Below are positions 1 through 64,000 of a stretch of DNA of 64,000 bases, in pieces. The stretch is from Perkinsus olseni (taxonomy: Eukaryota). The stretch is taken from assembly GCA_013115125.1 (NCBI GenBank), contig JABANN010000093.1, positions 1-64,000 of the forward strand. The letters are read 5' to 3'. The notes under the pieces were generated by a model. It was given only the letters and a program-made list of their open reading frames with translations, searched no databases and was not told the DNA's origin. The first letter of the stretch is position 1; each line of letters starts with the position of its first letter. The translations under genes and the position numbers were made by a program.

Positions 1-68
1 CTGCCCCTTTGTGTCGAATGTCCCCACACGGCCGGCTTCACCGACGGTATGTGACTTCGTCCATACCT

Positions 69-190
69 CCAGAGGATCGATCCGGGGAATGATCCTAGAA
101 CTGCTCCCAGGATCGATTGACTGAACAGAAAAAGGCTTCGGTCAGTCCAGGGATTGATCCCGAGTCCCGGGATCGATTTACTGAACAGCC
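69..190. repeat. Short GATC-rich imperfect direct repeat
   Basis: TCCC[A/G]GGATCGATT[G/T]ACTGAACAG at 105-128 and 165-188 (22/24 identical, 60-nt spacing); related GGAT[C/T]GATCC blocks precede each copy. Confidence 0.6.
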
Positions 191-324
191 CGTTGGCGTA
201 GGTGTTACGCGCTCCGTCTATGTTTATGCGTGCAGAGTAATCTGGGCAATAGCTCTTTCATAAGATCTACTCGCAAGCTCCCTTTGGCCTTGTGTTCCGC
301 GTATGAGTAAGAAGAATACAACAG

Positions 325-810
325 TAGGTCGTCGATAGCACGCGTAGCATGTACTTGCGTACCACGCAAATACATGAGACGATGCGACATGACTCGGCGC
401 GCATGTCTTATACCCGACCCTCCCATCCACAGAAGCCCAGAACAAGGTTGGACTGCGGTACCTCAGAGGATCAATTTTTCGCCGACAGGGGCGCTTGCTC
501 AGCCTCAGGCTGACAGCCTATTACGTAGACAAAACTGCAGGGGACTCTAACGCAGTCTACCGTGAATAGCACTCCCGTCACTCGTCAACTGTCTACTTAT
601 TCCCGATGTGACGCGTTGATTTTGGGTGCAATCCGTGAATCATTCGTGGGATGATCAGTTTTGTCCTGACAGGTCAGCTACAGATGGCTCATTGTTGTTC
701 CGTCGCCTCAACTTAAGTGTCGCACCGTGCTGTTATAGTGATGAGTTAGACACTCTCGATAAGATTTCGATGATCGCTCCGCTGGAACGTGTAAACATAG
801 CGATCTGAGC
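325..810. repeat. Non-coding module upstream of secreted gene copy 1; diverged copies at ~4120-4385, ~5680-6215 and partially ~8110-8160
   Basis: Shared blocks: TAGGTCGTCGATAGCACGC (325 and ~8122); CAGCCTATT[A/G]CGTAGAC..[A/T]ACTGCAGGGG (~513 and ~5916); CATAGCG..CTGAGCTA (~797 and ~6198). Confidence 0.7.
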
Positions 811-1095
811 TAAGCATAGGCGTGCTGTAGCTGCGGATTTACCCAGAAACCTTCTAATCACATTCGATAAAAGGTTAATCATAAAATCTTATTTAAAGTC
901 AGTACTTTTTCCTAGTGGTTACCCCCTTATCCCCGACGCCCTCGAGCTGGGGTTGGGAAGACTAAATATTGAGCTGATAGGCACGACATAGAGACGCCAG
1001 CGGCCCAATGGCATTCGAGTTCAATGCTTCAGCGACTGTGAAAGAGTGCGGCGTAAATTAGTTTTTTTTCTTTTTCAGGCTTCTTTTAGCAAAGT

Positions 1096-1647
1096 ATGTC
1101 CACCACCCTAGGATATCTGTCCTGTATCCTTCTCATTTCGGTGGTCGCCGCCACAGGTACCCACGACACATGGTGGAAGCCTGCCGTGCCCAGCAGCTTG
1201 AGATCCCTGGCGACCGATGACACCTACTCGGAGCCATCTGCACCCACCTCTGCCGAAGGGGATGTTGATTCCCTAGCGACGCTTCTGGCAGCTCAGGTGC
1301 GTGCCGAGTTGAGTACTTCATCTACCAACGACTATTTGCTACAAGGCCTGGCTACCACGGCGGCAGACGGCCAGCATCCTTTCTGGGTTTTACTGGCAGA
1401 TCTAGTACGTGAAGAGTTTGGCCCTCAGGGACTCAGTGACACCGAACTAGTCTCAGCTTTGGCAAGCGCGGTTGAGAACGGTGATGACTTTTCGTTGGTG
1501 TTGCCCACTACTGAGACGACTGCCTCAAGCCCTTCGGTTACCTACGGTGTCGACCTGTCACGGCCCCAGGCTGCTGTATCTGGAGATACGACGAACCCTT
1601 TCGTGAGATGGATTGCCAGTATTTGGTTGGCCTTAACAGGCAGGTGA
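1096..1647 (+). CDS. Intronless secreted protein (183 aa), paralogue 1 of a lineage-specific family
   Basis: ATG follows a T-rich tract ending in AG; hydrophobic signal peptide MSTTLGYLSCILLISVVAA; family motifs HPFW and NPFxxW are shared with the copies at 6442 and 21946. Confidence 0.8.
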   Translation: MSTTLGYLSCILLISVVAATGTHDTWWKPAVPSSLRSLATDDTYSEPSAPTSAEGDVDSLATLLAAQVRAELSTSSTNDYLLQGLATTAADGQHPFWVLLADLVREEFGPQGLSDTELVSALASAVENGDDFSLVLPTTETTASSPSVTYGVDLSRPQAAVSGDTTNPFVRWIASIWLALTGR

Positions 1648-2265
1648 ACATCGTCTTGTCGCTCATCAAACTGCTCTGGTCTCCTGGATCGTAGCAGTTG
1701 ACGAGAACAATTCTTCGTTAAACTCTTTTTTGATAAGCAATTGGGCCAAAGGGACACCATTCGCTCATCAGTGATAAGCGCTGATGACTATACCGATTTT
1801 GGCAAAGTGACTGATTGGTTCAAGGTGACAGATGTTATGATTCAGACGCGTAGCGTCATCCTCCATGGCCGCTTCACCCCGCTCATTCAGTTCGCATCCC
1901 ACAACAACTGTTTGTTGAGTCGGGTCTTGGGCGATCAGCAGGGCTGCTCCGTCAAATAGTGTCCACTCATCCGAGGAGGACGAGCGACCCCTCATACGCC
2001 TGACGATACGGAAGGAGAACTTAGTCGATCAAAATTGAATATCACAATGCAGCCCTCTCAGTGCAGAAGTGAGCACTACCGGCCATTTCCAATACGCAAG
2101 TGGAACTAATCTGATCATTCAAACCATCTCAGATCGAGCAACGCGTCTCGAAGACGTCAGCTGCAGTGTTCCGACTACCGACAAAACTGATAATGTCGGC
2201 CATAATGAGAAGTTGTTCTTTAGCGTGGCTGGCAGGAATCTAGATTGAGGCGTTGAATAGACTTC

Positions 2266-2800
2266 CAATGACAGTCTTTCATGTCTCTATAAACTTCTAC
2301 GCTTCTCCACGACACCGAAGATTGAAGCTCGGCATGTGCTACGGATGTTTCACATCGTTTAAGTCACACCTACCCAGCTTAGAGTTACAGACGGATAAAT
2401 AATGCGAGCAACACGGTCATAAACAACATAAACGTTTCAACTATCTTGTGATGGGGCCGAGCGTAGGTACTGATCCGAGCAGTCAGCAAGAGTTTCAACT
2501 CCGTCAAAGGAATCAGACAATGAATACTGAGCTTTAAGTCGCTGAGCTTTTGCTCTAACACCGGAAAGGACACTGACATGATTTGGATACTGGGGGCGCT
2601 TTGAGAATTTTGAATCTCGAATCAACAGTTTTGCTCTTGATTGGAATGTTGCTCACGATTCCAGAATCTTACTACGCTAAGTGCAGGATTCGAGTACTGT
2701 ACCGACAGTACACTTGGATCAGAAGGTGCGTCAAATCACGAGTCGAATTCACAGAGTGAGTGGCACGAGGACAGTTGCTTTTCTCCACACAAGCGCGGGT
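2266..2800. repeat. Downstream block of the segmental duplication (copy at ~8232-8760); possibly a decayed minus-strand gene
   Basis: AATGACAGTCTTTCATGTCTCTA, TCAAAGGAATCAGACAAT, CTCGAATCAACAGT and CCGACAGTACACTTGGA...GCGTCAAATCAC occur in the same order in both places. Confidence 0.8.
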
Positions 2801-3369
2801 AGCGACGATCCCGCGAGACCTGGGCGACGTCAAACCGTCCCAGAGCCTCCAACACAGGTGTGAGCGGAAGGGGTTAAAATTGAAACCAAGTACAACGGAC
2901 AAGCTACTGTACTTTATAGACAGTGTAGCTGTTGAATCACTCATGCAACTAGCCTCCTCAGAGCTCACAAGAGATTCGCGAACCTGATTGTGGTATTGCT
3001 GCCGTCTCCAAACTAAACGCGCCTACTTCGTAACCGGTACTCATTCGGCCCAGCAGTTTCTGAGCAATCCGATGTGTAAGGCACACAGATGTTTTAGAGT
3101 AGCGGTAGAGAGTCTGAATCGTAGGCAGTAGGTCGTTAGTTCCATCCTAGGAAGCGGCTGGAGTTTTCCGTGGGATCGCGGGACCCTTTGATGAGTGTAG
3201 GAGGAAGACCTTGCGCCATGGTTATTTGGCCTGGCATTTCCTGGGCATCTTGTGTAAGCCGCTTTAGCTTAGTGTTATTACTCGCATCTGACTGAGATGC
3301 CCTCCCGCCGCAATCCCCTGCCTCGGAATGACATGTAGCAGCACCAACCCATGATCTACCCCTCCCCCG

Positions 3370-4030
3370 AACGAAGTGGCCACGAGTTCATCCGGCTATG
3401 AAAGTCAGGCTAAACTCCAGCAGCTATGGTTCAAGACATGCCACAGAGCGCGAGCCCCGAGGCGGTCCTGGGAGAACCTCGGTCCTGGACGCCCCTCGCA
3501 GCACGAGCCCGACAACTCTGGGTCAAGACGTCCCCCGCAACTTCACCCCGCCGGGGTGACCCCGGCTGATGTCACCCCTCTGTCCATCGCCGTGAACCAA
3601 GAACTGGCACTCCTTGCCGGTGACCTGGAACGGCTCTAGTGGAACCAAGCAATGCAGGATTGGTTCTGATTCAGAACGGGCCGTTCTCAACAGCATCGAC
3701 AATCGGGAACCTCTGGTCTACGTCCCCAGCGACCACTCCGTCAGATCCGATATCGCAGGAGAATTAACCGTTAAAGGCCGACTAGCTGAGGCGCAGGGCA
3801 CACTGCGTTCGACGCATCGAGCGGGCAAACGGAATCTGTTTGACCCGAATGCCCCTGACCGGGATCATTCGACTCAACTCTGGCGGCCTTCACGTGAAGA
3901 GGCTATCCTCGGCGTAACTCCCACCCGAGTGGCCCAACTTCAGTCCTACGATATGCTTGGCAGTGCACGAGGTATCAGGTGCGAGTGCTAAGTTACCACT
4001 AGGGACTCATTGGGGTTATCGAGCCAAGGT
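3370..4030 (+). mobile_element. Degenerate non-LTR retrotransposon remnant (RNase H-like region)
   Basis: Joining two frames gives NQELALLAGDLERL/SGTKQCRIGSDSERAVLNSI...LVYVPSDHSV...CEC. This resembles the RNase H motifs EL.A...I.SDS...WVPGH followed by a Cys motif. Frameshifted, and no RT core is visible. Confidence 0.35.
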
Positions 4031-6441
4031 AGTGCCTAGCCGTGAGCTGGTAGCCTGGTGACGAGGCGCCACTCTGACGAAATTCCCTCAGTGATATGCT
4101 GTCGCAGACCGACGACACAACACTTGGCTGTAGACACTCGGCAGCACGCACGTACGTGCACGTGCGCGGAATCCCATGACATATGTATTTATCTCCGACT
4201 CTCCCATCCAAATCAAGCCCATATCGATGTAGGAGTGCAGCACTCTACACGATTAATCCTTCCTCGACGAGGACGCTCACTTAGCCTCAGCGCGTCAGCC
4301 TGTTGTACCGACATACCGTAGGAAAAACTGGTCAGTGACCAGTGGTCACTTCCGCAGTCTACCTCGAGTAACACTCCCGTGTAGATATCTCCAACGGGTG
4401 CACTGACACATACACCACCGAAGAGCTTTCTACACGATCGCGCGAGCTACAACAGAAGGTTTGAAGGGATACCCGAATCTGTCCGGGAACCACCGTTGAA
4501 ATGCTTCTTCCAGGACGTGCCCTCCTAGGTAGCTGACTGGAGCACCGCTCGCATATGCAGTTGCCGCCAGGTGAAGGAAGAGCTCTGCGCTGGCGACAAC
4601 GTAACGGAACTCCTCCTCTATTGTCGCGATGATAACTTGAGGTCTCAAGCAGTGGCCCGAAGGCTCGGCTTCATACCGACCACCAACGCTAATGCTGATA
4701 ACTGCTTCACGCTGCAATTGGATGGCATGTGGCAGTAGGGCCCGCACCACGGAGGAAGGACCGGGATGCTAACGAATCACTCACGAAAACAGTCCTCTGG
4801 TCAATTGTTCGTGCAAAAATAGCCTTTCCTTGGAGTCCACTAAGAGTGGTAATGTACCACTCGCAATTGACCAGCTCAGTGGAGAGTGGAACCTGGAAGG
4901 ACTGGCAAGCCGTTCAGGTTCCACACTGGTGTCAAGCCAGAGACGGGAACGCCACGCATCGGTCACAATCTGATCGATCTATCTCGACGCTGCTAGAATC
5001 ATTGACATTGCACTGCAATGCCCTTCCCTCGGCCCCAGATGCAGCCTGCCAGATCTCCGAAGGTTCCGGCGGCTCCTAGTGACAGTACTCACCCGTAGTA
5101 GAAAGAAACCTCCATATCTGGAATTTCAGCTCGTTACTCCTACTATTGGATGCGTGAGCTCCGCCAAAGCAAATACAGTCGTTTGATGGCGGGTACTGTA
5201 TCAACTGGATCTTGCGCTGGGACGCCCAGGGAAGGTTCGGGGCGGTTTTGATATCACCGGGGTGATGTGAGCATAGCTATCAGTGCTACTAGCCTAGCTA
5301 GTAGCATTTAATTTTGAGCTAGACTGGCTATAGGGTGCCCGCTTGCAAAGGACGAAATTTGCATCGATCGTCATCCGAGGTCCAGGGAAGCTTGCGCGAA
5401 GGCTGTCAACGTTGCTGAATCCGCTGGAGTCGTCGGCGTGGCTAAATTCGTTCCCTTGAACCTCTGATCGAACTAGATGCAAATCTCGTCTTTCAAACGG
5501 GGACACCCTCTACTTAGTAGAGTCTACTAGCGCCGCGCTAGGGGACAAATGGCTTGTGTGCCCACACGAATACTCAACCTCGTCAGGCTTCAGCTCTGTT
5601 TGCTAGCATGGAATGGTGGAGGAGGAGAAGTTCAGATATCCCTCAAGTGACAGACTGTGGCTGGGCGACCAACGGCATAACACTTGGCTGTTGAACCTCG
5701 GCGGCTGAGGCTCAGGCTCAGCCGAGCACGCGAGTACATGCACGTGCGCAGAAGCGCATGGCAGAGTCTGCTATGCAGACGTATCTTATCCACGACCCTC
5801 TTATCCAAGCCAAGCTCAGAACATCGTCCTGGTCTTGCACTGCGTGACCTTACAGTGTAACCCTTACGCAGTCAGCCACCCGCCGACGAGGAAGCCTACT
5901 TGGTCTCACGGCGTCAGCCTATTGCGTAGACGATACTGCAGGGGTCACTAGCACTGTCTTCCTCGAAAAACGATCCCGTCGCCAGCGATTTGTCTTCTTA
6001 TATTTAGTTCCGGGTCGAATCTGGGGACGCTTTGCGGAATTATATGTTCAACTCTGAGACACTGGCTACAAGTCGCATGGTGTTGTGTCATCGGCGCAAG
6101 ATCGGCGTCGTATTGCACCGCTGCAGTGATGAGAGGAAGAATAAGTAGTAGACAGTCCTGAAAAGATGTTGTCGCTTGTTCCGCCCGCGCGTGTGGACAT
6201 AGCGGCCTGAGCTAGCTTAGCTTCCAAACCTTCTACTTACATTTCGTATCACCCCATTCGAAGACAGTGTCACTTCTTAGTAGTTGATCCCGAGGTTTAA
6301 GGCGCGCTCGAGATGCGGCTCGGACAACTCCATGTTGAGCTAGTAGGCACAGCATGAAGAGGTAGCCGTCAAGCCCAAGGGCCTTCGAAGGCTGAAGCAG
6401 CTACTATCTTGCACTGCAGGTCTTTTTCTCTCGTGCGAAGC

Positions 6442-6983
6442 ATGTCGATCACCCTAGGATATCTGTCGTGTATCCTCCTTCTCATTTCGGTGGTCATCGC
6501 CACACCCAACTACTTGGGATCCCTGACAAACTATGACACCTACTCGGAACTACCTGTGCCTATGGCTGGCGATGGTGATGTTGATCCCCTAGCGGCGCTC
6601 CTGGCAGCTCAAATGCGTGCCGAGTTGAGATCTCCCGCTGCCAAAGACTACATATTTACCAGAAGGTCTACATAGCTTTCGCAGCGGCGGAAGACGATGA
6701 GCATCCTTTCTGGATGTTACTGGCAGCTCGAGTACGGGAAGCGTTTGACTCCATGGATCTCATGGATGATACCGAAATGACGTCGCTCTTAACTAGCCTG
6801 GTCGATATTGACGAATACTTCCTGTTGGGGCTGCTCACTTCTGAGAATTCTGCCCCCAGCCCTGCGGCTAACTACGATGTCGACATATCACAACCCCAAG
6901 CCGTCGAAGCTGGAGATAGCGAAAGCCCTTTCGTGAAGTGGATTCTTGAAGTCTTCTATTGGATCTTGCCGGGGGGTAGGTGA
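6442..6983 (+). pseudogene. Frameshifted paralogue 2 of the secreted family
   Basis: MSITLGYLSCILLLISVVIAT...DVDPLAALLAAQMRAEL aligns with the 1096 gene. The frame breaks at ~6650-6680 (stop at 6673-6675) and resumes as HPFWMLLAARVRE...SPFVKW in another frame. No usable intron restores it. Confidence 0.7.
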
Positions 6984-8231
6984 AAACCATCTGCTCGCCG
7001 AAGAGTCCTCAGATCCTCGCTTATCGGCCGGCTCTGTTCTTTTGTATCAACCCGTCACCAGGTGCCTGATAGCGATGGGTGTGATTACTACGCTAAACTT
7101 GGCAAGCTCCACACACTTAGTCATCTGATCCTTCTGGTGCTTTGTAGCGCTAAAGCCCCGAGATGTTCGAGATGATTGCCTTCACTACCCTCTTAGAGGG
7201 TCCCTCTATTTTTCAAGATAATTCACTATCAGAGCGAATCTCTCAACAGCAGCAATGATCTACGGCTACAATTTTTTTACCAAAACGGCACACCTATCAA
7301 TGTCTACACATGTGATTGGTAGGGCGCTTCGCGTTATCGCGGCGATCACCAGCCGAAACCCGACTGCCACTCGATCACCACTAGGCTTATATCACCTGGC
7401 GAGCAGGCTTGTGTTGATTGACTGAAAGATGGATTTGAAGAGTAAATTGCGCTGAGTAATGCTGTCCCTCTTCAGTGAAGGGCATTCACCGTCAAGCACG
7501 AAGCTTCAGAGTACACAAGGGAGCAGCGAGTGGCCCGATGCGGGTCTTCTTGCGAAAAATGTTCTGATGGGAGAAACTTTTCTGAAGAGTGAACTACAAG
7601 TGCTCAGTGAGCCAGACTGGCATCCATATTCCTGCATGATGTGTGTTTTCCGTGGATTTCTGGCATTGCTGCACTCATATGAAGCAGACCTGTCTTTGTA
7701 GTTCAGAATTGCTGCCGTCGAATGCCTCATGCCTGAGAATCAATCAGCTGGTGATTCACCAGGGGTGAATTCATAAGATTCGGCTGCTCAGGGCCTCTGC
7801 ACCCTTGGTAACCAGCTGATACGTTCCCGATCGTGGACGGTCAACGGGGACACAGGGGCCCAGGGGACAGTCATGGATACTCGAAGTTCATGTTCGAGCG
7901 TTCTACGTTGACGACCTCGAGAGTCAGACTTTCCACTCGAGCACATCGAAAACTATTATCTTGCGCTAGGATTAAGTGGCACATAATCAGTAATCGTCGA
8001 TCCACTTGCAGGGTCGCTTCTTATCTTATGAAATGCTTGGGCTACATACACTCTAGGAAGCAACCCTAAAGCCGCTGAAGAGCAGATCGGGCAGTGCGAC
8101 CGACGGCAGAACACCTGGCTCTAGGTCGTCGATAGCACGCATTGCGTGTACCTGTGTGCACTATAGTGACGACTATAGTGTGCGCTGAGTAACAGCTACA
8201 GCCCGGGTTCAGTGTATATGGATAGATTTCT

Positions 8232-8760
8232 AATGACAGTCTTTCATGTCTCTACAAACTTCTATGCTGCTCCACCGCACCGACATGTACTGTGGATGAT
8301 TCACATCTCGGGAGTCACGCCTACCAAGTTTATAGATGTAGAGAGATGAATGGAACGAGCATCACGGTCGTGAATAAACGACTCAACAACCGTGTGATGG
8401 GGCCGTGGTGAAGACTGATTCTAGGGGTGCGCCAGAGTTTCAACGCATCAAAGGAATCAGACAATAAGTACTCACCGTTGAGCCACTGAGTTTTTGCTCT
8501 AAAGCCGGGGAGGAGACTGAGCCAGTGTCACTGAGGCAGACATGGTTTTTAGGCGATTTGAGATCATTGAAGCTCGAATCAACAGTGTTACTCTCGATGG
8601 AACTCTTCTGGAGTCTTACTAATGAGCGCAGCATTCGAGTCACTACTTTGCCGACAGTACACTTGGACCAGGGTGTGCGTCAAATCACAAGTCGATTCCA
8701 CAGGGTGAGTGATACGAGGATAGTTGCCTATCTCCACGCTACCCGGGGTGAAGACGATCG
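8232..8760. repeat. Second copy of the 2266-2800 block
   Basis: Collinear sequence blocks shared with 2266-2800. Confidence 0.8.
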
Positions 8761-8966
8761 TTCTACCACTGGATTGCACCACTTGCAGATGTTCTCAGCA
8801 TTCCCACCAACTCGGGCACCATCTTTGCATTGATTCGGTAGGGGACGGACGTCTCAGCGATCCTTGTGCTCTCGCGGCTCGCCGAGCCGCAGTAAAGCAG
8901 CGCCATGGATGAGGAGACATCACTTGAACAGAACACGATATGGCCGCAGCAACGGGAAAAGTTCGT

Positions 8967-10661
8967 TCACCGAATCATACAACTGTGTTCATGCTGCTCT
9001 ATGAGCTCGCCATGTGTGGTATCGATAAAATACACAAGGCAGCCATCGCCATCCGAGCTCCGTTTGACTATTATTTCCGAGTATCCGACGTCTCCTGCCT
9101 GTGAGTGATTGACTCTGAGCCATCCGGGAGATGAACCATCACCAACATCGCTAACAATGATGACATCGTGCAGGTCCTTCCCGATAGAAACTCGGCCGGT
9201 GGCGTTGAAAGAGTCAACCTCTACTGCGTAGGTATCCACGGACGGCACTATCGTCGTAACTCTTGAACGATCCACCCGGAGGAGCTCTCGAGGATAGCTA
9301 TCGAGATCAATGGATAAGTACAGAGATGACTTTTCAGTGCCACAGCCATGAGCGCCAGAGCACGCCCGAGCTCCGGGACGTCGCTGAGAAATAAGTGGCA
9401 AATAGCAGGAGTCGACGGGTCGATGTCGTAGCAGCTGTGTGTCGAACGATGTCGTCAAGAACAATCCTGTCGGGCGGATCAACAAATCGTGAGCTTGGGC
9501 GAACGCGACTAGCTCTCCTCGAGCTGCACCGAATCTCCACCGGACAATCCGGCCATTGCCGCTGTCAGCGATGAAGAGGCTCGAGTAAGGTAGCTCCGAG
9601 AGAAGGGCGTCGGGGTCAACAGCAATGGCGTTGGGACTGTTCAAGGACGACAGGTCGCTGGCAGGATGCCCTGAGGCAGACCACAAAGGCCTCGAGTGAT
9701 CAGCTGATAGGTCATCGGGAGAAGCCTACCGGACCCAGCAAGCACTGTTGCCATCTTGCCAGGGCCCCTCCCCAAAGGAGGGTACAGCACGACTCGGTGA
9801 GCATGCATATCGCAAACTACTATATAGCCATAGTAGCGTCCTGTGCAAGGAGTCCGGAGTCGTGCGCAGCGCAGGTGGCGTTACCAGGGTCACCAGAAAG
9901 GGTAACGGCATTCCACTCCAATAATATCACATCAGTCGGGTACTGCAGCTCGCCGTCTTCCCCAGCGATAACCTGCAGTTCTCGAAGAACAGTTCCTGTC
10001 CGCAACCTGACCGGTTTCGTACATCGTAGTGCCTCCTGTTGCCAGTGTGAGTGAATTTGTACCCTATGAGATGATACATGTAAACCAGATGCCTCCCAGG
10101 ATGCGAGATGAATAGCCTGTACCACGAAGGGAATCTTACATAGGGTGAACTGACTTCACCTCTGTCCACTTCTATCAAGGTAGAGCCTGCTGTCGCGATG
10201 TAGACCCTGCATGAGCACCCTCCGATCTTCTCCTCCGGTCGAGGCACACGAACCCCAGGTGAAGTTCTGTCCAAGAGCAGCTCGATGCTCATCTTCTAAC
10301 TGCACCACCAAACCCCACTTTCGACGGACCTGCGATCCGCCTGGCCGCTACGAGCCGTACGGACCTCACTTTGAGCTCCCTCTGTGAGATACACAATACG
10401 TCCCCTACGGCGAAGTACATACCACAATTTGCGCTACTAGTGATGTTGCTATCGTTATAGATGGGCACTCGTATCTGTAACGAGTAATATGGTCCTAGCG
10501 AGGCCTCGGACCGGCGTTCTCACCTCGCCTTCGTGCCGGGGGAGCTCGAACATCCGAGCGTCACTGGTCTCGTGCAAGCTGCCCACCCGTAGACAATCTC
10601 TGGGCGGCTGTGTCCGAGTGTGGGTGACTAGTGTGAGGATGAACGCCAGGTGAGTTAGCAT
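8967..10661 (-). CDS. NHL-repeat (beta-propeller) protein, multi-exon or partly degraded
   Basis: LNSPNAIAVD...LFIADSGNGRIVRW, LIRPTGLFL and LQYPTDVIL are NHL-type motifs. Possible signal peptide MLTHLAFILTLV. Exon structure is unresolved. Confidence 0.5.
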
Positions 10662-11565
10662 GGGACAATCGCGGTGGACTGATACCCGATGCAGAAGGTT
10701 GCCCTCCAATCGAGATTGAAATGAGAGATGGCCTTGAAAGATGAGATGTTGGCCTTTCCCGAAGGTGCTGTATGGCTAACGACTCTGGGTACAAGTGAGT
10801 GTGTTTGCGACCCGCGGGCGAGTCCGCTCTGCTCAAGCCTAAATGAACTGTGCAGAATCAGAGCTCGCAACCAAAAAACGAAAAAAACACCCTTGGGCTG
10901 TAGGCGCCGTGAACCAGAGACCCGGAGACCGACCGAAATCGCCGGGTGTTATGAAAGCAACCCCACTTATATCCTCAGAAACCGGGCCCCCTACTGGTTT
11001 GAGGGTCATGTCATCACATGTATCCTGCTCCGTGAGCTGGAAACGCTGCACACCTTCCTTGCGAAGAAGTCCAAAGTGGGCATCTATACCCTCGTAATAG
11101 AAACCAAACTCCGACGTGGCACATTCCACAGTAGGATAACTAAGATCCTGGAGGTGGCTATCGGCTATGCTGGTACCGAAGAGGAGCAGAGTTCCAACCC
11201 GGCCAGAATGCCAAGGGGCACTGTAGGGAATCATTGAGGGATGCGCATTTCTTCACGCTCGAGTTGAACGTGAACAAATACATATCGGGCGCTTTCTGAA
11301 GTACCTTCCTGCGTACACGTGCTGTATGATTTCGTGTATCGGTACTGTACACTATGCACTTCGTGTACCGGCATTCGGTGACAATTCTGCTGACGGTGGA
11401 CCATTCTTGTTCTTGAACCTCTCAACTTGATCAAGATCACACTGAACGAAACATGAATTCATACGACCTCTCTTGTAACGAAAGGTACATGTGAATGGCC
11501 AGTGAGATGTGGTAGCATGCGGTATTTGTAGTGTCCTTGGCAAAACAACTAGAAACTCATCAACA

Positions 11566-11636
11566 GCATCATTGGTCTAGTGGTAGAATACAACGTTGCC
11601 ATCGTTGTGACCCGAGTTCGATTCTCGGATGATGCA
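11566..11636 (+). tRNA. tRNA-Gly(GCC)
   Basis: Acceptor stem GCATCAT/ATGATGC, D-loop TAGTGGTAGAA, anticodon arm CAACG-TTGCCAT-CGTTG, T-arm CCGAG-TTCGATT-CTCGG, followed by TTTTT. Confidence 0.97.
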
Positions 11637-12313
11637 GTTTTACTTCTGTCGATCTTCAGGCTGAACAGTTCAGCCTGTTTATCATACACTCAAAAGTTTA
11701 TAAGTTGCAGTAGGAGTACCACCTTAAAATTCCAATAATCTTGTCATGGTCAAATTGGCCAGAGGACTACTCAATACTTGCTCACGTTGAGAACAACCTG
11801 CAGCTAAGGCGGTGCTGCAGCTTCATTCAATTTGTTGACCATCCGCTTCTTCGTCGACGATCTGATCTTGGTGTTCTAGGAAACCCACCGAGGGAAGGGA
11901 ATGGTCAGAACTAACCATTTCGATTCCTCAGTGCCAAGCAAGAGCTTCTCTTCATCTCTGTGTCACGATCTTGCAATATCTCGGACCGTTTCCTATAAGG
12001 ACGATACCAACTCAGTCTGGATGAGAACGCAGTCACTATTCCCCACATGTACAACGCGCAGGTGCTAAGCTCCAATTACAGAGCTAATGGATCAGATTTG
12101 GCCCGGACATTCGAAACAGATAACTAAAGGTGAGAGAGGACACACTAGGGAGATAACGCATCTCAGCATTCATCAGATAATATCCAAAGTGATCGAGCAT
12201 CGTTCATCTCGTAAACGATCAAATAGTAGCGAGCTAACTGCTGCTTATAGGGAGGTGCTCCACAGTGGGACCGCCAACCCCTGTACGATCGATCTACTCA
12301 GTAGCTTCTCACG

Positions 12314-12775
12314 TCACTTCTTCACCATGTATCTGACATGCGATCGCTTCAAACAGGGATAACACTTCAGTTGAGGAGAGATAGACTCACGTCGCCGACA
12401 GGAAAATGAAGATGGCCACTGGCCAAAACATAGAGTGGGTGTTGATCATGAGCTCAGCGAAGGGAGTGGCGGGGTCATGTCCTCCCCAATCCGTCCTCAT
12501 CGGCCATGGAGTGTCCGCTTGGACAACCGAGGGCGAGAGTAGCTGCGGTTGAATGAACACCATTGTGATGAGATGATCGGGATTACTCACCAAATTCCTC
12601 CCCGGCCTTCCAGTAGCTCTCGCCACCGCATTAGACATCAACGACGACACAGAAGTGATTCTGAAAACCGAAACCGATCGGAGACGCCCGAGAGCATACA
12701 CCACACACCCTACCTCGCCAAGTCGGCTATTTCGGCAGAGGGCTTGCTACCAGCTGGTGGAGGAGTGAAGGTCAT
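12314..12775 (-). CDS. Small single-TM protein, paralogue A (~100 aa, 4 exons); probable cytochrome c oxidase accessory subunit (myzozoan Cox7c-like)
   Basis: Splicing three GT-AG introns gives MTFTPPPAGSKPSAEIADLARITSVSSLMSNAVARATGRPGRNLLLSPSVVQADTPWPMRTDWGGHDPATPFAELMINTHSMFWPVAIFIFLSATYMVKK*. Gene structure is supported by two paralogues; the product call rests on recalled similarity only. Confidence 0.75.
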
Positions 12776-13404
12776 ATTAACGTAGCCTGCAGCTATGGAA
12801 GCACTGACAACGGGAGGAATCCACGGCGACGGTTACAACGCCACGCTCGGATGGTACAAAGAAATGCTCCTCAGCGAGCACGTGGTCTTGGAGAACCACA
12901 GCGAGATGAGAACGAAACGCCGAACAGAAAACACATAGCGTAGCGGCACATATCTCAGAGAAAAAACCAGAGAAAGGACCAGGAATCAGGCAGAGGGCTC
13001 TGACAATACCAATTAGAGAACCGAGATGAGCATAAACTCAGTGACCAACGTGACCCATCATGCTCGAGATGAAAGACGAACCGGAAATCATTGTCCTTGC
13101 AGAAATGTTCCTACTTGGACGTGGCACGAGTTGGATTAGCAGCATAAAGATATTAGGCCGACAGTAGTTATCGGCTACGACGACGAAGAAGAACAGGTTG
13201 ATACCAGAGGAGAACACATGAATGTACCTGACAATTACCGCAGCCTTTACGGGACCCTTGGCTGGCTTTAAAAGCGAGATATCGCCGTACTCAAGATACC
13301 GTACGCATGTACACAACAGCAGACGGTGCAAAAGCTCTGGCGATGTGAGACCGTTCCAATGCTGCCGTGTTGTCCAACAAGAAGGAAACACATTATAATC
13401 AGTT

Positions 13405-13475
13405 GCATCATTGGTCTAGTGGTAGAATACAACGTTGCCATCGTTGTGACCCGAGTTCGATTCTCGGATGATGCA
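13405..13475 (+). tRNA. tRNA-Gly(GCC)
   Basis: Identical to 11566-11636; followed by GACTTTT. Confidence 0.97.
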
Positions 13476-13977
13476 GACTTTTCGGCTTATATCCCTATTG
13501 TGTTCTGTGTCTTCTCGATTCGAACCTTCAATGCGTCGTAGGAGATCAGGAGATGAAACAAGTCACTTGCCAGCAACCGGGAAATGTGTCGCCGCGATAG
13601 CCCGAATACAAGACGTGGCCCAATGCCTCGGACAAGGGATCAGTGTCAACATGGCAACCCAGTGAACTTCCGATGAAAGCCTCGGCTTTTGGTTGATGAC
13701 CCGTTATCGATGACAGAGGGACAGAGTAGCGTGACCATGGAGATCATGATACTCTCATGATGAGAGAATCGGTCGACTGACTGATGTGGCATAATGAAAG
13801 CATCCAGAAAAGTCAGTCAGAGCCTCCAACTAAAAGGCACCAACTATTCGAAAACATTGAGCTTTATACAGCTCCTTGACATTTAAACAGCGAGAAGCTC
13901 ATCGATAGTAGCGGGTGACCCTGCTCTGCAGGACCGTCGATCTTTGTACGATCGGTAACACTCGAAGTGACGGCGAG

Positions 13978-14449
13978 TCACTTCTTCAACATGTATCTGC
14001 CATACAGGAAGGCTCAACACGGAGATGATGGGCCGACTGCAGAGGCCCTGACTCACATCGCAGAGAGGTAGATGAATATGGCTATCGGGAAAAAAGTTGA
14101 ATGAGTATTGATCATCAGCTCAGCCATGGGAGAAGCTGGATCGTGTCCGCCCAGGTCGGTTCTCATAGGCCACGGAATGTCCGTTCGAGCAATTGACGGC
14201 GACAGGAGCTGCTCAAGAGAACGATTTCTAGGTGACTATTTTTTGGAGCAGATCTCACCATAGTCTTTCTCGGTCTCCCAGCGAACCTCGCTAAGACGTT
14301 GGACATCAGCGACGAGACAGAAGTAATCCTGGAACACCGTTACCGATCGAGGGCCCCTTCACAGTCGAGCGCATAGCCCACCTTGCCAAGTTGGAAATAT
14401 CGGCAGGTGGTTGATGGAATGCAGGTGGATGAGCAGAGAAGAAGGTCAT
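13978..14449 (-). CDS. Small single-TM protein, paralogue B (Cox7c-like)
   Basis: MTFFSAHPPAFHQPPADISNLARITSVSSLMSNVLAR...DIPWPMRTDLGGHDPASPMAELMINTHSTFFPIAIFIYLSA-YMLKK*; same three intron positions as A. Confidence 0.75.
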
Positions 14450-14658
14450 TTGAACGGACCGAGGAGCTGCGGTGATTTCAACAATGGCAGGACGCTCCCA
14501 GGATGACCACAACGCCACGCTTGTGTGGCTTCGAGAAACGCACTCGCAGCAATCACACCGCCATGGGGAGAGGCCGAATTCGGCGAAATAGGAAGCTACT
14601 TCGAAAAGACGCAGAAACGAAATCACCGAGGAGACTAATCTTCAGGGCTTCTACTGCT

Positions 14659-15100
14659 TCACTTCTTGACCATGTACCTAGAGAATGACTACCAGCAGAG
14701 GAATCGGCCGACTGGTGCCCTACGCGGCTGAGCAGAAAATGAAGATGGCCACGGGCCAGATGGTAGAATGAGTGTTGATGATAAGCTCAGCGAAAGGACT
14801 AGCAGGGTCGTGGCCACCCCAGTCAGTTCGCATCGTCCATGGGATGTCGGCATAGCACAGCCTCTCGGGCATCAGTAACTACTAGAACGATGCAGGGACA
14901 GGATGACCGTAGCGAGTCGTCTACCATTGGCTTCACCGCGTGCCCTCTGGCTCTGGATACGATATTGGACCATAAGGAAGATACTGAGGTGATTCTGAAT
15001 GGGATTGTGGTGGCAGATAGAACAGCTGGTAAGTCACTGACCTTGTCAGATCTTCGACTTGGCGAACCCTATGATGAGGACCATCTCCAGCGCGAAGCAT
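14659..15100 (-). CDS. Small single-TM protein, paralogue C (Cox7c-like)
   Basis: MLRAGDGPHHRVRQVEDLTRITSVSSLWSNIVSR...DIPWTMRTDWGGHDPASPFAELIINTHSTIWPVAIFIFCSAAYMVKK*; same intron positions. Confidence 0.75.
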
Positions 15101-15450
15101 TACTATACGAAAACAACAAGAGCTACCGTGGCCTGGTAGAGAGTTGACACGGGAAACTTGACCACGATCCCTGACCAGTAGCCCGCAAGCCGATCCAGCC
15201 TTGGCCGCCGCTGAAACCTGCATACTGCGAGGTCAGTAGCCGCTCTAGGGACGCTTCTTCACTCGAAACCGTACTGAAGCCCTCGAGCAAGGCTAGATGA
15301 CACTGACGAGAGACAAACTAATACCATCGTCGAGGACGAGTCATGCATGACACTATGAGTACAGAGATAACACGGGGAAGGCAAGAGGAGGTGGCTGTAG
15401 AGCGCAACGCGCGGATTGGACCAGAAGAATTATTGCATGAGAGAAGAGCA

Positions 15451-16485
15451 TCACTCGTCGGCGGTCACATCCTCGGCCCACCCAGCCTTGACGTAATTGT
15501 AGAAGTCACTCCGGCTCAGATTGTAACTGCATACGAGTATCTTCATGTCGACGTGGGTCGACAAGATACAGGTCAACCTAAAGATACCCCTCGAGACCTT
15601 ACAGAGAATCCTTGCTGTAAGAACGTATCTCGCCCGTCTGCAAGGAGCGATGATGGATGTCCCGATTCGGCCGTATCCTGATCTCGGGGAGGATCGGTGG
15701 GGGTTGGAGGTCAGACGTGAGATCTAGAATCCGACTGTAACGAGTCTCACGCGTGAGAGCCACCATGTACCTGAGGAGCAGGAGGATGACCATTCCCTAC
15801 GGAAACTTCTACCGGTCTCACTGTTCGAGAATGTCCGAATATTTATAGACGAACTTCCGCTCAGCTGGCGAGAGCTTCCTCCCGGCGATCGTGTCACCAG
15901 CAGATCTACCGCCGGAGGTGGGCTCATCTCCGCCGTCAGCAACCTGATAAGCATGACAAATCCACGACCATCGACAAGCGTTCGGGACATGCTACTGGAC
16001 GAGGGCCTATCAGATCCGTCAAGACAGTGGCCGAACCCGCCTGCCATCGGAGACACGTTAAAACATCCAAACGATATTGAAGGTAAGCTAGGACGCCTGA
16101 GGGCGAGGGGCGCTTAGAAGGTGAAGACGGCAAGGAGTGGTATACACTGTCTGTTTCTGAGGATGGCGTCCAAGTAGATAACGGTGCTCATGGACGCTCT
16201 CTTGCTTTTGCCGCTACCGCCGAACTCGTCATCGTCATCGGCCTCCAGTTGGGTGGCGAGATGCTGCGCAAGCAGTAGCCTCTGGAACAGGTCACCTGAC
16301 TGAGATCAATTCGAGAAGTACGCGCTTCAACCTAAGATACCCATTTCCTTCACGACTGAGCGTATCTTTAGGGCATCATAATTGGGCAACCACTCGGATT
16401 CCCGGGCGCTTCTCACGAGACTAACAGCATTGGCTGTGAGACCGCCAAGGGAGGACGACGCAGGTGCGTGCTGGGGCGGGCCCAT
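15451..16485 (-). CDS. PSF1: DNA replication complex GINS subunit Psf1 (multi-exon)
   Basis: LPNYDALKIRSVVKEM, ILRNRQC/VLAYLQYRLDVLTCLRW, DLTSDLQPP and C-terminal YNLSRSDFYNYVKAGWAEDV follow the Psf1/GINS1 motif order. Confidence 0.85.
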
Positions 16486-17368
16486 TCGACGACGAACCAA
16501 CCAACAACTGAACTGCAGAGGCGGGCTGTAGGGTAAATGGGTTATCCAGCGCCTCTGGCTAGGAGGCAGGTGAGCTCATCATCATAACTCATCCAGCGAG
16601 GAGAGAAAGCGTGCGAAAGCCTTTCTTGGCACCCTCAAGTGAGATGGCCTCCGACCACCAAGGCGAACATGCGGGAAAAGCATTCCCAGGCGGGGACCAC
16701 GCCCACCAAAGTAACTTCAGCGGAGCCATTTAGTACTCGATAGTAACCGATGCTGACTAGCGCTGTCTCGCGATATGGTAGTCAATCGCTCAACTCAAGC
16801 GAGAGGGGCATAGCGATAAAAAATGGGACCAGAATTCAACACTCAGCGCGATTGACATACTCATAACGACCCATGGAGGACCGTATTGCTCCAAGATACC
16901 AGTGCGGATAGAGCAGTAGCTGAGAGGAACCCCTACTGAAGGCAGTGATACCGTGGATCCGGCCCGGGTCACCCGGGCATGGTATCAGGTCACCAGACTA
17001 CCAGCTCAATATAACAGGGCCCACGACTGATGTTTGGCGCTTCTTGATACTGTTCTGACAACTCTAGCTGCAGGACCATCTCACTCATTAGTCGACCGAA
17101 GGGGCTTTAACCATCGGGACTTGCGTGCAAATCTTGCGCCCGACCTCTCTGAATAATTTCGTGGCGCGCGACACAACTACGGCAGAGTTCATCATCGTCG
17201 CCGACTGCCGCACTCCCGCGAGCTTCGATTCAAAAGAATTGTAGTTTGGGAATTTTCGCCCTTCCCCACATGCCCGTTGAAGTCTCTCGGAGTTACCGCG
17301 TGACTGTTTGTGTCCGCAGTTGATTTCTCTATCATTATTATAACTTTTGCTACCCTCGTGCCATCATC

Positions 17369-18758
17369 ATGGCTGATGGAAACAACAAGAGTAGTAGTAG
17401 TGGGTCCCATGTGAACGCATCAAGCCAGACAATAAGGCGAATCCAGAGGGAGATCATGGAGATCCAGCGGAATCCCAGCAGCAACTGGACAGCTGCGCCG
17501 AGTAATCCTCATCTAGTAGAAGAATCCATCAACTTCGAGCGCGCTTCCCCTCAGCTCCGGACAGCATCTTCGAGTGGCATTACACGTTCAAGGGACCGCC
17601 AGGCACGGAGTTTGAAGGTGGACGATATCACGGCCGCATCGTTTTGCCCAGCAATTACCCCTTTGGACCACCAGTCATCATGGTGAGCTTGGAAGGGAGG
17701 GTGTCGAAGCTGCATGAGTATCTTTACTCAGCTTCTGACCCCAAATGGTCGTTTTGAAGTGAGCAAGAAGATCTGTCTGTCCATCTCGAGCTACCATCCA
17801 GAATTGTGGCAGCCGGCCTGGGGCATCCGGACGATAATGGAGGCCTTGCGAAGCTTCATGCCGACGCCCGGTGAGTGCGGGCCACTTTCCCCTGTTCAGT
17901 ATACCTTTGTTGAATCGATTCTGGAACTGGTTTTCACGCGTAAATTCCGTGATAGCGATTATGAGTTTCAGAATCAGTAAATTGAAAACCTCCTGCTGAT
18001 TCAGGCGAGGGTGCCATTGGCGCGCTGGACTGGCCTGCAGACATTCGTCGGCAACTGGCTAAGGAGAGCCGAACGTGGACGTGCAAGATGTGCGGGGTAG
18101 TAGCCGTGCGCGACGTTGCCGTGAAGCGTAGTTCGGTGCTGTTCAGGTTTCTAATGACGAGCTTCTGCCCGGGGGCGATGACGACAAGGAGGATCTCCCA
18201 CCTCAGGAAGATGATAGCTCCCAGAATGTCCCTAAGCCCGTGGCGTTTGTGGCTCTTGGAAACGAGGAAGAGTCGGCAGGTGAGAACAGACGGGAATTGC
18301 CGTGGAAACTATTGACGGTGGAATGCAGGCAGCCCTGAGAAGGTGACGACCACGAAGACACCCACGGGGGCCACGAGCCCTGAAGAGCAAGATGACTTGA
18401 AAGAGGAGGACTCAAGAGAGGGAAGGGTGGATGATCGCAGCAGTTCGGCAGTGGCTAGACGCCGACCGAGGAAGATGTCGGTTTTCATGCAGGTAAGCTG
18501 GCGAGTCTTGTTACGGTACATCAGTGTAGTGTATGATGGGAGGGCTGCTCGTTCCATTCAGTTACTGCAGCTTCCGAGGACGACCGAGGAGTCGGGTCTT
18601 TTTTTGATAAACATCGGGGTAGTGCCTTGTGATGTTCCTCAACTCCCCATCATTGCACTCCTGATCAGATACTGGCAGTGATAGGATTTGCTATAGCCCT
18701 CATCGTTGACTGCTTCAGACATCCCCCGGAAGCCCTCATGGGACCTAGTGGACAATAG
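17369..18758 (+). CDS. UBE2J1: Tail-anchored ubiquitin-conjugating enzyme E2 (UBE2J1/Ubc6 class), multi-exon
   Basis: EWHYTFKGPPGTEFEGGRYHG, LLTPNGRFEVSKKICLSISSYHPELWQPAWGIRT, GEGAIGALD; C-terminal TM ILAVIGFAIALIV. Confidence 0.9.
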
Positions 18759-19123
18759 AGAGCAAGTGTTACTCAATATGGAGTTGCGGCCATCTATAAG
18801 TTGACCCGGGTTCCATTTCCGGGGAGTGTATTTTACATTTGTACCATATCATAGACGATGTAGCCTGAGTAAGAGAGTACGCTCATACTCACTCTCCTAC
18901 TGTGGTATGTTTTTCTACTCGCAGCTCCCTCTGTAAGTTCCATCGCCCATTGCTGGCTGGAGTAGTAGGGGTTGATGGACTACACGTTTTTATCCACAGC
19001 TTGTGAGATCGACGACTGGAGGTCCGAGTAGAGTTCGGGGAGGGTGGCCTCGGCGCTCATGCCTGGCTCCCTAGCCTTTTTGTTTCTCCGTCATTGTTGG
19101 CCGGATTTTATTCTCATCATCAA

Positions 19124-19844
19124 ATGACTGCTTCTGGTGTCTCCAATAACGCCTCCGGTATGTCCGAGGCTCAGAAGTGCAAGCTGATCCATGCGGAGTA
19201 CAACGCTTGTATGGCGAAGTGCAACGGGAACCCTTCGAGGTGCACTAAGCAGGAGCAGGCCTTGAAGCAGTGCGGGGAGAGGTACTCTATGGGCCACCGG
19301 AATGCCAGGGGGGAGTGCGGCCGGACGAGAGCTGTGTGTGGCATAGAGCTTGCTTGGGTCGCTAGGACAATTGATCGTGTCTTCAGTCTCGGCATCAACT
19401 ACTGCATCCAGGAAGGCATCGATCTCATGCAGTGCGCTAAGTCCCCCACTACGGACGGCTGTGCCAAGCAATTCATTAAAATGAGGTAATGTTAATTTCG
19501 AATTTCTTGTCGTTATTTCTGTTGTCTTGGAAGATGTGACGGCGGTTGCCAACTGGTTGTTCGTTTCCATTTAGAGAGTGCAATCGTCCGGGCGGAGCGG
19601 AGCTGACAGCCTCTCAAGTCGGAGGCTATAGCATCGCTGGCAGTGACTCCGCGAAGTCTCGTTATGTCAAAGGTGCCGAGAAGCTGTTGGGTGAGGTACC
19701 ACCTCGGAGAACCGCGGTAAGAGAGTCGCCTTTTGAGGGATCTTCACTCAGCGCTTCCCGCGCTGTCAGGCACAGCTGTCCGCTGCATGCGAGGCTTATG
19801 CCGAGGCTAATGGCATCGGTGAGCAGAAGAACACTCGCTTCTGA
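19124..19844 (+). CDS. ATPTG9: Mitochondrial 4xCX9C (double CHCH) protein, ATP synthase subunit ATPTG9-like (4 exons)
   Basis: Four CX9C motifs (CKLIHAEYNAC, CTKQEQALKQC, CIQEGIDLMQC, CAKQFIKMREC) then NRPGG. This matches my recollection of Toxoplasma ATPTG9. Confidence 0.75.
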
Positions 19845-20291
19845 GACAGATGATGATCATTGTTGTGGTATTCGCGGTGGGCTGGTGATGGTGGAGGCTG
19901 TGGCTGTTGATATCGGTATACGTTTCTAGCGTGCTGGATATTATTAGTGTTGTGTGCAACGATTCACGGCTGGCAACGCCGGGCTCACGGGTCGGATGGC
20001 CAGTTACGTTCTGAGGACTCCTTAGTGAGGAAGTGTCGAGAATAGGGCTGAGTCAAATAAGTTGGATCGACCTTATCAATGAGGAAGATTCATCACCGCA
20101 TTTTCGCGGCAATGGCGAGGTTTCTAGGCTTTCCGCGGCCTTCGGCTCCGATAGACTTAGCGCTTGGGACAACAAGATCGTAGGGTGCTGTATGTGAGCT
20201 TCTAAAGTATTTGGCCGTTGGCCAGAGGGACGCCTGGCTTTCGAGAGCGGAGGTTCTGCGCGTCTACCTTGTAGTTGCAATATGTAAAAGC

Positions 20292-20362
20292 TGCATCATC
20301 CGAGAATCGAACTCGGGTCACAACGATGGCAACGTTGTATTCTACCACTAGACCAATGATGC
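20292..20362 (-). tRNA. tRNA-Gly(GCC)
   Basis: Reverse complement identical to 11566-11636; followed by GCTTTT. Confidence 0.97.
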
Positions 20363-21376
20363 TGTTAAGAGTTGTTATTTTGCTCTCATTTGTACACTGC
20401 GAAAGCCGTCTGGCTGGCCTTTCACATGTAGTGAAGGCTACTATCATCTATTCTCGTTCAGGAGGCCCGGAACTCGGCAAGATGTAGCGATTACCGCTGA
20501 TACCCCAGTAGAAGTTCAAGCCAACTACGGTGATGGGATCAGGCGGTATGAGCACGAGGGATGGCGCCTTGGGTATTTACTATCGAATGCTGTCGATCGT
20601 CAATCTTTCTTGTTCTCCGTGTTGATGGCGGTTTCGTCTGCGAGAGAACTAATCTTCGCGGTGCCTCCTGAGTGGCCGTGATTCGTGAGGAATCATTCCT
20701 CGTATCATTCATGTGCCCCTTGTAGTTGCTCGACTCAACATAAACTCTTCTCTGCTGATGAAGCTGCGAAGTAATTACTCTCGCGACTAGTGGATCTGGT
20801 CGAGAAGAATTGTTTCAAAGGAGCTGCGAGCATCCATCCTTTCATCGGTGTTACCCAAAACAGCGCAGGAGGTTACCAACAGTGATTCGCGTGAGCACGT
20901 ATGTGCGTAACGGTTATACAGAACAGAGAAGGCTGGAGCCTAAACGCTCGGCGCTAGTTAGAAAGTCGATGTTGAACGGGTCATTTCAAGTCTGTCGTAC
21001 GAGAGAAGGCCGGACCTACCAGAGTTCCGAGCAAACTCCGCAAGACGCTTTTTCTCACAGTTCTAGCGCAGAGAGCTCTTCGTCTCGATACCTCGGGGTT
21101 TCTCCTGAACGAGCACTTCGCATAGAAGCCTTGAAATCATCATGAGCCTGTTCTTTGTGACGGTCACCCACGCGCAGTCCTCAACTCAGGGCCCGTGAGC
21201 CACCGATTAAATTAACGCAAGTACTCTGGCGAGCGAAAGAAGCCTAGTCGAAGAGCCAGGTGGGGCGAATGGGGTCCCTGACGACGCCAGGCGTTGAGCG
21301 CCTCGGTGAATTGCCAGTAAGTTGCGGACAGTGTGAGTATATCACCAAATGGTGCTACCAGTGACGAATATGCCAT

Positions 21377-21946
21377 TTAGGCACGAATGCCATGGTAGGA
21401 ATAGCTTCTCGTTGTAAACGAAAAAGCTACTCTTGCTATGTAGGCCCAGGTGGTCAGAATTAACGTTACATGTTCCAACCACGCTATAAAAGGGTTTTTA
21501 TAATCATCTTCGGTTTTGGTTCCCGGAGGAGGGCGATCCCTGTAGGAACTAGGGTTGTTGGGGCTGTGAGCAGCGAGGAACGACCCGATAATTCTCTCGT
21601 AGTTCTCAAGCGTGCTGCCCAGAGGAGGTAGATTCACGGTATCATTAACGGCCAAAGCGTCGAAGGTCTCCTGCATTTCAGCTGCCATCCACTCCCAGAA
21701 AGGGAGCTTATCGTCCACGACTGCGGCAGCCAGTCCTGGTGGCATGCTGCCGTCATCGATAGCCACATAACTCAACTCGAGTCGCACCAGACCTGCCATT
21801 TCGGCCCAGAAAGTAGCACCACCATTGCTCTCAGCTTGGGGCACGACCGTTTCGTTGAGGAACCGAGAGTTGAAGCTTTTGGTTTGTAGAGCGACTACCG
21901 TGGGGAGGAGTAGGGTGGAGAGGAGATACCCCAGAGTGATGAACAT
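21377..21946 (-). CDS. Intronless secreted protein, paralogue 3 of the family
   Basis: Signal peptide MFITLGYLLSTLLLPTVVA; LVRLEL, LPFW and NPFIAW align with the 1096 gene. Confidence 0.75.
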   Translation of the reverse strand: MFITLGYLLSTLLLPTVVALQTKSFNSRFLNETVVPQAESNGGATFWAEMAGLVRLELSYVAIDDGSMPPGLAAAVVDDKLPFWEWMAAEMQETFDALAVNDTVNLPPLGSTLENYERIIGSFLAAHSPNNPSSYRDRPPPGTKTEDDYKNPFIAWLEHVTLILTTWAYIARVAFSFTTRSYSYHGIRA

Positions 21947-24062
21947 GATCGAATGAAAAGTGGAGCCTGGGAAGAGATAGAGAACACCAGTGCCATTAAG
22001 GGTCGGCAGATTCCGCAATTCTGCTCAACTCGGGTGTCAGCTCGCAGTCAGCTATGCAACAATCGATCGTGGCGCAAGGAAACCGCAGCCCACGTGTAGT
22101 AGACAGTCTCCCGGCGGATCACACGCGGCGGGAGCTGGGACTTCGAGATAAATGCCATATTGTCGCCTAGGCTCGTCTTGAGATGTATCTAATAGAGCGG
22201 CTATGGACTCTCGATAAGATTTGTTCTGATTCCACCCAGAGGCTGCGCTCCTGGGAGATCCTCAAGACGCACAATTGCGTCATTGATGAGACAGGACTCA
22301 AGTAGAACGTAGCCTCCTCCAAAAGCGACGAGAACCGCATCTAACAGGTGACGTTAGGTTCGAAGTAGTCGGTCGTCATCAGAGCTCGAGCCTGCACTGG
22401 CACTGCGCCTTTTGGTAGCGAGTGATGCTGTAGTCACAAAGGAGCCAGGAACTGGGATCGCGGAGGCGGGAGTGATTACGTGCGTTCGTCTACGCGGGAC
22501 AGTTGGTCTCCATTGAGAACGGGCTGTCGATGGGAAACCGGCCTCTCAGAAGAATCAACGCTTTCCTGCAGAATTTCCGAGGGGGCTTTCTCTTCGACCA
22601 TCAACGGCAATTTGCTTATGAAGTGTTCCCGCCCAAAGTGTGGTACTACCACAGTGGTTGCAAGTGATGTCACTGCTGCGATCTTAGACGACATCATGGT
22701 GGTCACAGTGAATCTCTCGGCGAGACGGTTTCCACCGGAAACACGATGTAGAAGCGACCTCTTAGAAGGAGGGGGAGCTCTATACGGGATTTCTGTTCCT
22801 CAACCTGTGTTACGTACCCCAGTTGGCTCTAACGCAAGAGTGAAGCGAGGCGCCAAGAACTCCTTGAGTATGCGTGCAACTGTGTAGACAGCGTAACTAG
22901 TGGCAAAGCAGTGCAACTGTAGAGACAAATACCATTCTTAGCTCTCAGCATTATCACACATAAGAAAGCATCAAAGCAGCAATGATCAATGGCTTTTGAT
23001 AAGCATATAACAACTCTGCATAACACATGTGGACAAATACCGCCGAGCTCGGTGAGGTCGCTTCTCGAAGCAGAAAAGCATGTGATATTTCCTTGCACCA
23101 CGTAGGCGACGCAGCGGAGAAGGTTAACAAGATCTCCTCCGACAGAATCCTTCCCCGGTAGGACCGCGCTTGAGTGGTCGACCGAAGGCTCGGAGCGCGC
23201 CAAATCGACACCGCTTGTCGCTAGCGGGACCTCTCCTCCGTTTGCCTTCCCGTTCACAATAGGAGCGCCTCCGAGACGTTAACTCCCTGTCAGTCGGTAC
23301 AAAAGTTGTCACCGGGTTGCAACTATATATACGCGTATATCGCATCCTATTATACGGCACTTCGGCAGAGAGTATAACTCAAGTGGCGCGCGAAATGTAT
23401 CCACTCACATCCTCACGCTCGTAGATCTTCCATGTTATCTATGTTTCGGGAGACGGAAGGGTGAGCCCAAACATAAGTCGGAGAGACTCTCCCTTCTGTG
23501 ATCTTATGGCCGGCGACTACTGTCGAGATCATTGCGCTATCACTGCGTGCCACATCGAAGTATGGTTGTTACTGCAACAGTAATGGTTTCTGCTTTTGAC
23601 TCTACCACGTCCATGATGGTCACTGCTTTCAGCCCACTGAGAATAGGCCCACAGACCAATCTTTGGCGCTACACCACCGTTATCGGCATTCGGTGGCCCC
23701 GTAGCGAAGATATTCCGTCGACGAGATGAATTATGCAGAGGCTGCAGGGAGCGTGCCTCCATCGATAGCTCCCGCTTCTTGAGGCAGGCGGCGAGCGGTG
23801 CAATCCGATTTCGGGTAACCTCAGCGAGCCGCACTATACCTGAGTTCTCTGAGCAGGGCCCCATGATTTGATCCAATCTAATATTCTCCGAACGTGTTGG
23901 GTTGCGGGCTTCACGATCTACTAGATAGCGAATTTCTAGATTAAGTTGAAACTAGCTACAGATGGGTTGAGTCACCCAACTCGGGCGTGCGAAGCCGTGA
24001 GCGTCGTGGACCTCTTTTGTAGAACGATTTTTAATTACCGAAGCCCCACAGATATCCGGATC

Positions 24063-27000
24063 ATGGCAGGCAGGAAAACGTCAAGATCGAACACCGAGGG
24101 CCGGAGGCGATTCGAGTCAGCGGTCGAAGTCTTCCAGCTGCTGGTCAAACCGCTCCTGGCTGCCGAGCAGCAGTACGCTAACCCCGTTTGCTCCTCGAAG
24201 TAGAGTCAAATCGAACTCCCTCTTTAAGGACAACGACCAGTGGCTCGACCAGGCCTCGCCGGCCCGACTTCCCTCTGCTCGTCTGGCTACCCGAAACGCT
24301 CATCCTCGGCCTTGACCTGCCGGAGGGTTCACCAGAGGAGGAAAAGAGAACCCCGCTGCTCCACCAGACTGGCGTATGGCTCTTCACGGATCGTACTGGG
24401 CGTCTCAGAGCCACGCGAAGATTCACCGACAAGGAGGTGCTTGGTCATGCTGGGAAGTGAATTCATCAGTCGGCTGGTAGGTGCTAGCCCGATTCACCAA
24501 TGCTAGCGTTAAGTCGGACAATCCTTGCTGTTTGCAACTGCGAGACCTAGTACCAGGGAAGACCGTGAGGACTTGGTTGTCCCATGTGGAGTTGGCGTCT
24601 GAACTGAACCGCAAGGATGGAGGGCTGCGGGTGGGCCCTAAGGTGGCAGGCTAGATGGCTGCTTCATCGCACCTGCAGGTGATGCAAAAATCGCCGAGTA
24701 TCTTGCCACGCGGGAGGTCTTCAGCTGCGACCTTGCACGTGACCTACATCACAGGGTCCTCCTCCTCCACACGCTTCGGCAGAATCCGAGCGAAGTGGCG
24801 GCATGACGGTGTGCACGCGAGAGAAGCGTCTTAAGCAGGGCGCCCGGCTCAGGAGCCGAGACTGTCGTGTCCAAGTGCCCGGAGGAGGTGGAAGCCTCCG
24901 TTAGAGCACTGGTGGACTGGCTGTTGCAGGTGGGTGTCGCATCAGTGGGGAAGCTTTTTCACCATCTCCGTCAGGTCCGAGGCCTGCGGGTGACTCAGAT
25001 GACCCTGTCGTTCGCTCGTCGGTCTCCCGCCAGGAGCTCCCGAGGAGATGCTCTATACTGGCTTCTCACTGTCGGCAACCTTGAAGGAGTCAGCGGTCGC
25101 AAAATACGTTCTCCGATGGTCGCCCAGCGGCAGAGGCCCCCGAGCCTGTGGGGCGGTTCCGAGGCGAGCACCGAGTGAGGCCCTCACTATGAGGGCCTGG
25201 TGGCAATCTCAATAAGCCATTCTCCTCAGATGGGGCTTTCCTTCACAGACGTCGGAACACCGTTCGGTTCCTGAGACAGGGGCCCGCCAGCTGTACAGGT
25301 GTGGGTCCTGCGGCGGCAACTTTCCGTCACTCCCGTAAGCCAGTTCGCCCCAGACCGTGACCGGGCTGTGTCACTGCATTCAGTAGGTTCCGAGTGGCGG
25401 CCAATGCGTTGTATCGATCGGGCCAACATCTGCAGCAGCTGATGTCGTGCCCCAGCTCTGCTCAGCATCTGTTGCCCGGAATGTGTCCCCTTCGTGGTGG
25501 GTCCGCTGAGGATCGGTATCGGCTCATTCGCACGTGCTCACAATGCTACCGGCTGCACTTGGCGCTCGAAGACCTCGCTGAGGTGGCGAAGGCTTCCGCA
25601 GCTGCGTTGGGAGGTAGAAGACCTAGCACCCTGACAGGGCTCCCAATCCCGACCGCTCAGGGCCCCTACCGTTGCACGATGAGCTTTCCGCTGTGTCAAG
25701 GGAGGTCGACTTCTACAAGGCCCGAGGTTTCATGAATATTCTGGCTGCCGTGGACAAGGTTGAAGCCCCAGCAGTTGAAGCAGGAGGAGCCACCGTCGTG
25801 GACTTCCTCCCGCCAGGCGTGAGCTTCCTGCGTAGCCACTCAGCGCTGGAGCCCGAGTCTGGGGAGGAACTTCTCTTGGAGTAATTCCCTGCCCTGCTAG
25901 CACTCCGCTTCAGTAGACTGGTCGTAGAACCGATTCGATCCAGCCGGCGGAAGTCAAAGTGAAGCTGCGGTGGCGAGTCATGCTCTACATCACAGAAGTG
26001 GCGGAGTGAGCCTCTCTTATCACCACCTCTCATGAGATCTTCAGGCTCCCTCTGGCTGCAGTAACGCCCGAAGGAGCGATCCCCGTCGTAGGGCAACTTG
26101 CTGCTGTCGCTCACCACGGCGTCCTCTCTTCAGGCTTTGATTATTCGTTTCTGTCTCCTCGGCACGCACTACGAGTTGCATGCCCCTCTCGATAAGGGGG
26201 GTGGTGATGGCAGGGTGGCGGTAAGGTGCTTTTGCCCCCTCCCACCGTTTCAGTGTTCTGCCAGATTCACGCCTTGCGTGTCTTTTGGATCCTCGCGGAC
26301 GACGCAAATTCGATCCAGCGCTGGGCGAGGGCGACAGGCACCGTGCAGGTGTGTCGGCATCGCTGCGCAGGGGTCTGCATCGCTCCGTCGTCAGGCGACC
26401 CTCAGCCTGTGCTGCCAGGCAGGCAGTCCTTGTAAAGGGGACAGCGCTGAGAGCCTCCCAGCACAGCGAGAACAGACGATAGCGATGTGTGACTTGGGTA
26501 ATTCATCAGTTCCCTGCCGGGGCCGGGGTTCGAACCTGTGCCTTCGGATTCACAGACGACAGCCTCGCCTTCCTGCTCGTAGATCTTTCTGAGCTGGCGT
26601 CTCGATCGGCGCAACAACAGGAGATACGACACCAACTCAGAGCTACGGGGCGACGGTGGTGCGGCGACCTCCCCAACTCCGCTTCGCCCTCGCCCTCCTC
26701 GTACGCCGCCTCGCCGCCCTTGCTGAAAGGCTGGTTGTGTATGGACATGCCGGACCCCGGCCCAGTCGACTGCTCTTCCGACGATCGCAGCGGTCTTGGG
26801 CGGCTCAAGATTAGACCAGTGCAGCAGGACACGGGTCTGTGGGCCCCCGAGTGAGCGTGTGTAAGGCGGAGCGAAGAGACTCTTCTATGCTCCTAGGGAT
26901 TGGACGTATCTTGGCGTCGCGTCACCACTACCCCAACTATGGCTGGAGCTACTCACCCTGCCGAACAGGGAATCCTTTGGTCGAACCAACTCCTTGAAGG

Positions 27001-29518
27001 CGCCGGTCACGCCCCCAACCGGGGATTCGGCAGACCAGCAGTGGAACGCTGGAACAGCTGTGAGTATCTTTCCTGGAGAAGGGCGGAGTTCTGTCCGGCT
27101 CAGGCCGTGCTTCTGCTGAGGCTTCGAGCACACGGTATTGAAAATTCGAAAATCCTCCGGAGCTTCTGCGGTGTGGATGATACTTTGGTCGAGTTGTCCG
27201 TTCACCAGGAAGGAGGAGCCGAGGAAGCGACTGCACTGGCTGAGTGGCGTAAATGGGCGTGTGGGAATGGCGAGAAGTTGCAAGATTTCAAGATGGAGGA
27301 AGGCATCGTCGTGTAGGATACCTTCCCTAGGACCTTCATTAGCCTACCCACCCACAGGACTGCCGTGCCGTCAACTGCCGCGGCTGTTGACGCGGATCTG
27401 ATGGTTCGAATGACGATCGTAACATCGACACGGGAAGGCGAAGAGCCGACAGAGATGCGGGCTCAGTGCCGGCTCGGGATTGGAGACCTCCTGCAGCGTG
27501 TGAGAGGAGAACAGGCTCCTTCTGTTGCTCTGGTGAGGTCACCAGCCCGGCATACCGCTGCGCGACTTTCGCTGTGGTCACAGTCGATGATTTTGGAGCC
27601 CAAGGCCCCAGCTGGACGACACTCCATCTTTGCAAGTCTCAGCGAAGAGCGCCTGCCGCGAGCCTTCTTCAGTGGCGATATCAGAATGATCCGGCCGAGC
27701 GATGAAGCCGTGGACGAGGGCGATCTCACCAGGTCTGATACATCAAGCGTTGCGAAGCACCTCCTGGTCGGTGGTATCAAACCACTCCGCGATTTCGCTC
27801 CGTCAGGTTCGCCGATTCCCTCGCCCATATCAGCTGGGTTGTTGGTAGGGGCAACGCTACCGTCCTTCGGGAGGAAAGCGTATCTTTGAGTGAGCGCAGG
27901 CTAAGAGAGGCTGTGAAGAAGCAGGTTGATGCGCATGAGATGGATGAGATTTGGAGGAAGTAGCCACATAGACGAGCGGAGTGGTCCTTGCACGAAGCCA
28001 GTGTAGATACTGCAAAGTTGCAGGGAACGATGGCGAGTCGAAGCGTCCCCTCAGCGATGGGAGTAATGCCAATCCTGCGCTGGATGGAACCCTCATCATT
28101 CACCAGGAACGGCGCGCCAAGGAATACAATTCTCGCGCAGCAGAAGTTCTATTCGGTTGACCTCCGACAGCGAGGAGGAGGCCGAGGGGACAGCGGCACA
28201 ACGGATGAGGATGGTTCAACGGGCGCTGAGTCGGGAAGGCACCAGACCCTGTGTGAGGACTCGGAGTCAAATCTGACTGGTAATCAAGCCATGTTACTTT
28301 GTTTTTCTAACCAGATTGAAGCCGCCCCAGTTCCTTCGGAGGTGAGCTCGGCGATTGATAAGGTCCTTGTGGAGGACTCCCAGCTGGTGAAGGAGCGAAG
28401 AAGTCGATCGACTAGTCTGAGGGCGGGCGTTGGGCAGTCCCGAAGCGTCGAGCCCATTGTGCTGGCTCGAAGCGTTAGAGAGGTGCCGCCGACTCACTCC
28501 GCCTCTCCGGCTGCTGGCATGGTGCTCAACCCGAACCCTCCTGTTAATGTCAGGCGTTCACGAAGGTCGGGTTTGCGCCTGGTGATGCGGCGTTTTCTGA
28601 GGCTCGCTTCGCCATCACCCTCGATAGACTTTGTGCGGGGTCTGATAGCGTCAAAGTGGTCCGGTACGACCTTCTGAAGGCGGAGATTTGGCGGCTGGTC
28701 AAGGAGGAGCATCGACTCAACGAGGTTGGACTGATCACGCAACACTCCGAACTCCCAATCTATCAGATCCTACCACTGCTGCCTTTTTCCTCGGCTGAGG
28801 TAGCCCAGTACAGGGACGCCTTCAAGAGCTGCGACCACGAACACGTCGGCCGCGCGAGCCTCGCTGAGCTCAATACTGCGTTGAGGGACTGCATCGCGTA
28901 AGTTGAGCATCCCGAGTGCCGGGGCCGCGTCGATAGCGATTGCTGGATGAATTTCACGCCCTCCCCTCCGCTGGTCTGATCTTTGTCTTCGTCCGGGTAG
29001 AGTAAGGCGCTCATAATCCCAAAAATACAAGTCTCGTAGCGTCGTTAGTTAGAAGGTGATCAAAGGGAATCCGACAGGTTGTCCTGGACAGGTCGTTGAT
29101 GATACCGAGCGTCAGTGGACGAAAGTCCTTCAGTGCTCGAAAGTCCTTCGGTGGACGGAAGTCCTTCAGTGGACGGAAGTCCTTCAGTGGACGGAAGTCC
29201 ATCAACAATGTGCAACGAGAAGAGTTTTCACGAGAGGTAGCGTGTAGGCCGCTGATCGTCCATGTGCATGCGGTCCACTAAGGGACTGCTCTCGCTATAG
29301 TGAAGGGTCATTCGCGGTAACAGGTCATTGGCGACGCGGGAGAAGCATCTGGCTCTGTTATCGGTGATGAGGATGATATCGACTTCGCCTCTTTCCTCAT
29401 CATCATGGCCCGCCTCAAGAGCAGTGAGACCTTCAATCATTGCCGTCATTGGAACATCACCCCAGCTCTTCTTTTAGAGATAGGCTCTCACCTGAAGGCC
29501 CCTCTACAGACTTCCTAG
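24063..29518 (+). CDS. Large multi-exon hypothetical protein with C-terminal EF-hand pair (may be more than one gene)
   Basis: Chain of ORFs linked by short GT-AG introns; EF-hand-like YRDAFKSCDHEHVGRASLAELNTAL and DIDFASFLIIMAR near the end. Confidence 0.55.
29113..29200 (+). repeat. 18-bp coding minisatellite, ~5 units (SGRKSF)
   Basis: CAGTGGACGGAAGTCCTT repeated with minor variants. Confidence 0.9.
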
Positions 29519-29675
29519 GGGACAGTCGCATGCCGCCGTCTCTCATCCTACTGTGGTGTTGTGTCCTGGAGTGTGATCAACCTTGGGCGGCGGGCCCGCC
29601 CTCCGGCCCCCTGAAGCCGTTCGGGACTCTTCGCAGTAACAGAGCTGCATGCAGCTTCGATCGTAGAAGTCTCAC

Positions 29676-30758
29676 ATGAAACGATCTCCCGCACAGAGTG
29701 GCACCACAGACTCGGAACAGGGCGAGAAGCGCTCTCGTCGGCCGTCACTGATGGAGGAGCTGGAAGGCTCACAGGCCGCTATCGACGCTGTTGATAGAGA
29801 CTGTTGTCGAGATCTCATCAGAGTGACCACCTCTTTCACATGCACACTGAAGACTCTCGTCAAGGCTCGCCTCTCGAGCTTAGGTGCAGCGGAGGTTCGA
29901 CTCGCAAAAGCGGCCGTTGTACGAAGCCCGGGCCCTCCTCCTCCGCAGAATACCAAACTTTTGGCTGCAGGTTGGCCTTTATCAGACCGTTGCTTCCACA
30001 AGCTGTGCTGTCAGGTTTTCACCGGCCACCCGTTGGTGCTCGTCACTGAAGTTGAGTTTCGAGCGTTTCAGTATCTCGCGGACTTCACCGTTGATGACAA
30101 CATCGACGACTTGGGCTCGTAAGATCTCTACGGCCACCAATAAAGGGGTTCCGGTAGCTCTTGAAAATTGTGAAGATCCGCATAACTGACGACCACTGAA
30201 CCGAGCTCTGCTCGGAGGTTGTGTCCACTCCTCGTTATACGCGTGACGCCCGCCGATAGTGTTCTATGAATGGTTTCGTTCGGCTCAGTTACAGGGTGTC
30301 CCTCACCTTCTCCTCGGGCAATCCGATGTTCCCCGAAAGAGAGCTTCTGAAGAAGGTTAAATTTAATAAACTGGAGCAGCCCTACGACGACGATGATGCA
30401 TCAGAGAGCCTCAGCGTGACCATCGAGGCCCGAACTGTATCCTGGACTAAGGTGAGTTCAACCCTCCAACCACGAGCTTCCGTCATGACTCTCCAGGAAG
30501 CGCTGTCCCTTATGAAGAGCTCGTCGTCTGAGCAGTCGGATAGCGAAGACGGGGATGAGCTGATGGGCGTCCTCGCCTGGATGACTGACAAGGTAGGTTG
30601 ATGGTTCAGGAACTCCATGGACGGCATTGCCCATCAGGGTCGCCTTTCACGGAGGTTTGCGTAGCAGAGCTCAAATCGGACAGCTTCCTCGGGGCCACAA
30701 CTTGAGGAAGGAGTTCCATGAAAACCCAATTCCGAAAAAATACCTAAATATTTATTGA
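29676..30758 (+). CDS. Nucleosome assembly protein (NAP/SET family), multi-exon
   Basis: KRPLYEARALLLRRIPNFWLQ, GHP, QYLADFTV, YRVSLTFSSGNPMF...LLKK are NAP/SET hallmarks. The 3' end is approximate. Confidence 0.85.
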
Positions 30759-31444
30759 CTCGAGAGCTTGATTCGAGGTGCGAGTCAGTCGGTCATGATC
30801 GCATCACTGGAGCGTGTGACTCAAACTTGGGTACTCTAACTCAGTGGCTTCGAATCTGACCCTCACTGACCCCAGCTCTGAGTCAACTCTTCCACCGTGA
30901 TTTCGGAATCAGGATCTGCGTACGAGTCTCGGGGTTAGTCCCGCTCAGTCGGTGTGATTCAGCTGCGATCCCATCCTGATTTTTCCTTCTCAGAATGCTT
31001 CAAGCGAGAGTATGGAGATGGGGGACGTCCTTCGAAGGGATGTATGGACAGGTCCGTTGAACTACTTCGTGCTGCAGAGCGAGAAGTCGATGAATTCTTC
31101 ATAGCAGGGCGGCAAGTTACTCATTTCAACCTTATCAACGTTCAGCGTTGTTCACAGTTCGGCGCTTGGCGCTTCACTACGCGATCTTTCAAAATAACAT
31201 GGACTGGGAATCTTAGTGCACTGAAACCGCACTACACTGGTGGAAGGCCTCCGTGTGATTCCAAACATCATCATCATCATCGGAATTATTGCAAATCATT
31301 ACGATAACGGGGCTTGTTAGAGCGTGATGAGAAGGGCGACGTGATTGTGGCAGCATCATCGCGGAGACCCCCGTCCTTGATGTACCAGGGATACTTCCTC
31401 ATCACTCATGAACTCAGAACGTAGTCAAAATTGAGAGGAAACCT

Positions 31445-33019
31445 CTACCACACTCGTTTTTCGGAAACACTGACCACCTTGGTAGTGAAAGTCTTCTCCC
31501 CGCGCTTGATTTTAAGTTGCGCTGGAGACCCGCATTGGGCCCCTAGGGTCTCGTAAACGTCGTAGACGGATCGAACCTCCCGACCATCGATGCCCTCGAT
31601 GATGTCGCCAACACGCAGCCCCGCCTTTGCAGCAGGGGTCTGGCCCTTCACTTGAACGATGCGAACAACGTCTTGGGTCCCTGAAAGGAAAAGCTACTGC
31701 ACGACGATGGAAAGCGCTCGCGTGGAGTATGACGTACCGTATCCGGCGGCGGCGTCATCGTTCCTGTTGGTGATGACCATCCCAAGGTAAGGCGGGCTCC
31801 AGTAGCCATTGGTCGTGATCGCGTCAGCTATGTGCCTCACAAGTTGAAGCGGAAGGGCCAACCTGGCCAGGCGGGTGGCGACAGATGTATTCGAGCCTGA
31901 ATCACCTACCCGAACTCTCCGCATTTTTTGACAATCATACCGATGCATCGGCCGTCATTGGTCACGGCTGGCGACCCGGACATGCCTGACGAGAGGAGTA
32001 GACGGACAGGCTGCGAGTGGCCTGCGAGGGGCACCTGGTAATGTGGTGACGCTGAGCTGTATGAAGCGCCAACGGCGAGAACAGTTGTCGATGGACCTGA
32101 GCGGAGCGAAGTCACAGACAGCACACTGGCCTGGCCCTCACCCTTCGGTAAAGCTCTGCCTTGGGTTGCTGACGACACCCACGGCACCAGCAAGGTCATC
32201 GCCTCCACCAGCGCCGCCTCCTAGGGTGCAAACCCAAGTCCCTGAGACGAAGCAGCAGCTGCTATCCCTAGAAGCTGTGAAAGGGAGGGCTACCTCGATC
32301 CGGCAAATGCTCACTGCCATCCTCAACGGGTTTGAGCTCATCGCTAGCCTGTAACGAGAACACCGCCACGTCGCCCTCTGAGAAATAGAACTCACGAAGT
32401 TGGCTGCCCGAGAGAATTCGGTACCTTCGGTTTTGCCCTCAAGTTTGACCTCCTCCCACCGGCCACTTTGTGGCAACCTCACCCAGAGGACGTCACCGAG
32501 TCGAGGGTCGACCCCACCCTGTGCAAAGCCTATCCGCTTCCGCAATGTGTGAGCCGCACTGATGAGATAAGTCCTTCCCTTCTCCTCTTTATAGACGAAC
32601 GCTGTCCCAATCTGAGTGCCTGGAGGGTTCCCTCCCTGCGGGCTGGCGTAGAGCAACACCACCGAGGCCTCGAGCGACTTGAAGACGCCTCTGAAGTCAG
32701 TCGATGCGCTGCGGTCGCCAACCTCCTCACAGCTAGTCTCTGCCTCGGAAGGGGTACTCGAGGACAGGAGAGCCAAGCTAACGCTGGCGAACAGAGAGAC
32801 TGCTGCAACAGCACTGGTGAAGGGAGGGTGGCCTTGCTGGTACGACTGGCCTCCAGCGCTCAGGTAACCACTTTTGCCCTCGCATTGAAGCACGAACGAA
32901 GGGGGAGGACAGGCGTTAGTGCTGGGCTTTGCCAAGGAAGGGAGGCAGTGTGCCAAAACGGCAACAACTTCGCTCCGTCCGAAAAAACGAGGTGCTACTA
33001 GAGGTAATTTTTGAGACAT
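31445..33019 (-). CDS. HtrA/DegP-like trypsin serine protease with PDZ domain
   Basis: GTAFVY...LISAAH (His), GMSGSPAV (catalytic Ser), PYLGM, PDZ TPAAKAGLRVGDIIEGIDG; N-terminal targeting-like sequence and hydrophobic segment. Confidence 0.9.
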
Positions 33020-33094
33020 GAAAAGGTATTTGATAGTGGTTGAAAGAAACTGAGCTCATTTGCGAAGGAGACCCAACGCGGAACTAACGAGCTG

Positions 33095-34647
33095 CTAGTC
33101 AGGGCCAAGGGGCCTCGGTTGAATACTCTCCTGCTTGACTGACTGTATCAAGTACGCTAATGATGCCATCAGAACTGTCACTGCGATGATGAGTAACTTC
33201 AATACTGTGCTCTGCATCGCCTTCGACCTCTCCCGTCCCGCGGCCTCCTCGGCAGTAGCAGCAGCAGGTTTGGCTTCGTCTGGTGCTACTTCTTCCACGG
33301 GAAATGCCGTGATGCTTCCCTCGTCAGGCTCCCCTGTGTGGCTGGTCGCCTCGGCAGCATCGTCTACGCTCGCTTCGCCATGGTCGTCTTCCTCCGTAGA
33401 AATCTCCTCGCCATCACCCTTTTCCGCAGTCTCTCGGTCCTCCTGCTGTGCTATCATCGTCTTGGCCAACTTGGAGGTCTTTAAAGCGTATCTTCCAAAC
33501 CGGTTGAAGCAGCAGCAACAGGCCAGCGGCGCACCTCCGCTTCTCCTCCTTCAACTGGCTCAGTGCCTTCCGGATGCCAGGATCGCTAGGACACAGATGG
33601 TACCTGATTTCCTCTAGTCGGTCGAAATGGCCGACCATCAGCGTCCCTACGCGGCCATCAGGGACTTCTTCGCGCTCTTAAAGTCATTCTTATACTTCAT
33701 GTAGACCACACCCTGCCAGTAGAGGGCCTTCACGTTCTTCGGGTCGATCCTCAGGGCCTACACAGAACGACAGGACGGTGCGGGAGGGTGGACTCTGAAG
33801 AGCTACTTGGCGGGCCTGTATGAGGACCTCATCGAACTCCTCCAGCTTGTACTTGCAAATTGCGAAGGAGACATGGCACTTCTAATCAGGAGTTCGGAAT
33901 GTTACGGTACTGGAGACAGCCCGTACTACCAGTTTGCTCGAGCTGAACCATTCCCGCTCGGCTTTGGTGTCGGGAAAACAGTAGTCGAAGTTGAGCAATG
34001 CCTTCCGATACCACACCGCCGCCAACCCACAGTTCCCCTCGCGGAGATACTCATTGGCCTTCTGCCGCATCGTGTCGGCGCCTGAATGAGCGTGCCAACA
34101 GCCACCGCAGCGATGGGGAGGGGTACCCTGAAGCTTCTCCTTAGTTGGCATGTCGAAGAGCTGCTGCTCCTTCCGATGGTCATGCGAGCAGCCTCCCAGT
34201 GCGGCCGACTTCGCCATTTCGATACACTCAGGACCTGCTGGCTCGCACTACACGGGGCTGTCGAGGGCTGCCCATCTACCATGTTCGTGGTCCAGAGGGC
34301 ACCGCTGATGTGCCTCTCGGAGTTCCTCCTCCTCCTTGGCCTTCTTCGCGTCATCCTCTTCCTTGGCCTTCATCTCCGCTTCCATTCGTCGGAACTTCGA
34401 GTAGTCGTTCGAGTAGGGCGTTGGGTTCGTCACCGTCGGCAAGGCTGCCTCCGTCCCTGACCGCAATCATGCCCGAATATCAACGCCTCCAACTTAGCCT
34501 ACTTTTGCTGCTCGGCTGAGCACCTTCACTTTTGGTCTTGTCATGAAGCCAGTCCGCCGCCAGCTCCCTCACCATCGAGCTCTCTACTTCCGAGTAATAG
34601 CCGACCCTTTCGTCTGTTGGGCCCCCTTGGTCATTCCGGGAAGGCAT
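33095..34647 (-). CDS. TPR-repeat co-chaperone-like protein with C-terminal membrane anchor
   Basis: DYSKF; RQKANEYLREGNCGLAAVWYRKAL; ALRIDPKNVKALYWQG TPR motifs; TM LLIIAVTVLMASLAYLI. Confidence 0.8.
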
Positions 34648-34759
34648 GGGACGTCGAAGCAGCAATAGGAAGACCTGACCCTTTACGTGATAAGAAATCA
34701 TCACACCTGGGGTGGCTGCCTTGTCGAGGCGCACCCGATGGCGGTGGGCTCAAGTCTAG

Positions 34760-37591
34760 TGCCTTCACTCGCGAAAACACAACTCAACGCTGATGGCATA
34801 ACGGCTACACTGACCATGCCGGAGAAGAAATGGCGAACTCGCTAGGGGCGATGGACACCTCCCCTGCGGAGGAGATGTTCAAAGACGTCGAGATAAGCCG
34901 CAGGATGCTCTTGAAGTCAGCCAGTGGGAGAGAGGACAGCACTGTCGGGTCTGCAGGAAATCACTCGCCCTTCGTCCACAGTACGACTGCGCGGAAACAC
35001 TTACCCTCGATAGCGGCCTTGGCCAGCTGTGGCAGCCGATCGATGTCTTCTGAGAAGCCCGGGCCTTCGGATACTCTACGGCACACCTCTGCCATGTCTA
35101 GCTGGCCGGCCGCAACAGTCTCTCGTCTCATAGGGGCATAGCTGGCGAAAGGACAGCATTGGAGTGGTCACCAGGGGTTGAAATACTCTACCACAGTACG
35201 TCCATCAGGAGGGGCACCTCGGTCTGTTGGGATGCCGAGACTCGAAGTAGTGCGGTCTCCAGGGCTGTCGAGCTCGGCGGCGACCAAGATATCTGTACCA
35301 CCCCTTGGAAGGGTGACAGGGGAGGTTCCACTCACCAACCTGGTCACCACGGCCACGGGGAGGGGCTTGGCAGGAGCCGCGACTCTCGGTGTATCACTGA
35401 TCGGTCTGAGTAGAACAGGCTTGCCGTCCCGCTCGAGGGGTGAGTCGGAAGGAGGGGGCTCGCAGGCAGTGGGGTACTCATCTCGCGATGGCTGCTGCTC
35501 ACGACCTGACCGGAGTATCCTGGCCGAAGAGATTTACTGTTGCCGAGGGGCGAATCGGGAGGGGGGTTGTTGCTGGAGTTGAGGAGAATTACCGGAGGAC
35601 AGTCTGCTCCACAGCCCTCCGAGCTTCGGGTTGATGGGTGGCCCTCCTCTCGAGGACGTGCTGCTGGGGGCCAGGATGATGTCTCGCAAGCGGCCGCCAC
35701 AACGTCTGGGCAGACGAATTGGGCGAAAGGTGGTACTAGGTTACCTCTCCCGGACCCCAACCAATCGGGAAACTATCCCGTCCACCAAGGCTGCTGCCTC
35801 CCCAGCAGTGTCCATACACACACCCAGAGTGTACCTAGTCAGTCGTCCTTCACTACTGAGGGGACATACTACTACAGGAGGCCTCCTGTGGCATCTAGTA
35901 GCCTGAAGACAGCCAAGCCACGGTCCAAGGACAGCAGCCACACTTCGAGCTTCAACCACTCATCCACGCTGGTGACCGTCTGGTCCGTCCTCAGGACGAC
36001 TGGTATCCACGCATGGACCGGTGGTACCCTGGACACAAGGGGGTCTTCTGGGCACACTAACGAGGCCGGGAGTACAGTGCTCTCCTCCTCAGGGATGCCT
36101 CGTCGTCCGCAGCCTCGATCTGAGGAGCGTCTGCTGCTGCGGGCCAGAGGGTGAGGGTGACTTCACTACTACCTGTATATTCCCTTCTAACCCGAGGGTG
36201 ATGCTGGCTGCCATGCGCTTCACCTCAGCAGCGGACATTGGCGTCTGCCGTACCAGACTGATTTCCTCCAGTAGAGTAACGCCTTCCAGATCGCTGATGA
36301 CGACGATGAGGGAGGACGGAGAACCACCGGTCTCGCCGGCACACCCTTCGAGTAGGGCCCTTGCGAGTACTGTGCCGCTGAGGATCGAGGGGGGTCGGAG
36401 GGGACTCATGGCTGAATAGAGCAGTACCCTTTGATGAGGCCTTCGGGTGCTATGAAGGTGCCGCCGTGCGGGCAGCGCCCTCGCTGGCCGTCCGCCTTGT
36501 CATGCTCATACAGATGTAGCCACACCGTCACCACGTACAGCTTCCCGCTCAACTCCTTGGTAGAGCGGTGAACAATCTCGCAGGCCGTCACCGGCGAGGC
36601 CGCGGGTTCTATTCCCACGGCTGGACCTTCCTCTTCTACTGCGGCCATACCCGTTTCAAGCTTCCGTCGAAGCTCCTCGGCTGCGGTCACTCTATCGGAC
36701 CTGACCGATTGGGTTGGCCAGAACGACACCCCAACACCCACAGGCTGTCCAATGCTTCCTGCCATTTCCCAGTCCTACTGAGCCCGCCACGTAGCCTCTC
36801 CACCAAGGAATACCGAGACGACCAGTCGGACTCTATTACGGCCCTGTCCTGAAGCCTCAAGGCATGGCCCCTCACCAGGCACGGGCATGCACCTCACCCT
36901 CAGTAGTTCAATTCTTTCGGCCTTCAACTTCGCAACTCTAAACTCGAGGTCCTCCAGCTGTCTGTGATGGGCTGATGTATCCTCATCGACAGCCCAGCAT
37001 CGTCGGGCCTACTTGTAGCCGTCCAGGGTGTGGCTCAATCGGGCCGCCTCCTCCTCGGCTGCCCTTCTATCACGGCCGACTCTCGACAGCAATCGGCGAA
37101 GGTTCTTCCAGACCTCGGCGGGGACCATCGCGCAGTAGATCCCCCTTCCATAAGGCTGAGGGCATGACTGCAGCCCAGTCCGTTATTCCGTCAATGACAT
37201 ACGTCAACCAAAGATACTGATTCCATCTCGGCTAGGAGACGTCCTTCATCAACTGCGTCCCGGTAGGTAGACGACAGTAAGGAGGAAGCAGTGCTGCCGA
37301 AGGGGCGACCTGATAGACAACAGCCGACGGCGAGAGCCAGCGGCCGGCTTCACCTCGGGTGTCGTCTGATGGGGTGTGATGGAGGTAGTCGCCCGCATGG
37401 AATTTCCTGTCGAACACAGTGGGTATCGAGGCCCCAGCAGTGACCCTAGCGGGGCCCTTCGGCAGCACAGGAAGCCCCCCTTGCTCGGAGGAGGAGACTG
37501 AGGGACCACCACCGACCGTCGGAGAGGGGCTTGCAGCGACGCTCCGTCCAGGACGAGGGCTGGCTCTCCCCTTCTCTGCAGGGGATGCCAT
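34760..37591 (-). CDS. Multi-exon hypothetical protein
   Basis: Series of minus-strand ORFs separated by GT-AG introns, starting MASPAEKGRASP; no family recognised; ends approximate. Confidence 0.5.
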
Positions 37592-37946
37592 CAATGAGCC
37601 CTCAACTGTACGCAGGATTGGCTGGCTCCAACACAACAGCGAGGAGTGGATGATGATGATAAGAGTTGAAAAACGTTGTTGTGGACAGAACGAATAGGAG
37701 GCTAATGACAGTGGACGATGACTGGCAACGGTAACAGGAGGGGACGACTAGCAGAAGTGATGATACTGGAGTGGCAGTGGCAGAACTGACTCAAGGGCGA
37801 TGAACCGATGGAGACAGACGAGGTCATAGGAGACCATTGTGGCTCCCTGCAGAGGCCCGAACTCAACTGCCTGACGCTACAGCACTAGAGGAGGAGGCGG
37901 AGCCCTAGAACAAAGCAGTAGATGTACTGCAGTAGTGACAAGAACG

Positions 37947-40484
37947 CTAGCCTACCCCGGCTCCAGCCGACTCGGAGGGTCCCTCCTCTCCAAGGAGGTC
38001 CAACTCCCTCGACCCTCGACCACGACCACCACCACCACCACCACCATCGCCGTCCTCGATATCATGCGGGGGCTCTGATGATGTTGAGGAGGACCAGTCA
38101 TCATCGATATCCTCGAATCGGTGAGAGTAGGGCTCTTGTGTGACACCTGAAGTTGGCCATCATGCGTTGAAGGATCTGTGACAGCTGGGGAGCTCACCCA
38201 GTTGGTACACTCCTCCTCTCTTCCTCGAACGCCATCCGTAACACATAACCTACACAGACGGTACGCAGTAGCAGATGGCAGAGAACTTACACAACAAGCC
38301 GCCAAGATGAGGACCCCCGCAACGACAACAACTGCCGCAACCCCGGCGTCCGAGAGCGGCGAGGAACCGAGTGGCACGAATCCAGTAGAAGCAGGAGGAG
38401 GAGGGGCTCTCGTTATCGACTCGACCTGCTCCGCCGGCAGAGCTGGCGCCAGTGTCGGCATGAAACTGTGGTGAGGAGGAGGGTAGGTCTGAGGGGGTGG
38501 CATGAGGCAAGGAGAAGAAGCGTTCCGGAGAATGGCAGCTCACCGAGTCCATCCAGGGAGGCATCGCGCCCTGCACAGAGTTCGGCCTCTCAACATACTG
38601 TGGACAGTCTGCCTCCGCCCACCCAAGCCGCCGATCCTCGAGGTCGAATATGATATCATGGCCTTGCATCCACGATGCGCCTAAAAGCACCTGTGCCGTG
38701 GATCGATCCAGGGACCTTCCGATTACCCAGCACCGTCTCCCTCGCGTGATTGTCCTCCAGGGTATAGCAGTACGTATTGCTATTCGCTTTATTGTACCTG
38801 AACGCGACTCACGTACTAGCATCGTTATCCCACATCCGATCCCCGCGCATGCCTGCTAAGTTCATACCACAACTTCCCTTCTTACATGTAAAACGTAGGG
38901 CGCCACAGTCTGTGCTTCCCCCCAATAGTAAACCGGAACACTGGGAACGAAGAGGTGTCATTACCAGGCGACTGAGAAAGGGAAATCTCAACGTATTGAG
39001 AAAAGCTTGAACACAGCTCATTACCACCCAACAGGTCCTGTCCTTCCGAGTGGCCCCTCCACAAGCGCCGTCCTTACACGCCTCGTCTACAGCAGCTGTG
39101 AAGCTCTTAAAGATTTGCGGAGGGAGGTACCTGACCGAGAGGGAATGGCGACGAAAAAGGCGGAGCGAAGCTCTTACGTGTAAGTCGTCCCAGAGTCCAC
39201 CATGGCATTACCAAAACTATCCTTATCAGTGGCTATGTCCGTCACCTGCACGAATGCTGTTCATTCAACCGTAGAAGCTTCAACAAGGCGACTCACGGTG
39301 GTGACCCCCTTGACGGTGGAGGGCTGGTCTTCCGGATAGAGGCCGAAGGACTCGATATCAAGGTAATAGAAACCTCGCTCTGTGCTCATCGGGCCCCAGT
39401 TCACCGATGACCTGCGGACAGAAGCAAAGTTGACAGACTAGACCTCTGCTGTGTCGCCACTTACGTGTGCTTGGTGGCGTTGTACCCACCTACCACAAGC
39501 TCTCCTCCCCAGGTCGCCAAGCACATAGATAAAATACTTTTGTCCACCTGAAAAGTGCCGTTGCTAGGGATCGAACCTGAGACCTTCCTACTTGATTGTT
39601 CTCCGAATTAAAGAGAGTCTGTAGCACTGTTTGGCTGTCGGCTCTCGGAGGCGCCATTCCCATGATACCTGAGACTAACTCTCCCCAACGCCGAGCCCAC
39701 ACGCCTTCTAATACCATTGGCCTTCTGCGTGTAGAAGAGTTTATTCTCGCTTGTGTGGCAGCCAAGCTTAGTCATCACCGCTGGGTTCAGCTCATCATGG
39801 TCATCCAGACTGACGTAGTCCTTAAACCAGTACCCTTCTATGCTGGACCCCTCCGTGTAAGATTGATGGTAACTGACAAAGAGACTGTGGCGACAGACAG
39901 GGCGATGGTCGACTGCCTTACTAGCATTTGTCGTTCCTGCACTGCGTCCGAATAGTAGCGGGGCACTCGTCGCAGGACAGCCACTGCGCCGTCGAGCTCT
40001 TGTTCATGTCAAAGCGGGGATCGATATGAGTGCCAACATGAGCCTCCGGTATCTCACAGGTGAACCCCGGCAATGTCGAACCTGAAGGAATGCTACTTGG
40101 GTGAATGTGTGATGGCAGGAGGGAGAAGCTACCAGTGTCGACGATGAGGCTGGTCCGCTGCTGTGGTGTCCCCACGAGGAGGTCTATGAACCAGTAAGCA
40201 TACCGATCAATGTGGCCAAAGAGCTTGGCTGTAACCGTCGTATCACCTGCGGGAAGAGCATCCCAAGCAATAGGGGACAGCGGCACGGACCAACCTCTGC
40301 TGTAGACCAACTCTCTGAGGTTGCTGGTGCTGTGAAGTTGGCGTATTCCTGAGCCATCACCGTCATAAACTCCCCTTCTAGACCCTCCCTGAGCGGTGGA
40401 CGTTGTGGATAAGGCCAACAGTAGTAGGGGCATCATCATCGTCACTGCCGTACACAAACGGGTGGGATAGAGGTGAGGTGACAT
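37947..40484 (-). CDS. Membrane-anchored aspartic protease, plasmepsin V/ASP5-like (A1 family), multi-exon
   Basis: Signal peptide; YAYWFIDLLVGTPQQRTSLIVDTGS; Cys-rich insert CDECPATIRTQCRNDKC; LSMCLATWGGELVVGGY; MVDSGTTY; LGASWMQGHDIIFDLEDRRLGWAEADCP; C-terminal TM VAAVVVVAGVLILAA. Confidence 0.9.
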
Positions 40485-40763
40485 ATCCTGTTACTAACAA
40501 CCACAGCACTCAACTGACGATAACAGGTGCCCCGCGAACTAGCAACGCAGACCTTGGCCGATGATAGCAGTTGAGTTTTCAACGTCTTCAAGGACAGCGT
40601 ATCGCAAGGGAGCTGCTGTCCTGTGGGGAGTATGATCATACAGTTCTATAGGCTTGAACAGACACAGAAACCTACGGGAGGAGAACGCCTCCGAGTGCTG
40701 AGTGACAGAGGGGTTGGTCGATCACTTGAGCAACTTGATGGTGATGTCTCACTAGCACGACCC

Positions 40764-43232
40764 CTAGTGCTGCATGTCCTCCTCAGATACCGTTGGCGGC
40801 TTCACAGGAAGCTTCGCGCCGCTGAGACCTGACAGAGTAACACCACTCCGGAATCCTGAGGCTTCAACCCTCTACTACATAGTCCACATGGTGGCGATTG
40901 TGGTTGCAGTTTATTGGGACCAGCGTGGCGACAGGGCCTGTCCCACGAGATGGAGTCCACCACAGCACCAAAGACGTCCCTCTCAGCATAGGGGTAGTCC
41001 ATAATGCTGAAGCCAAGCTCACACAGCTCCCCGAGGTACACCGTCAACTGGATAACGACACGGCAGCACTACGCAGAAGATGTGATAACGGCGAGGCCTA
41101 CTTCGTCGTTCTCATCACGACCGATGATAAAATCATATCGGAGAGCCGGCGCTGGCTGATCTGATTCCGTCAGCATCCATCGCTGCCAAGCCCGCATGCA
41201 GGTATGGCATATACTCTCCGCCTGAGGGTGACAATGGCGACACGGAAGGGTGCACAATAGTGTCACCTCTTTCAGACCGGCAACGTCGCCGTTGAACCAT
41301 CTTTGGGCGGCTTCTGTCCGATCCTGAGGGGAGCTGCTGACCGACTGATCGACCCTCTGCTGTGCTTACCATCGACCGCTCGAAGTCACGATAGAGACCG
41401 TCCTCGCTGATTCTGGCGAAGGTGGAATAGGTCACATGTCGCACCTCCCCCATAGTGGTGATGAACCTCATCTCTAGACTGTTGGGCACGCGCTCTTGAA
41501 CCTGAGCATCCCCCATGCTATGTCCTCCCGGAGGGACCGACAGCCGGCGGCCGGGGCCTACCAACACACAGTCGTTCCGGCAGGTGGGTTGAAGGAGAAT
41601 GTCCTGCATTTGACTGGCCAACGATGAGGCGTCGGCATTGAAGGTGCGCACGTCCATGGCCTCCCAGGAGTACCCCAACTTGCATACACCACCTGCGGGA
41701 GGGGACCCTTTTCGACCAACACGAGGGCGAGGGGGAAGGGCTACCTCTCACAAGGGGCCTGTTGTCCATGAGGATTCTGAGGTTATCCAAGGCCGATTGG
41801 GCCGCGGAGTGGGCTGACGTTATGACCGAACCTCTGCTGACCTGCAAAATAGCCATCACCAGGTCTGTGGCTCCCGTAAGATACGACCAACCTTGACGCA
41901 TTTCGGGAGTCGGAGGTCCTCCTGCAGACAGAGGTGGGAGTAGAGGTCCTTGGCCACGATGGTGCGATGGAGATGAGACGTATGCGGGAAGCGAGTGCAG
42001 ATTCCGATGGCCTCCATCCTGCAGCGACTGTAGTAACATCAGCAACACAGCGGCGAAGGCTTACCTGGTGAGGAGGTTGAAGAAAGGGTCTCGAGCGACG
42101 AAGCCACCAATGTTAGGGTTGCAGGAATCCTCGAACTCACAGACCCAGAGGAAGTACATACCGGCGCGGTGCCTGACGATGGGGTAGGGAGCAATGACAG
42201 GAAGTCACAAGGGAGCGGCTACCTTCCCGTCAGCTGGCAGGCGATAGCCCTCTCACTGATCTTATCAAGCTCGGCACTGCACTTGACGTAGGTGGTGAGA
42301 ACCTCATAGTCGGGCCCGACACGTCTGTAGAGCTCCCCCAGCAGGGACACTATGTACCTGATGCAACCCGCTTGCGGGAACTCAGCAGCCTACTGCCATG
42401 ACTCACGCATCAGAGATGGTGGAGCCCGTCTCTCCCCAGCTAGGGAAGTCCCACTCATTCGCAGCCTCCGGGTTGGCCCATCGGACCTGGATGCTGATGA
42501 GTCAAGCAAGGCAGCAGCCCAAGGCTATTCTGCTGCTTCTTACCACATGGATGCTGACGGAGGGCCGAGGGTTGGGCGGGGAGAGCTTGAGGTCCCCTGC
42601 CGGCACATTCTCCGTCACGCGGGAGGTGTCCAATCTCATGGAGCCTCTCTCGTACCAAAGGGAATGGTCGTAGCAGACCAAGGGCCAGGTGTGCCTGAGG
42701 AGCTGTACTGCTGGGGTCCTCGATGGGGGGATGGGCTACTACTTCTCGTTTGGTCTGTACTCGCTCTTCCTCCAGTCCCTTGCCACCGTAGCCGTCATCC
42801 AGCGGTCACTCCAGCCGGTAGGTGGGGACATGAAGGCATCCGCCGGAGAGGAGACCGCCATCCAGCAGTACTGAGACGACGCTGACCGGGATATCTGCAT
42901 CCGATAGAAAACCCACCTGAGAGTCAACAACACCATCAGTCAGGCCCCCCCCCTCAGAAGGCCAGCCCTTACAGTCTGTGACCGGCCATGATGGTGTCTG
43001 GCAGGTGGTTGAGGGTGTGCATGTCGTAGTGCGGCTCAGCCTCCCTGTTAGGGTGGGGAGGCATCCTGAAGCCTGTGCCGCTGAAACCATTGCTGATGAC
43101 CACACCGCTGTTGTCAGCGTATGATGGCTGAGACGACGGCGCCATCTCACAATCGGGAACCGAGGGAGTGGCTGTGGTGGCAGCAGCAGCAGAAGGAGGA
43201 GCTGCTAAGGACGGGGACGACGAGGATGACAT
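40764..43232 (-). CDS. Multi-exon hypothetical protein
   Basis: Minus-strand ORFs joined by short introns, starting MSSSSSPSLAAPP; no family recognised; ends approximate. Confidence 0.55.
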
Positions 43233-43421
43233 TAACGTGAGGGGACTGGGCCAGAGGGAACTTGGGGACTCAACCGAACTCAACCGGAAGATGCTATTAA
43301 CAATGATAGATGAGAAATGTTAAGGAAGGGCACATTACAAAAGTCAAGTGATGCTCCGTTGCCGAGCGGGTCTGATAATAGTGCAGGACAGTACTAGAAA
43401 GGACGGCAACAGTGATAGGAA

Positions 43422-45800
43422 CTACTCCGGGGGCTCCTGGTCTTCACCATTCAGTCGAACACCACTAACCTTGCCGAGGACGTCCAACACAGCCCACCAA
43501 TCGCTGGCCATGTGACCCCGCAACAAGGACGCCTCATCATCGCCCAGCTGGACTTCTACTCTGAGGACGCCGTTCTGGTACACGGCTACCCTGTCGAAGG
43601 AGAAGAGCAACCCGACAGAGTCACCGACGGACACCTAGACAACAGGATTTCGGCACCTTCCAGGAGCATAGGGGGGACTACCTCCCGCGCTGGTCTCCAC
43701 TGCCTTGAGCTGATCTTATGCGTTCTGCCGTTCACCCAGAGGCGTACGGGGTCGTAGCCGACTAGGAGGGAGCAGAACCCAACAGCCGACTCGCCAGCAT
43801 TGGGAGCTAGAGTGGCCATGGCATCTTCCTCTACATGAAGTGATGGTAGGTTGGCAGCTGAGAATGAAGGAGAGGATGCGGACCGGCTCGAGGGGAGCTG
43901 CTGGCGGTACTTTTGGAGGGATCGATAGTGGTTAGTCCTAGAGCGAAAGTCTTCATAGCAGTAGCCGCCCTGGTGACAGTAATAGAATAATAAACCCCTC
44001 CACTGGGCAGCCTCACGCTACGAGGAAGCCTGAAGGGAACTGTCGCCAAGCTTACAACACTGATGGGCCGTGTTTACTACCTCTTGATCGGATATTTACC
44101 GAAGACCATAGCGTTGTTGATGCCTGTCTTCCTGACCGCTACAGTACCATCCTCCTCCAACTTCACACGGCTGCCCTTCACGACCGGCTCGAAGACCATC
44201 GGACGATACAGTCTTACGCAACTGAGCAGCCATGATGAGGAGAGAACAGTGGTCACTCCTCAAGCCCTATTACTAAGTCCCTTCCGCTACATTGCCAGCC
44301 CTGCCGATGATACTGATGCTAACATCAGCCCCTTGCCGCTGCTGCTCCTCTATTGGTGGAATGCTCAAGGTAACCTCAGTGCAAGGAGGGTCGCCCTCTG
44401 GCACTGACCGACCCGTTACGGCCACGATCTCGCTAGGCACCAGCTCATCAGCCAGGCGAACTTCGGCTCCCACTACTGAGCGGCCGTCCAGGTTCAACAC
44501 TGTGATCTTCACCGTGGTACGCATATCATAGGGTAAGACTCGCGGCGAGACATCGACCACTCGAGCCTGATCGAAGTACTCGAAGGCCCCTCGCAGGAGG
44601 AAACTCCGTGTAGGATTTTCCATCACTACCAACACATCCGCAGGCCCTGCGGGATCTCTCGACAACGGAGCCAGAAACTCCCTCCGGGTTTGCACCGAAG
44701 TGGCCACCTCTGCGCACGGCCGGTTTCCAATTTTCAGGTACGATATCGCGCTGAGTTCGATTCCCCCCTCCGGACAAGCTTCAACTGTAAACCGACTGCC
44801 GCCCTGGCGTGGGGCTCCCGATGGCCGCATTATGATGGGCATCGTATCACTAGAGTATGATACCACCGATCCAGCCTCATCGACTAAGGCCGAGGAGCTG
44901 ATGTCGGATACTCGGCCATTAGTACCAGCCTTGGGGAAGACGGAAGATTCCAAGTCCTCAGATATCATATCTTTACCCTCGTCCGATTCAGAGAGCTCGA
45001 AAGATATGGTACCCTTAGGAACAGACAAAACGCTCTCATCCGCGACACTCTGATCAACCGCCTTCTCATCGGCAGGGGTGTCCTTCGGTGGGGACTCGAC
45101 CGAACCCGGGTCACCGTTCCCCTCGACGATCTCGTCTGCCTCCTCCCGGCCCTCGTCGACCGTCTCCGCCACACCATCCTGCCTTCCCGCAAATTCAACT
45201 TGTTGATCCGGTACACGACTCGCCGAGGGTTCGTCCGACGGAGGCACTTCCTCCCTCTCCCCCACGGAGGGCGGCCGCTCCTCCTCGTCATTCTCAGCAG
45301 CCTTGAAGTCCGATGGCGGCGAGGGCATCAGGTCCACCAGACTACCGTGCTCATCACCGACCGATTCATTCTTCTGCCCGGTCGAAGGGATCTGTGGCTC
45401 CGATGTCGACCGGTCACTGCCTTTGCTGGCCTTCTCCTCCTCCCAGGCATGACTCAGCCTGTCCAACCGCAACAGCAACTGAACCCTCTCCCCATCCTCT
45501 ACCAGCCCTCTAAGCACACCATCTACGCACGCCTTGTCCGAGTCGCTGGTGAGAGACGGGCGAATGGAAATCAGCGTCTCCATAGCTGAAGTGAAGGAAA
45601 CACGGTCGAGGTCGAGGAAAAACGGTCGAGGAGAATCCGGCCAAACCGCCAACATCGGTATTACCTTTCATTAAAGTGGCCTTAGCTTCCGCGAGCTTAT
45701 TGATGACCTCCAACTGCTCCGCCTCTCCTTTGAGCCCTTGGACTCCTACTAAAGCTGCCACCAGATCAGGTGGCTGTCTGCTATTACCTCCCATGGGCAT
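43422..45800 (-). CDS. Protein with acidic linker, IPT/TIG-like segment and C-terminal neuralized (NHR) domain
   Basis: 460-aa internal exon; VVDVSPRVLP...TVKITV (TIG-like); FEPVVKGSRVKLEEDGTVAVRK...NAMVFGKYP, FALGLTTIDP, VGDSVGL and WWAVLDVLGKVSGV match NHR. Confidence 0.75.
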
Positions 45801-45883
45801 AGGTTAATCAACTGCGCGGCAAAAGTATCACCCAAGGGACAGACACTCGAACACAATGGCGGGAGCAGATAACAGGAAACTCG

Positions 45884-46387
45884 TCAGAGTGCTTGGGAAG
45901 CACTTCCATCTACTTTGGGCGCTGCTGCTGCTGCTGATGACGAGGACATCTCCTTCCAGGCCTGACAACACCCGGTACCCAACCCAACCCACCCCACTAT
46001 CACCACTACCTGATACCGGCCTGTATAGTACCCAGCATAATACCAACTCATGCACAGATTGCTCAGCTCTGGGTCCTCGGGCAGCGGCATCATCATGCCA
46101 CTTGGAGCTGTCGTTGGAGTGGCGGTAGTAGTAGCGGCAGCCGCAGTCTGGCCTTCCTCCCCCTCGTTATCATTCGCAGGCCCCTGCGCCTTCTCCTCTC
46201 CCACACAGCCACTAAGCGCTTCCTCATGCAGCGAAGGCTCTCGATGAGTACTACTCGAGGACGACACTCTCTCGATGAGCTTATCGATCTCAGCAACAGC
46301 CTCAACGTCGTCACCATCAGCATCCAACTGCCGCATTACCACAGCCGTCAACTCATTAAAGGTGTCCAATAGCAAGTCCGCGGACAT
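45884..46387 (-). CDS. SMN (survival motor neuron)-like protein with YG-box
   Basis: LSNLCMSWYYAGYYTGRYQ is the SMN C-terminal oligomerisation motif; a probable 48-nt in-frame intron follows it. Confidence 0.7.
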   Translation of the reverse strand: MSADLLLDTFNELTAVVMRQLDADGDDVEAVAEIDKLIERVSSSSSTHREPSLHEEALSGCVGEEKAQGPANDNEGEEGQTAAAATTTATPTTAPSGMMMPLPEDPELSNLCMSWYYAGYYTGRYQVVVIVGWVGLGTGCCQAWKEMSSSSAAAAAPKVDGSASQAL

Positions 46388-46553
46388 CTCGAAACAACCC
46401 TAGAACTAGACCATCCATAGAAGGAACCCAACACTAGAAGTGACGAGATCATGGTGATTAGGAAGCTGTCTGCCGACTGTCACAATTGGAGTTCTCCCAG
46501 ATCTCCAGCACCGCCATCCGTTCTTAGAGACCGGCAGACATCTACCATAACGG

Positions 46554-47265
46554 ATGGACGAAGGCCAGTCCCGAGGTTACGTGGACATACTCGAATTGAT
46601 GCCTTGGGTGAGAGATGAGGTACCGATAGCTCAGCTACGTCCTAAGCATTGGCAACGAGGCCTCAGAAGCGGAGACAGCTACAGTATCAGCAGCGCACTT
46701 CTCCGTGGGAATAATCCTCAGGCGGTAAATCCCCATGATCTACGCTAGAGCGTCTCCTCAACCGCTGGTGGGTGTCTTGAAACGATCCGGGTAGCGTGAG
46801 CACATAACAACAGCAAACGGCGGTCAGCGTCATGGCCATAGAGACTTATAGACGCGTTCCTTAGGTACAGCAACCCCCGAACCGGTCAGGATATTCACTC
46901 CACCGCGCGATAGGGCATTGATTTTTAACAAGGTAGCCAAGACCCTCTCCCCCCGTGTTACAAGGCAGTGAAAGTCGGCTTGCCCTCGCAGGTCTGACTC
47001 TAGTTAGCTTTTCACTAGGTATGACCTCGTCGGGACAAATGCGAGTTCCAGTGATATCGAAGTCTTCAGAGTATTCGAAATCAGCAGGCTGACCCGTCCT
47101 CCAATCAAGTGCAGTTGTCCCTTCGGTACTACCGCTCAGCTCCTCATCGCCCCAGAATTCAACTGCCGTCTCGCCGAGAGACGCTAAGCATATCCAAGAA
47201 CCCCATCACGGCCGCCAAGAAACCATCGTCCACAAATACTGCACACAAATCCAACACCGGCAATA
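46554..47265 (+). CDS. Possible small multi-exon hypothetical gene
   Basis: ATG ORF followed by plausible GT-AG introns, filling the gap between SMN and PSD; no motif recognised. Confidence 0.3.
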
Positions 47266-47290
47266 ACAACAGAAACCGCACAACAGGCCG

Positions 47291-48964
47291 TTAGTCCTTC
47301 GTTGCTGCTGCTTTCTTCAGTGGCTGAGTGAGCAAGTGGCCCATCTTCACTTTATCCCCCACTTCCACCGCCCAATCCATCGACTGAGGGGCTTCGAACA
47401 TCATCACGATGGTGCTGCCGAGCCTGCCATACAACTAGTATACATCCCGGCCCAGCAGCAGCGGGCCTTACATAAAAGTCCCTATTGGATCACCGTGCTG
47501 GAAGGCGTTGTCAAAGAGCCTCGTCCGGATCTCCCCTCCGGTGTACACTGAGACTGATCGCAGCTGATTCGTACGCAGTTTGTTCTCGAAGGCAAGCTTT
47601 ATGCCACCCACGTTGTACCTAATAATATACGGTGACCGTCCAACTAGAGCATTACTGAGATCTATGCGGTCCAACTTCCAATACCACACCAACGGTAACT
47701 CTCCTCAGATTAGAACACGAGGCTCTCAAAACCACACGCAATTTGCCCATCGTGGATTCGTCGGAATGAGCAATTTCGTTCCTCCCTGCCCCCCCCCCAC
47801 CTATTACGCTGCAACCGGTACGTAGTGGCACTGTCCGAACGCCCAAGTCCCCGATAAGACCACTCTCTCATTCGCTGTGAATAGGTCGTCCACTGCAGAG
47901 GCGAACGGCTTCATCACAGGCAGCACGTCTCCTGGAAAGTGCCTTGAAGAGCATCCAATGACCCACACTCGGATTCTTATGTGCTACCGGGCCTGCTGCA
48001 ACTGGAATTTCGTGGGCGAATGGAATCTATGGTAGTCGCCTGGAGAGAGGTAGATCACCGCGTACCTGATCGCATACCATAAAAGAGAGAACTCACAAAG
48101 CAGCACGTACATGAGTTTGGATTCTGGATGCAGCCTCCTCATAGGGTCCACTCCCAAGAAGCCCGACAGCATGTAAGTGCCGCCCTTTACCCCAGATATC
48201 GTCGGGTCCAGTTGAGAGACTCTCGTTTGCCCTCCTATGAGTATTAAAATACCACAACAAGTGTAACGACGCGACGATTACGGTCAATCACTCCAAGGTT
48301 GACTACCTCTCCATCGCAAGGACAGACCATCGTAGTCGGAGCAACATCCTCCATGGGCCGTGCCTGAGACTGTTTGCCAAGCCACCAAGCGCCGGCACCT
48401 TTCACTACCCCGTCTTTGAGAGCTCGTGTGAAGAATTCCTGGAAGGAGTGGTATGCATCTAGTGGATACCGTATTTCCGTGAGATCAGCCCCAGTGGCCT
48501 TCGCATAGAGTTTAAAAAGGGGTTCCCTCATCTTCACAGGCAGCGTCCGCGACATCAGACTGCCGGTGATCCGACTCCGAGTGCCTACCAAACGGCCATG
48601 GACCAACAACGGCGGCCGAGCCACTTACGGCCGAACACAAGCCTCGAGTAGAAGAGAGTACTGGGAGATGTTATACCACTAGGGTTGCCCACTACTTCGA
48701 TGACCTGAAGCGAGCGTGGGCAGGGTTGATGGTATTCACAATGTACCTCATTATACTTATACTGGAATCCTAGCATGACGATGGCCCCGGCAGCAGCCAC
48801 GTACAACTTCCGTCGTCGGGTTGCCAACTTCCGCTGCTCTTCCACCGAGAACCTGCGCTAAGGATTCCTTCCATCCCGAGGGCTCCCTCCGTCCATTACC
48901 TTGCCCCTAACTTCAGAGCCGCCTTAGTCTTCTCAGAAGGTCCAAATGTTGGGATCGAGAACAT
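47291..48964 (-). CDS. PSD: Phosphatidylserine decarboxylase proenzyme, multi-exon
   Basis: SFQEFFTRALK, VCPCDG, VKGGTY, VIYLSPGDYHRFHSP, NERVVL, YNVGGI and the spliced LGSTIV autocleavage motif. Confidence 0.95.
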
Positions 48965-49508
48965 GTTGGCAAGGAGCCTTAAAGTGGTTACACTCACATG
49001 AATGCGCAGAGGGGAGGAAAAATACCGTCGCTGGGATTCGAACTCGCGCCGAGATCCACCACCATGACTAATGTAGGTTGACGAACGCAATATGCGTTGG
49101 GTGTAGAAAAAGAAGATAAAAAAGGATGTATGAAAGAGTCGTGTACAAGGGGCGTACGATGACCCCGACGACTGTTAGAGGTTGTGCTGCACTGTGCGGG
49201 CCGCACGTTCACAGGGACAGCTCACAGCGGAGATATTCCGCACAGTTTACACCTGTCGATTGTGGTGGTGAGCGACGCCTCTGTTATTACGTTCAGAAAC
49301 CGAGAGAGCGCACTCTCTGTTATCGGCATAAACCGCTCCATGTGGTTGTGGTGACACCGTTGCGAGAGACTGTCACCACCTAGTCACGCTAGGGGAGGCC
49401 CCCTTGCCCCGCCAGGGGTTGGCTCCCGACGATGGTGATGACGCTAGGACGGTCTTGTTGTTCTGTAGTTATTATTTACTTGGTATTCCGTGATTCTGTT
49501 GAACTATA

Positions 49509-50281
49509 ATGGCTTCTTACTTTTCGGCAGAGAACCCAGTTTACACGCCGGTAAGGAGACAGGAGGACTTGGATCATGATGATGGTGATTTCAAAAACGT
49601 GACAGCTGTCGAAGGTAAACGCCTCCGTTATCGTCATTGTCTGATTGTGTCTGCCTTCAGAAGCAAATGCCATAGCGAGCATGCTGCCCAGTGTGGTGGA
49701 GCAAGAGTCGCCTCAGCAGCTGGCTTCATTTATAATAGAGATGTCGAATGAGATATCCAAGCTTGAAGAGAGGCTCCGACTGGAACAAGAGAAGAACAGC
49801 TCTCAGGCAAATGAGATTCTTCTCTTAGAGCAACAACTCGCCTCCCTGCCATCCCCTCCAACGGAGGTTGGCCCGTCTTCTGATGCGTCCGCTGATATAT
49901 CGGCTCAACGAGATCGTGCATCGTCATCAAGTGTTAAGGGCAAGCTGTCCCCCGCTGAAATCTTCGCGATTTACGGTATTAACGAGTCCTGTCGGAAGGC
50001 CCTGAACAAGTCCCCATTACTGGCCACACGTTCACGACGGCAGAGGGTTGCCGACATGTTCATGGCAGTCCTTCAGGAGATGGACGGCAGTGAGGCTCTC
50101 CATCAGGTAGTAGCGGCAGGGTGGTTATTCGCTCGTGATTCGTCCATGTTATCAGTCTGGCAAGGAACCTTCGAGCGATGAATCACCTGATTATAACGCT
50201 ATCTTCGTGGAATGCATGAAGGCAGTTCAAAGGCATACCTCCCCTTCCAGTCAACGGAAGTGGGTTCCTAAGAGAGACTAA
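49509..50281 (+). CDS. Coiled-coil hypothetical protein, tandem copy 1 (3 exons)
   Basis: MASYFSAENP.../VVEQESPQQLASFIIEMSNEISKLEERLRLEQEK.../SGKEPSSDESPDYNAIFVECMKAV...RKWVPKRD*; paralogue adjacent. Confidence 0.7.
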
Positions 50282-50294
50282 CTCCTCTATGCTT

Positions 50295-50295
50295 C

Positions 50296-50330
<35 letters not shown>
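50295..50330. repeat. (CAA)12 microsatellite
   Basis: Perfect trinucleotide run just after the stop codon of copy 1. Confidence 0.98.
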
Positions 50331-50332
<2 letters not shown>

Positions 50333-50801
50333 CTAAAGTGTCAAGTTGGGCATCTTTTTGTTCGGTATGCTGGGAACCGTAAAAGTCGTCAATCATTCAC
50401 GTGGTCCATGTCCTGCGGCTACTGCCGTTGGTGCTTACCATCAACCACTCAGAAAACTTTGTTGATGATGAACTTTTAAGTGACGCCCCTACCATTTTGT
50501 CATGATGATAGAGGGCTGATATTCAACAAAAAACCACCTCCAGTTGTCGTCGTACTAGTCTCGCACCCGCCACCCTGCAGACGGGATGCAACCTTCATTT
50601 GGTAGATATTCGTCGTCGTAGTCGTCGTCACATTTCATTTCAGCACTCTGATAGTCGCGGTTGTGTTGCCGAGTTCGGTACTTATGGTTTGGAGGCCTTT
50701 CAATTTGCGGCATGGAATCGAATTCTGTTGAAGGTGGAGAACTGCTGTATTGACCTGCTTGTTTGAGGTGAGTTCCTTCGCTTACATTTTTCTGTCGAAG
50801 T

Positions 50802-51566
50802 ATGATTACTCCACTTCCGTTGGGGTGCCCAAGAGAGCAGACTCAGGAGGAAGCTATTAATGACGAGGCCACCCTTCAAGGTGAATGTCTCTCGATGTTT
50901 GTGCCCTCATCTGTCTTTATCGTCATTCAGAAGTCGATGCCATAAAGACCGTGCTGTTTAGTGTGGTGGAGCAAGAGTCGCCGCAGCAGCTGGCTTCATT
51001 TATAATAGAGATGTCGAATGAGATATCCAAGCTTGAAGAGAGGCTCCGACTGGAACAAGAGAAGAGCAGCTCTCAGGCTAATAAGACTCTGCTCTTAGAG
51101 CAACAACTCGCTTCCTTGCCATCCCCTCCAACGGAGGTTGGCTCGTCTTCCGGTGCGTCCGACAACGAATCGGCTCAACAAGATCGTCGGCCCTCACCGC
51201 CTAGTGTGAAGGGCATGAAGTCCCCTGGTGAGGTTGCTGTAGAATACGGTATTAGCGGATCGTCTCGGGCCGCCTATAACTCCCCATTACTGGCCACACG
51301 TTCACGACGGCAGAGGGTTGCCGACATGTTCATGGCAGTCCTTCAGGAGATGGACGGCAGTGAGGCTGTCCATCAGGTAGTAGCGGCAGGGCTGCTATCC
51401 GCTCGTGATTGGTCCATGTTATCAGTCTGGCAAGGAGTTCTGTAGAGGTTTTCCAAATGATATAACTCCGGACTACAACGCAATCGCCACGGAGTGTATG
51501 AAAGCCGTTCGACGGCAGATTTATTCGAGCAGCCACAGGAAGTGGGTACCGAAGAAAGGAGAGTAG
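50802..51566 (+). CDS. Coiled-coil hypothetical protein, tandem copy 2 (3 exons)
   Basis: Same exon structure as copy 1; ends PDYNAIATECMKAV...RKWVPKKGE*. Confidence 0.7.
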
Positions 51567-52540
51567 CCCCTGTGATTGCTTGGTTGCAGTACAGGAGTTC
51601 TTCTTCTTCTTCTCCTTAACTGAAGTTCATCGTTATGAACGCTATTGTGTAACTACAAGGCATTCCTTGTGCTCGTCGACGACTTCTGTTCACTATCAAG
51701 GATGATCGAAACTAGCTATCTCGAGTGGAGCTGAACTCCAGCTGTTGGAGCCTCAACTTGATGCATTCTGGCCAAGAAATCACTCAAAGCTAGTTATTTT
51801 TGCTGCCTGCGTTAGTTTCTGTGGTTTTCTCTGGCTCCGCGTTCGTAATTGGAATTGAGGCTACGATGGCAATTGTTCAGTCGCACCGAACACGCTGCGA
51901 GTCGTGGATCACGAACCGTGACGAACCCTAGGGCTGGTTGCTCATGGCGTGTCATGAAATGTAAATATTCGAGCAAGTGGAATGGCCCGGCTGAGTTCTG
52001 TCTGGGAACCGCTTCTCTCTGACTCCGTGACGTTAACGTCTAGGGATGTCCACTGTGGCCTATTTTGCCAAAGACTGTATGATCGTACCAGATTGGCGTC
52101 CCCTCCAGGTGTGGAGTATCATTGGTAACGCGTGTAATATTAGGTGCAAGTGAACAGTTGGCAAAAGGCAAGTGCTCTAGACTCTCGTGCTCGCCGTGCC
52201 CGCATTGAATTGGTATACAAGCTGTATAATACAGCTCTCTCCAGCCTGCATATGCGATACTCGACCGATACACATTGACGATTCTTCCGTAGTTGCTGCA
52301 CGGGCGGCGTCATGGTGACGCCGTCACGGTGGGCTAGGGCGTCACTTGGGTTGAGACGAGATTTCGTCGCTTCGCGCGCCTGATAATGGCCTAATACTCC
52401 TTAACACAATCGCATGGCTTGCACTGAAGTATACTTTACTGGCATGATCTGTTCTTTCACCGTGTATCGCAGGTAAATGACGCGACCACTGACAGTTCAA
52501 TTGAACCACTATACACAAAAAAACACACTCAAATGACAGG

Positions 52541-52612
52541 TCCGCGGTAGTATAGTGGTGAGTATTCCTGCCTGTCACGCAGGAGACCCGGGTTCAATTC
52601 CCGGCCGCGGAA
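52541..52612 (+). tRNA. tRNA-Asp(GTC)
   Basis: Acceptor TCCGCGG/CCGCGGA, anticodon arm CCTGC-CTGTCAC-GCAGG, T-arm CCGGG-TTCAATT-CCCGG, followed by CTTTT. Confidence 0.97.
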
Positions 52613-52797
52613 CTTTTCTGCTATTGTTCCGGGCAACGTGAACTATGAATTTACATGGTACATATGTTACGCTCTTGAGTTTGGCCTCGCTACAGCCCTA
52701 ACTGAGACAATCCACGCATTATCTGGTATCTTTCGAGACAAGAATGTCACGAATACTCTCGAGCAGGGCTCGGAGGCTCTCAGGAGAAGCAGTGGAG

Positions 52798-55700
52798 TTA
52801 TTTAAGGCGTCTCGAACTCGCCCGAGGATTATCAGGCGTTCCGAGACCAACCTGAAACATCAGGACTCTCGAAGGTCGTAGAGTAGCCTCAACGAGAAAC
52901 TGACCAGAGATTCCGAGCTCATTCGAGATTCGCATCCTACAGGCAAGAAATACCCACCGCTGCCGATGTCTCTCATTGATCTTCATTTCCTCAGCCTCTC
53001 TTTTACGTCTTGCTAATTCAGCAGCGGCCATTCCCATTGGCGTTTTAGGTGTACGAGGCGGGACAGGGCCTTTGCGAGGCGTTCGCCGAGGAGTGAAGGA
53101 ATTGCTTCCTCCTGGCGACGGGGTGTTTTGCCCCGCTGGGGATCGACGCGTCCCCATCAACAGCTGTGCCTCCAAGGCCTGCCTGAACAGTGTCGGCAAT
53201 CAGTGGCTGCGCCTGGGAAGTACCGCCCCACCTCTCATTCCTTAGCCGCTTGTTCTCTTCGTATAAGTTATTAATTTCATGCCTCAAGTGTTGAACATAA
53301 CTGACCCTCCTGCTTTGCGAAAGACGGTTGCCTCCCGAGTTCGCATTGGAAGCAGTCCCAGAGGTGATAGCTTCCATGTCGAACCGTTCCATTATCTTGT
53401 GGCATCGAGCAACCTGACGAGAGAGTCCAACGATGATTTGCAAAACTCGTTATTACTTCCTTAGCGGCGGTCTCCAAGTCGGCCCGAGTTGATGCCAGAT
53501 CCCCGAGAGCCTCTCGCAGCGTCTTGTTCGCCCCTTCAATTTCCCCTTCCAGGCACTGTCGCTGTTCCGCTGACAGACCAGTTGCCCGCAGCACCTGATA
53601 CTGCCCCCTTGTATTCTACTCATAAAGAGCCTCAGCATCACCTCAACTTCTGCTTCGCGCTCGGCCATTCTTTCCCTTGTGATTCTCAATTCCTCGCCCA
53701 TGCTTTCCCTCTCCTTATCGAGCTCCTCGATGCCATTCCGGAGTTGATATGTCTCCTAAACTCACACCAGCTGTTGGCAACAACGAGGGATCCCCACCTC
53801 CTGAGTTTCTCTTATGAGAGCCTCTAGCTCCTCCTTTTCATGCTGCATATACTCCAAAGTAGCCGCAAGGTGAGCAGCAGCTTCCTCCTTCGTTCTCGCG
53901 ACCTCAGCTCTGGACGAGAGAATTTCAGCGGCCCTCAGCGCAGCCTCCCGAGCCTTCTCCTCCTCTGCAGCGACCATTGCCGCTCGCGAGAGGCCGACCA
54001 CACAGGCCTGATGAAAGGAATGCATAAAAATGACGGAGAGAACCAACAGCTGACCCTGGCCACGATCACTGACGCCTCTTTCTGCGTGTATAAGGTCTCG
54101 TAGAAGGAGACTTTAAACTGGAGATCGAGCATGCTGGCTTCAGTGTTGACCAGAGAGTCTCCGGCGCGGACCAAATCATCCGATAACTCCGCGGCTCGCC
54201 CCTTCCACTCTCTCAGAGACGCTCGCACGGAGTCAAGCTCCAATTCCCTCGCCGATACTTGAGACTGAAGATGCTCATTCCTGAAGGTATCCAAGGTCGA
54301 AGCTTGACGATCTCAAAACGCTCACTGTGCCTTCCACTTGGTACACTGTTCGACCATAGCAGCGAAGCTATTATCTTGCATGCCAAGCCTAGTCTCTAAC
54401 ACGCGTATCCTCTCCCTGGCCTCCTGCATGCCAACTCTTGCTGATGCCGCCGACTGAGCTGCTGTGGCTTCATTCTCCAGCAAAGTTGAGCGGAGCGACG
54501 CAATCTGGCGATCTCCGTCATCAATCCACACGCGGAACGGCGATCAAAATAACCTCGGCAAGTAGGCTGAGCTTCTCCCTCTGGCGATCCTCGGCCAACT
54601 CCCTCAGCATCCCCTCCGCCACTGCTGCCCTTCCAGACGAAATCATGCTCTACTCAACAGCAGCCGTCCCTCGTTCACCCAGGGCCACAGGAGACTACCT
54701 CTCGGGCCTTGGTGTTGACCTCTGCCTTCAGCTCCTCCATCCTCTCCCTCTCCTCGGCCAGCTGCATCTGGACGTCCGCCAACCTCACACAGGCCGAGTC
54801 CCTCTCCTCCTGGGCACACCGCTGCTGCGCTATCGACTCCACGAGCTGAGCCGTGATGTTGAAAACCTCGAGGGAGGGGCAAGAGGGAGTCAGCCACCGG
54901 AGGCCACCAACGCTAACCTGGTCTTTGAGCTCTCCCATAGCACCAGAATGTTGTAGAGTGACGGCTGCATCGAGTAGTAGTGCAGACACTCTCCTCAACC
55001 TCCTCCTCCTCTTCACGCTGCTGTTGGCCAGCCCTCCTGGCGTGCTGTACAGTGATACTACGCCCGGGGACTCCTGAAGGCCTATAGTCTTCGACACCGT
55101 CGAACAGAAGGCTTACGATGACAGAGCGGGGGAGGGGTGACGGTTGAGTGACGGTAGCCTCTTCGGTGATAAGGGCCTCGCCCCCTTCCTGGTCCTCAAT
55201 GAGCAGTTCTATCGGAGGTACAGCTTCATCCCCTTCCTCCTCCAACTCCCGCGCCAGACTCTCTGCCTTTGCCTCGGACGCCCTCAGAGCTTCTCGGACC
55301 TCTACCAACTCCAACTTCAGTGCCGATACCTCGCCCAACCTGTTAACAGTGGTAGTGAAGAGACAACCTGAGACGGCTACTACCTCCTAGCCTCCGCCAC
55401 CTTCAACTTCTCATAGCGCTCCTCCGCGGCGAGCTTGGACCTCTCCTCAACCTCCATTCGTCGTCTTACTGCTGCCAACTCTGAAGTTACCTTGGAAGAA
55501 GAAGCAACATTCTGCCCAGCCATGTGCCTTGTGAAGCTCTCGATCAAAGCATCGTGGTTTCGGCCTATGAGGTCGCCAGTAATGACACTGAGACTATCTG
55601 CCACCGAGAAAGCTTCACAGTTCCAGGCTCCCTCGGTGTCAGAAATTTCACCGACCTCAAAAACCAGTTCCGGTGACGTAGTTGTGAGACGAAAGATACG

Positions 55701-57780
55701 ACGAGCAATACATCGGAGGCCGACACTGGGCTTAGCTCAGTAGGAAAGAACAATACACTGGAATGCTCGAACCCGCTACCGGACAGTTCTTCAAGTCTTT
55801 GGTGAAATTAAAGGACATGCATCTCTTCGACTCAATAATGTTGGAAGATCCAGGAGGCAGCGCATGGGAATGAATTCGTGGTTGACTGCAGCTCCGACTG
55901 AGGTGATCCCAAGGTGCTGCTCGACGGGCAGGTAAAGACTATCACTCATTCTGTCCTCTCTCGCTCAAGACGCAGCAAGACTGCCTCAGCAGATACCGAT
56001 GGTACGGAAGACTCTCTTACGGAAGTAGCCCCCCGCTGAGTGGCCTCCCTCAGGAGGATGGCGAAGTTGAGTACAACCAACCCTGTAGGGCTCTAATCAT
56101 CTCCGGTCGAAGTCCTGTAGATATCGGACTTAGCTGCCCCTCCCTTCACCTGGCTCATCTCCTCCTTCACCCCCTCCGCCTCCTCCCGAGCAGCCTTTAC
56201 TTCATTCTCGTACTTCTTATGCAGCCCTTGGCTTGCCTCCAGCTCCTGCTCCACTGCCCTTATCCGATCCAGCATCTCCCTCGTTCGCCTAGGGCAGCGC
56301 CATTGCGGAGAATAACAACCACCGCAAGGACCTACCGCGCTTCGACCGACTTCAGCTCGTCTATCTCCCTGCCTTTCACCTCCTCCAAAGCAGCCAACTT
56401 TTCCTTCAACTCGCCCACTTGCTTCTGCAGCTGCCAGCAAGAGTACCGCAAGCTGCCACGGTCGGACCTCCTCACCAGCTCCTTCTCTGTCGTCTGCTCC
56501 TTCCCTTCGCGAGTCAGGTTCTCAATAACGATCTCCATGGCCACCATCCTGTCTCGGTGCCTGACTCCGCCCTGCCCTCCATCAACAGCACCAGTCCCTT
56601 ACTTGTCGACATCGGCCTTCCGGCCCTCCCCTTCTGCAACCGCCTCCTCCAGCTTCTCACACTCCGCTGTCAACTCGGCAATTCTCTTCGTGGATGCATG
56701 CCTTAAGTCCGCGAGCTTCAGAGAGACACGAAATTCAGCAACTCGTGAGGGCCCCTTTCTCACAGCCTGGGCCTGCTGCGATCGCTCCTTTGCTGCTCCC
56801 TGCTTCACGGCAGCTAGCTGAGAATAGAACCAGGATCGTGCACTCATTCTTCTGTTCTATTCTGTAGATGCACAGACGAATTAGCGATAGCGAACTCTTC
56901 CGGCATACGAGAAGAGGTACTGTATGATCTCATCATAACGAATCCTGAGTCCGCAGAGTAGCACTTACTTCAAGCATGGCCTTCTCATGGACCCCCTCAG
57001 CGTCCCGAGCCTGCTTTCGACTCTCCTCAAGTTCAGCAGCCACCAGAGAGAGTCGGCGTAGTAATCGATCAATCCTTTTGTCCCTGCAAGGCAGTGGCTA
57101 CCGAGGACCGCCGTCCAAGCTCGAGGGTACTTCTCATCGTCGGACATCCTCTTGCCCTTGTACTCCCTTAGTTGCCCCTTCAACTGCCTCACCATCGATT
57201 CCGCCTTCCCTCTCCTCTCCTGCTCCACTGCAAGCTGCTTCCGAAGGTCCATGCACTCGTTGGCTTGGGCCTGCTGCCGACGACGTTTCTCCACCTTTCG
57301 AATACCGTCATAATCACCTTCAAATTCTCTTTGTCAACTCCTGCGTCGCTCCGCCTCCTACCACCACCCCGTTTTCTACCACTACTATCCCCCAGTAGTG
57401 AGCTCGTCGATGCACAGCCAGAAACAGCAACGCTGCTGTTCACAGACAGGCAGCAGCTGACTTCATCATCATCATCCTCAGCGCGGCCCTGCGACCCTAT
57501 CGACAGCGTCCGACTCCGCAGTGGAAGGTAGGCAGCTGGGGAAGCCAACTGGAGGAAAGGAGGACGTATCAGTGGACTTGCCCAGGCACTCTACCATCGA
57601 CTCCCCCTCAGAAGAGGATACTGATGACCGCCTTCGACTGTTCGATCGACTCAGTCGTTTGTAGCTGCTAGGCGGTGGAGGGAAGGCACTTGGACGAGGT
57701 ATTCTCGTCAACGGCGAGCAGAGCTCTTCTAGTGGGGGAGGGGACCCCTCGGCTGGAGGCAAGGGGTGGGCTGCTGCCAT
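52798..57780 (-). CDS. Long coiled-coil protein, multi-exon (possibly two genes split near 55.75-56.05 kb)
   Basis: Numerous E/K/R/A/L-rich heptad exons joined by short introns; Pro/Ser-rich N-terminus. Confidence 0.7.
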
Positions 57781-57909
57781 CAAGACTTCTACCCCGTCAC
57801 CGTTACCGCGCCCCTTAATTCACCACTACAACGACAACAACAAGGCGTGAAATGGCAACTTCGACACGAGCATGCTGGACAGCTTCATGTATAATAATAG
57901 TACACCGGG

Positions 57910-60077
57910 CTACCATTGGGTAGCAGCAGCGGCAGCGATGCAGGTCGGGTCCTCGGTCAGGTACCTAGAGCGTTGATGATAACAACGGAGGCGACTGAAG
58001 GGCAGCCACTGACCATGGTTTGATAACTTGAAGGAACTGGAAGACCTTCTTGGCGACTTGGGAGTTGTCAGGATTCTTATCAGGATGCCACTTCACAGTG
58101 AGCTGCTTGAACGCTGTCTTCCTCGCAGCGACCTCTTCCCCAGCAAACAGGGACGCCTGCATGTCCCGCACGACCTCCACCTTGATCTCATACGCCACTC
58201 TACTAGACCAGTCATCACCCTCTAGCGGCTCTGTGAGATGCTCTGACACTGACAAGGAGGGGACGCTCATTCAATCGCAAAATCGTCGCTGTCTAGTACC
58301 TATATCCTGAGGGGGCGGAAATACCGTGCTCGGGGTTCGAACCAGGGACCTTTTCTGTTGATGGGTAAAAGGCATGCTACCAGGTGGTATGACCGGATAC
58401 CCTCTATGATAGTGCTCTCGTTGGGCCATCAAAAACTCTGCCTGCCTCTGCTTCATGTATTCTTCCCATTGACGATAGTACTCCCTCTGAGCCGCCGCGT
58501 AGGTCGCCCATGGATCCCCTGCCTCCTGCTGCTGCTGCTGCCGATGGTCGGCAGGCAGCCTCTCCTCCTCACTATTATCGTAGTAGTTATCCGCAAACCC
58601 CTCCTCCTTTAACTCATCCCTTTGCTGCCCTACCTGTCCTACTACTACTCTCTCTCTAATAGTGACAGTGGCCCTGTTAGCCTCGCCCCTCCTATACCCA
58701 CCACCCTCTCTCTTACCCGTACCCCAGCTCTTCAGAAGACCCAAGTCGGGCATTCCAGCGGGGACGTCGCTGCTACCATCCCCTACGTGAAGGGGGCCTT
58801 GCTCTACTTCCAGACTGGGAGTACCCTTGCCCAGTGACGTGCCCAGGACGTGCCTAGCTTCCCCAGGGTGCGCAGAAGGATACCCTATACTACTGGCGAC
58901 CTCCTCCTCCACCACAGCGACATCATCGCTCTCATCCCCCGCTCCCTGCTTCTCCCCCTCAAACTCTGAGTCAGGCTCCACGGGTATCGAGGGGGGCAGC
59001 GGCGGTAGACTGGGGTGCCAATAGGGTTGATATCCTATCGATTCTCTCATTCTCTCCGGCGGAGCGACGCAGTTCTCCTCTACGCTGCTTTTCCCATCCT
59101 CCTCTTGCTCCTGCCTACTCTCCTCCTCCAGCGCAGCAATGAGGCCCTCCTGCGCTGATGCTGCTCTGTCCATCGCTTGCTTCGTACCGGCCATCCGCTT
59201 GCTCAGCTCGGCTGATGCCTGACACGGCGGCCGCTACAACTACCAGCAGCAGCAGCAGTGGCACAGGTCTCCCTCTCACCTCGTCCATATCCCGTAACAA
59301 TGCCCTAGCCGCTGCCTTGATGGCCCCTGGAAGCAGACAGAGGTCCGATGGCTCCACCCAGACTCTCTGTCCCCTCTCCCCCAGTACGACCACCCAACAC
59401 CTCCCCTCAGTCGCATCGCTCTGCTCAACTTCACACAACGCAAAGTCCTTCCCTCCCAAGGAGAGGATGCCGCATAGATCACCCACAGGAGGCGGGGCGA
59501 CGCACCTGGAGAGCTCCATAGCGGAACAGCCAGCCAACAGCTCCGTCCATCTGCCCTCGAGACCCTCCACTACTACCCTCGCCCCACGCTTGGCCTCTCG
59601 TGCCTTCACTACCCCCATTGCACAGTCCATCAGCTGGCGCTGTAGTAGCGTATCAGCCCGGGCACTCGAACTCGCCTCCAACACTGTCGAGTCCCCGATA
59701 GGGAGCGGCGCGTCTCTGCGATCTCTAGCCTCCTGTGGCCCATCCTCGGGCGCGTCACCACTGGCCGGCCGGGCCCGAACCTCAGTCGAGTGACGAGTAC
59801 CGTTGGAAGGCCTCCCTCTTCTCCGGTAACTCTTCGTCCGCCCCTCCTCCTCCTCTTCACTACCACCATCCACTGTCCCAATACTATTACCTTGCGGCAG
59901 CAGCAGCAGCCTAGCCATCCTGAACTTCACTCTCTCCACAAAGCCCCTCACCCCAGCCCCTGTGATGTAGTACTTGGGAGCCCTATTCCTATACCACCGC
60001 ACGCACCTATAGGAGCAGATCCCCACCACCATTAACGCCCCTATGGACGCGATGACCACTAGCAACGCATACGACAT
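57910..60077 (-). CDS. Membrane-anchored protein with C-terminal DnaJ (J) domain
   Basis: N-terminal TM YALLVVIASIGALMVVGIC; C-terminal KTAFKQLTVKWHPDKNPDNSQVAKKVFQFL with the HPD motif. Confidence 0.8.
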
Positions 60078-60229
60078 CCTCCCATATTGCAAAGGGGCCG
60101 ACACACAGCTACGAAAGGGAGTGACTCGTCGAGAGCAACTCAACACTGACAGCAGGTAAGGCAGACAACAAGGTGGGTAAAGGGTGGTGATGATAATGAC
60201 CAAGTCATGACGATTATGAATTACTACCA

Positions 60230-61540
60230 TACTACAAAACCTCATACAGCAGCCGTGGAAGGGCGTCCTGCAGCACAAAGATCGAGGGCACGCAGCCACA
60301 GCTGACCACCTACTCCCGGGCTGCCGACGTCCACTGCTGGTCGAAGCCTTCTGAGTGCTCGGTCGCTGAGGTTTGACCTCTCCGCGCAATATCCTCACCA
60401 TCGACGGTATTCTGAGAGGAGGTAGTCACGGCAGCCCGACCGAGACCCGTCTACCTCCCCGAGAGTATTTTCCCCCGATGGAGGTTCTCCGTATTGATGT
60501 AATCCCTGACCCTATTGGGCACGGCATTCCCTTGCACCCTGCTGCTGTTATCCTCAGCATAGCTGCCATGCTCCAACAACACTCTACAGCTCTCCCGAGC
60601 GTCCATTGCAATCGCCGAGTCAGCCCCCGATCCGGGCGGATAGTCCTCACTGAGGAGACCAACCTCAACACGCCACCAACAGCAGAGCCCTCACCTGTAT
60701 CTTGTCCGAGCGTCGAAGTGGAAGCCCATGGTACTGGTAGTGGGCTTCGGTATCGGGGGCTTGCACCTCTCCCCGACGCACTCAATACCTCCTGAGTTCC
60801 TCTGCCAGTCAGGATAGAACTCGTGAGAGGCCGGCTGCTTGTACCTGCACGAATCACCCTACAATGCTGTGCAATAGTGCAGCGAGGTTACAGGAGGTAA
60901 AGTTCCCCATCAACATGGGTCTGGACGGCAGGCCTCAGCATGGCCTCCTTCCGAGCTCCAGGGTACACCACGTAGTCGTCCGAATATCGACTCCGGCCCT
61001 TCTGCTGAGGACTAGGGCCATTGGCCGGACCTACACAGCTCGATAGGTGATAGTAGGTAAAGGGGGACTCCGCCCTTACTCGAGGCAGGCCGGAAGGTCT
61101 TTGCCAACTCCCTGTTGATGACCGCACCTTGCAGGGGCAGTGGTTGGTACTGTTCCATATACGCGGACATCTCCCGCGGCCAGAACGGCGCCCTGTTGGG
61201 CTTGAACTCCCCTGAGCGATGGTCAGAGCCACAGGATCAGACCCAACAGCACTTACCTCGCCGGGCCATGTCCTCATCGATCTTGTGAATGCAGGACATA
61301 CTCTGGCTGCTGCTGCTCGCGCCACTGGAAGACTTACCCACCACCACGGACTTGTCCACGAAAGTCTCCTTAGTAGTGGTACTGTAGAAAAGCTTACGTA
61401 CATCTTCAGGGGAGAAGGAACTTTGTATCTGCACGATAATACCTCAGCCGGGAATCGAACCCGGGACCTATCAGTGTCACCTGTGGTGTAAAGCCCTGGG
61501 ATGCCATCAGCTTCTTCTTAGCATCGTGTACAGCCGGCAT
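60230..61540 (-). CDS. Multi-exon hypothetical protein, possibly microtubule-inner-protein-like
   Basis: MPAVHDAKKKLMASQGFTPQ splices in frame to IQSSFSPEDVRK; recurring short motifs STTTKETF, SRYSDDY, ASHEFYPDW, STMGFHF. The 3' end is approximate. Confidence 0.5.
61440..61477 (-). pseudogene. tRNA 3'-half fragment (Val-like) filling an intron
   Basis: ACACTGATAGGTCCCGGGTTCGATTCCCGGCTGAGGTA: perfect T-arm, variable loop and 7-nt acceptor strand plus discriminator; no 5' half nearby. Confidence 0.75.
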
Positions 61541-61825
61541 GACTATCAAAGGCCCAATGAACTAATCAACCCCTCAACTCCGATTCACAACACAACGTCC
61601 CTCCAGATAACATTCAAGGCCATTCTGAGAGGCGACCACCTGTCGCCGGGCGGGCATGTTGGCATGAATTCCTCCATAGAGGGCGGAGAGCTGCACAAAG
61701 AGACTTCCTGCCGATTCGGCAATGGCTTCGTTATGGAAGAAGAACAAGAGAAGGGAAAATGCCAAGGTCGGCCCGCTGCCATGAATTTGACAGGCATGAA
61801 CAGCCGAGTATATGGTACAGTGGGG

Positions 61826-63447
61826 TCAGGTAGACGGCGGGTGGGGTACCAGGCACGACACTATAACCGTGATGTCATCAATGACAACACCTCCACCTTG
61901 ATCGAGCCACCTCCGACAGGCCCTCTTCGCCAGGACATCAGCAGCCGTCTGGGCCTGCCTACTACTAGTGAGGATAGTACTCACTATACCAACAGCCTCC
62001 TGTGTCGAGATGAACTCCCATACACCATCACTACAGACAAGAAGGAAGGGATCCCCGGGCCGCCACTCTGAACTAGTGGACATTGAGGAAGACGAGGAAC
62101 TATCTCTCTCAGGATCTCTCAATACAGCCTTCCTCCTAGTGTCCGGTATTGGGACGACCCCCGCCCTGTAGTAGGCTATTAGATCCCCCATCGCTCGGGA
62201 CATGTTTAAACCAGGGTAGCTTTGACCCTTCACGTACACTCTATAGCTACAATGGCCGTCGAAGCCGACCTGAAGGGGGGCAGCAGCCACAGCACCCCCA
62301 CCACCATGGATGGACCCCCGGCACTACCCTTCCGCCAGATTTCTCGATCCTCGCCTTCTCCTCTGGCCTGTCCGGGCGGTGGTCGGTGGTCATCTCCACG
62401 CCCTTTGGGGTAGAAGGCAAGGCTAGGACTGCCCTCGAGTCCCCAACCCATGCTGCTGTGACGGTGTCCGTCTTGTGACTATGCAGGAGACGGCATCTCC
62501 GAGGGATGGACGATGAGGGCGATTAGGGCTCACCAGTGGATGCATAAGGTGGCTGTACTCCCACTGCAGGCCGCGTCTACTTCACCGGACTTTGTTGCGG
62601 CCTAACACTTTCATACCACACCAATCGCAACTCATTATTACCTCTAAGCGCTGCTGTACCGCAGGAAACCATGCCCTCAATGCCCTGTCAAGCCCTCGTT
62701 CCTCACTAATGGCATCCTTAGGTTCGTTAAGAATCAACTAAGCAAGAGAAGTCCAGTGCAGCACAGTGGTTCTATCCCTCACTTTCACCAAGCTCTCCTT
62801 GACGAAATTGGAGACATCATGCCCGTGCAGACCATGACCGTCAAAAACCCCGTAGACTGTGAAGCTATCATCAACATTCATAATCAGAAAGGAATCCTGA
62901 GGTTGATTATGGTCAATCTCGAGTAGCTCCCGCCGATCGCCATTACCTGATTCGGGCTGTCGGGCTTCAACCCCTTCTTGCAGGCATAACCGATCCCACT
63001 GTCCCTCAGCGTCCTCTCCGGTACCCCACCCAGCAGTAGAATATCCTTATCCTTATAAGTCTCCCTATGATGGAGATCAGAATCAGTAGTAGAGGCAATA
63101 GACCATCGCCGCCCCCGTGCAGCATCATCTAGTGAGTGGGAGCCCTTTGACATTCCCGTGGCCACGATGTCGTCAACTCCCACTGCCTCCACCCCTCGTG
63201 AGCAGGAAGAAGACGACCGCGAAGAAAGGATAGATCGTATTTTGGAGGGCCTACAGAGGGGGTAGTGCTTATCAAGGCTCATCCCTAGAACCCTTTACTT
63301 TTTGTCCTCCCCTACTGCCCCCGGTTCCGTTATGGAAAGCCTCCTCCGTCGAGCCGCGTCCGAGGAGGTCAGACTAGGCCTGCGTATTTTCCGCAGGATG
63401 GAGGTACTCGAGGACGATGAGGAAGCCGTGGAAGGTCCGCAACCCAT
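61826..63447 (-). CDS. Protein phosphatase 2C (PPM family) with N-terminal MGC acylation motif
   Basis: GYACKKGLKPDSPNQD, YGVFDGHG, GLNMSRAMGDL, LLVCSDGVWEF, DDITVIV. Confidence 0.95.
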
Positions 63448-63545
63448 AGTAAAATCACTCCAAAGGTTCGCTGCCTCTGATCTGCGTCGTATTGCGCAGA
63501 CCGTGAGAGTTTTAGCACAGGGAAAAACGTCTTTTTCGGACAGGA

Positions 63546-64000
63546 TCACGCAGAGATAATCGTCCTGGATTTACCATCGTTTACTACGAGATCTTGGCAG
63601 TTTTTAGTGGCGATGGCTTCCTCAGTGGCAGAGGGTCCACCCTCATCATCATGCGCCGTTGGAAGTGTGAGTAAGAAGATAGCCTCCCCTCCACCCCTGG
63701 ACGATGACGATGATGACGACGAGTTCTCCCGACTCCTCAACGCTCACAAGAAGGCCCGGGACGACGGCGGAGGGGCATCCCGGATTGATAAGGTAATTCT
63801 CACGACGCCTTACTGAGGGGTTGTAGTCGGTCTTAGACTCCTCCCGTCACCACCGAAAGTGGCAGTCAAAAGCCTTCGGTAAAGCGACAGAAGGTGGTGG
63901 ACTATGGGGACCTCGACGGTGCTGGGGCGCGGCGGTACTACACAGATCTGCTGGGATCCTCTTTCAAACGGTATGCGTAGATACACCTCGGCCAACCCTA
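63546..64000 (-). CDS. 3' end of a hypothetical gene running off the window
   Basis: Two consecutive minus-strand ORFs ending 98 nt before the PP2C ATG; no motif recognised. Confidence 0.35.

Follow-up and report, generated by a model that had tools for sequence, protein, structure and literature searches.

Short predicted spliceosomal introns that consist largely of the 3' part of a tRNA are present in a 64-kb stretch of the Perkinsus olseni genome (contig JABANN010000093.1, positions 1–64,000; hereafter, the window). Three introns, of 44, 46 and 52 nt, carry such a relic in the sense orientation of their gene, and it occupies 30 nt of each (approximately 30 nt in the 46-nt intron). We give an even chance to the explanation that decayed 3' fragments of tRNA genes were captured and became, or rebuilt, mini-introns. 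The findings from this one 64-kb window hint that stray pieces of tRNA genes can become introns.

tRNA 3' parts in introns and elsewhere in genes

The original prediction described three segments, 61429–61480, 39548–39591 and 26498–26555, as introns that hold the 3' part of a tRNA without CCA or a 5' half. The segments (- strand, 52 nt; - strand, 44 nt; and + strand, 58 nt) each start with GT and end with AG. Such content was confirmed by scans against shuffled sequences, ARAGORN and Rfam: all three sites contain a variable loop, a T arm, the 3' strand of the acceptor stem and a discriminator, and CCA and the tRNA 5' half are absent from them. Read on the - strand, 61429–61480 (core 61440–61469, sense) consists of the variable loop AGGTC, the perfect 5-bp T stem and loop CCGGG TTCGATT CCCGG, the 7-nt acceptor strand CTGAGGT and the discriminator A. 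The corresponding parts of 39548–39591 (-; core 39556–39585, sense) are AGGTC, TCAGG TTCGATC CCTAG, CAACGGC and A, followed by CTTTTCAG. The T stem has no mismatch in the former, one in the latter and two or three in the remaining copies. The 3' part of a tRNA gene is expected to comprise a variable loop, a T stem-loop that contains TTCRA, an acceptor strand of 7 nt, a discriminator and a T-run terminator; this arrangement is present in the copies, with the T-run in some of them.

The claim that the pattern recurs was borne out by a fourth intron that had not been listed, 38681–38726 (-), which lies in the same peptidase A1 gene (gene E) as 39548–39591. Its core (approximately 38688–38717; AGGTC CCTGG ATCGATC CACGG in its first part) is decayed, lies in sense orientation and is followed by CTTTTAG; it scored 35.9 bits, and 18.2 bits in the leave-one-out test. 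The element in 26498–26555 (26516–26542) has a palindromic core, GGTTCGAACC, and scored best on the - strand, antisense to its gene (13.8 bits; + strand, 2.9 bits).

Weaker fragments had been placed at 18789, 49023 and 58322. The second is real: a decayed tRNA 3' part followed by TTTTT lies at 49014–49050 (-), in sense orientation in the transcribed 5' region of the phosphatidylserine decarboxylase gene (gene B). It scored 26.4 bits, 16.7 bits in the leave-one-out test and 8.3 bits with a profile of true tRNAs only, the last value being not above those of shuffled sequences. To judge from the length of an RNA contig and the open frame, this element probably lies within the transcript. The third is also real but is translated (as KRSLVRTPSTVF): 58322–58351 (-; composite score, 16; 20.0 bits) forms part of a gene D coding exon, and the 5' splice site of a 51-nt intron (58249–58299) follows 22 nt downstream of it. 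Its peptide is conserved in P. olseni protein model P0008 in the frame of the flanking exon, with an in-frame one-residue indel nearby. The first sits at 18801–18834 (+) and is a borderline T-arm-like piece (CCGGG TTCCATT TCCGG, 7 nt, A and TTTT; score, 14) with 12.4 bits in the tRNA-only profile, compared with a shuffle maximum of 10.4 bits. The elements at 49014–49050 and 58322–58351 have ACGGTATTT in common, and the latter is coding.

The window thus contains six elements, four of which are intronic; all six are located on the same window strand (-), and five share the orientation of the gene in which they lie. ARAGORN and Rfam identified just four true tRNA genes in the window (58.5–67.4 bits against RF00005), namely tRNA-Asp(GTC) at 52541–52613 (+) and three copies of tRNA-Gly(GCC) at 11566–11636 (+), 13404–13476 (+) and 20292–20362 (-). 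No full cloverleaf was detected at any of the sites by ARAGORN or by cmscan (E-values up to 10), and no 5' half or A box adjoins any of the six copies according to ARAGORN, Rfam and inspection.

Three other interpretations of the elements were considered and rejected. A mascRNA-like fold in which the acceptor strand of 61429–61480 pairs with the final 7 nt of exon 1 (25.1 bits, E = 0.93) was taken as a chance match. Against a tRNA gene that is split or permuted, inspection by eye upstream and downstream of the copies revealed no 5' acceptor strand that would match, and against a primer-binding site of the retroviral type, no TGG adjoins the antisense copy.

The predicted placement in introns was upheld by P. 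olseni protein models mapped onto the window: all three sites first listed, as well as 38681–38726, fall in introns. The exons that flank the sites switch frame, and the spliced reading agrees with the models; the introns start with GTA or GTG and end with AG, those with a sense relic fall within the local length range, and removal restores the frame for the homologous protein. The 52-nt phase-0 intron 61429–61480 belongs to gene D, whose P. olseni orthologue is FOZ60_011654, and its junction between GFTPQ and IQSSF agrees with P0008. A script-made gene model picked a rival 61-nt intron (61382–61442) that reads through the relic; support for the intron as originally drawn comes from one source, an annotated P. 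olseni model. Spliced RNA contigs were aligned to a 20-kb stretch that includes, of the four introns, 61429–61480; among the 15 joints listed of 43, none lies at 61428/61481 or at any other of the four.

All three P. olseni models of gene E (P0010, P0011 and P0018) omit the 44-nt phase-0 intron 39548–39591. Both this intron and the 46-nt phase-1 intron 38681–38726 are located inside the Pfam Asp domain (residues 56–405), which is continuous. At 38681–38726, the spliced reading matches P0018 over a conserved motif, and the read-through meets a stop. The gene that is fused to the peptidase in P0011 was considered as an in-window paralogue for intron gain and proved not to be a paralogue.

For 26498–26555, the placement stood, although the tRNA likeness is marginal and the element is antisense to the + strand gene (gene F). 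The exons of this gene on the + strand are coding (84% identity to P0020 and 45% to P0021), and a segment of 3n+1 nt must be removed; the intron is 58 nt long, or 85 nt (to 26582) according to the P0020 model. The + strand ORF upstream of 26498–26555 had no match among the longer proteins, and the downstream exon gave homologues.

Among 212 stop-to-stop ORFs of at least 90 aa, the 150 located between 24.8 and 62.3 kb were analysed with Pfam, which yielded three matches and no gene map, and the codon-bias score and the script-made gene model were too crude to settle frames. Neither the exact 30-mer of 61429–61480 nor relatives of the peptidase gene were found in metagenome contigs.

Comparison with shuffled sequences

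A T-arm scan of the window gave 10 matches, of which four are the true tRNA genes; 200 dinucleotide-shuffled sequences gave 2.5 ± 1.5 matches and never more than 6. With a composite score that was drawn up after the sites had been seen, three sites reached at least 16 compared with 0.017 per shuffle, and two (61429–61480 and 39548–39591, each with 17) reached at least 17 compared with none in 300 shuffles. The motif GGWTCGAWYCC has four matches in the window versus 0.27 expected. Leave-one-out profiles recovered each of five elements at 16.7–22.5 bits (22.4 bits for 61429–61480 and 22.5 bits for 39548–39591), and 40 shuffled windows gave 12.4 bits at most. A profile built from the 3' parts of the window's true tRNAs alone assigned 21.4 bits to 61429–61480, compared with a shuffle maximum of 10.4 bits. 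When profiles were built from the elements alone, the next-best matches were the 3' halves of the four true tRNA genes, with tRNA-Asp at 16–21 bits. The tRNA likeness of 61429–61480 and 39548–39591 is far beyond chance.

Chance or convergence, by which GC-rich short introns happen to hold a hairpin with a TTCGA loop, is very improbable. It is consistent with the scores of 26498–26555, 18801–18834 and other weak matches, which are near the shuffle level, and the high-scoring 58322–58351 in conserved coding sequence indicates that such strings can arise for other reasons. In addition, truncated-mode searches with the Rfam tRNA model gave no significant match; restricted Rfam scans reached only the level of a T arm at 61429–61480 (tmRNA, 12.3 bits; mascRNA, 15.7 bits) and found nothing at 38681–38726. 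However, neither the two sites scoring at least 17 nor the match of 61429–61480 to the true-tRNA profile is expected under chance, and the same holds for the T-run. TTTT directly follows the discriminator in two of the three tRNA-like sense introns and in none of the 70 others (Fisher's P of approximately 0.001), which points to tRNA genes with a Pol III terminator as the source. The true tRNA genes of the window have a similar layout, with the discriminator, 1–3 nt and then TTTT.

Proposed capture of tRNA-gene fragments and alternative origins

The local intron norm was defined from 15 RNA-supported joints (listed of 43) and 73 mapped introns. The median length is 48 nt, and 67 of the 73 mapped introns are 41–55 nt long. 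The tRNA-like sense introns represent 3 of these 73 (approximately 4%), the other 70 having no such content. Because the host introns are of normal length and contain a 30-nt relic, they leave too little room for an older intron, and seeding by tRNA fragments fits best among the three options that had been offered originally; for trimming of intronic tRNA genes no intermediate was seen, and retention of TFIIIC sites gained no specific support. The bare copies in an exon and a UTR indicate, furthermore, that the dispersed unit was a fragment and not a whole gene. Introns account for 18.1% of the gene span that was mapped, so that the location of four of the six elements in introns has a nominal P of 0.012, a value that rests on six elements from one window that were partly found by inspecting introns; purifying selection against exonic inserts would alone suffice to produce this enrichment.

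Under fragment seeding, the 3' portion of a tRNA gene, from the variable loop to the discriminator and in some cases with the T-run of the Pol III terminator, would be copied, and the bare fragments would be captured inside Pol II genes. Perkinsus splices very short introns with minimal signals (GTA or GTG ... AG), and an insert of approximately 30–40 nt with a few flanking bases would already be intron-sized. Copies landing in coding sequence would then persist mainly where they are spliced out. The sense introns of 44, 46 and 52 nt would most likely have been born from the insert or wholly rebuilt around it, with the inherited T-run occupying the position of the pyrimidine tract, and other copies would remain as translated sequence (58322), in a UTR (49023) or, in the case of 26498–26555, as a passenger in an older intron that has become longer through it. 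The elements probably have no present tRNA or Pol III function.

It is unlikely that the elements are instead passengers, i.e. tRNA genes or fragments that entered older introns, of which strong selection for a length of approximately 48 nt has left the 3' part. Neutral inserts survive in introns, the elements have small indels when compared with tRNA numbering, and 26498–26555, with its antisense element and a length (58 or 85 nt) above the norm, fits this explanation. However, the sense introns contain just 14–22 nt of non-relic sequence, so that nearly the whole of the supposed older intron would need to have been replaced. Moreover, no intermediate with a fuller tRNA or a 5' half is present in any of the 73 introns, and the exonic copy at 58322 has the identical 5' edge at the variable loop. 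The presumed direction of change in the sense introns is gain, not trimming.

A mobile family of tRNA-derived mini-introners, which spreads through transposition or retroposition and whose copies are spliced as soon as they enter a gene, is improbable. The two introns of the peptidase A1 gene do have GGAAGGTC..GG.TCGATCC...CTTTT(C)AG in common, every member was recovered by the leave-one-out profiles, and the prevailing sense orientation would be consistent with such a family. The pairwise identity of the cores is, however, 15–23 of 30 positions (50–77%), no higher than that to unrelated true tRNAs, and this heterogeneity argues against a young introner family; no donor tRNA could be named for the copies. 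Neither terminal repeats nor target-site duplications were visible by eye at the three junctions inspected, only 3 of the 73 introns are involved, no link to a transposase was found, and the metagenome scans were empty.

A more specific form of fragment capture, which we consider distinctly unlikely, is that ready-made cassettes of a tRNA half, bounded by a G-U-purine anticodon on one side and by the Pol III terminator of the gene or its primary transcript on the other, give rise to Perkinsus introns. Such a cassette would supply a GTR 5' splice site, a branch region from the acceptor strand and a pyrimidine tract from the T-run, and would be spliced at once if captured in sense. In the three sense introns, GTR precedes the T loop by 16–21 nt, and it is equally placed in 26498–26555 (read on the - strand) and at 49023, where no role as a splice site is possible. 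Several acceptor strands end with ACGG(C/T)A, presumably resembling tRNA-His.

The third of the original options, in which T-arm DNA is kept as a B-box, the Pol III element that binds TFIIIC, to form dispersed chromatin sites within genes similar to the ETC/COC loci, is quite improbable. The B-box consensus GGTTCGANNCC is kept in four of the six elements (four matches versus 0.27 expected) while the T stems have up to three mismatches, and the location of all six elements on one window strand may also fit this option. However, GGTTCGANNCC was part of the detection, and its retention is a circular argument because the motif served to find the elements. In addition, the motif has been lost in two copies (ATCGATC at 38681 and GAGTTCGAATCC at 49023), one copy (58322) is constrained as coding sequence instead, and the active tRNA genes of the window themselves fail the strict motif.

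The origin of new spliceosomal introns is an old open question, and readable source sequences are rare and mostly belong to transposon families. If tRNA fragments are a recurrent raw material, intron birth in Perkinsus would become datable and countable by comparing species, isolates and donor tRNAs, and intron gain would be tied to the tRNA amplification and tRNA-cutting transposons reported for this parasite of oysters and clams. If the cassette explanation were true, tRNA genes would be a transposase-free source of introns of approximately 48 nt, perhaps for a measurable share of them, and if B-boxes were kept on purpose, TFIIIC-type sites would be proposed for the first time in the Perkinsus lineage. 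For annotation, tRNA-like strings in Perkinsus genes may be intronic, untranslated or translated.

Relation to known systems

ETC and COC loci are B-box-only TFIIIC sites of yeasts that lie mostly between genes and are recognized by their occupancy with TFIIIC. The elements described here resemble them as isolated B-boxes without a transcribed tRNA but are located in Pol II genes, contain far more tRNA sequence than a B-box and are defined by sequence. tRNA-derived SINEs consist of a tRNA-related head at the 5' end, which contains the A and B boxes, a body and a tail. With SINEs and dispersed tRNA pseudogene fragments (tRNA look-alikes), the elements share dispersal, a presumed lack of function, descent from tRNA genes and the B-box; however, they lack the whole 5' half and hence the SINE head, and are approximately 30–40 nt long.

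Introners, known from Micromonas, Aureococcus, dinoflagellates and Amoebophrya, provide another comparison, because they too are inserted DNA that is spliced as spliceosomal introns in unrelated genes, including those of alveolate relatives. According to the portions of the literature consulted, introners form families whose near-identical copies usually carry terminal repeats and obtain a splice site from target-site duplications (PMC9860276, PMC11282704, PMC7789003). In contrast, the present elements are tRNA-derived and only 50–77% alike, lie in introns of 44–52 nt in total and show no obvious repeats or duplications, and near-identical copies in unrelated genes were not found within the window. 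The same portions of these three papers contain no relevant passage on tRNAs as a source of introns, on SINEs or on Perkinsus.

In P. marinus, >500 copies of five tRNA types have been reported, and Dada DNA transposons of 4.7–11 kb cut tRNA genes, inserting at TAGCTC in the A box of tRNA-Ile and tRNA-Tyr genes, according to the sections consulted of the report (PMC3706591). Although the elements described here begin at the variable loop and have no adjoining transposon, the hundreds of tRNA copies and the tRNA-cutting activity described in those sections for a member of the same genus represent a plausible supply of fragments.

Sequence and anatomy of the tRNA-like elements

All results presented here are based on the 64-kb window, protein databases and two sets of RNA contigs. 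Judged from protein matches, the window is Perkinsus DNA, close to the annotated Perkinsus olseni isolates and not identical to them, because the exon at 61240–61428 (-) shows 92% identity to a P. olseni protein and additional P. olseni proteins align along the window. The three predicted introns containing the 3' part of a tRNA, site 1 (26498–26555, +), site 2 (39548–39591, -) and site 3 (61429–61480, -), are indeed bounded by GT..AG at these coordinates. Site 3 reads GTGACACTGAT + AGGTC + CCGGG + TTCGATT + CCCGG + CTGAGGT + A + TTATCGTGCAG, and site 2 reads GTAGGA + AGGTC + TCAGG + TTCGATC + CCTAG + CAACGGC + A + CTTTTCAG. As predicted, the arrangement in both corresponds to tRNA positions 44–73, without CCA or a 5' half. 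Site 1 is weaker than the other two; its core, GGTTCGAACC, is palindromic, and the - strand gives the better tRNA-like reading, with a marginal profile score (13.8 bits on -, 2.9 on +).

The pattern is real and somewhat larger than the original prediction stated, as a fourth such intron (38681–38726, 46 nt) was found among the introns implied by protein models in the peptidase A1 gene that contains site 2. Its sequence is GTAATCGGA AGGTC CCTGG ATCGATC CACGG CACAGGT G CTTTTAG. This element still scores 18.2 bits when excluded from the profile, and, if unspliced, introduces a stop codon within a conserved protease motif. A weak fragment noted at 58322 (58322–58351) proved to be tRNA-like with a high score (16; 20.0 bits) and lies in a coding exon, not in an intron: it is translated as KRSLVRTPSTVF, a peptide conserved in the gene D protein model P0008, and a 5' splice site follows 22 nt downstream. 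A further fragment at 49023 (49014–49050) probably lies within the 5' transcribed region of a phosphatidylserine decarboxylase gene, because of the extent of the RNA contig and the open frame. In all six elements, the tRNA likeness begins at the variable loop, and no 5' half is present near any of them. All six lie on the window's - strand, in sense orientation to the host gene in five cases and antisense at site 1.

The window contains only four real tRNA genes, three for Gly-GCC and one for Asp-GTC (ARAGORN, Rfam). The three tRNA-Gly(GCC) genes are identical and clustered within 9 kb (11566–11636, +; 13404–13476, +; 20292–20362, -), two of them having ~7 nt of upstream flank in common; such a cluster is in keeping with the published amplification of tRNA genes in P. 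marinus. Between these genes, a 130-nt direct repeat occurs three times (12389–12518, 14055–14184 and 14722–14851; 73–77% identity). A short-repeat cluster at 60–190 is based on the palindromes GGATCGATCC and GGATCGATT and contains two direct copies of CCCRGGATCGATTKACTGAACAG. In addition, a weak tRNA 3'-part-like sequence at 3126–3158 (+; AGGTC GTTAG TTCCATC CTAGG AAGCGGC; score 15, 5.6 bits) is preceded by a vaguely D-arm-like sequence and may be a decayed tRNA pseudogene.

Comparison with shuffled sequences and true tRNA genes

A T-arm scan of the window yielded 10 matches, 4 of which are the real tRNA genes, versus 2.5 ± 1.5 (maximum, 6) in 200 dinucleotide shuffles. A composite score of stem pairs, loop consensus, AGGTC, discriminator A and T-run, devised post hoc with the sites already known, was at least 17 at two sites in the window and at none across 300 shuffles; three sites scored at least 16, versus 0.017 per shuffle, and the real tRNA genes scored 15. 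The motif GGWTCGAWYCC occurs four times, versus 0.27 expected. Less circular than the composite score or the motif count are the leave-one-out and tRNA-only profiles. Profiles built from four elements recovered the fifth at 16.7–22.5 bits, whereas 40 shuffled windows peaked at 9.3–12.4 bits; these profiles also detected the true tRNA-Asp 3' half (16–21 bits). A profile made solely from the 3' parts of the four true tRNA genes scored site 3 at 21.4 bits (shuffle maximum, 10.4). No significant truncated match to the Rfam tRNA model was obtained in the window scan or in restricted scans. Chance resemblance is very improbable as the explanation.

After the discriminator, two intronic copies have CTTTT and the 49023 copy has TTTTT, a layout shared with the true tRNA genes of the window. 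TTTT is absent from the final 12 nt of all 70 remaining introns; the T-run is therefore no general intron trait and arrived with the element, and its position after the discriminator suggests that the source was tRNA genes or their primary transcripts rather than mature tRNAs. Pairwise core identities among the six elements are 15–23/30, and those to tRNA-Asp and tRNA-Gly are also 15–23/30. Because of these low identities, the copies are old and/or derived from different tRNAs, and not a young repeat family. With such identities, a mobile mini-introner family is quite unlikely. By eye, the three junctions show no obvious target-site duplication. Retention of the B-boxes for TFIIIC, which would concern the T-arm part of these cores, is improbable.

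Intron status and distribution

Two sets of spliced RNA contigs show joints on 43001–63000. Among the 15 of 43 joints listed, the ends are GT..AG or CT..AC, the lengths are mostly 42–53 nt, and the 5' splice sites start with GTA (14) or GTG (1); no joint at site 3 is among these 15. At 43001–51000, the RNA contigs show very short introns of 42–53 nt and a single 189-nt intron. P0008 (2066 aa) begins MPAVHDAKKKLMASQGFTPQ/IQSSF..., identical to the junction produced by excising 61429–61480; a crude gene-model script preferred a different intron here, 61 nt long, with the tRNA-like stretch read through. A sub-threshold Rfam mascRNA-like fold at 61441–61487 (-; 25.1 bits, E 0.93), in which the final 7 nt of exon 1 pair (6/7) with the site 3 acceptor strand to form a mini acceptor and T-arm helix, is regarded as a chance match.

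The 39548–39591 segment is absent from three P. olseni peptidase A1 models, the neighbouring exons are in unlike frames, and the junction falls within an uninterrupted Pfam Asp domain. One annotation of this region, FOZ60_010486 (P0011, 1119 aa; 34808–40484, -), combines the peptidase A1 gene with a downstream gene lacking detectable similarity to peptidase and is probably fused; FOZ61_009230 (P0018) terminates at 37866. At site 1, homologues match the downstream exon of gene F (+) with 84% and 45% identity, and the exons of this gene require removal of 3n+1 nt, either 58 nt as originally predicted or 85 nt according to P0020, the gene F model. The three sites are thus supported as introns by homology to P. 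olseni protein models, which are annotations and not transcripts; this makes a good, albeit indirect, case for intron status.

The intron set comprised 73 introns (3804 nt; 18.1% of the 20,971-nt mapped gene span), 15 from RNA joints and the remainder from protein mapping, with mapped gaps of <40 or >110 nt and overlapping alternatives excluded. Their median length is 48 nt (41–55 nt in 67 of the 73), and the third base is A in 50, G in 18, T in 3 and C in 2, indicating a GTA-dominated 5' splice site. Profile matches were found in three of the 73, all being sense elements. One 47-nt intron (56289–56335, -), which starts with GTAGGTCC, then forms a perfect 6-bp hairpin (TTGCGG...CCGCAA) and is among the most stably folded of the set (-17.4 kcal/mol), could be a badly decayed member; the element profile did not detect it. 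Three of the five elements in intron-set genes are intronic (P = 0.045), or four of six including gene F (P = 0.012); these P values are nominal, as counts are tiny and discovery was partly led by introns, and such an excess is equally expected from selection against exonic inserts.

Possible origin and comparison with known systems

The best-supported of the originally proposed explanations, with roughly even chances of being correct, is that 3' fragments of tRNA genes were captured inside genes. Captured copies would persist where splicing removes them, and, in a genome that splices ~48-nt introns, a 30–40-nt insert plus a few bases would make a whole intron. The remaining part of the three sense host introns is only 14–22 nt. 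Insertion as passengers into older introns, followed by compaction, fits site 1 and is rather unlikely as the overall explanation. Under the capture model, a bolder lead is a cassette that would begin at a G-U-purine anticodon, from which the GTR splice site would derive, and end at the terminator; the GTR spacing in five copies is compatible with it.

Full-text literature searches found no description of tRNA-derived introns in Perkinsus, and neither passages of one introner paper (PMC7789003) nor term searches of two others (PMC9860276 and PMC11282704) turned up Perkinsus introners or tRNA-derived introns. Kojima and Jurka 2013 (PMC3706591) report that P. marinus contains >500 copies of five tRNA types and that its Dada transposons sit within the genes for tRNA-Ile, -Leu, -Gly and -Tyr. 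Amplified tRNA genes together with Dada, as in P. marinus, would be a plausible supply of such fragments.

What the first reader, a model, noticed from the sequence alone, without database searches (positions are those of the whole stretch)
61429..61480. 52-nt intron that is almost entirely a pristine tRNA 3' half
Minus strand: CAG|GTGACACTGATAGGTCCCGGGTTCGATTCCCGGCTGAGGTATTATCGTGCAG|ATA. Removing it joins MPAVHDAKKKLMASQGFTPQ to IQSSFSPEDVRK in frame. About 38 of the 52 nt form the 3' anticodon stem (ACTGA, Val-like), variable loop, a perfect CCGGG/CCCGG T-stem and an acceptor strand. The fragment starts about where the anticodon loop would be, right at the splice donor. No complementary 5' half (ACCTCAG plus D-arm) is seen on either side, so it is neither an intact nor a locally permuted tRNA.
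Basis: partly seen in the sequence, partly recalled or inferred. Interest (0 to 1): 0.75.

Follow-up and report, generated by a model that had tools for sequence, protein, structure and literature searches.

The report
Spliced mini-intron made of tRNA-like DNA
A genuine 52-base intron in a gene of the shellfish parasite Perkinsus olseni is built almost entirely from what looks like the back half of a tRNA gene, most likely a harmless relic that hints at how this intron arose.

Summary
A transcript-like contig removes exactly 61429-61480 on the minus strand (GT..AG, 52 nt), along with five other 43-49-nt introns of the same gene. A GenBank Perkinsus olseni model has the same exon junction.

The tRNA likeness is real but partial:
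- The intron holds the only perfect T-arm in the window outside the four true tRNA genes.
- Its flanks match the window's tRNA-Asp and tRNA-Gly 3' parts as well as those two match each other (13/24, 13/24, 11/24). Only 11 of 126,818 control positions do as well.
- ARAGORN and the Rfam tRNA model do not call it.
- No 5' half lies nearby, and the RNA fold is unremarkable.

No genome was held, so the source tRNA and the orthologous intron in sister species could not be checked.

Best reading: an ordinary spliceosomal intron whose body derives from tRNA-gene DNA, in a lineage known for hundreds of tRNA gene copies. It is not a split or permuted tRNA. Capture of a tRNA-gene fragment at the intron's birth is plausible but unproven. 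Interest is moderate to low.

The parts
61481..61563 (-). Exon 1 as covered by the transcript contig: 5' UTR 61563-61541, then ATG at 61540 and 20 codons (MPAVHDAKKKLMASQGFTPQ) ending at 61481
   Evidence: X1 contig record 1 starts at 61563 and runs to 61481 with 0 differences. Translation. Same N-terminus in P0012. The G-[FVI]-x-P motif encoded here is present in 11 of 15 aligned relatives.
61429..61480 (-). Intron 1: 52 nt, GT..AG, phase 0
   Evidence: The joint 61428/61481 skips 52 nt with ends CT..AC on the + strand, in X1 contig record 1, with 83 nt on the shorter side. Sequence.
61440..61480 (-). tRNA-like segment corresponding to tRNA positions 32-73 (4-nt variable-loop register): anticodon-loop-like GTGACAC, TGATA, GGTC, T-arm, CTGAGGT, A73
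   Evidence: Ungapped comparison with the window's tRNA-Asp and tRNA-Gly 3' parts gives 13/24 and 13/24 outside the T-arm and 16/17 and 15/17 inside it. Only 11 of 126,818 control positions reach 13/24 with both.
61448..61464 (-). Perfect T-arm CCGGG-TTCGATT-CCCGG. It contains the B-box-like GGTTCGATTCC at 61451-61461.
   Evidence: Rfam aligns it to the T-arms of the tmRNA and Y-RNA models. It matches the tRNA-Asp T-arm region at 52587-52605 in 18 of 19 positions.
61441..61447 (-). Acceptor-3'-strand-like CTGAGGT. Its CTGAG (A at 61444, 16 nt before the 3' splice site) is my candidate branch site.
   Evidence: Sequence. Inference: a TGA-containing motif sits 10-16 nt before the 3' splice site in 5 of the 6 introns printed. 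Intron 5 has TTGAGGT at the same distance.
61481..61487 (-). Exon-end ACCACAG, which pairs 6/7 with CTGAGGT. Judged coincidental.
   Evidence: Rfam mascRNA-menRNA alignment: 25.1 bits against a gathering score of 42.5, with E=0.93 for the whole window. There are 127 one-mismatch matches on that strand of the window.
61257..61428 (-). Exon 2 (IQSSFSPEDVRK...)
60268..61256 (-). Rest of the gene seen so far: exons 3-7 and introns of 45, 49, 47, 45 and 43 nt, plus a further 46-nt intron at 60268-60313 inferred from a loose end
   Evidence: Joints. X2 contigs confirm 4 of these 5. The loose-end consensus matches 60237-60266, read.

Best explanation
This is an ordinary, efficiently removed GT-AG spliceosomal intron. 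It is phase 0 and 52 nt long, a typical size for Perkinsus. It sits in a conserved myzozoan gene of unknown function in Perkinsus olseni.

Its body (41 of 52 nt) derives from the 3' part of a tRNA gene, positions 32-73. This part includes a still-perfect T-arm.

It does not act as a tRNA or as half of one; it acts only as an intron. In this reading:
- The donor GT coincides with tRNA positions 32-33, where U33 is the universally conserved U.
- The acceptor-strand-like CTGAG lies where the branch site is expected.
- The 11-nt tail TTATCGTGCAG supplies the 3' splice site.

The fragment fills nearly the whole intron, and the gene's other introns are 43-49 nt. The most economical history is therefore that the intron was created when a tRNA-gene fragment was captured in the coding sequence, for example as filler DNA during break repair. 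Insertion into an older intron is less likely.

Shown: the splice, the coding continuity and the tRNA likeness. Inferred: tRNA-gene origin, the branch site and the mode of birth.
For: Splice:
- X1 contig record 1 (1158 nt, 0 differences) skips exactly 61429-61480 and five more GT..AG segments of 43-49 nt. X2, from another study, confirms 4 of those five.
- GenBank model P0012 starts MPAVHDAKKKLMASQGFTPQIQSSF.
- Exon 1 encodes G-[FVI]-x-P, present in 11 of 15 aligned relatives.
- P. marinus introns are reported as 39-1622 bp, mostly under 100 bp, with GT/AG ends (PMC3101222, passages).

tRNA likeness:
- It is the only strict T-arm outside true tRNAs in the window (5 found, 4 in tRNAs). Simulation gave 6 per 30 Mb.
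- The exact B-box-like 11-mer occurs only here.
- The flanks match tRNA-Asp 13/24 and tRNA-Gly 13/24, against 11/24 for Asp versus Gly. Only 11 of 126,818 control positions match both as well, or 39 if the first three donor bases are ignored.
- Multiplying the two rates, which assumes they are independent, gives about 0.003-0.01 chance sites in 87 Mb on both strands. The 87 Mb is the P. marinus assembly size from PMC7789003 Table 1.

Raw material: P. marinus is reported to carry more than 500 copies of five tRNA types, plus tRNA-targeting Dada transposons (PMC3706591, section 10 and passages). This window alone has 3 identical tRNA-Gly genes and 1 tRNA-Asp gene.
Against: - No source tRNA was identified. 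The window's tRNAs are not the source (29/41 and 28/41 identity overall).
- No other copy of the intron exists in the window.
- ARAGORN and the Rfam tRNA model do not call it. A true 3' part of equal length scored 24.9 bits.
- A 3' part alone cannot show stem pairing.
- Two of the flank matches (T33, G34) could be due to the splice donor, and CTGAGGT could be shaped by branch-site selection, since intron 5 has TTGAGGT.
- There is no target-site duplication beyond CAG, which the splice consensus itself explains.
- The age of the intron is unknown. The P. marinus orthologue model P0005 starts only in exon 3, and no DNA of sister species could be reached.
- Across a scan of very many windows, roughly one chance case of this quality is conceivable.
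Confidence: 0.6

Rival explanations
1. Chance resemblance. The intron is ordinary, and its T-arm-like palindrome and flanks arose by drift plus splice-signal constraints, with no tRNA ancestry.
For: - The Rfam tRNA model is not significant.
- The fold is no better than shuffles: z=+0.76, and 154 of 200 shuffles fold at least as well.
- Strict T-arms are expected about 35 times by chance in 87 Mb on both strands (rate).
- T-loop-like strings also occur in coding sequence of this window, for example AGGTCCCTGGTTCGA at 58351-58337.
- The donor and branch-site consensus explain some of the flank matches.
Against: - The T-arm and the independent flank similarity together give about 0.003-0.01 expected per genome (independence assumed).
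- GGTC immediately before the T-stem was seen in 0 of 6 simulated T-arms.
- The register puts a U33/A37 loop exactly where the window's own tRNAs have it.
Confidence: 0.17
2. Functional tRNA-like element kept by selection. Either the B-box DNA binds TFIIIC without a full Pol III gene (an ETC-like site or tRNA-gene relic inside a Pol II gene). Or the pre-mRNA forms a tRNA-like minihelix (exon-end ACCACAG with CTGAGGT plus the T-arm) that tRNA-processing enzymes recognise, in competition with splicing.
For: - An exact GGTTCGATTCC lies about 100 bp downstream of the transcript's 5' end. The B-box consensus itself is recalled, not from a call.
- In yeast, ancient tRNA-gene relics (ZOD1, and YGR033C derived from a tDNA-Arg ancestor) and ETC sites are bound by the Pol III machinery or by TFIIIC (PMC5356446, one passage).
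- The mascRNA-menRNA model aligns end to end at 25.1 bits.
- The T-arm is perfect although introns differ between P. olseni haplotypes. The intron-2 read-through in P0003 differs from the window.
Against: - The mascRNA score is far below the gathering score of 42.5, with E=0.93 across the window. Its alignment needs a 3-bp stem with a 1-nt loop.
- The MFE and centroid folds keep only the T hairpin.
- ACCACAG is coding sequence for a conserved motif.
- There is no convincing A box at tRNA distance.
- No conservation data exist.
Confidence: 0.1
3. It is the 3' half of a split or permuted tRNA gene whose 5' half lies elsewhere and is joined in trans.
For: The fragment starts at the anticodon loop and ends with an acceptor-like strand and A73.
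Against: - No ACCTCAG lies on that strand within about 1 kb.
- It sits inside a Pol II intron that is spliced out.
- No leader or bulge-helix-bulge-type flank was seen, and no Pol III T-run follows it. The window's true tRNAs have TTTT within 3 nt of their ends.
- The anticodon in register would be GAC. That eukaryotes generally do not use GAC is recalled, not from a call.
Confidence: 0.02

Closest known systems
Intron gain by capture of unrelated DNA during double-strand-break repair. The review PMC3443670 (passages) lists Bigelowiella under this mechanism and cites Curtis & Archibald 2010, 'A spliceosomal intron of mitochondrial DNA origin'.
   Same: A short spliceosomal intron whose whole body resembles a recognisable non-intron sequence from the same cell. 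The splice signals are supplied by the captured piece and its edges.
   Different: The putative donor here is a nuclear tRNA gene, not organellar DNA. The donor copy has not been found, and the recency of the gain is not shown. 'tRNA' occurs 0 times in that review.
tRNA-gene relics and ETC (extra-TFIIIC) sites in yeast: ZOD1, YGR033C, ETC1-10 (PMC5356446, one passage)
   Same: A tRNA-gene remnant retaining an intact B-box-like T-arm region, located inside or beside a Pol II gene.
   Different: No protein-binding or transcription data exist here. It lies in a spliced intron, and nothing of this kind is known to me in alveolates.
Dada-split tRNA genes of Perkinsus marinus (PMC3706591, section 10 and passages)
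   Same: The same genus. Hundreds of tRNA gene copies and many tRNA gene fragments are generated by tRNA-targeting DNA transposons.
   Different: The reported Dada breakpoints/TSD (TAGCTC) lie in the A box of the D-arm, whereas this fragment starts at position 32. Reported targets are tRNA-Ile, Leu, Gly and Tyr. No Dada element was looked for beside it.
Introner elements (Micromonas, Aureococcus, Amoebophrya; PMC7789003 passages)
   Same: The intron sequence may originate from inserted DNA that carries or creates splice sites.
   Different: Introners are multi-copy families with inverted and direct repeats. No second copy exists in this window, and no terminal inverted repeats were seen. Genome-wide copy number is untested.
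mascRNA/menRNA tRNA-like elements (Rfam RF01684)
   Same: An acceptor-like helix plus a T-arm without a normal anticodon arm, embedded in a Pol II transcript.
   Different: The score of 25.1 bits is below the gathering score of 42.5. That family is from vertebrate lncRNA 3' ends, and there is no thermodynamic support here.

Membership tests
Spliceosomal GT-AG intron | GT...AG boundaries | tested here: met
   GTGACA...GTGCAG. The joint ends are CT..AC on the + strand.
Spliceosomal GT-AG intron | Absent from the RNA-derived sequence, with exons joined precisely | tested here: met
   X1 contig record 1 bridges 61428/61481 with 83 and 173 nt on the two sides and 0 differences. The run's RNA label is a guess, but the contig lacks six GT..AG segments.
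Spliceosomal GT-AG intron | Removal restores a conserved reading frame | tested here: met
tRNA gene (Rfam RF00005 / ARAGORN) | Complete cloverleaf with a 5' half; score at or above the gathering score of 29 bits | tested here: not met
   ARAGORN finds 4 tRNAs, none here. Rfam lists the same 4 and no tRNA hit here. Relaxed ARAGORN only pairs it with a 5' part 793 nt away, among 31 mostly spurious calls.
tRNA gene (Rfam RF00005 / ARAGORN) | Canonical T-arm (5-bp stem, G53, TTCRANY, C61) | tested here: met
tRNA-derived fragment (3' part) | Similarity to bona fide tRNA 3' parts outside the T-arm, in fixed register | tested here: met
   13/24 and 13/24; the empirical rate is 11 of 126,818.
tRNA-derived fragment (3' part) | An identifiable source tRNA or repeat family in the same genome | not testable with these tools
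   No genome is held. Within the window the only similarity is the tRNA-Asp T-arm, 18/19.
Split or permuted tRNA gene | A complementary 5' half (acceptor strand, D-arm, anticodon-stem strand) nearby or elsewhere | tested here: not met
   No exact ACCTCAG on the strand within about 1 kb, and no convincing A box at tRNA distance. The rest of the genome was not testable.
mascRNA-menRNA (RF01684) | Score at or above the gathering score of 42.5 bits | tested here: not met
   25.1 bits
ETC / lone B-box TFIIIC site | B-box consensus without a functional Pol III gene | tested here: met
   GGTTCGATTCC is exact at 61451-61461, and there is no tRNA gene. The consensus is recalled.
ETC / lone B-box TFIIIC site | TFIIIC occupancy without Pol III | not testable with these tools
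   Needs ChIP.
Introner element | Many near-identical intron copies; terminal repeats or target-site duplication | tested here: inconclusive
   No second copy in 64 kb. Only a CAG repeat sits at the borders. The genome was not testable.
Dada-flanking tRNA fragment | Break at the A-box TSD (TAGCTC) next to a Dada element | tested here: not met
   The fragment begins at position 32, not in the D-arm. The presence of a Dada element nearby was not tested.

The most novel reading that the evidence does not exclude
This intron was born when the 3' part of a tRNA gene (positions 32-73) was captured in the coding sequence of a conserved gene. The tRNA's universally conserved U33 became the T of the splice donor, and its acceptor strand became the branch site. 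That would be a traceable case of a spliceosomal intron of tRNA-gene origin, in a genome flooded with tRNA gene copies.
Probability: 0.3. Interest if true: 0.55.

Novelty: new member of a known kind. Interest (0 to 1): 0.35.

Why it matters
How new spliceosomal introns arise is still argued, and cases in which the donor sequence can be recognised are few (review PMC3443670, passages). If a matching tRNA gene is found in Perkinsus genomes and sister species lack this intron, it would be a clean, datable example of intron birth from a tRNA-gene fragment. It would also show how universally conserved tRNA positions can double as splice signals.

If the T-arm instead proves conserved across species, it would point to a lone B-box or tRNA-like element inside a Pol II gene of an alveolate. 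If neither holds, it is simply a tRNA-gene relic in an ordinary intron.

Tried and rejected
- **Sequencing runs:** no RNA holder listed. Two runs of uncertain kind were laid as contigs. X2 has no cover over 61305-62300.
- **Relaxed ARAGORN with introns:** 31 calls at -ps90 and 140 at -ps80, mostly with introns of hundreds to thousands of nt. One was a 'tRNA-Ser' joining 61440 to 62310. I rejected these as false positives.
- **RNA fold of 61425-61500:** MFE -17.8 kcal/mol, z=+0.76. No special structure beyond the T hairpin.
- **mascRNA-like minihelix:** below threshold, and sterically odd.
- **Truncated-mode Rfam on 61438-61480:** only the T-arm scored. The tRNA row is hidden by the clan rule, so its exact score is unknown.
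- **Other T-loop-like sites:** 36605, 39567, 44754, 58351, 18805 and 164 were read. For 39567, which is followed by a T-run, Rfam gave no tRNA-clan hit even in a 181-nt search. 58351 lies in a long open frame. None was pursued further.
- **22-mer GGTTCGATTCCCGGCTGAGGTA in public collections:** 0 hits in prokaryote genomes and 11 metagenome loci. One is a tRNA-Gly(TCC) in a four-tRNA cluster (L007). One lies upstream of a tRNA-Leu (L006). Eight fall into two repeat families that ARAGORN does not call as tRNAs (L001/3/10 and L002/5/8/9/11). One is at a contig end (L004). None resembles the intron outside the tRNA-like part, so they do not identify the source.
- **Protein searches for the N-terminus in sister species:** exon-2 query, 'longer' found only P. 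olseni (1 protein among 55 candidates) and 'near' found nothing. The P. marinus model lacks exons 1-2.
- **Pfam:** no family for the gene product.
- **Literature:** searches for Perkinsus + intron + tRNA (68 papers, 20 listed), Perkinsus + introner (2), 'intron gain' + 'tRNA-like' + spliceosomal (1, on permuted tRNAs, listing only) and 'intron gain' + 'tRNA gene' + SINE (47, 12 listed) gave no report of a tRNA-derived spliceosomal intron.
- **Figures and supplements not seen:** Figure 2 of PMC3706591, which shows P. marinus tRNA sequences, and Table S1 (.xls) of PMC3101222. Both may bear on the source tRNA and on intron data.

Full report
**What is there.** The ATG is at 61540 and the 52-nt GT..AG segment is at 61480-61429.

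**Organism and gene.**
- Translated exons are 100% identical to hypothetical proteins of Perkinsus olseni (4 proteins with E<=0.01 among 9 candidates; names). The orthologue in P. marinus is 81% identical.
- No whole genome is held for the window.
- The gene product has no Pfam family.
- It belongs to a family with 43 representatives at E<=0.001. Named members come from the dinoflagellate Oxyrrhis marina and the chromerid Vitrella brassicaformis (10 of the 43 looked up).
- The upstream neighbour on the same strand is a PP2C phosphatase.

**The intron is real.**
- I laid the contigs of two public runs on 60300-62300. One 1158-nt contig of run X1 lies on the minus strand with no differences. It skips exactly 61429-61480 and five further segments of 45, 49, 47, 45 and 43 nt, all GT..AG once the stated cut ambiguity is allowed for.
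- Contigs of run X2, from another study, confirm four of those five but do not cover the 52-nt one.
- X1's RNA label is only a guess, but a contig lacking six GT..AG segments is what a spliced transcript gives.
- GenBank model P0012 (KAF4693194.1) begins MPAVHDAKKKLMASQGFTPQIQSSFSPEDV, the same junction.
- I aligned the first 290 residues of P0012 with 15 of the 43 relatives, choosing those whose matches start near the N-terminus. In this alignment exon 1 encodes a G-[FVI]-x-P motif present in 11 of the 15, and the alignment runs straight across the junction.
- P. marinus introns are reported as GT/AG, 39-1622 bp, mostly under 100 bp (PMC3101222, passages). The size is therefore typical.

**How tRNA-like is it? 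Against:**
- ARAGORN finds three identical tRNA-Gly(GCC) genes and one tRNA-Asp(GTC) gene in the window, but nothing here.
- Rfam lists the same four tRNAs. For this site it lists only a sub-threshold mascRNA-menRNA match: 25.1 bits against a gathering score of 42.5, with E=0.93 for the window.
- In a 43-nt truncated-mode search only the T-arm scored, as tmRNA at 12.3 bits. Any tRNA row was hidden by the clan rule. The true tRNA-Asp 3' part of the same length scored 24.9 bits as tRNA.
- The RNA fold is no better than shuffles, z=+0.76.

**How tRNA-like is it? For:**
- A strict T-arm scan finds five sites in the window. Four are in the true tRNAs and the fifth is this one. A first-order Markov simulation gave 6 in 30 Mb, none preceded by GGTC.
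- The exact 11-mer GGTTCGATTCC occurs only here.
- In the register fixed by the T-arm, with the 4-nt variable loop used by the window's own tRNA-Asp and tRNA-Gly, intron base 1 falls on tRNA position 32. GTGACAC then reads G32-U33-GAC-A37-C38.
- Outside the T-arm the intron matches tRNA-Asp at 13 of 24 positions and tRNA-Gly at 13 of 24. Those two tRNAs match each other at 11 of 24.
- Of 126,818 other positions on both strands, only 11 match both tRNAs as well. The count is 39 if the three donor bases are left out.
- Multiplying the T-arm rate by this flank rate assumes independence. It gives roughly 0.003-0.01 such sites by chance in a genome of 87 Mb, the P. marinus assembly size in PMC7789003 Table 1.
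- I conclude that the segment is most probably derived from a tRNA gene. 'Pristine' cannot be claimed without the source.

**No 5' half.**
- No exact ACCTCAG lies on the strand within about 1 kb.
- The exon's last seven bases, ACCACAG, pair 6/7 with CTGAGGT, and this pairing is what the mascRNA alignment uses.
- That strand of the window has 127 one-mismatch matches to the 7-mer. These bases encode the conserved motif, and the alignment needs a 3-bp stem with a 1-nt loop. I treat the pairing as coincidence.

**Elsewhere.**
- The 22-mer covering the T-loop, T-stem and acceptor-like strand has no match in 185,579 prokaryote genomes. It has 11 matches in metagenome contigs.
- These comprise one tRNA-Gly(TCC) in a tRNA cluster, one site upstream of a tRNA-Leu, two repeat families without a callable tRNA, and one contig end.
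- They show that this T-arm-plus-tail occurs in tRNAs and in repeats that look tRNA-derived in other organisms. They do not identify the source here.
- Within the window, the only similarity to the intron is the tRNA-Asp T-arm, 18/19.

**Context from papers.** P. marinus is reported to hold more than 500 copies of five tRNA types and five Dada transposon families that insert into tRNA genes at the A box (PMC3706591, section 10 and passages). tRNA-gene DNA and fragments are therefore abundant in this genus. The Dada breakpoints, however, do not match a fragment starting at position 32.

**Mechanism.**
- Shown: the segment is spliced out and the frame is conserved.
- Inferred: the donor GT coincides with tRNA positions 32-33.
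- Inferred: CTGAG (A at 61444, 16 nt before the 3' splice site) is the likely branch site. A TGA-containing motif sits 10-16 nt before the 3' splice site in 5 of the 6 introns printed, and intron 5 has TTGAGGT at the same distance.
- Inferred: the 11-nt tail supplies the acceptor.
- The tRNA-like part fills 41 of 52 nt, and the sister introns are 43-49 nt. Creation of the intron by capture of a tRNA-gene fragment is therefore more economical than insertion into an older intron. This is the weakest step and needs sister-species DNA.

**Rivals.** These are pure chance (0.17), a functional lone B-box or tRNA-like RNA element (0.10; precedent in yeast tRNA-gene relics and ETC sites, PMC5356446 passage) and a split tRNA half (0.02).

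**Comparison and novelty.**
- The closest known kind is intron gain from captured DNA during break repair. The review PMC3443670 lists this mechanism for Bigelowiella and cites the mitochondrial-DNA-derived intron. 'tRNA' does not occur in that review.
- My four literature searches found no report of a tRNA-derived spliceosomal intron.
- As it stands, this is a new member of a known kind: a tRNA-gene relic inside an ordinary intron. A 0.3 chance remains that it is a traceable intron birth.

Noticed in passing
window 11566-11636 (+), 13404-13476 (+), 20292-20362 (-), 52541-52613 (+): Three identical tRNA-Gly(GCC) genes lie within 9 kb, plus a tRNA-Asp(GTC) gene. Each is followed by TTTT within 3 nt. 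This fits the very high tRNA gene copy number reported for Perkinsus marinus (PMC3706591).
   Followed up: partly
window 61563-61580: The transcript contig of the upstream PP2C gene ends at 61580 and the contig of this gene starts at 61563. Only 16 nt separate the two same-strand transcripts. No spliced-leader letters were seen at the contig start.
   Followed up: no
window 60268-61563 and GenBank models P0003, P0006, P0012, P0013: Public gene models of this locus disagree. P0012 (2066 aa) fuses it with downstream genes. P0003 reads through the 45-nt intron 2 in frame, while its sister isoform P0013 splices it. P0006 joins later exons to the next gene. The window's haplotype has a stop inside intron 2 and several amino-acid differences in exon 2.
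   Followed up: partly
window 60268-60313 (-): A further 46-nt GT..AG intron is implied by the 188-nt loose end of the X1 contig. Its consensus matches 60237-60266.
   Followed up: partly
proteins P0014-P0054: The gene belongs to an unnamed family with no Pfam match, with 43 representatives. Named members come from Oxyrrhis marina and Vitrella brassicaformis. Conserved motifs include G-F-x-P near the N-terminus and APFW...Y..PL...N.ELA. P0015 and P0029 are recorded on contigs of 7 kb and 43-58 kb. Whether those genes have introns could not be checked.
   Followed up: partly
window 39555-39600 (-): AGGTCTCAGGTTCGATCCCTAGCAACGGCA followed by CTTTT looks like a tRNA 3' end with a Pol III terminator. 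It has a mismatched T-stem and no 5' half, and it gets no Rfam tRNA-clan hit even in a 181-nt search.
   Followed up: yes
L001/L003/L010 and L002/L005/L008/L009/L011: Two repeat families in metagenome contigs carry the same T-loop, T-stem and CTGAGGTA tail without a callable tRNA. They are probably tRNA-derived repeats of other eukaryotes.
   Followed up: no
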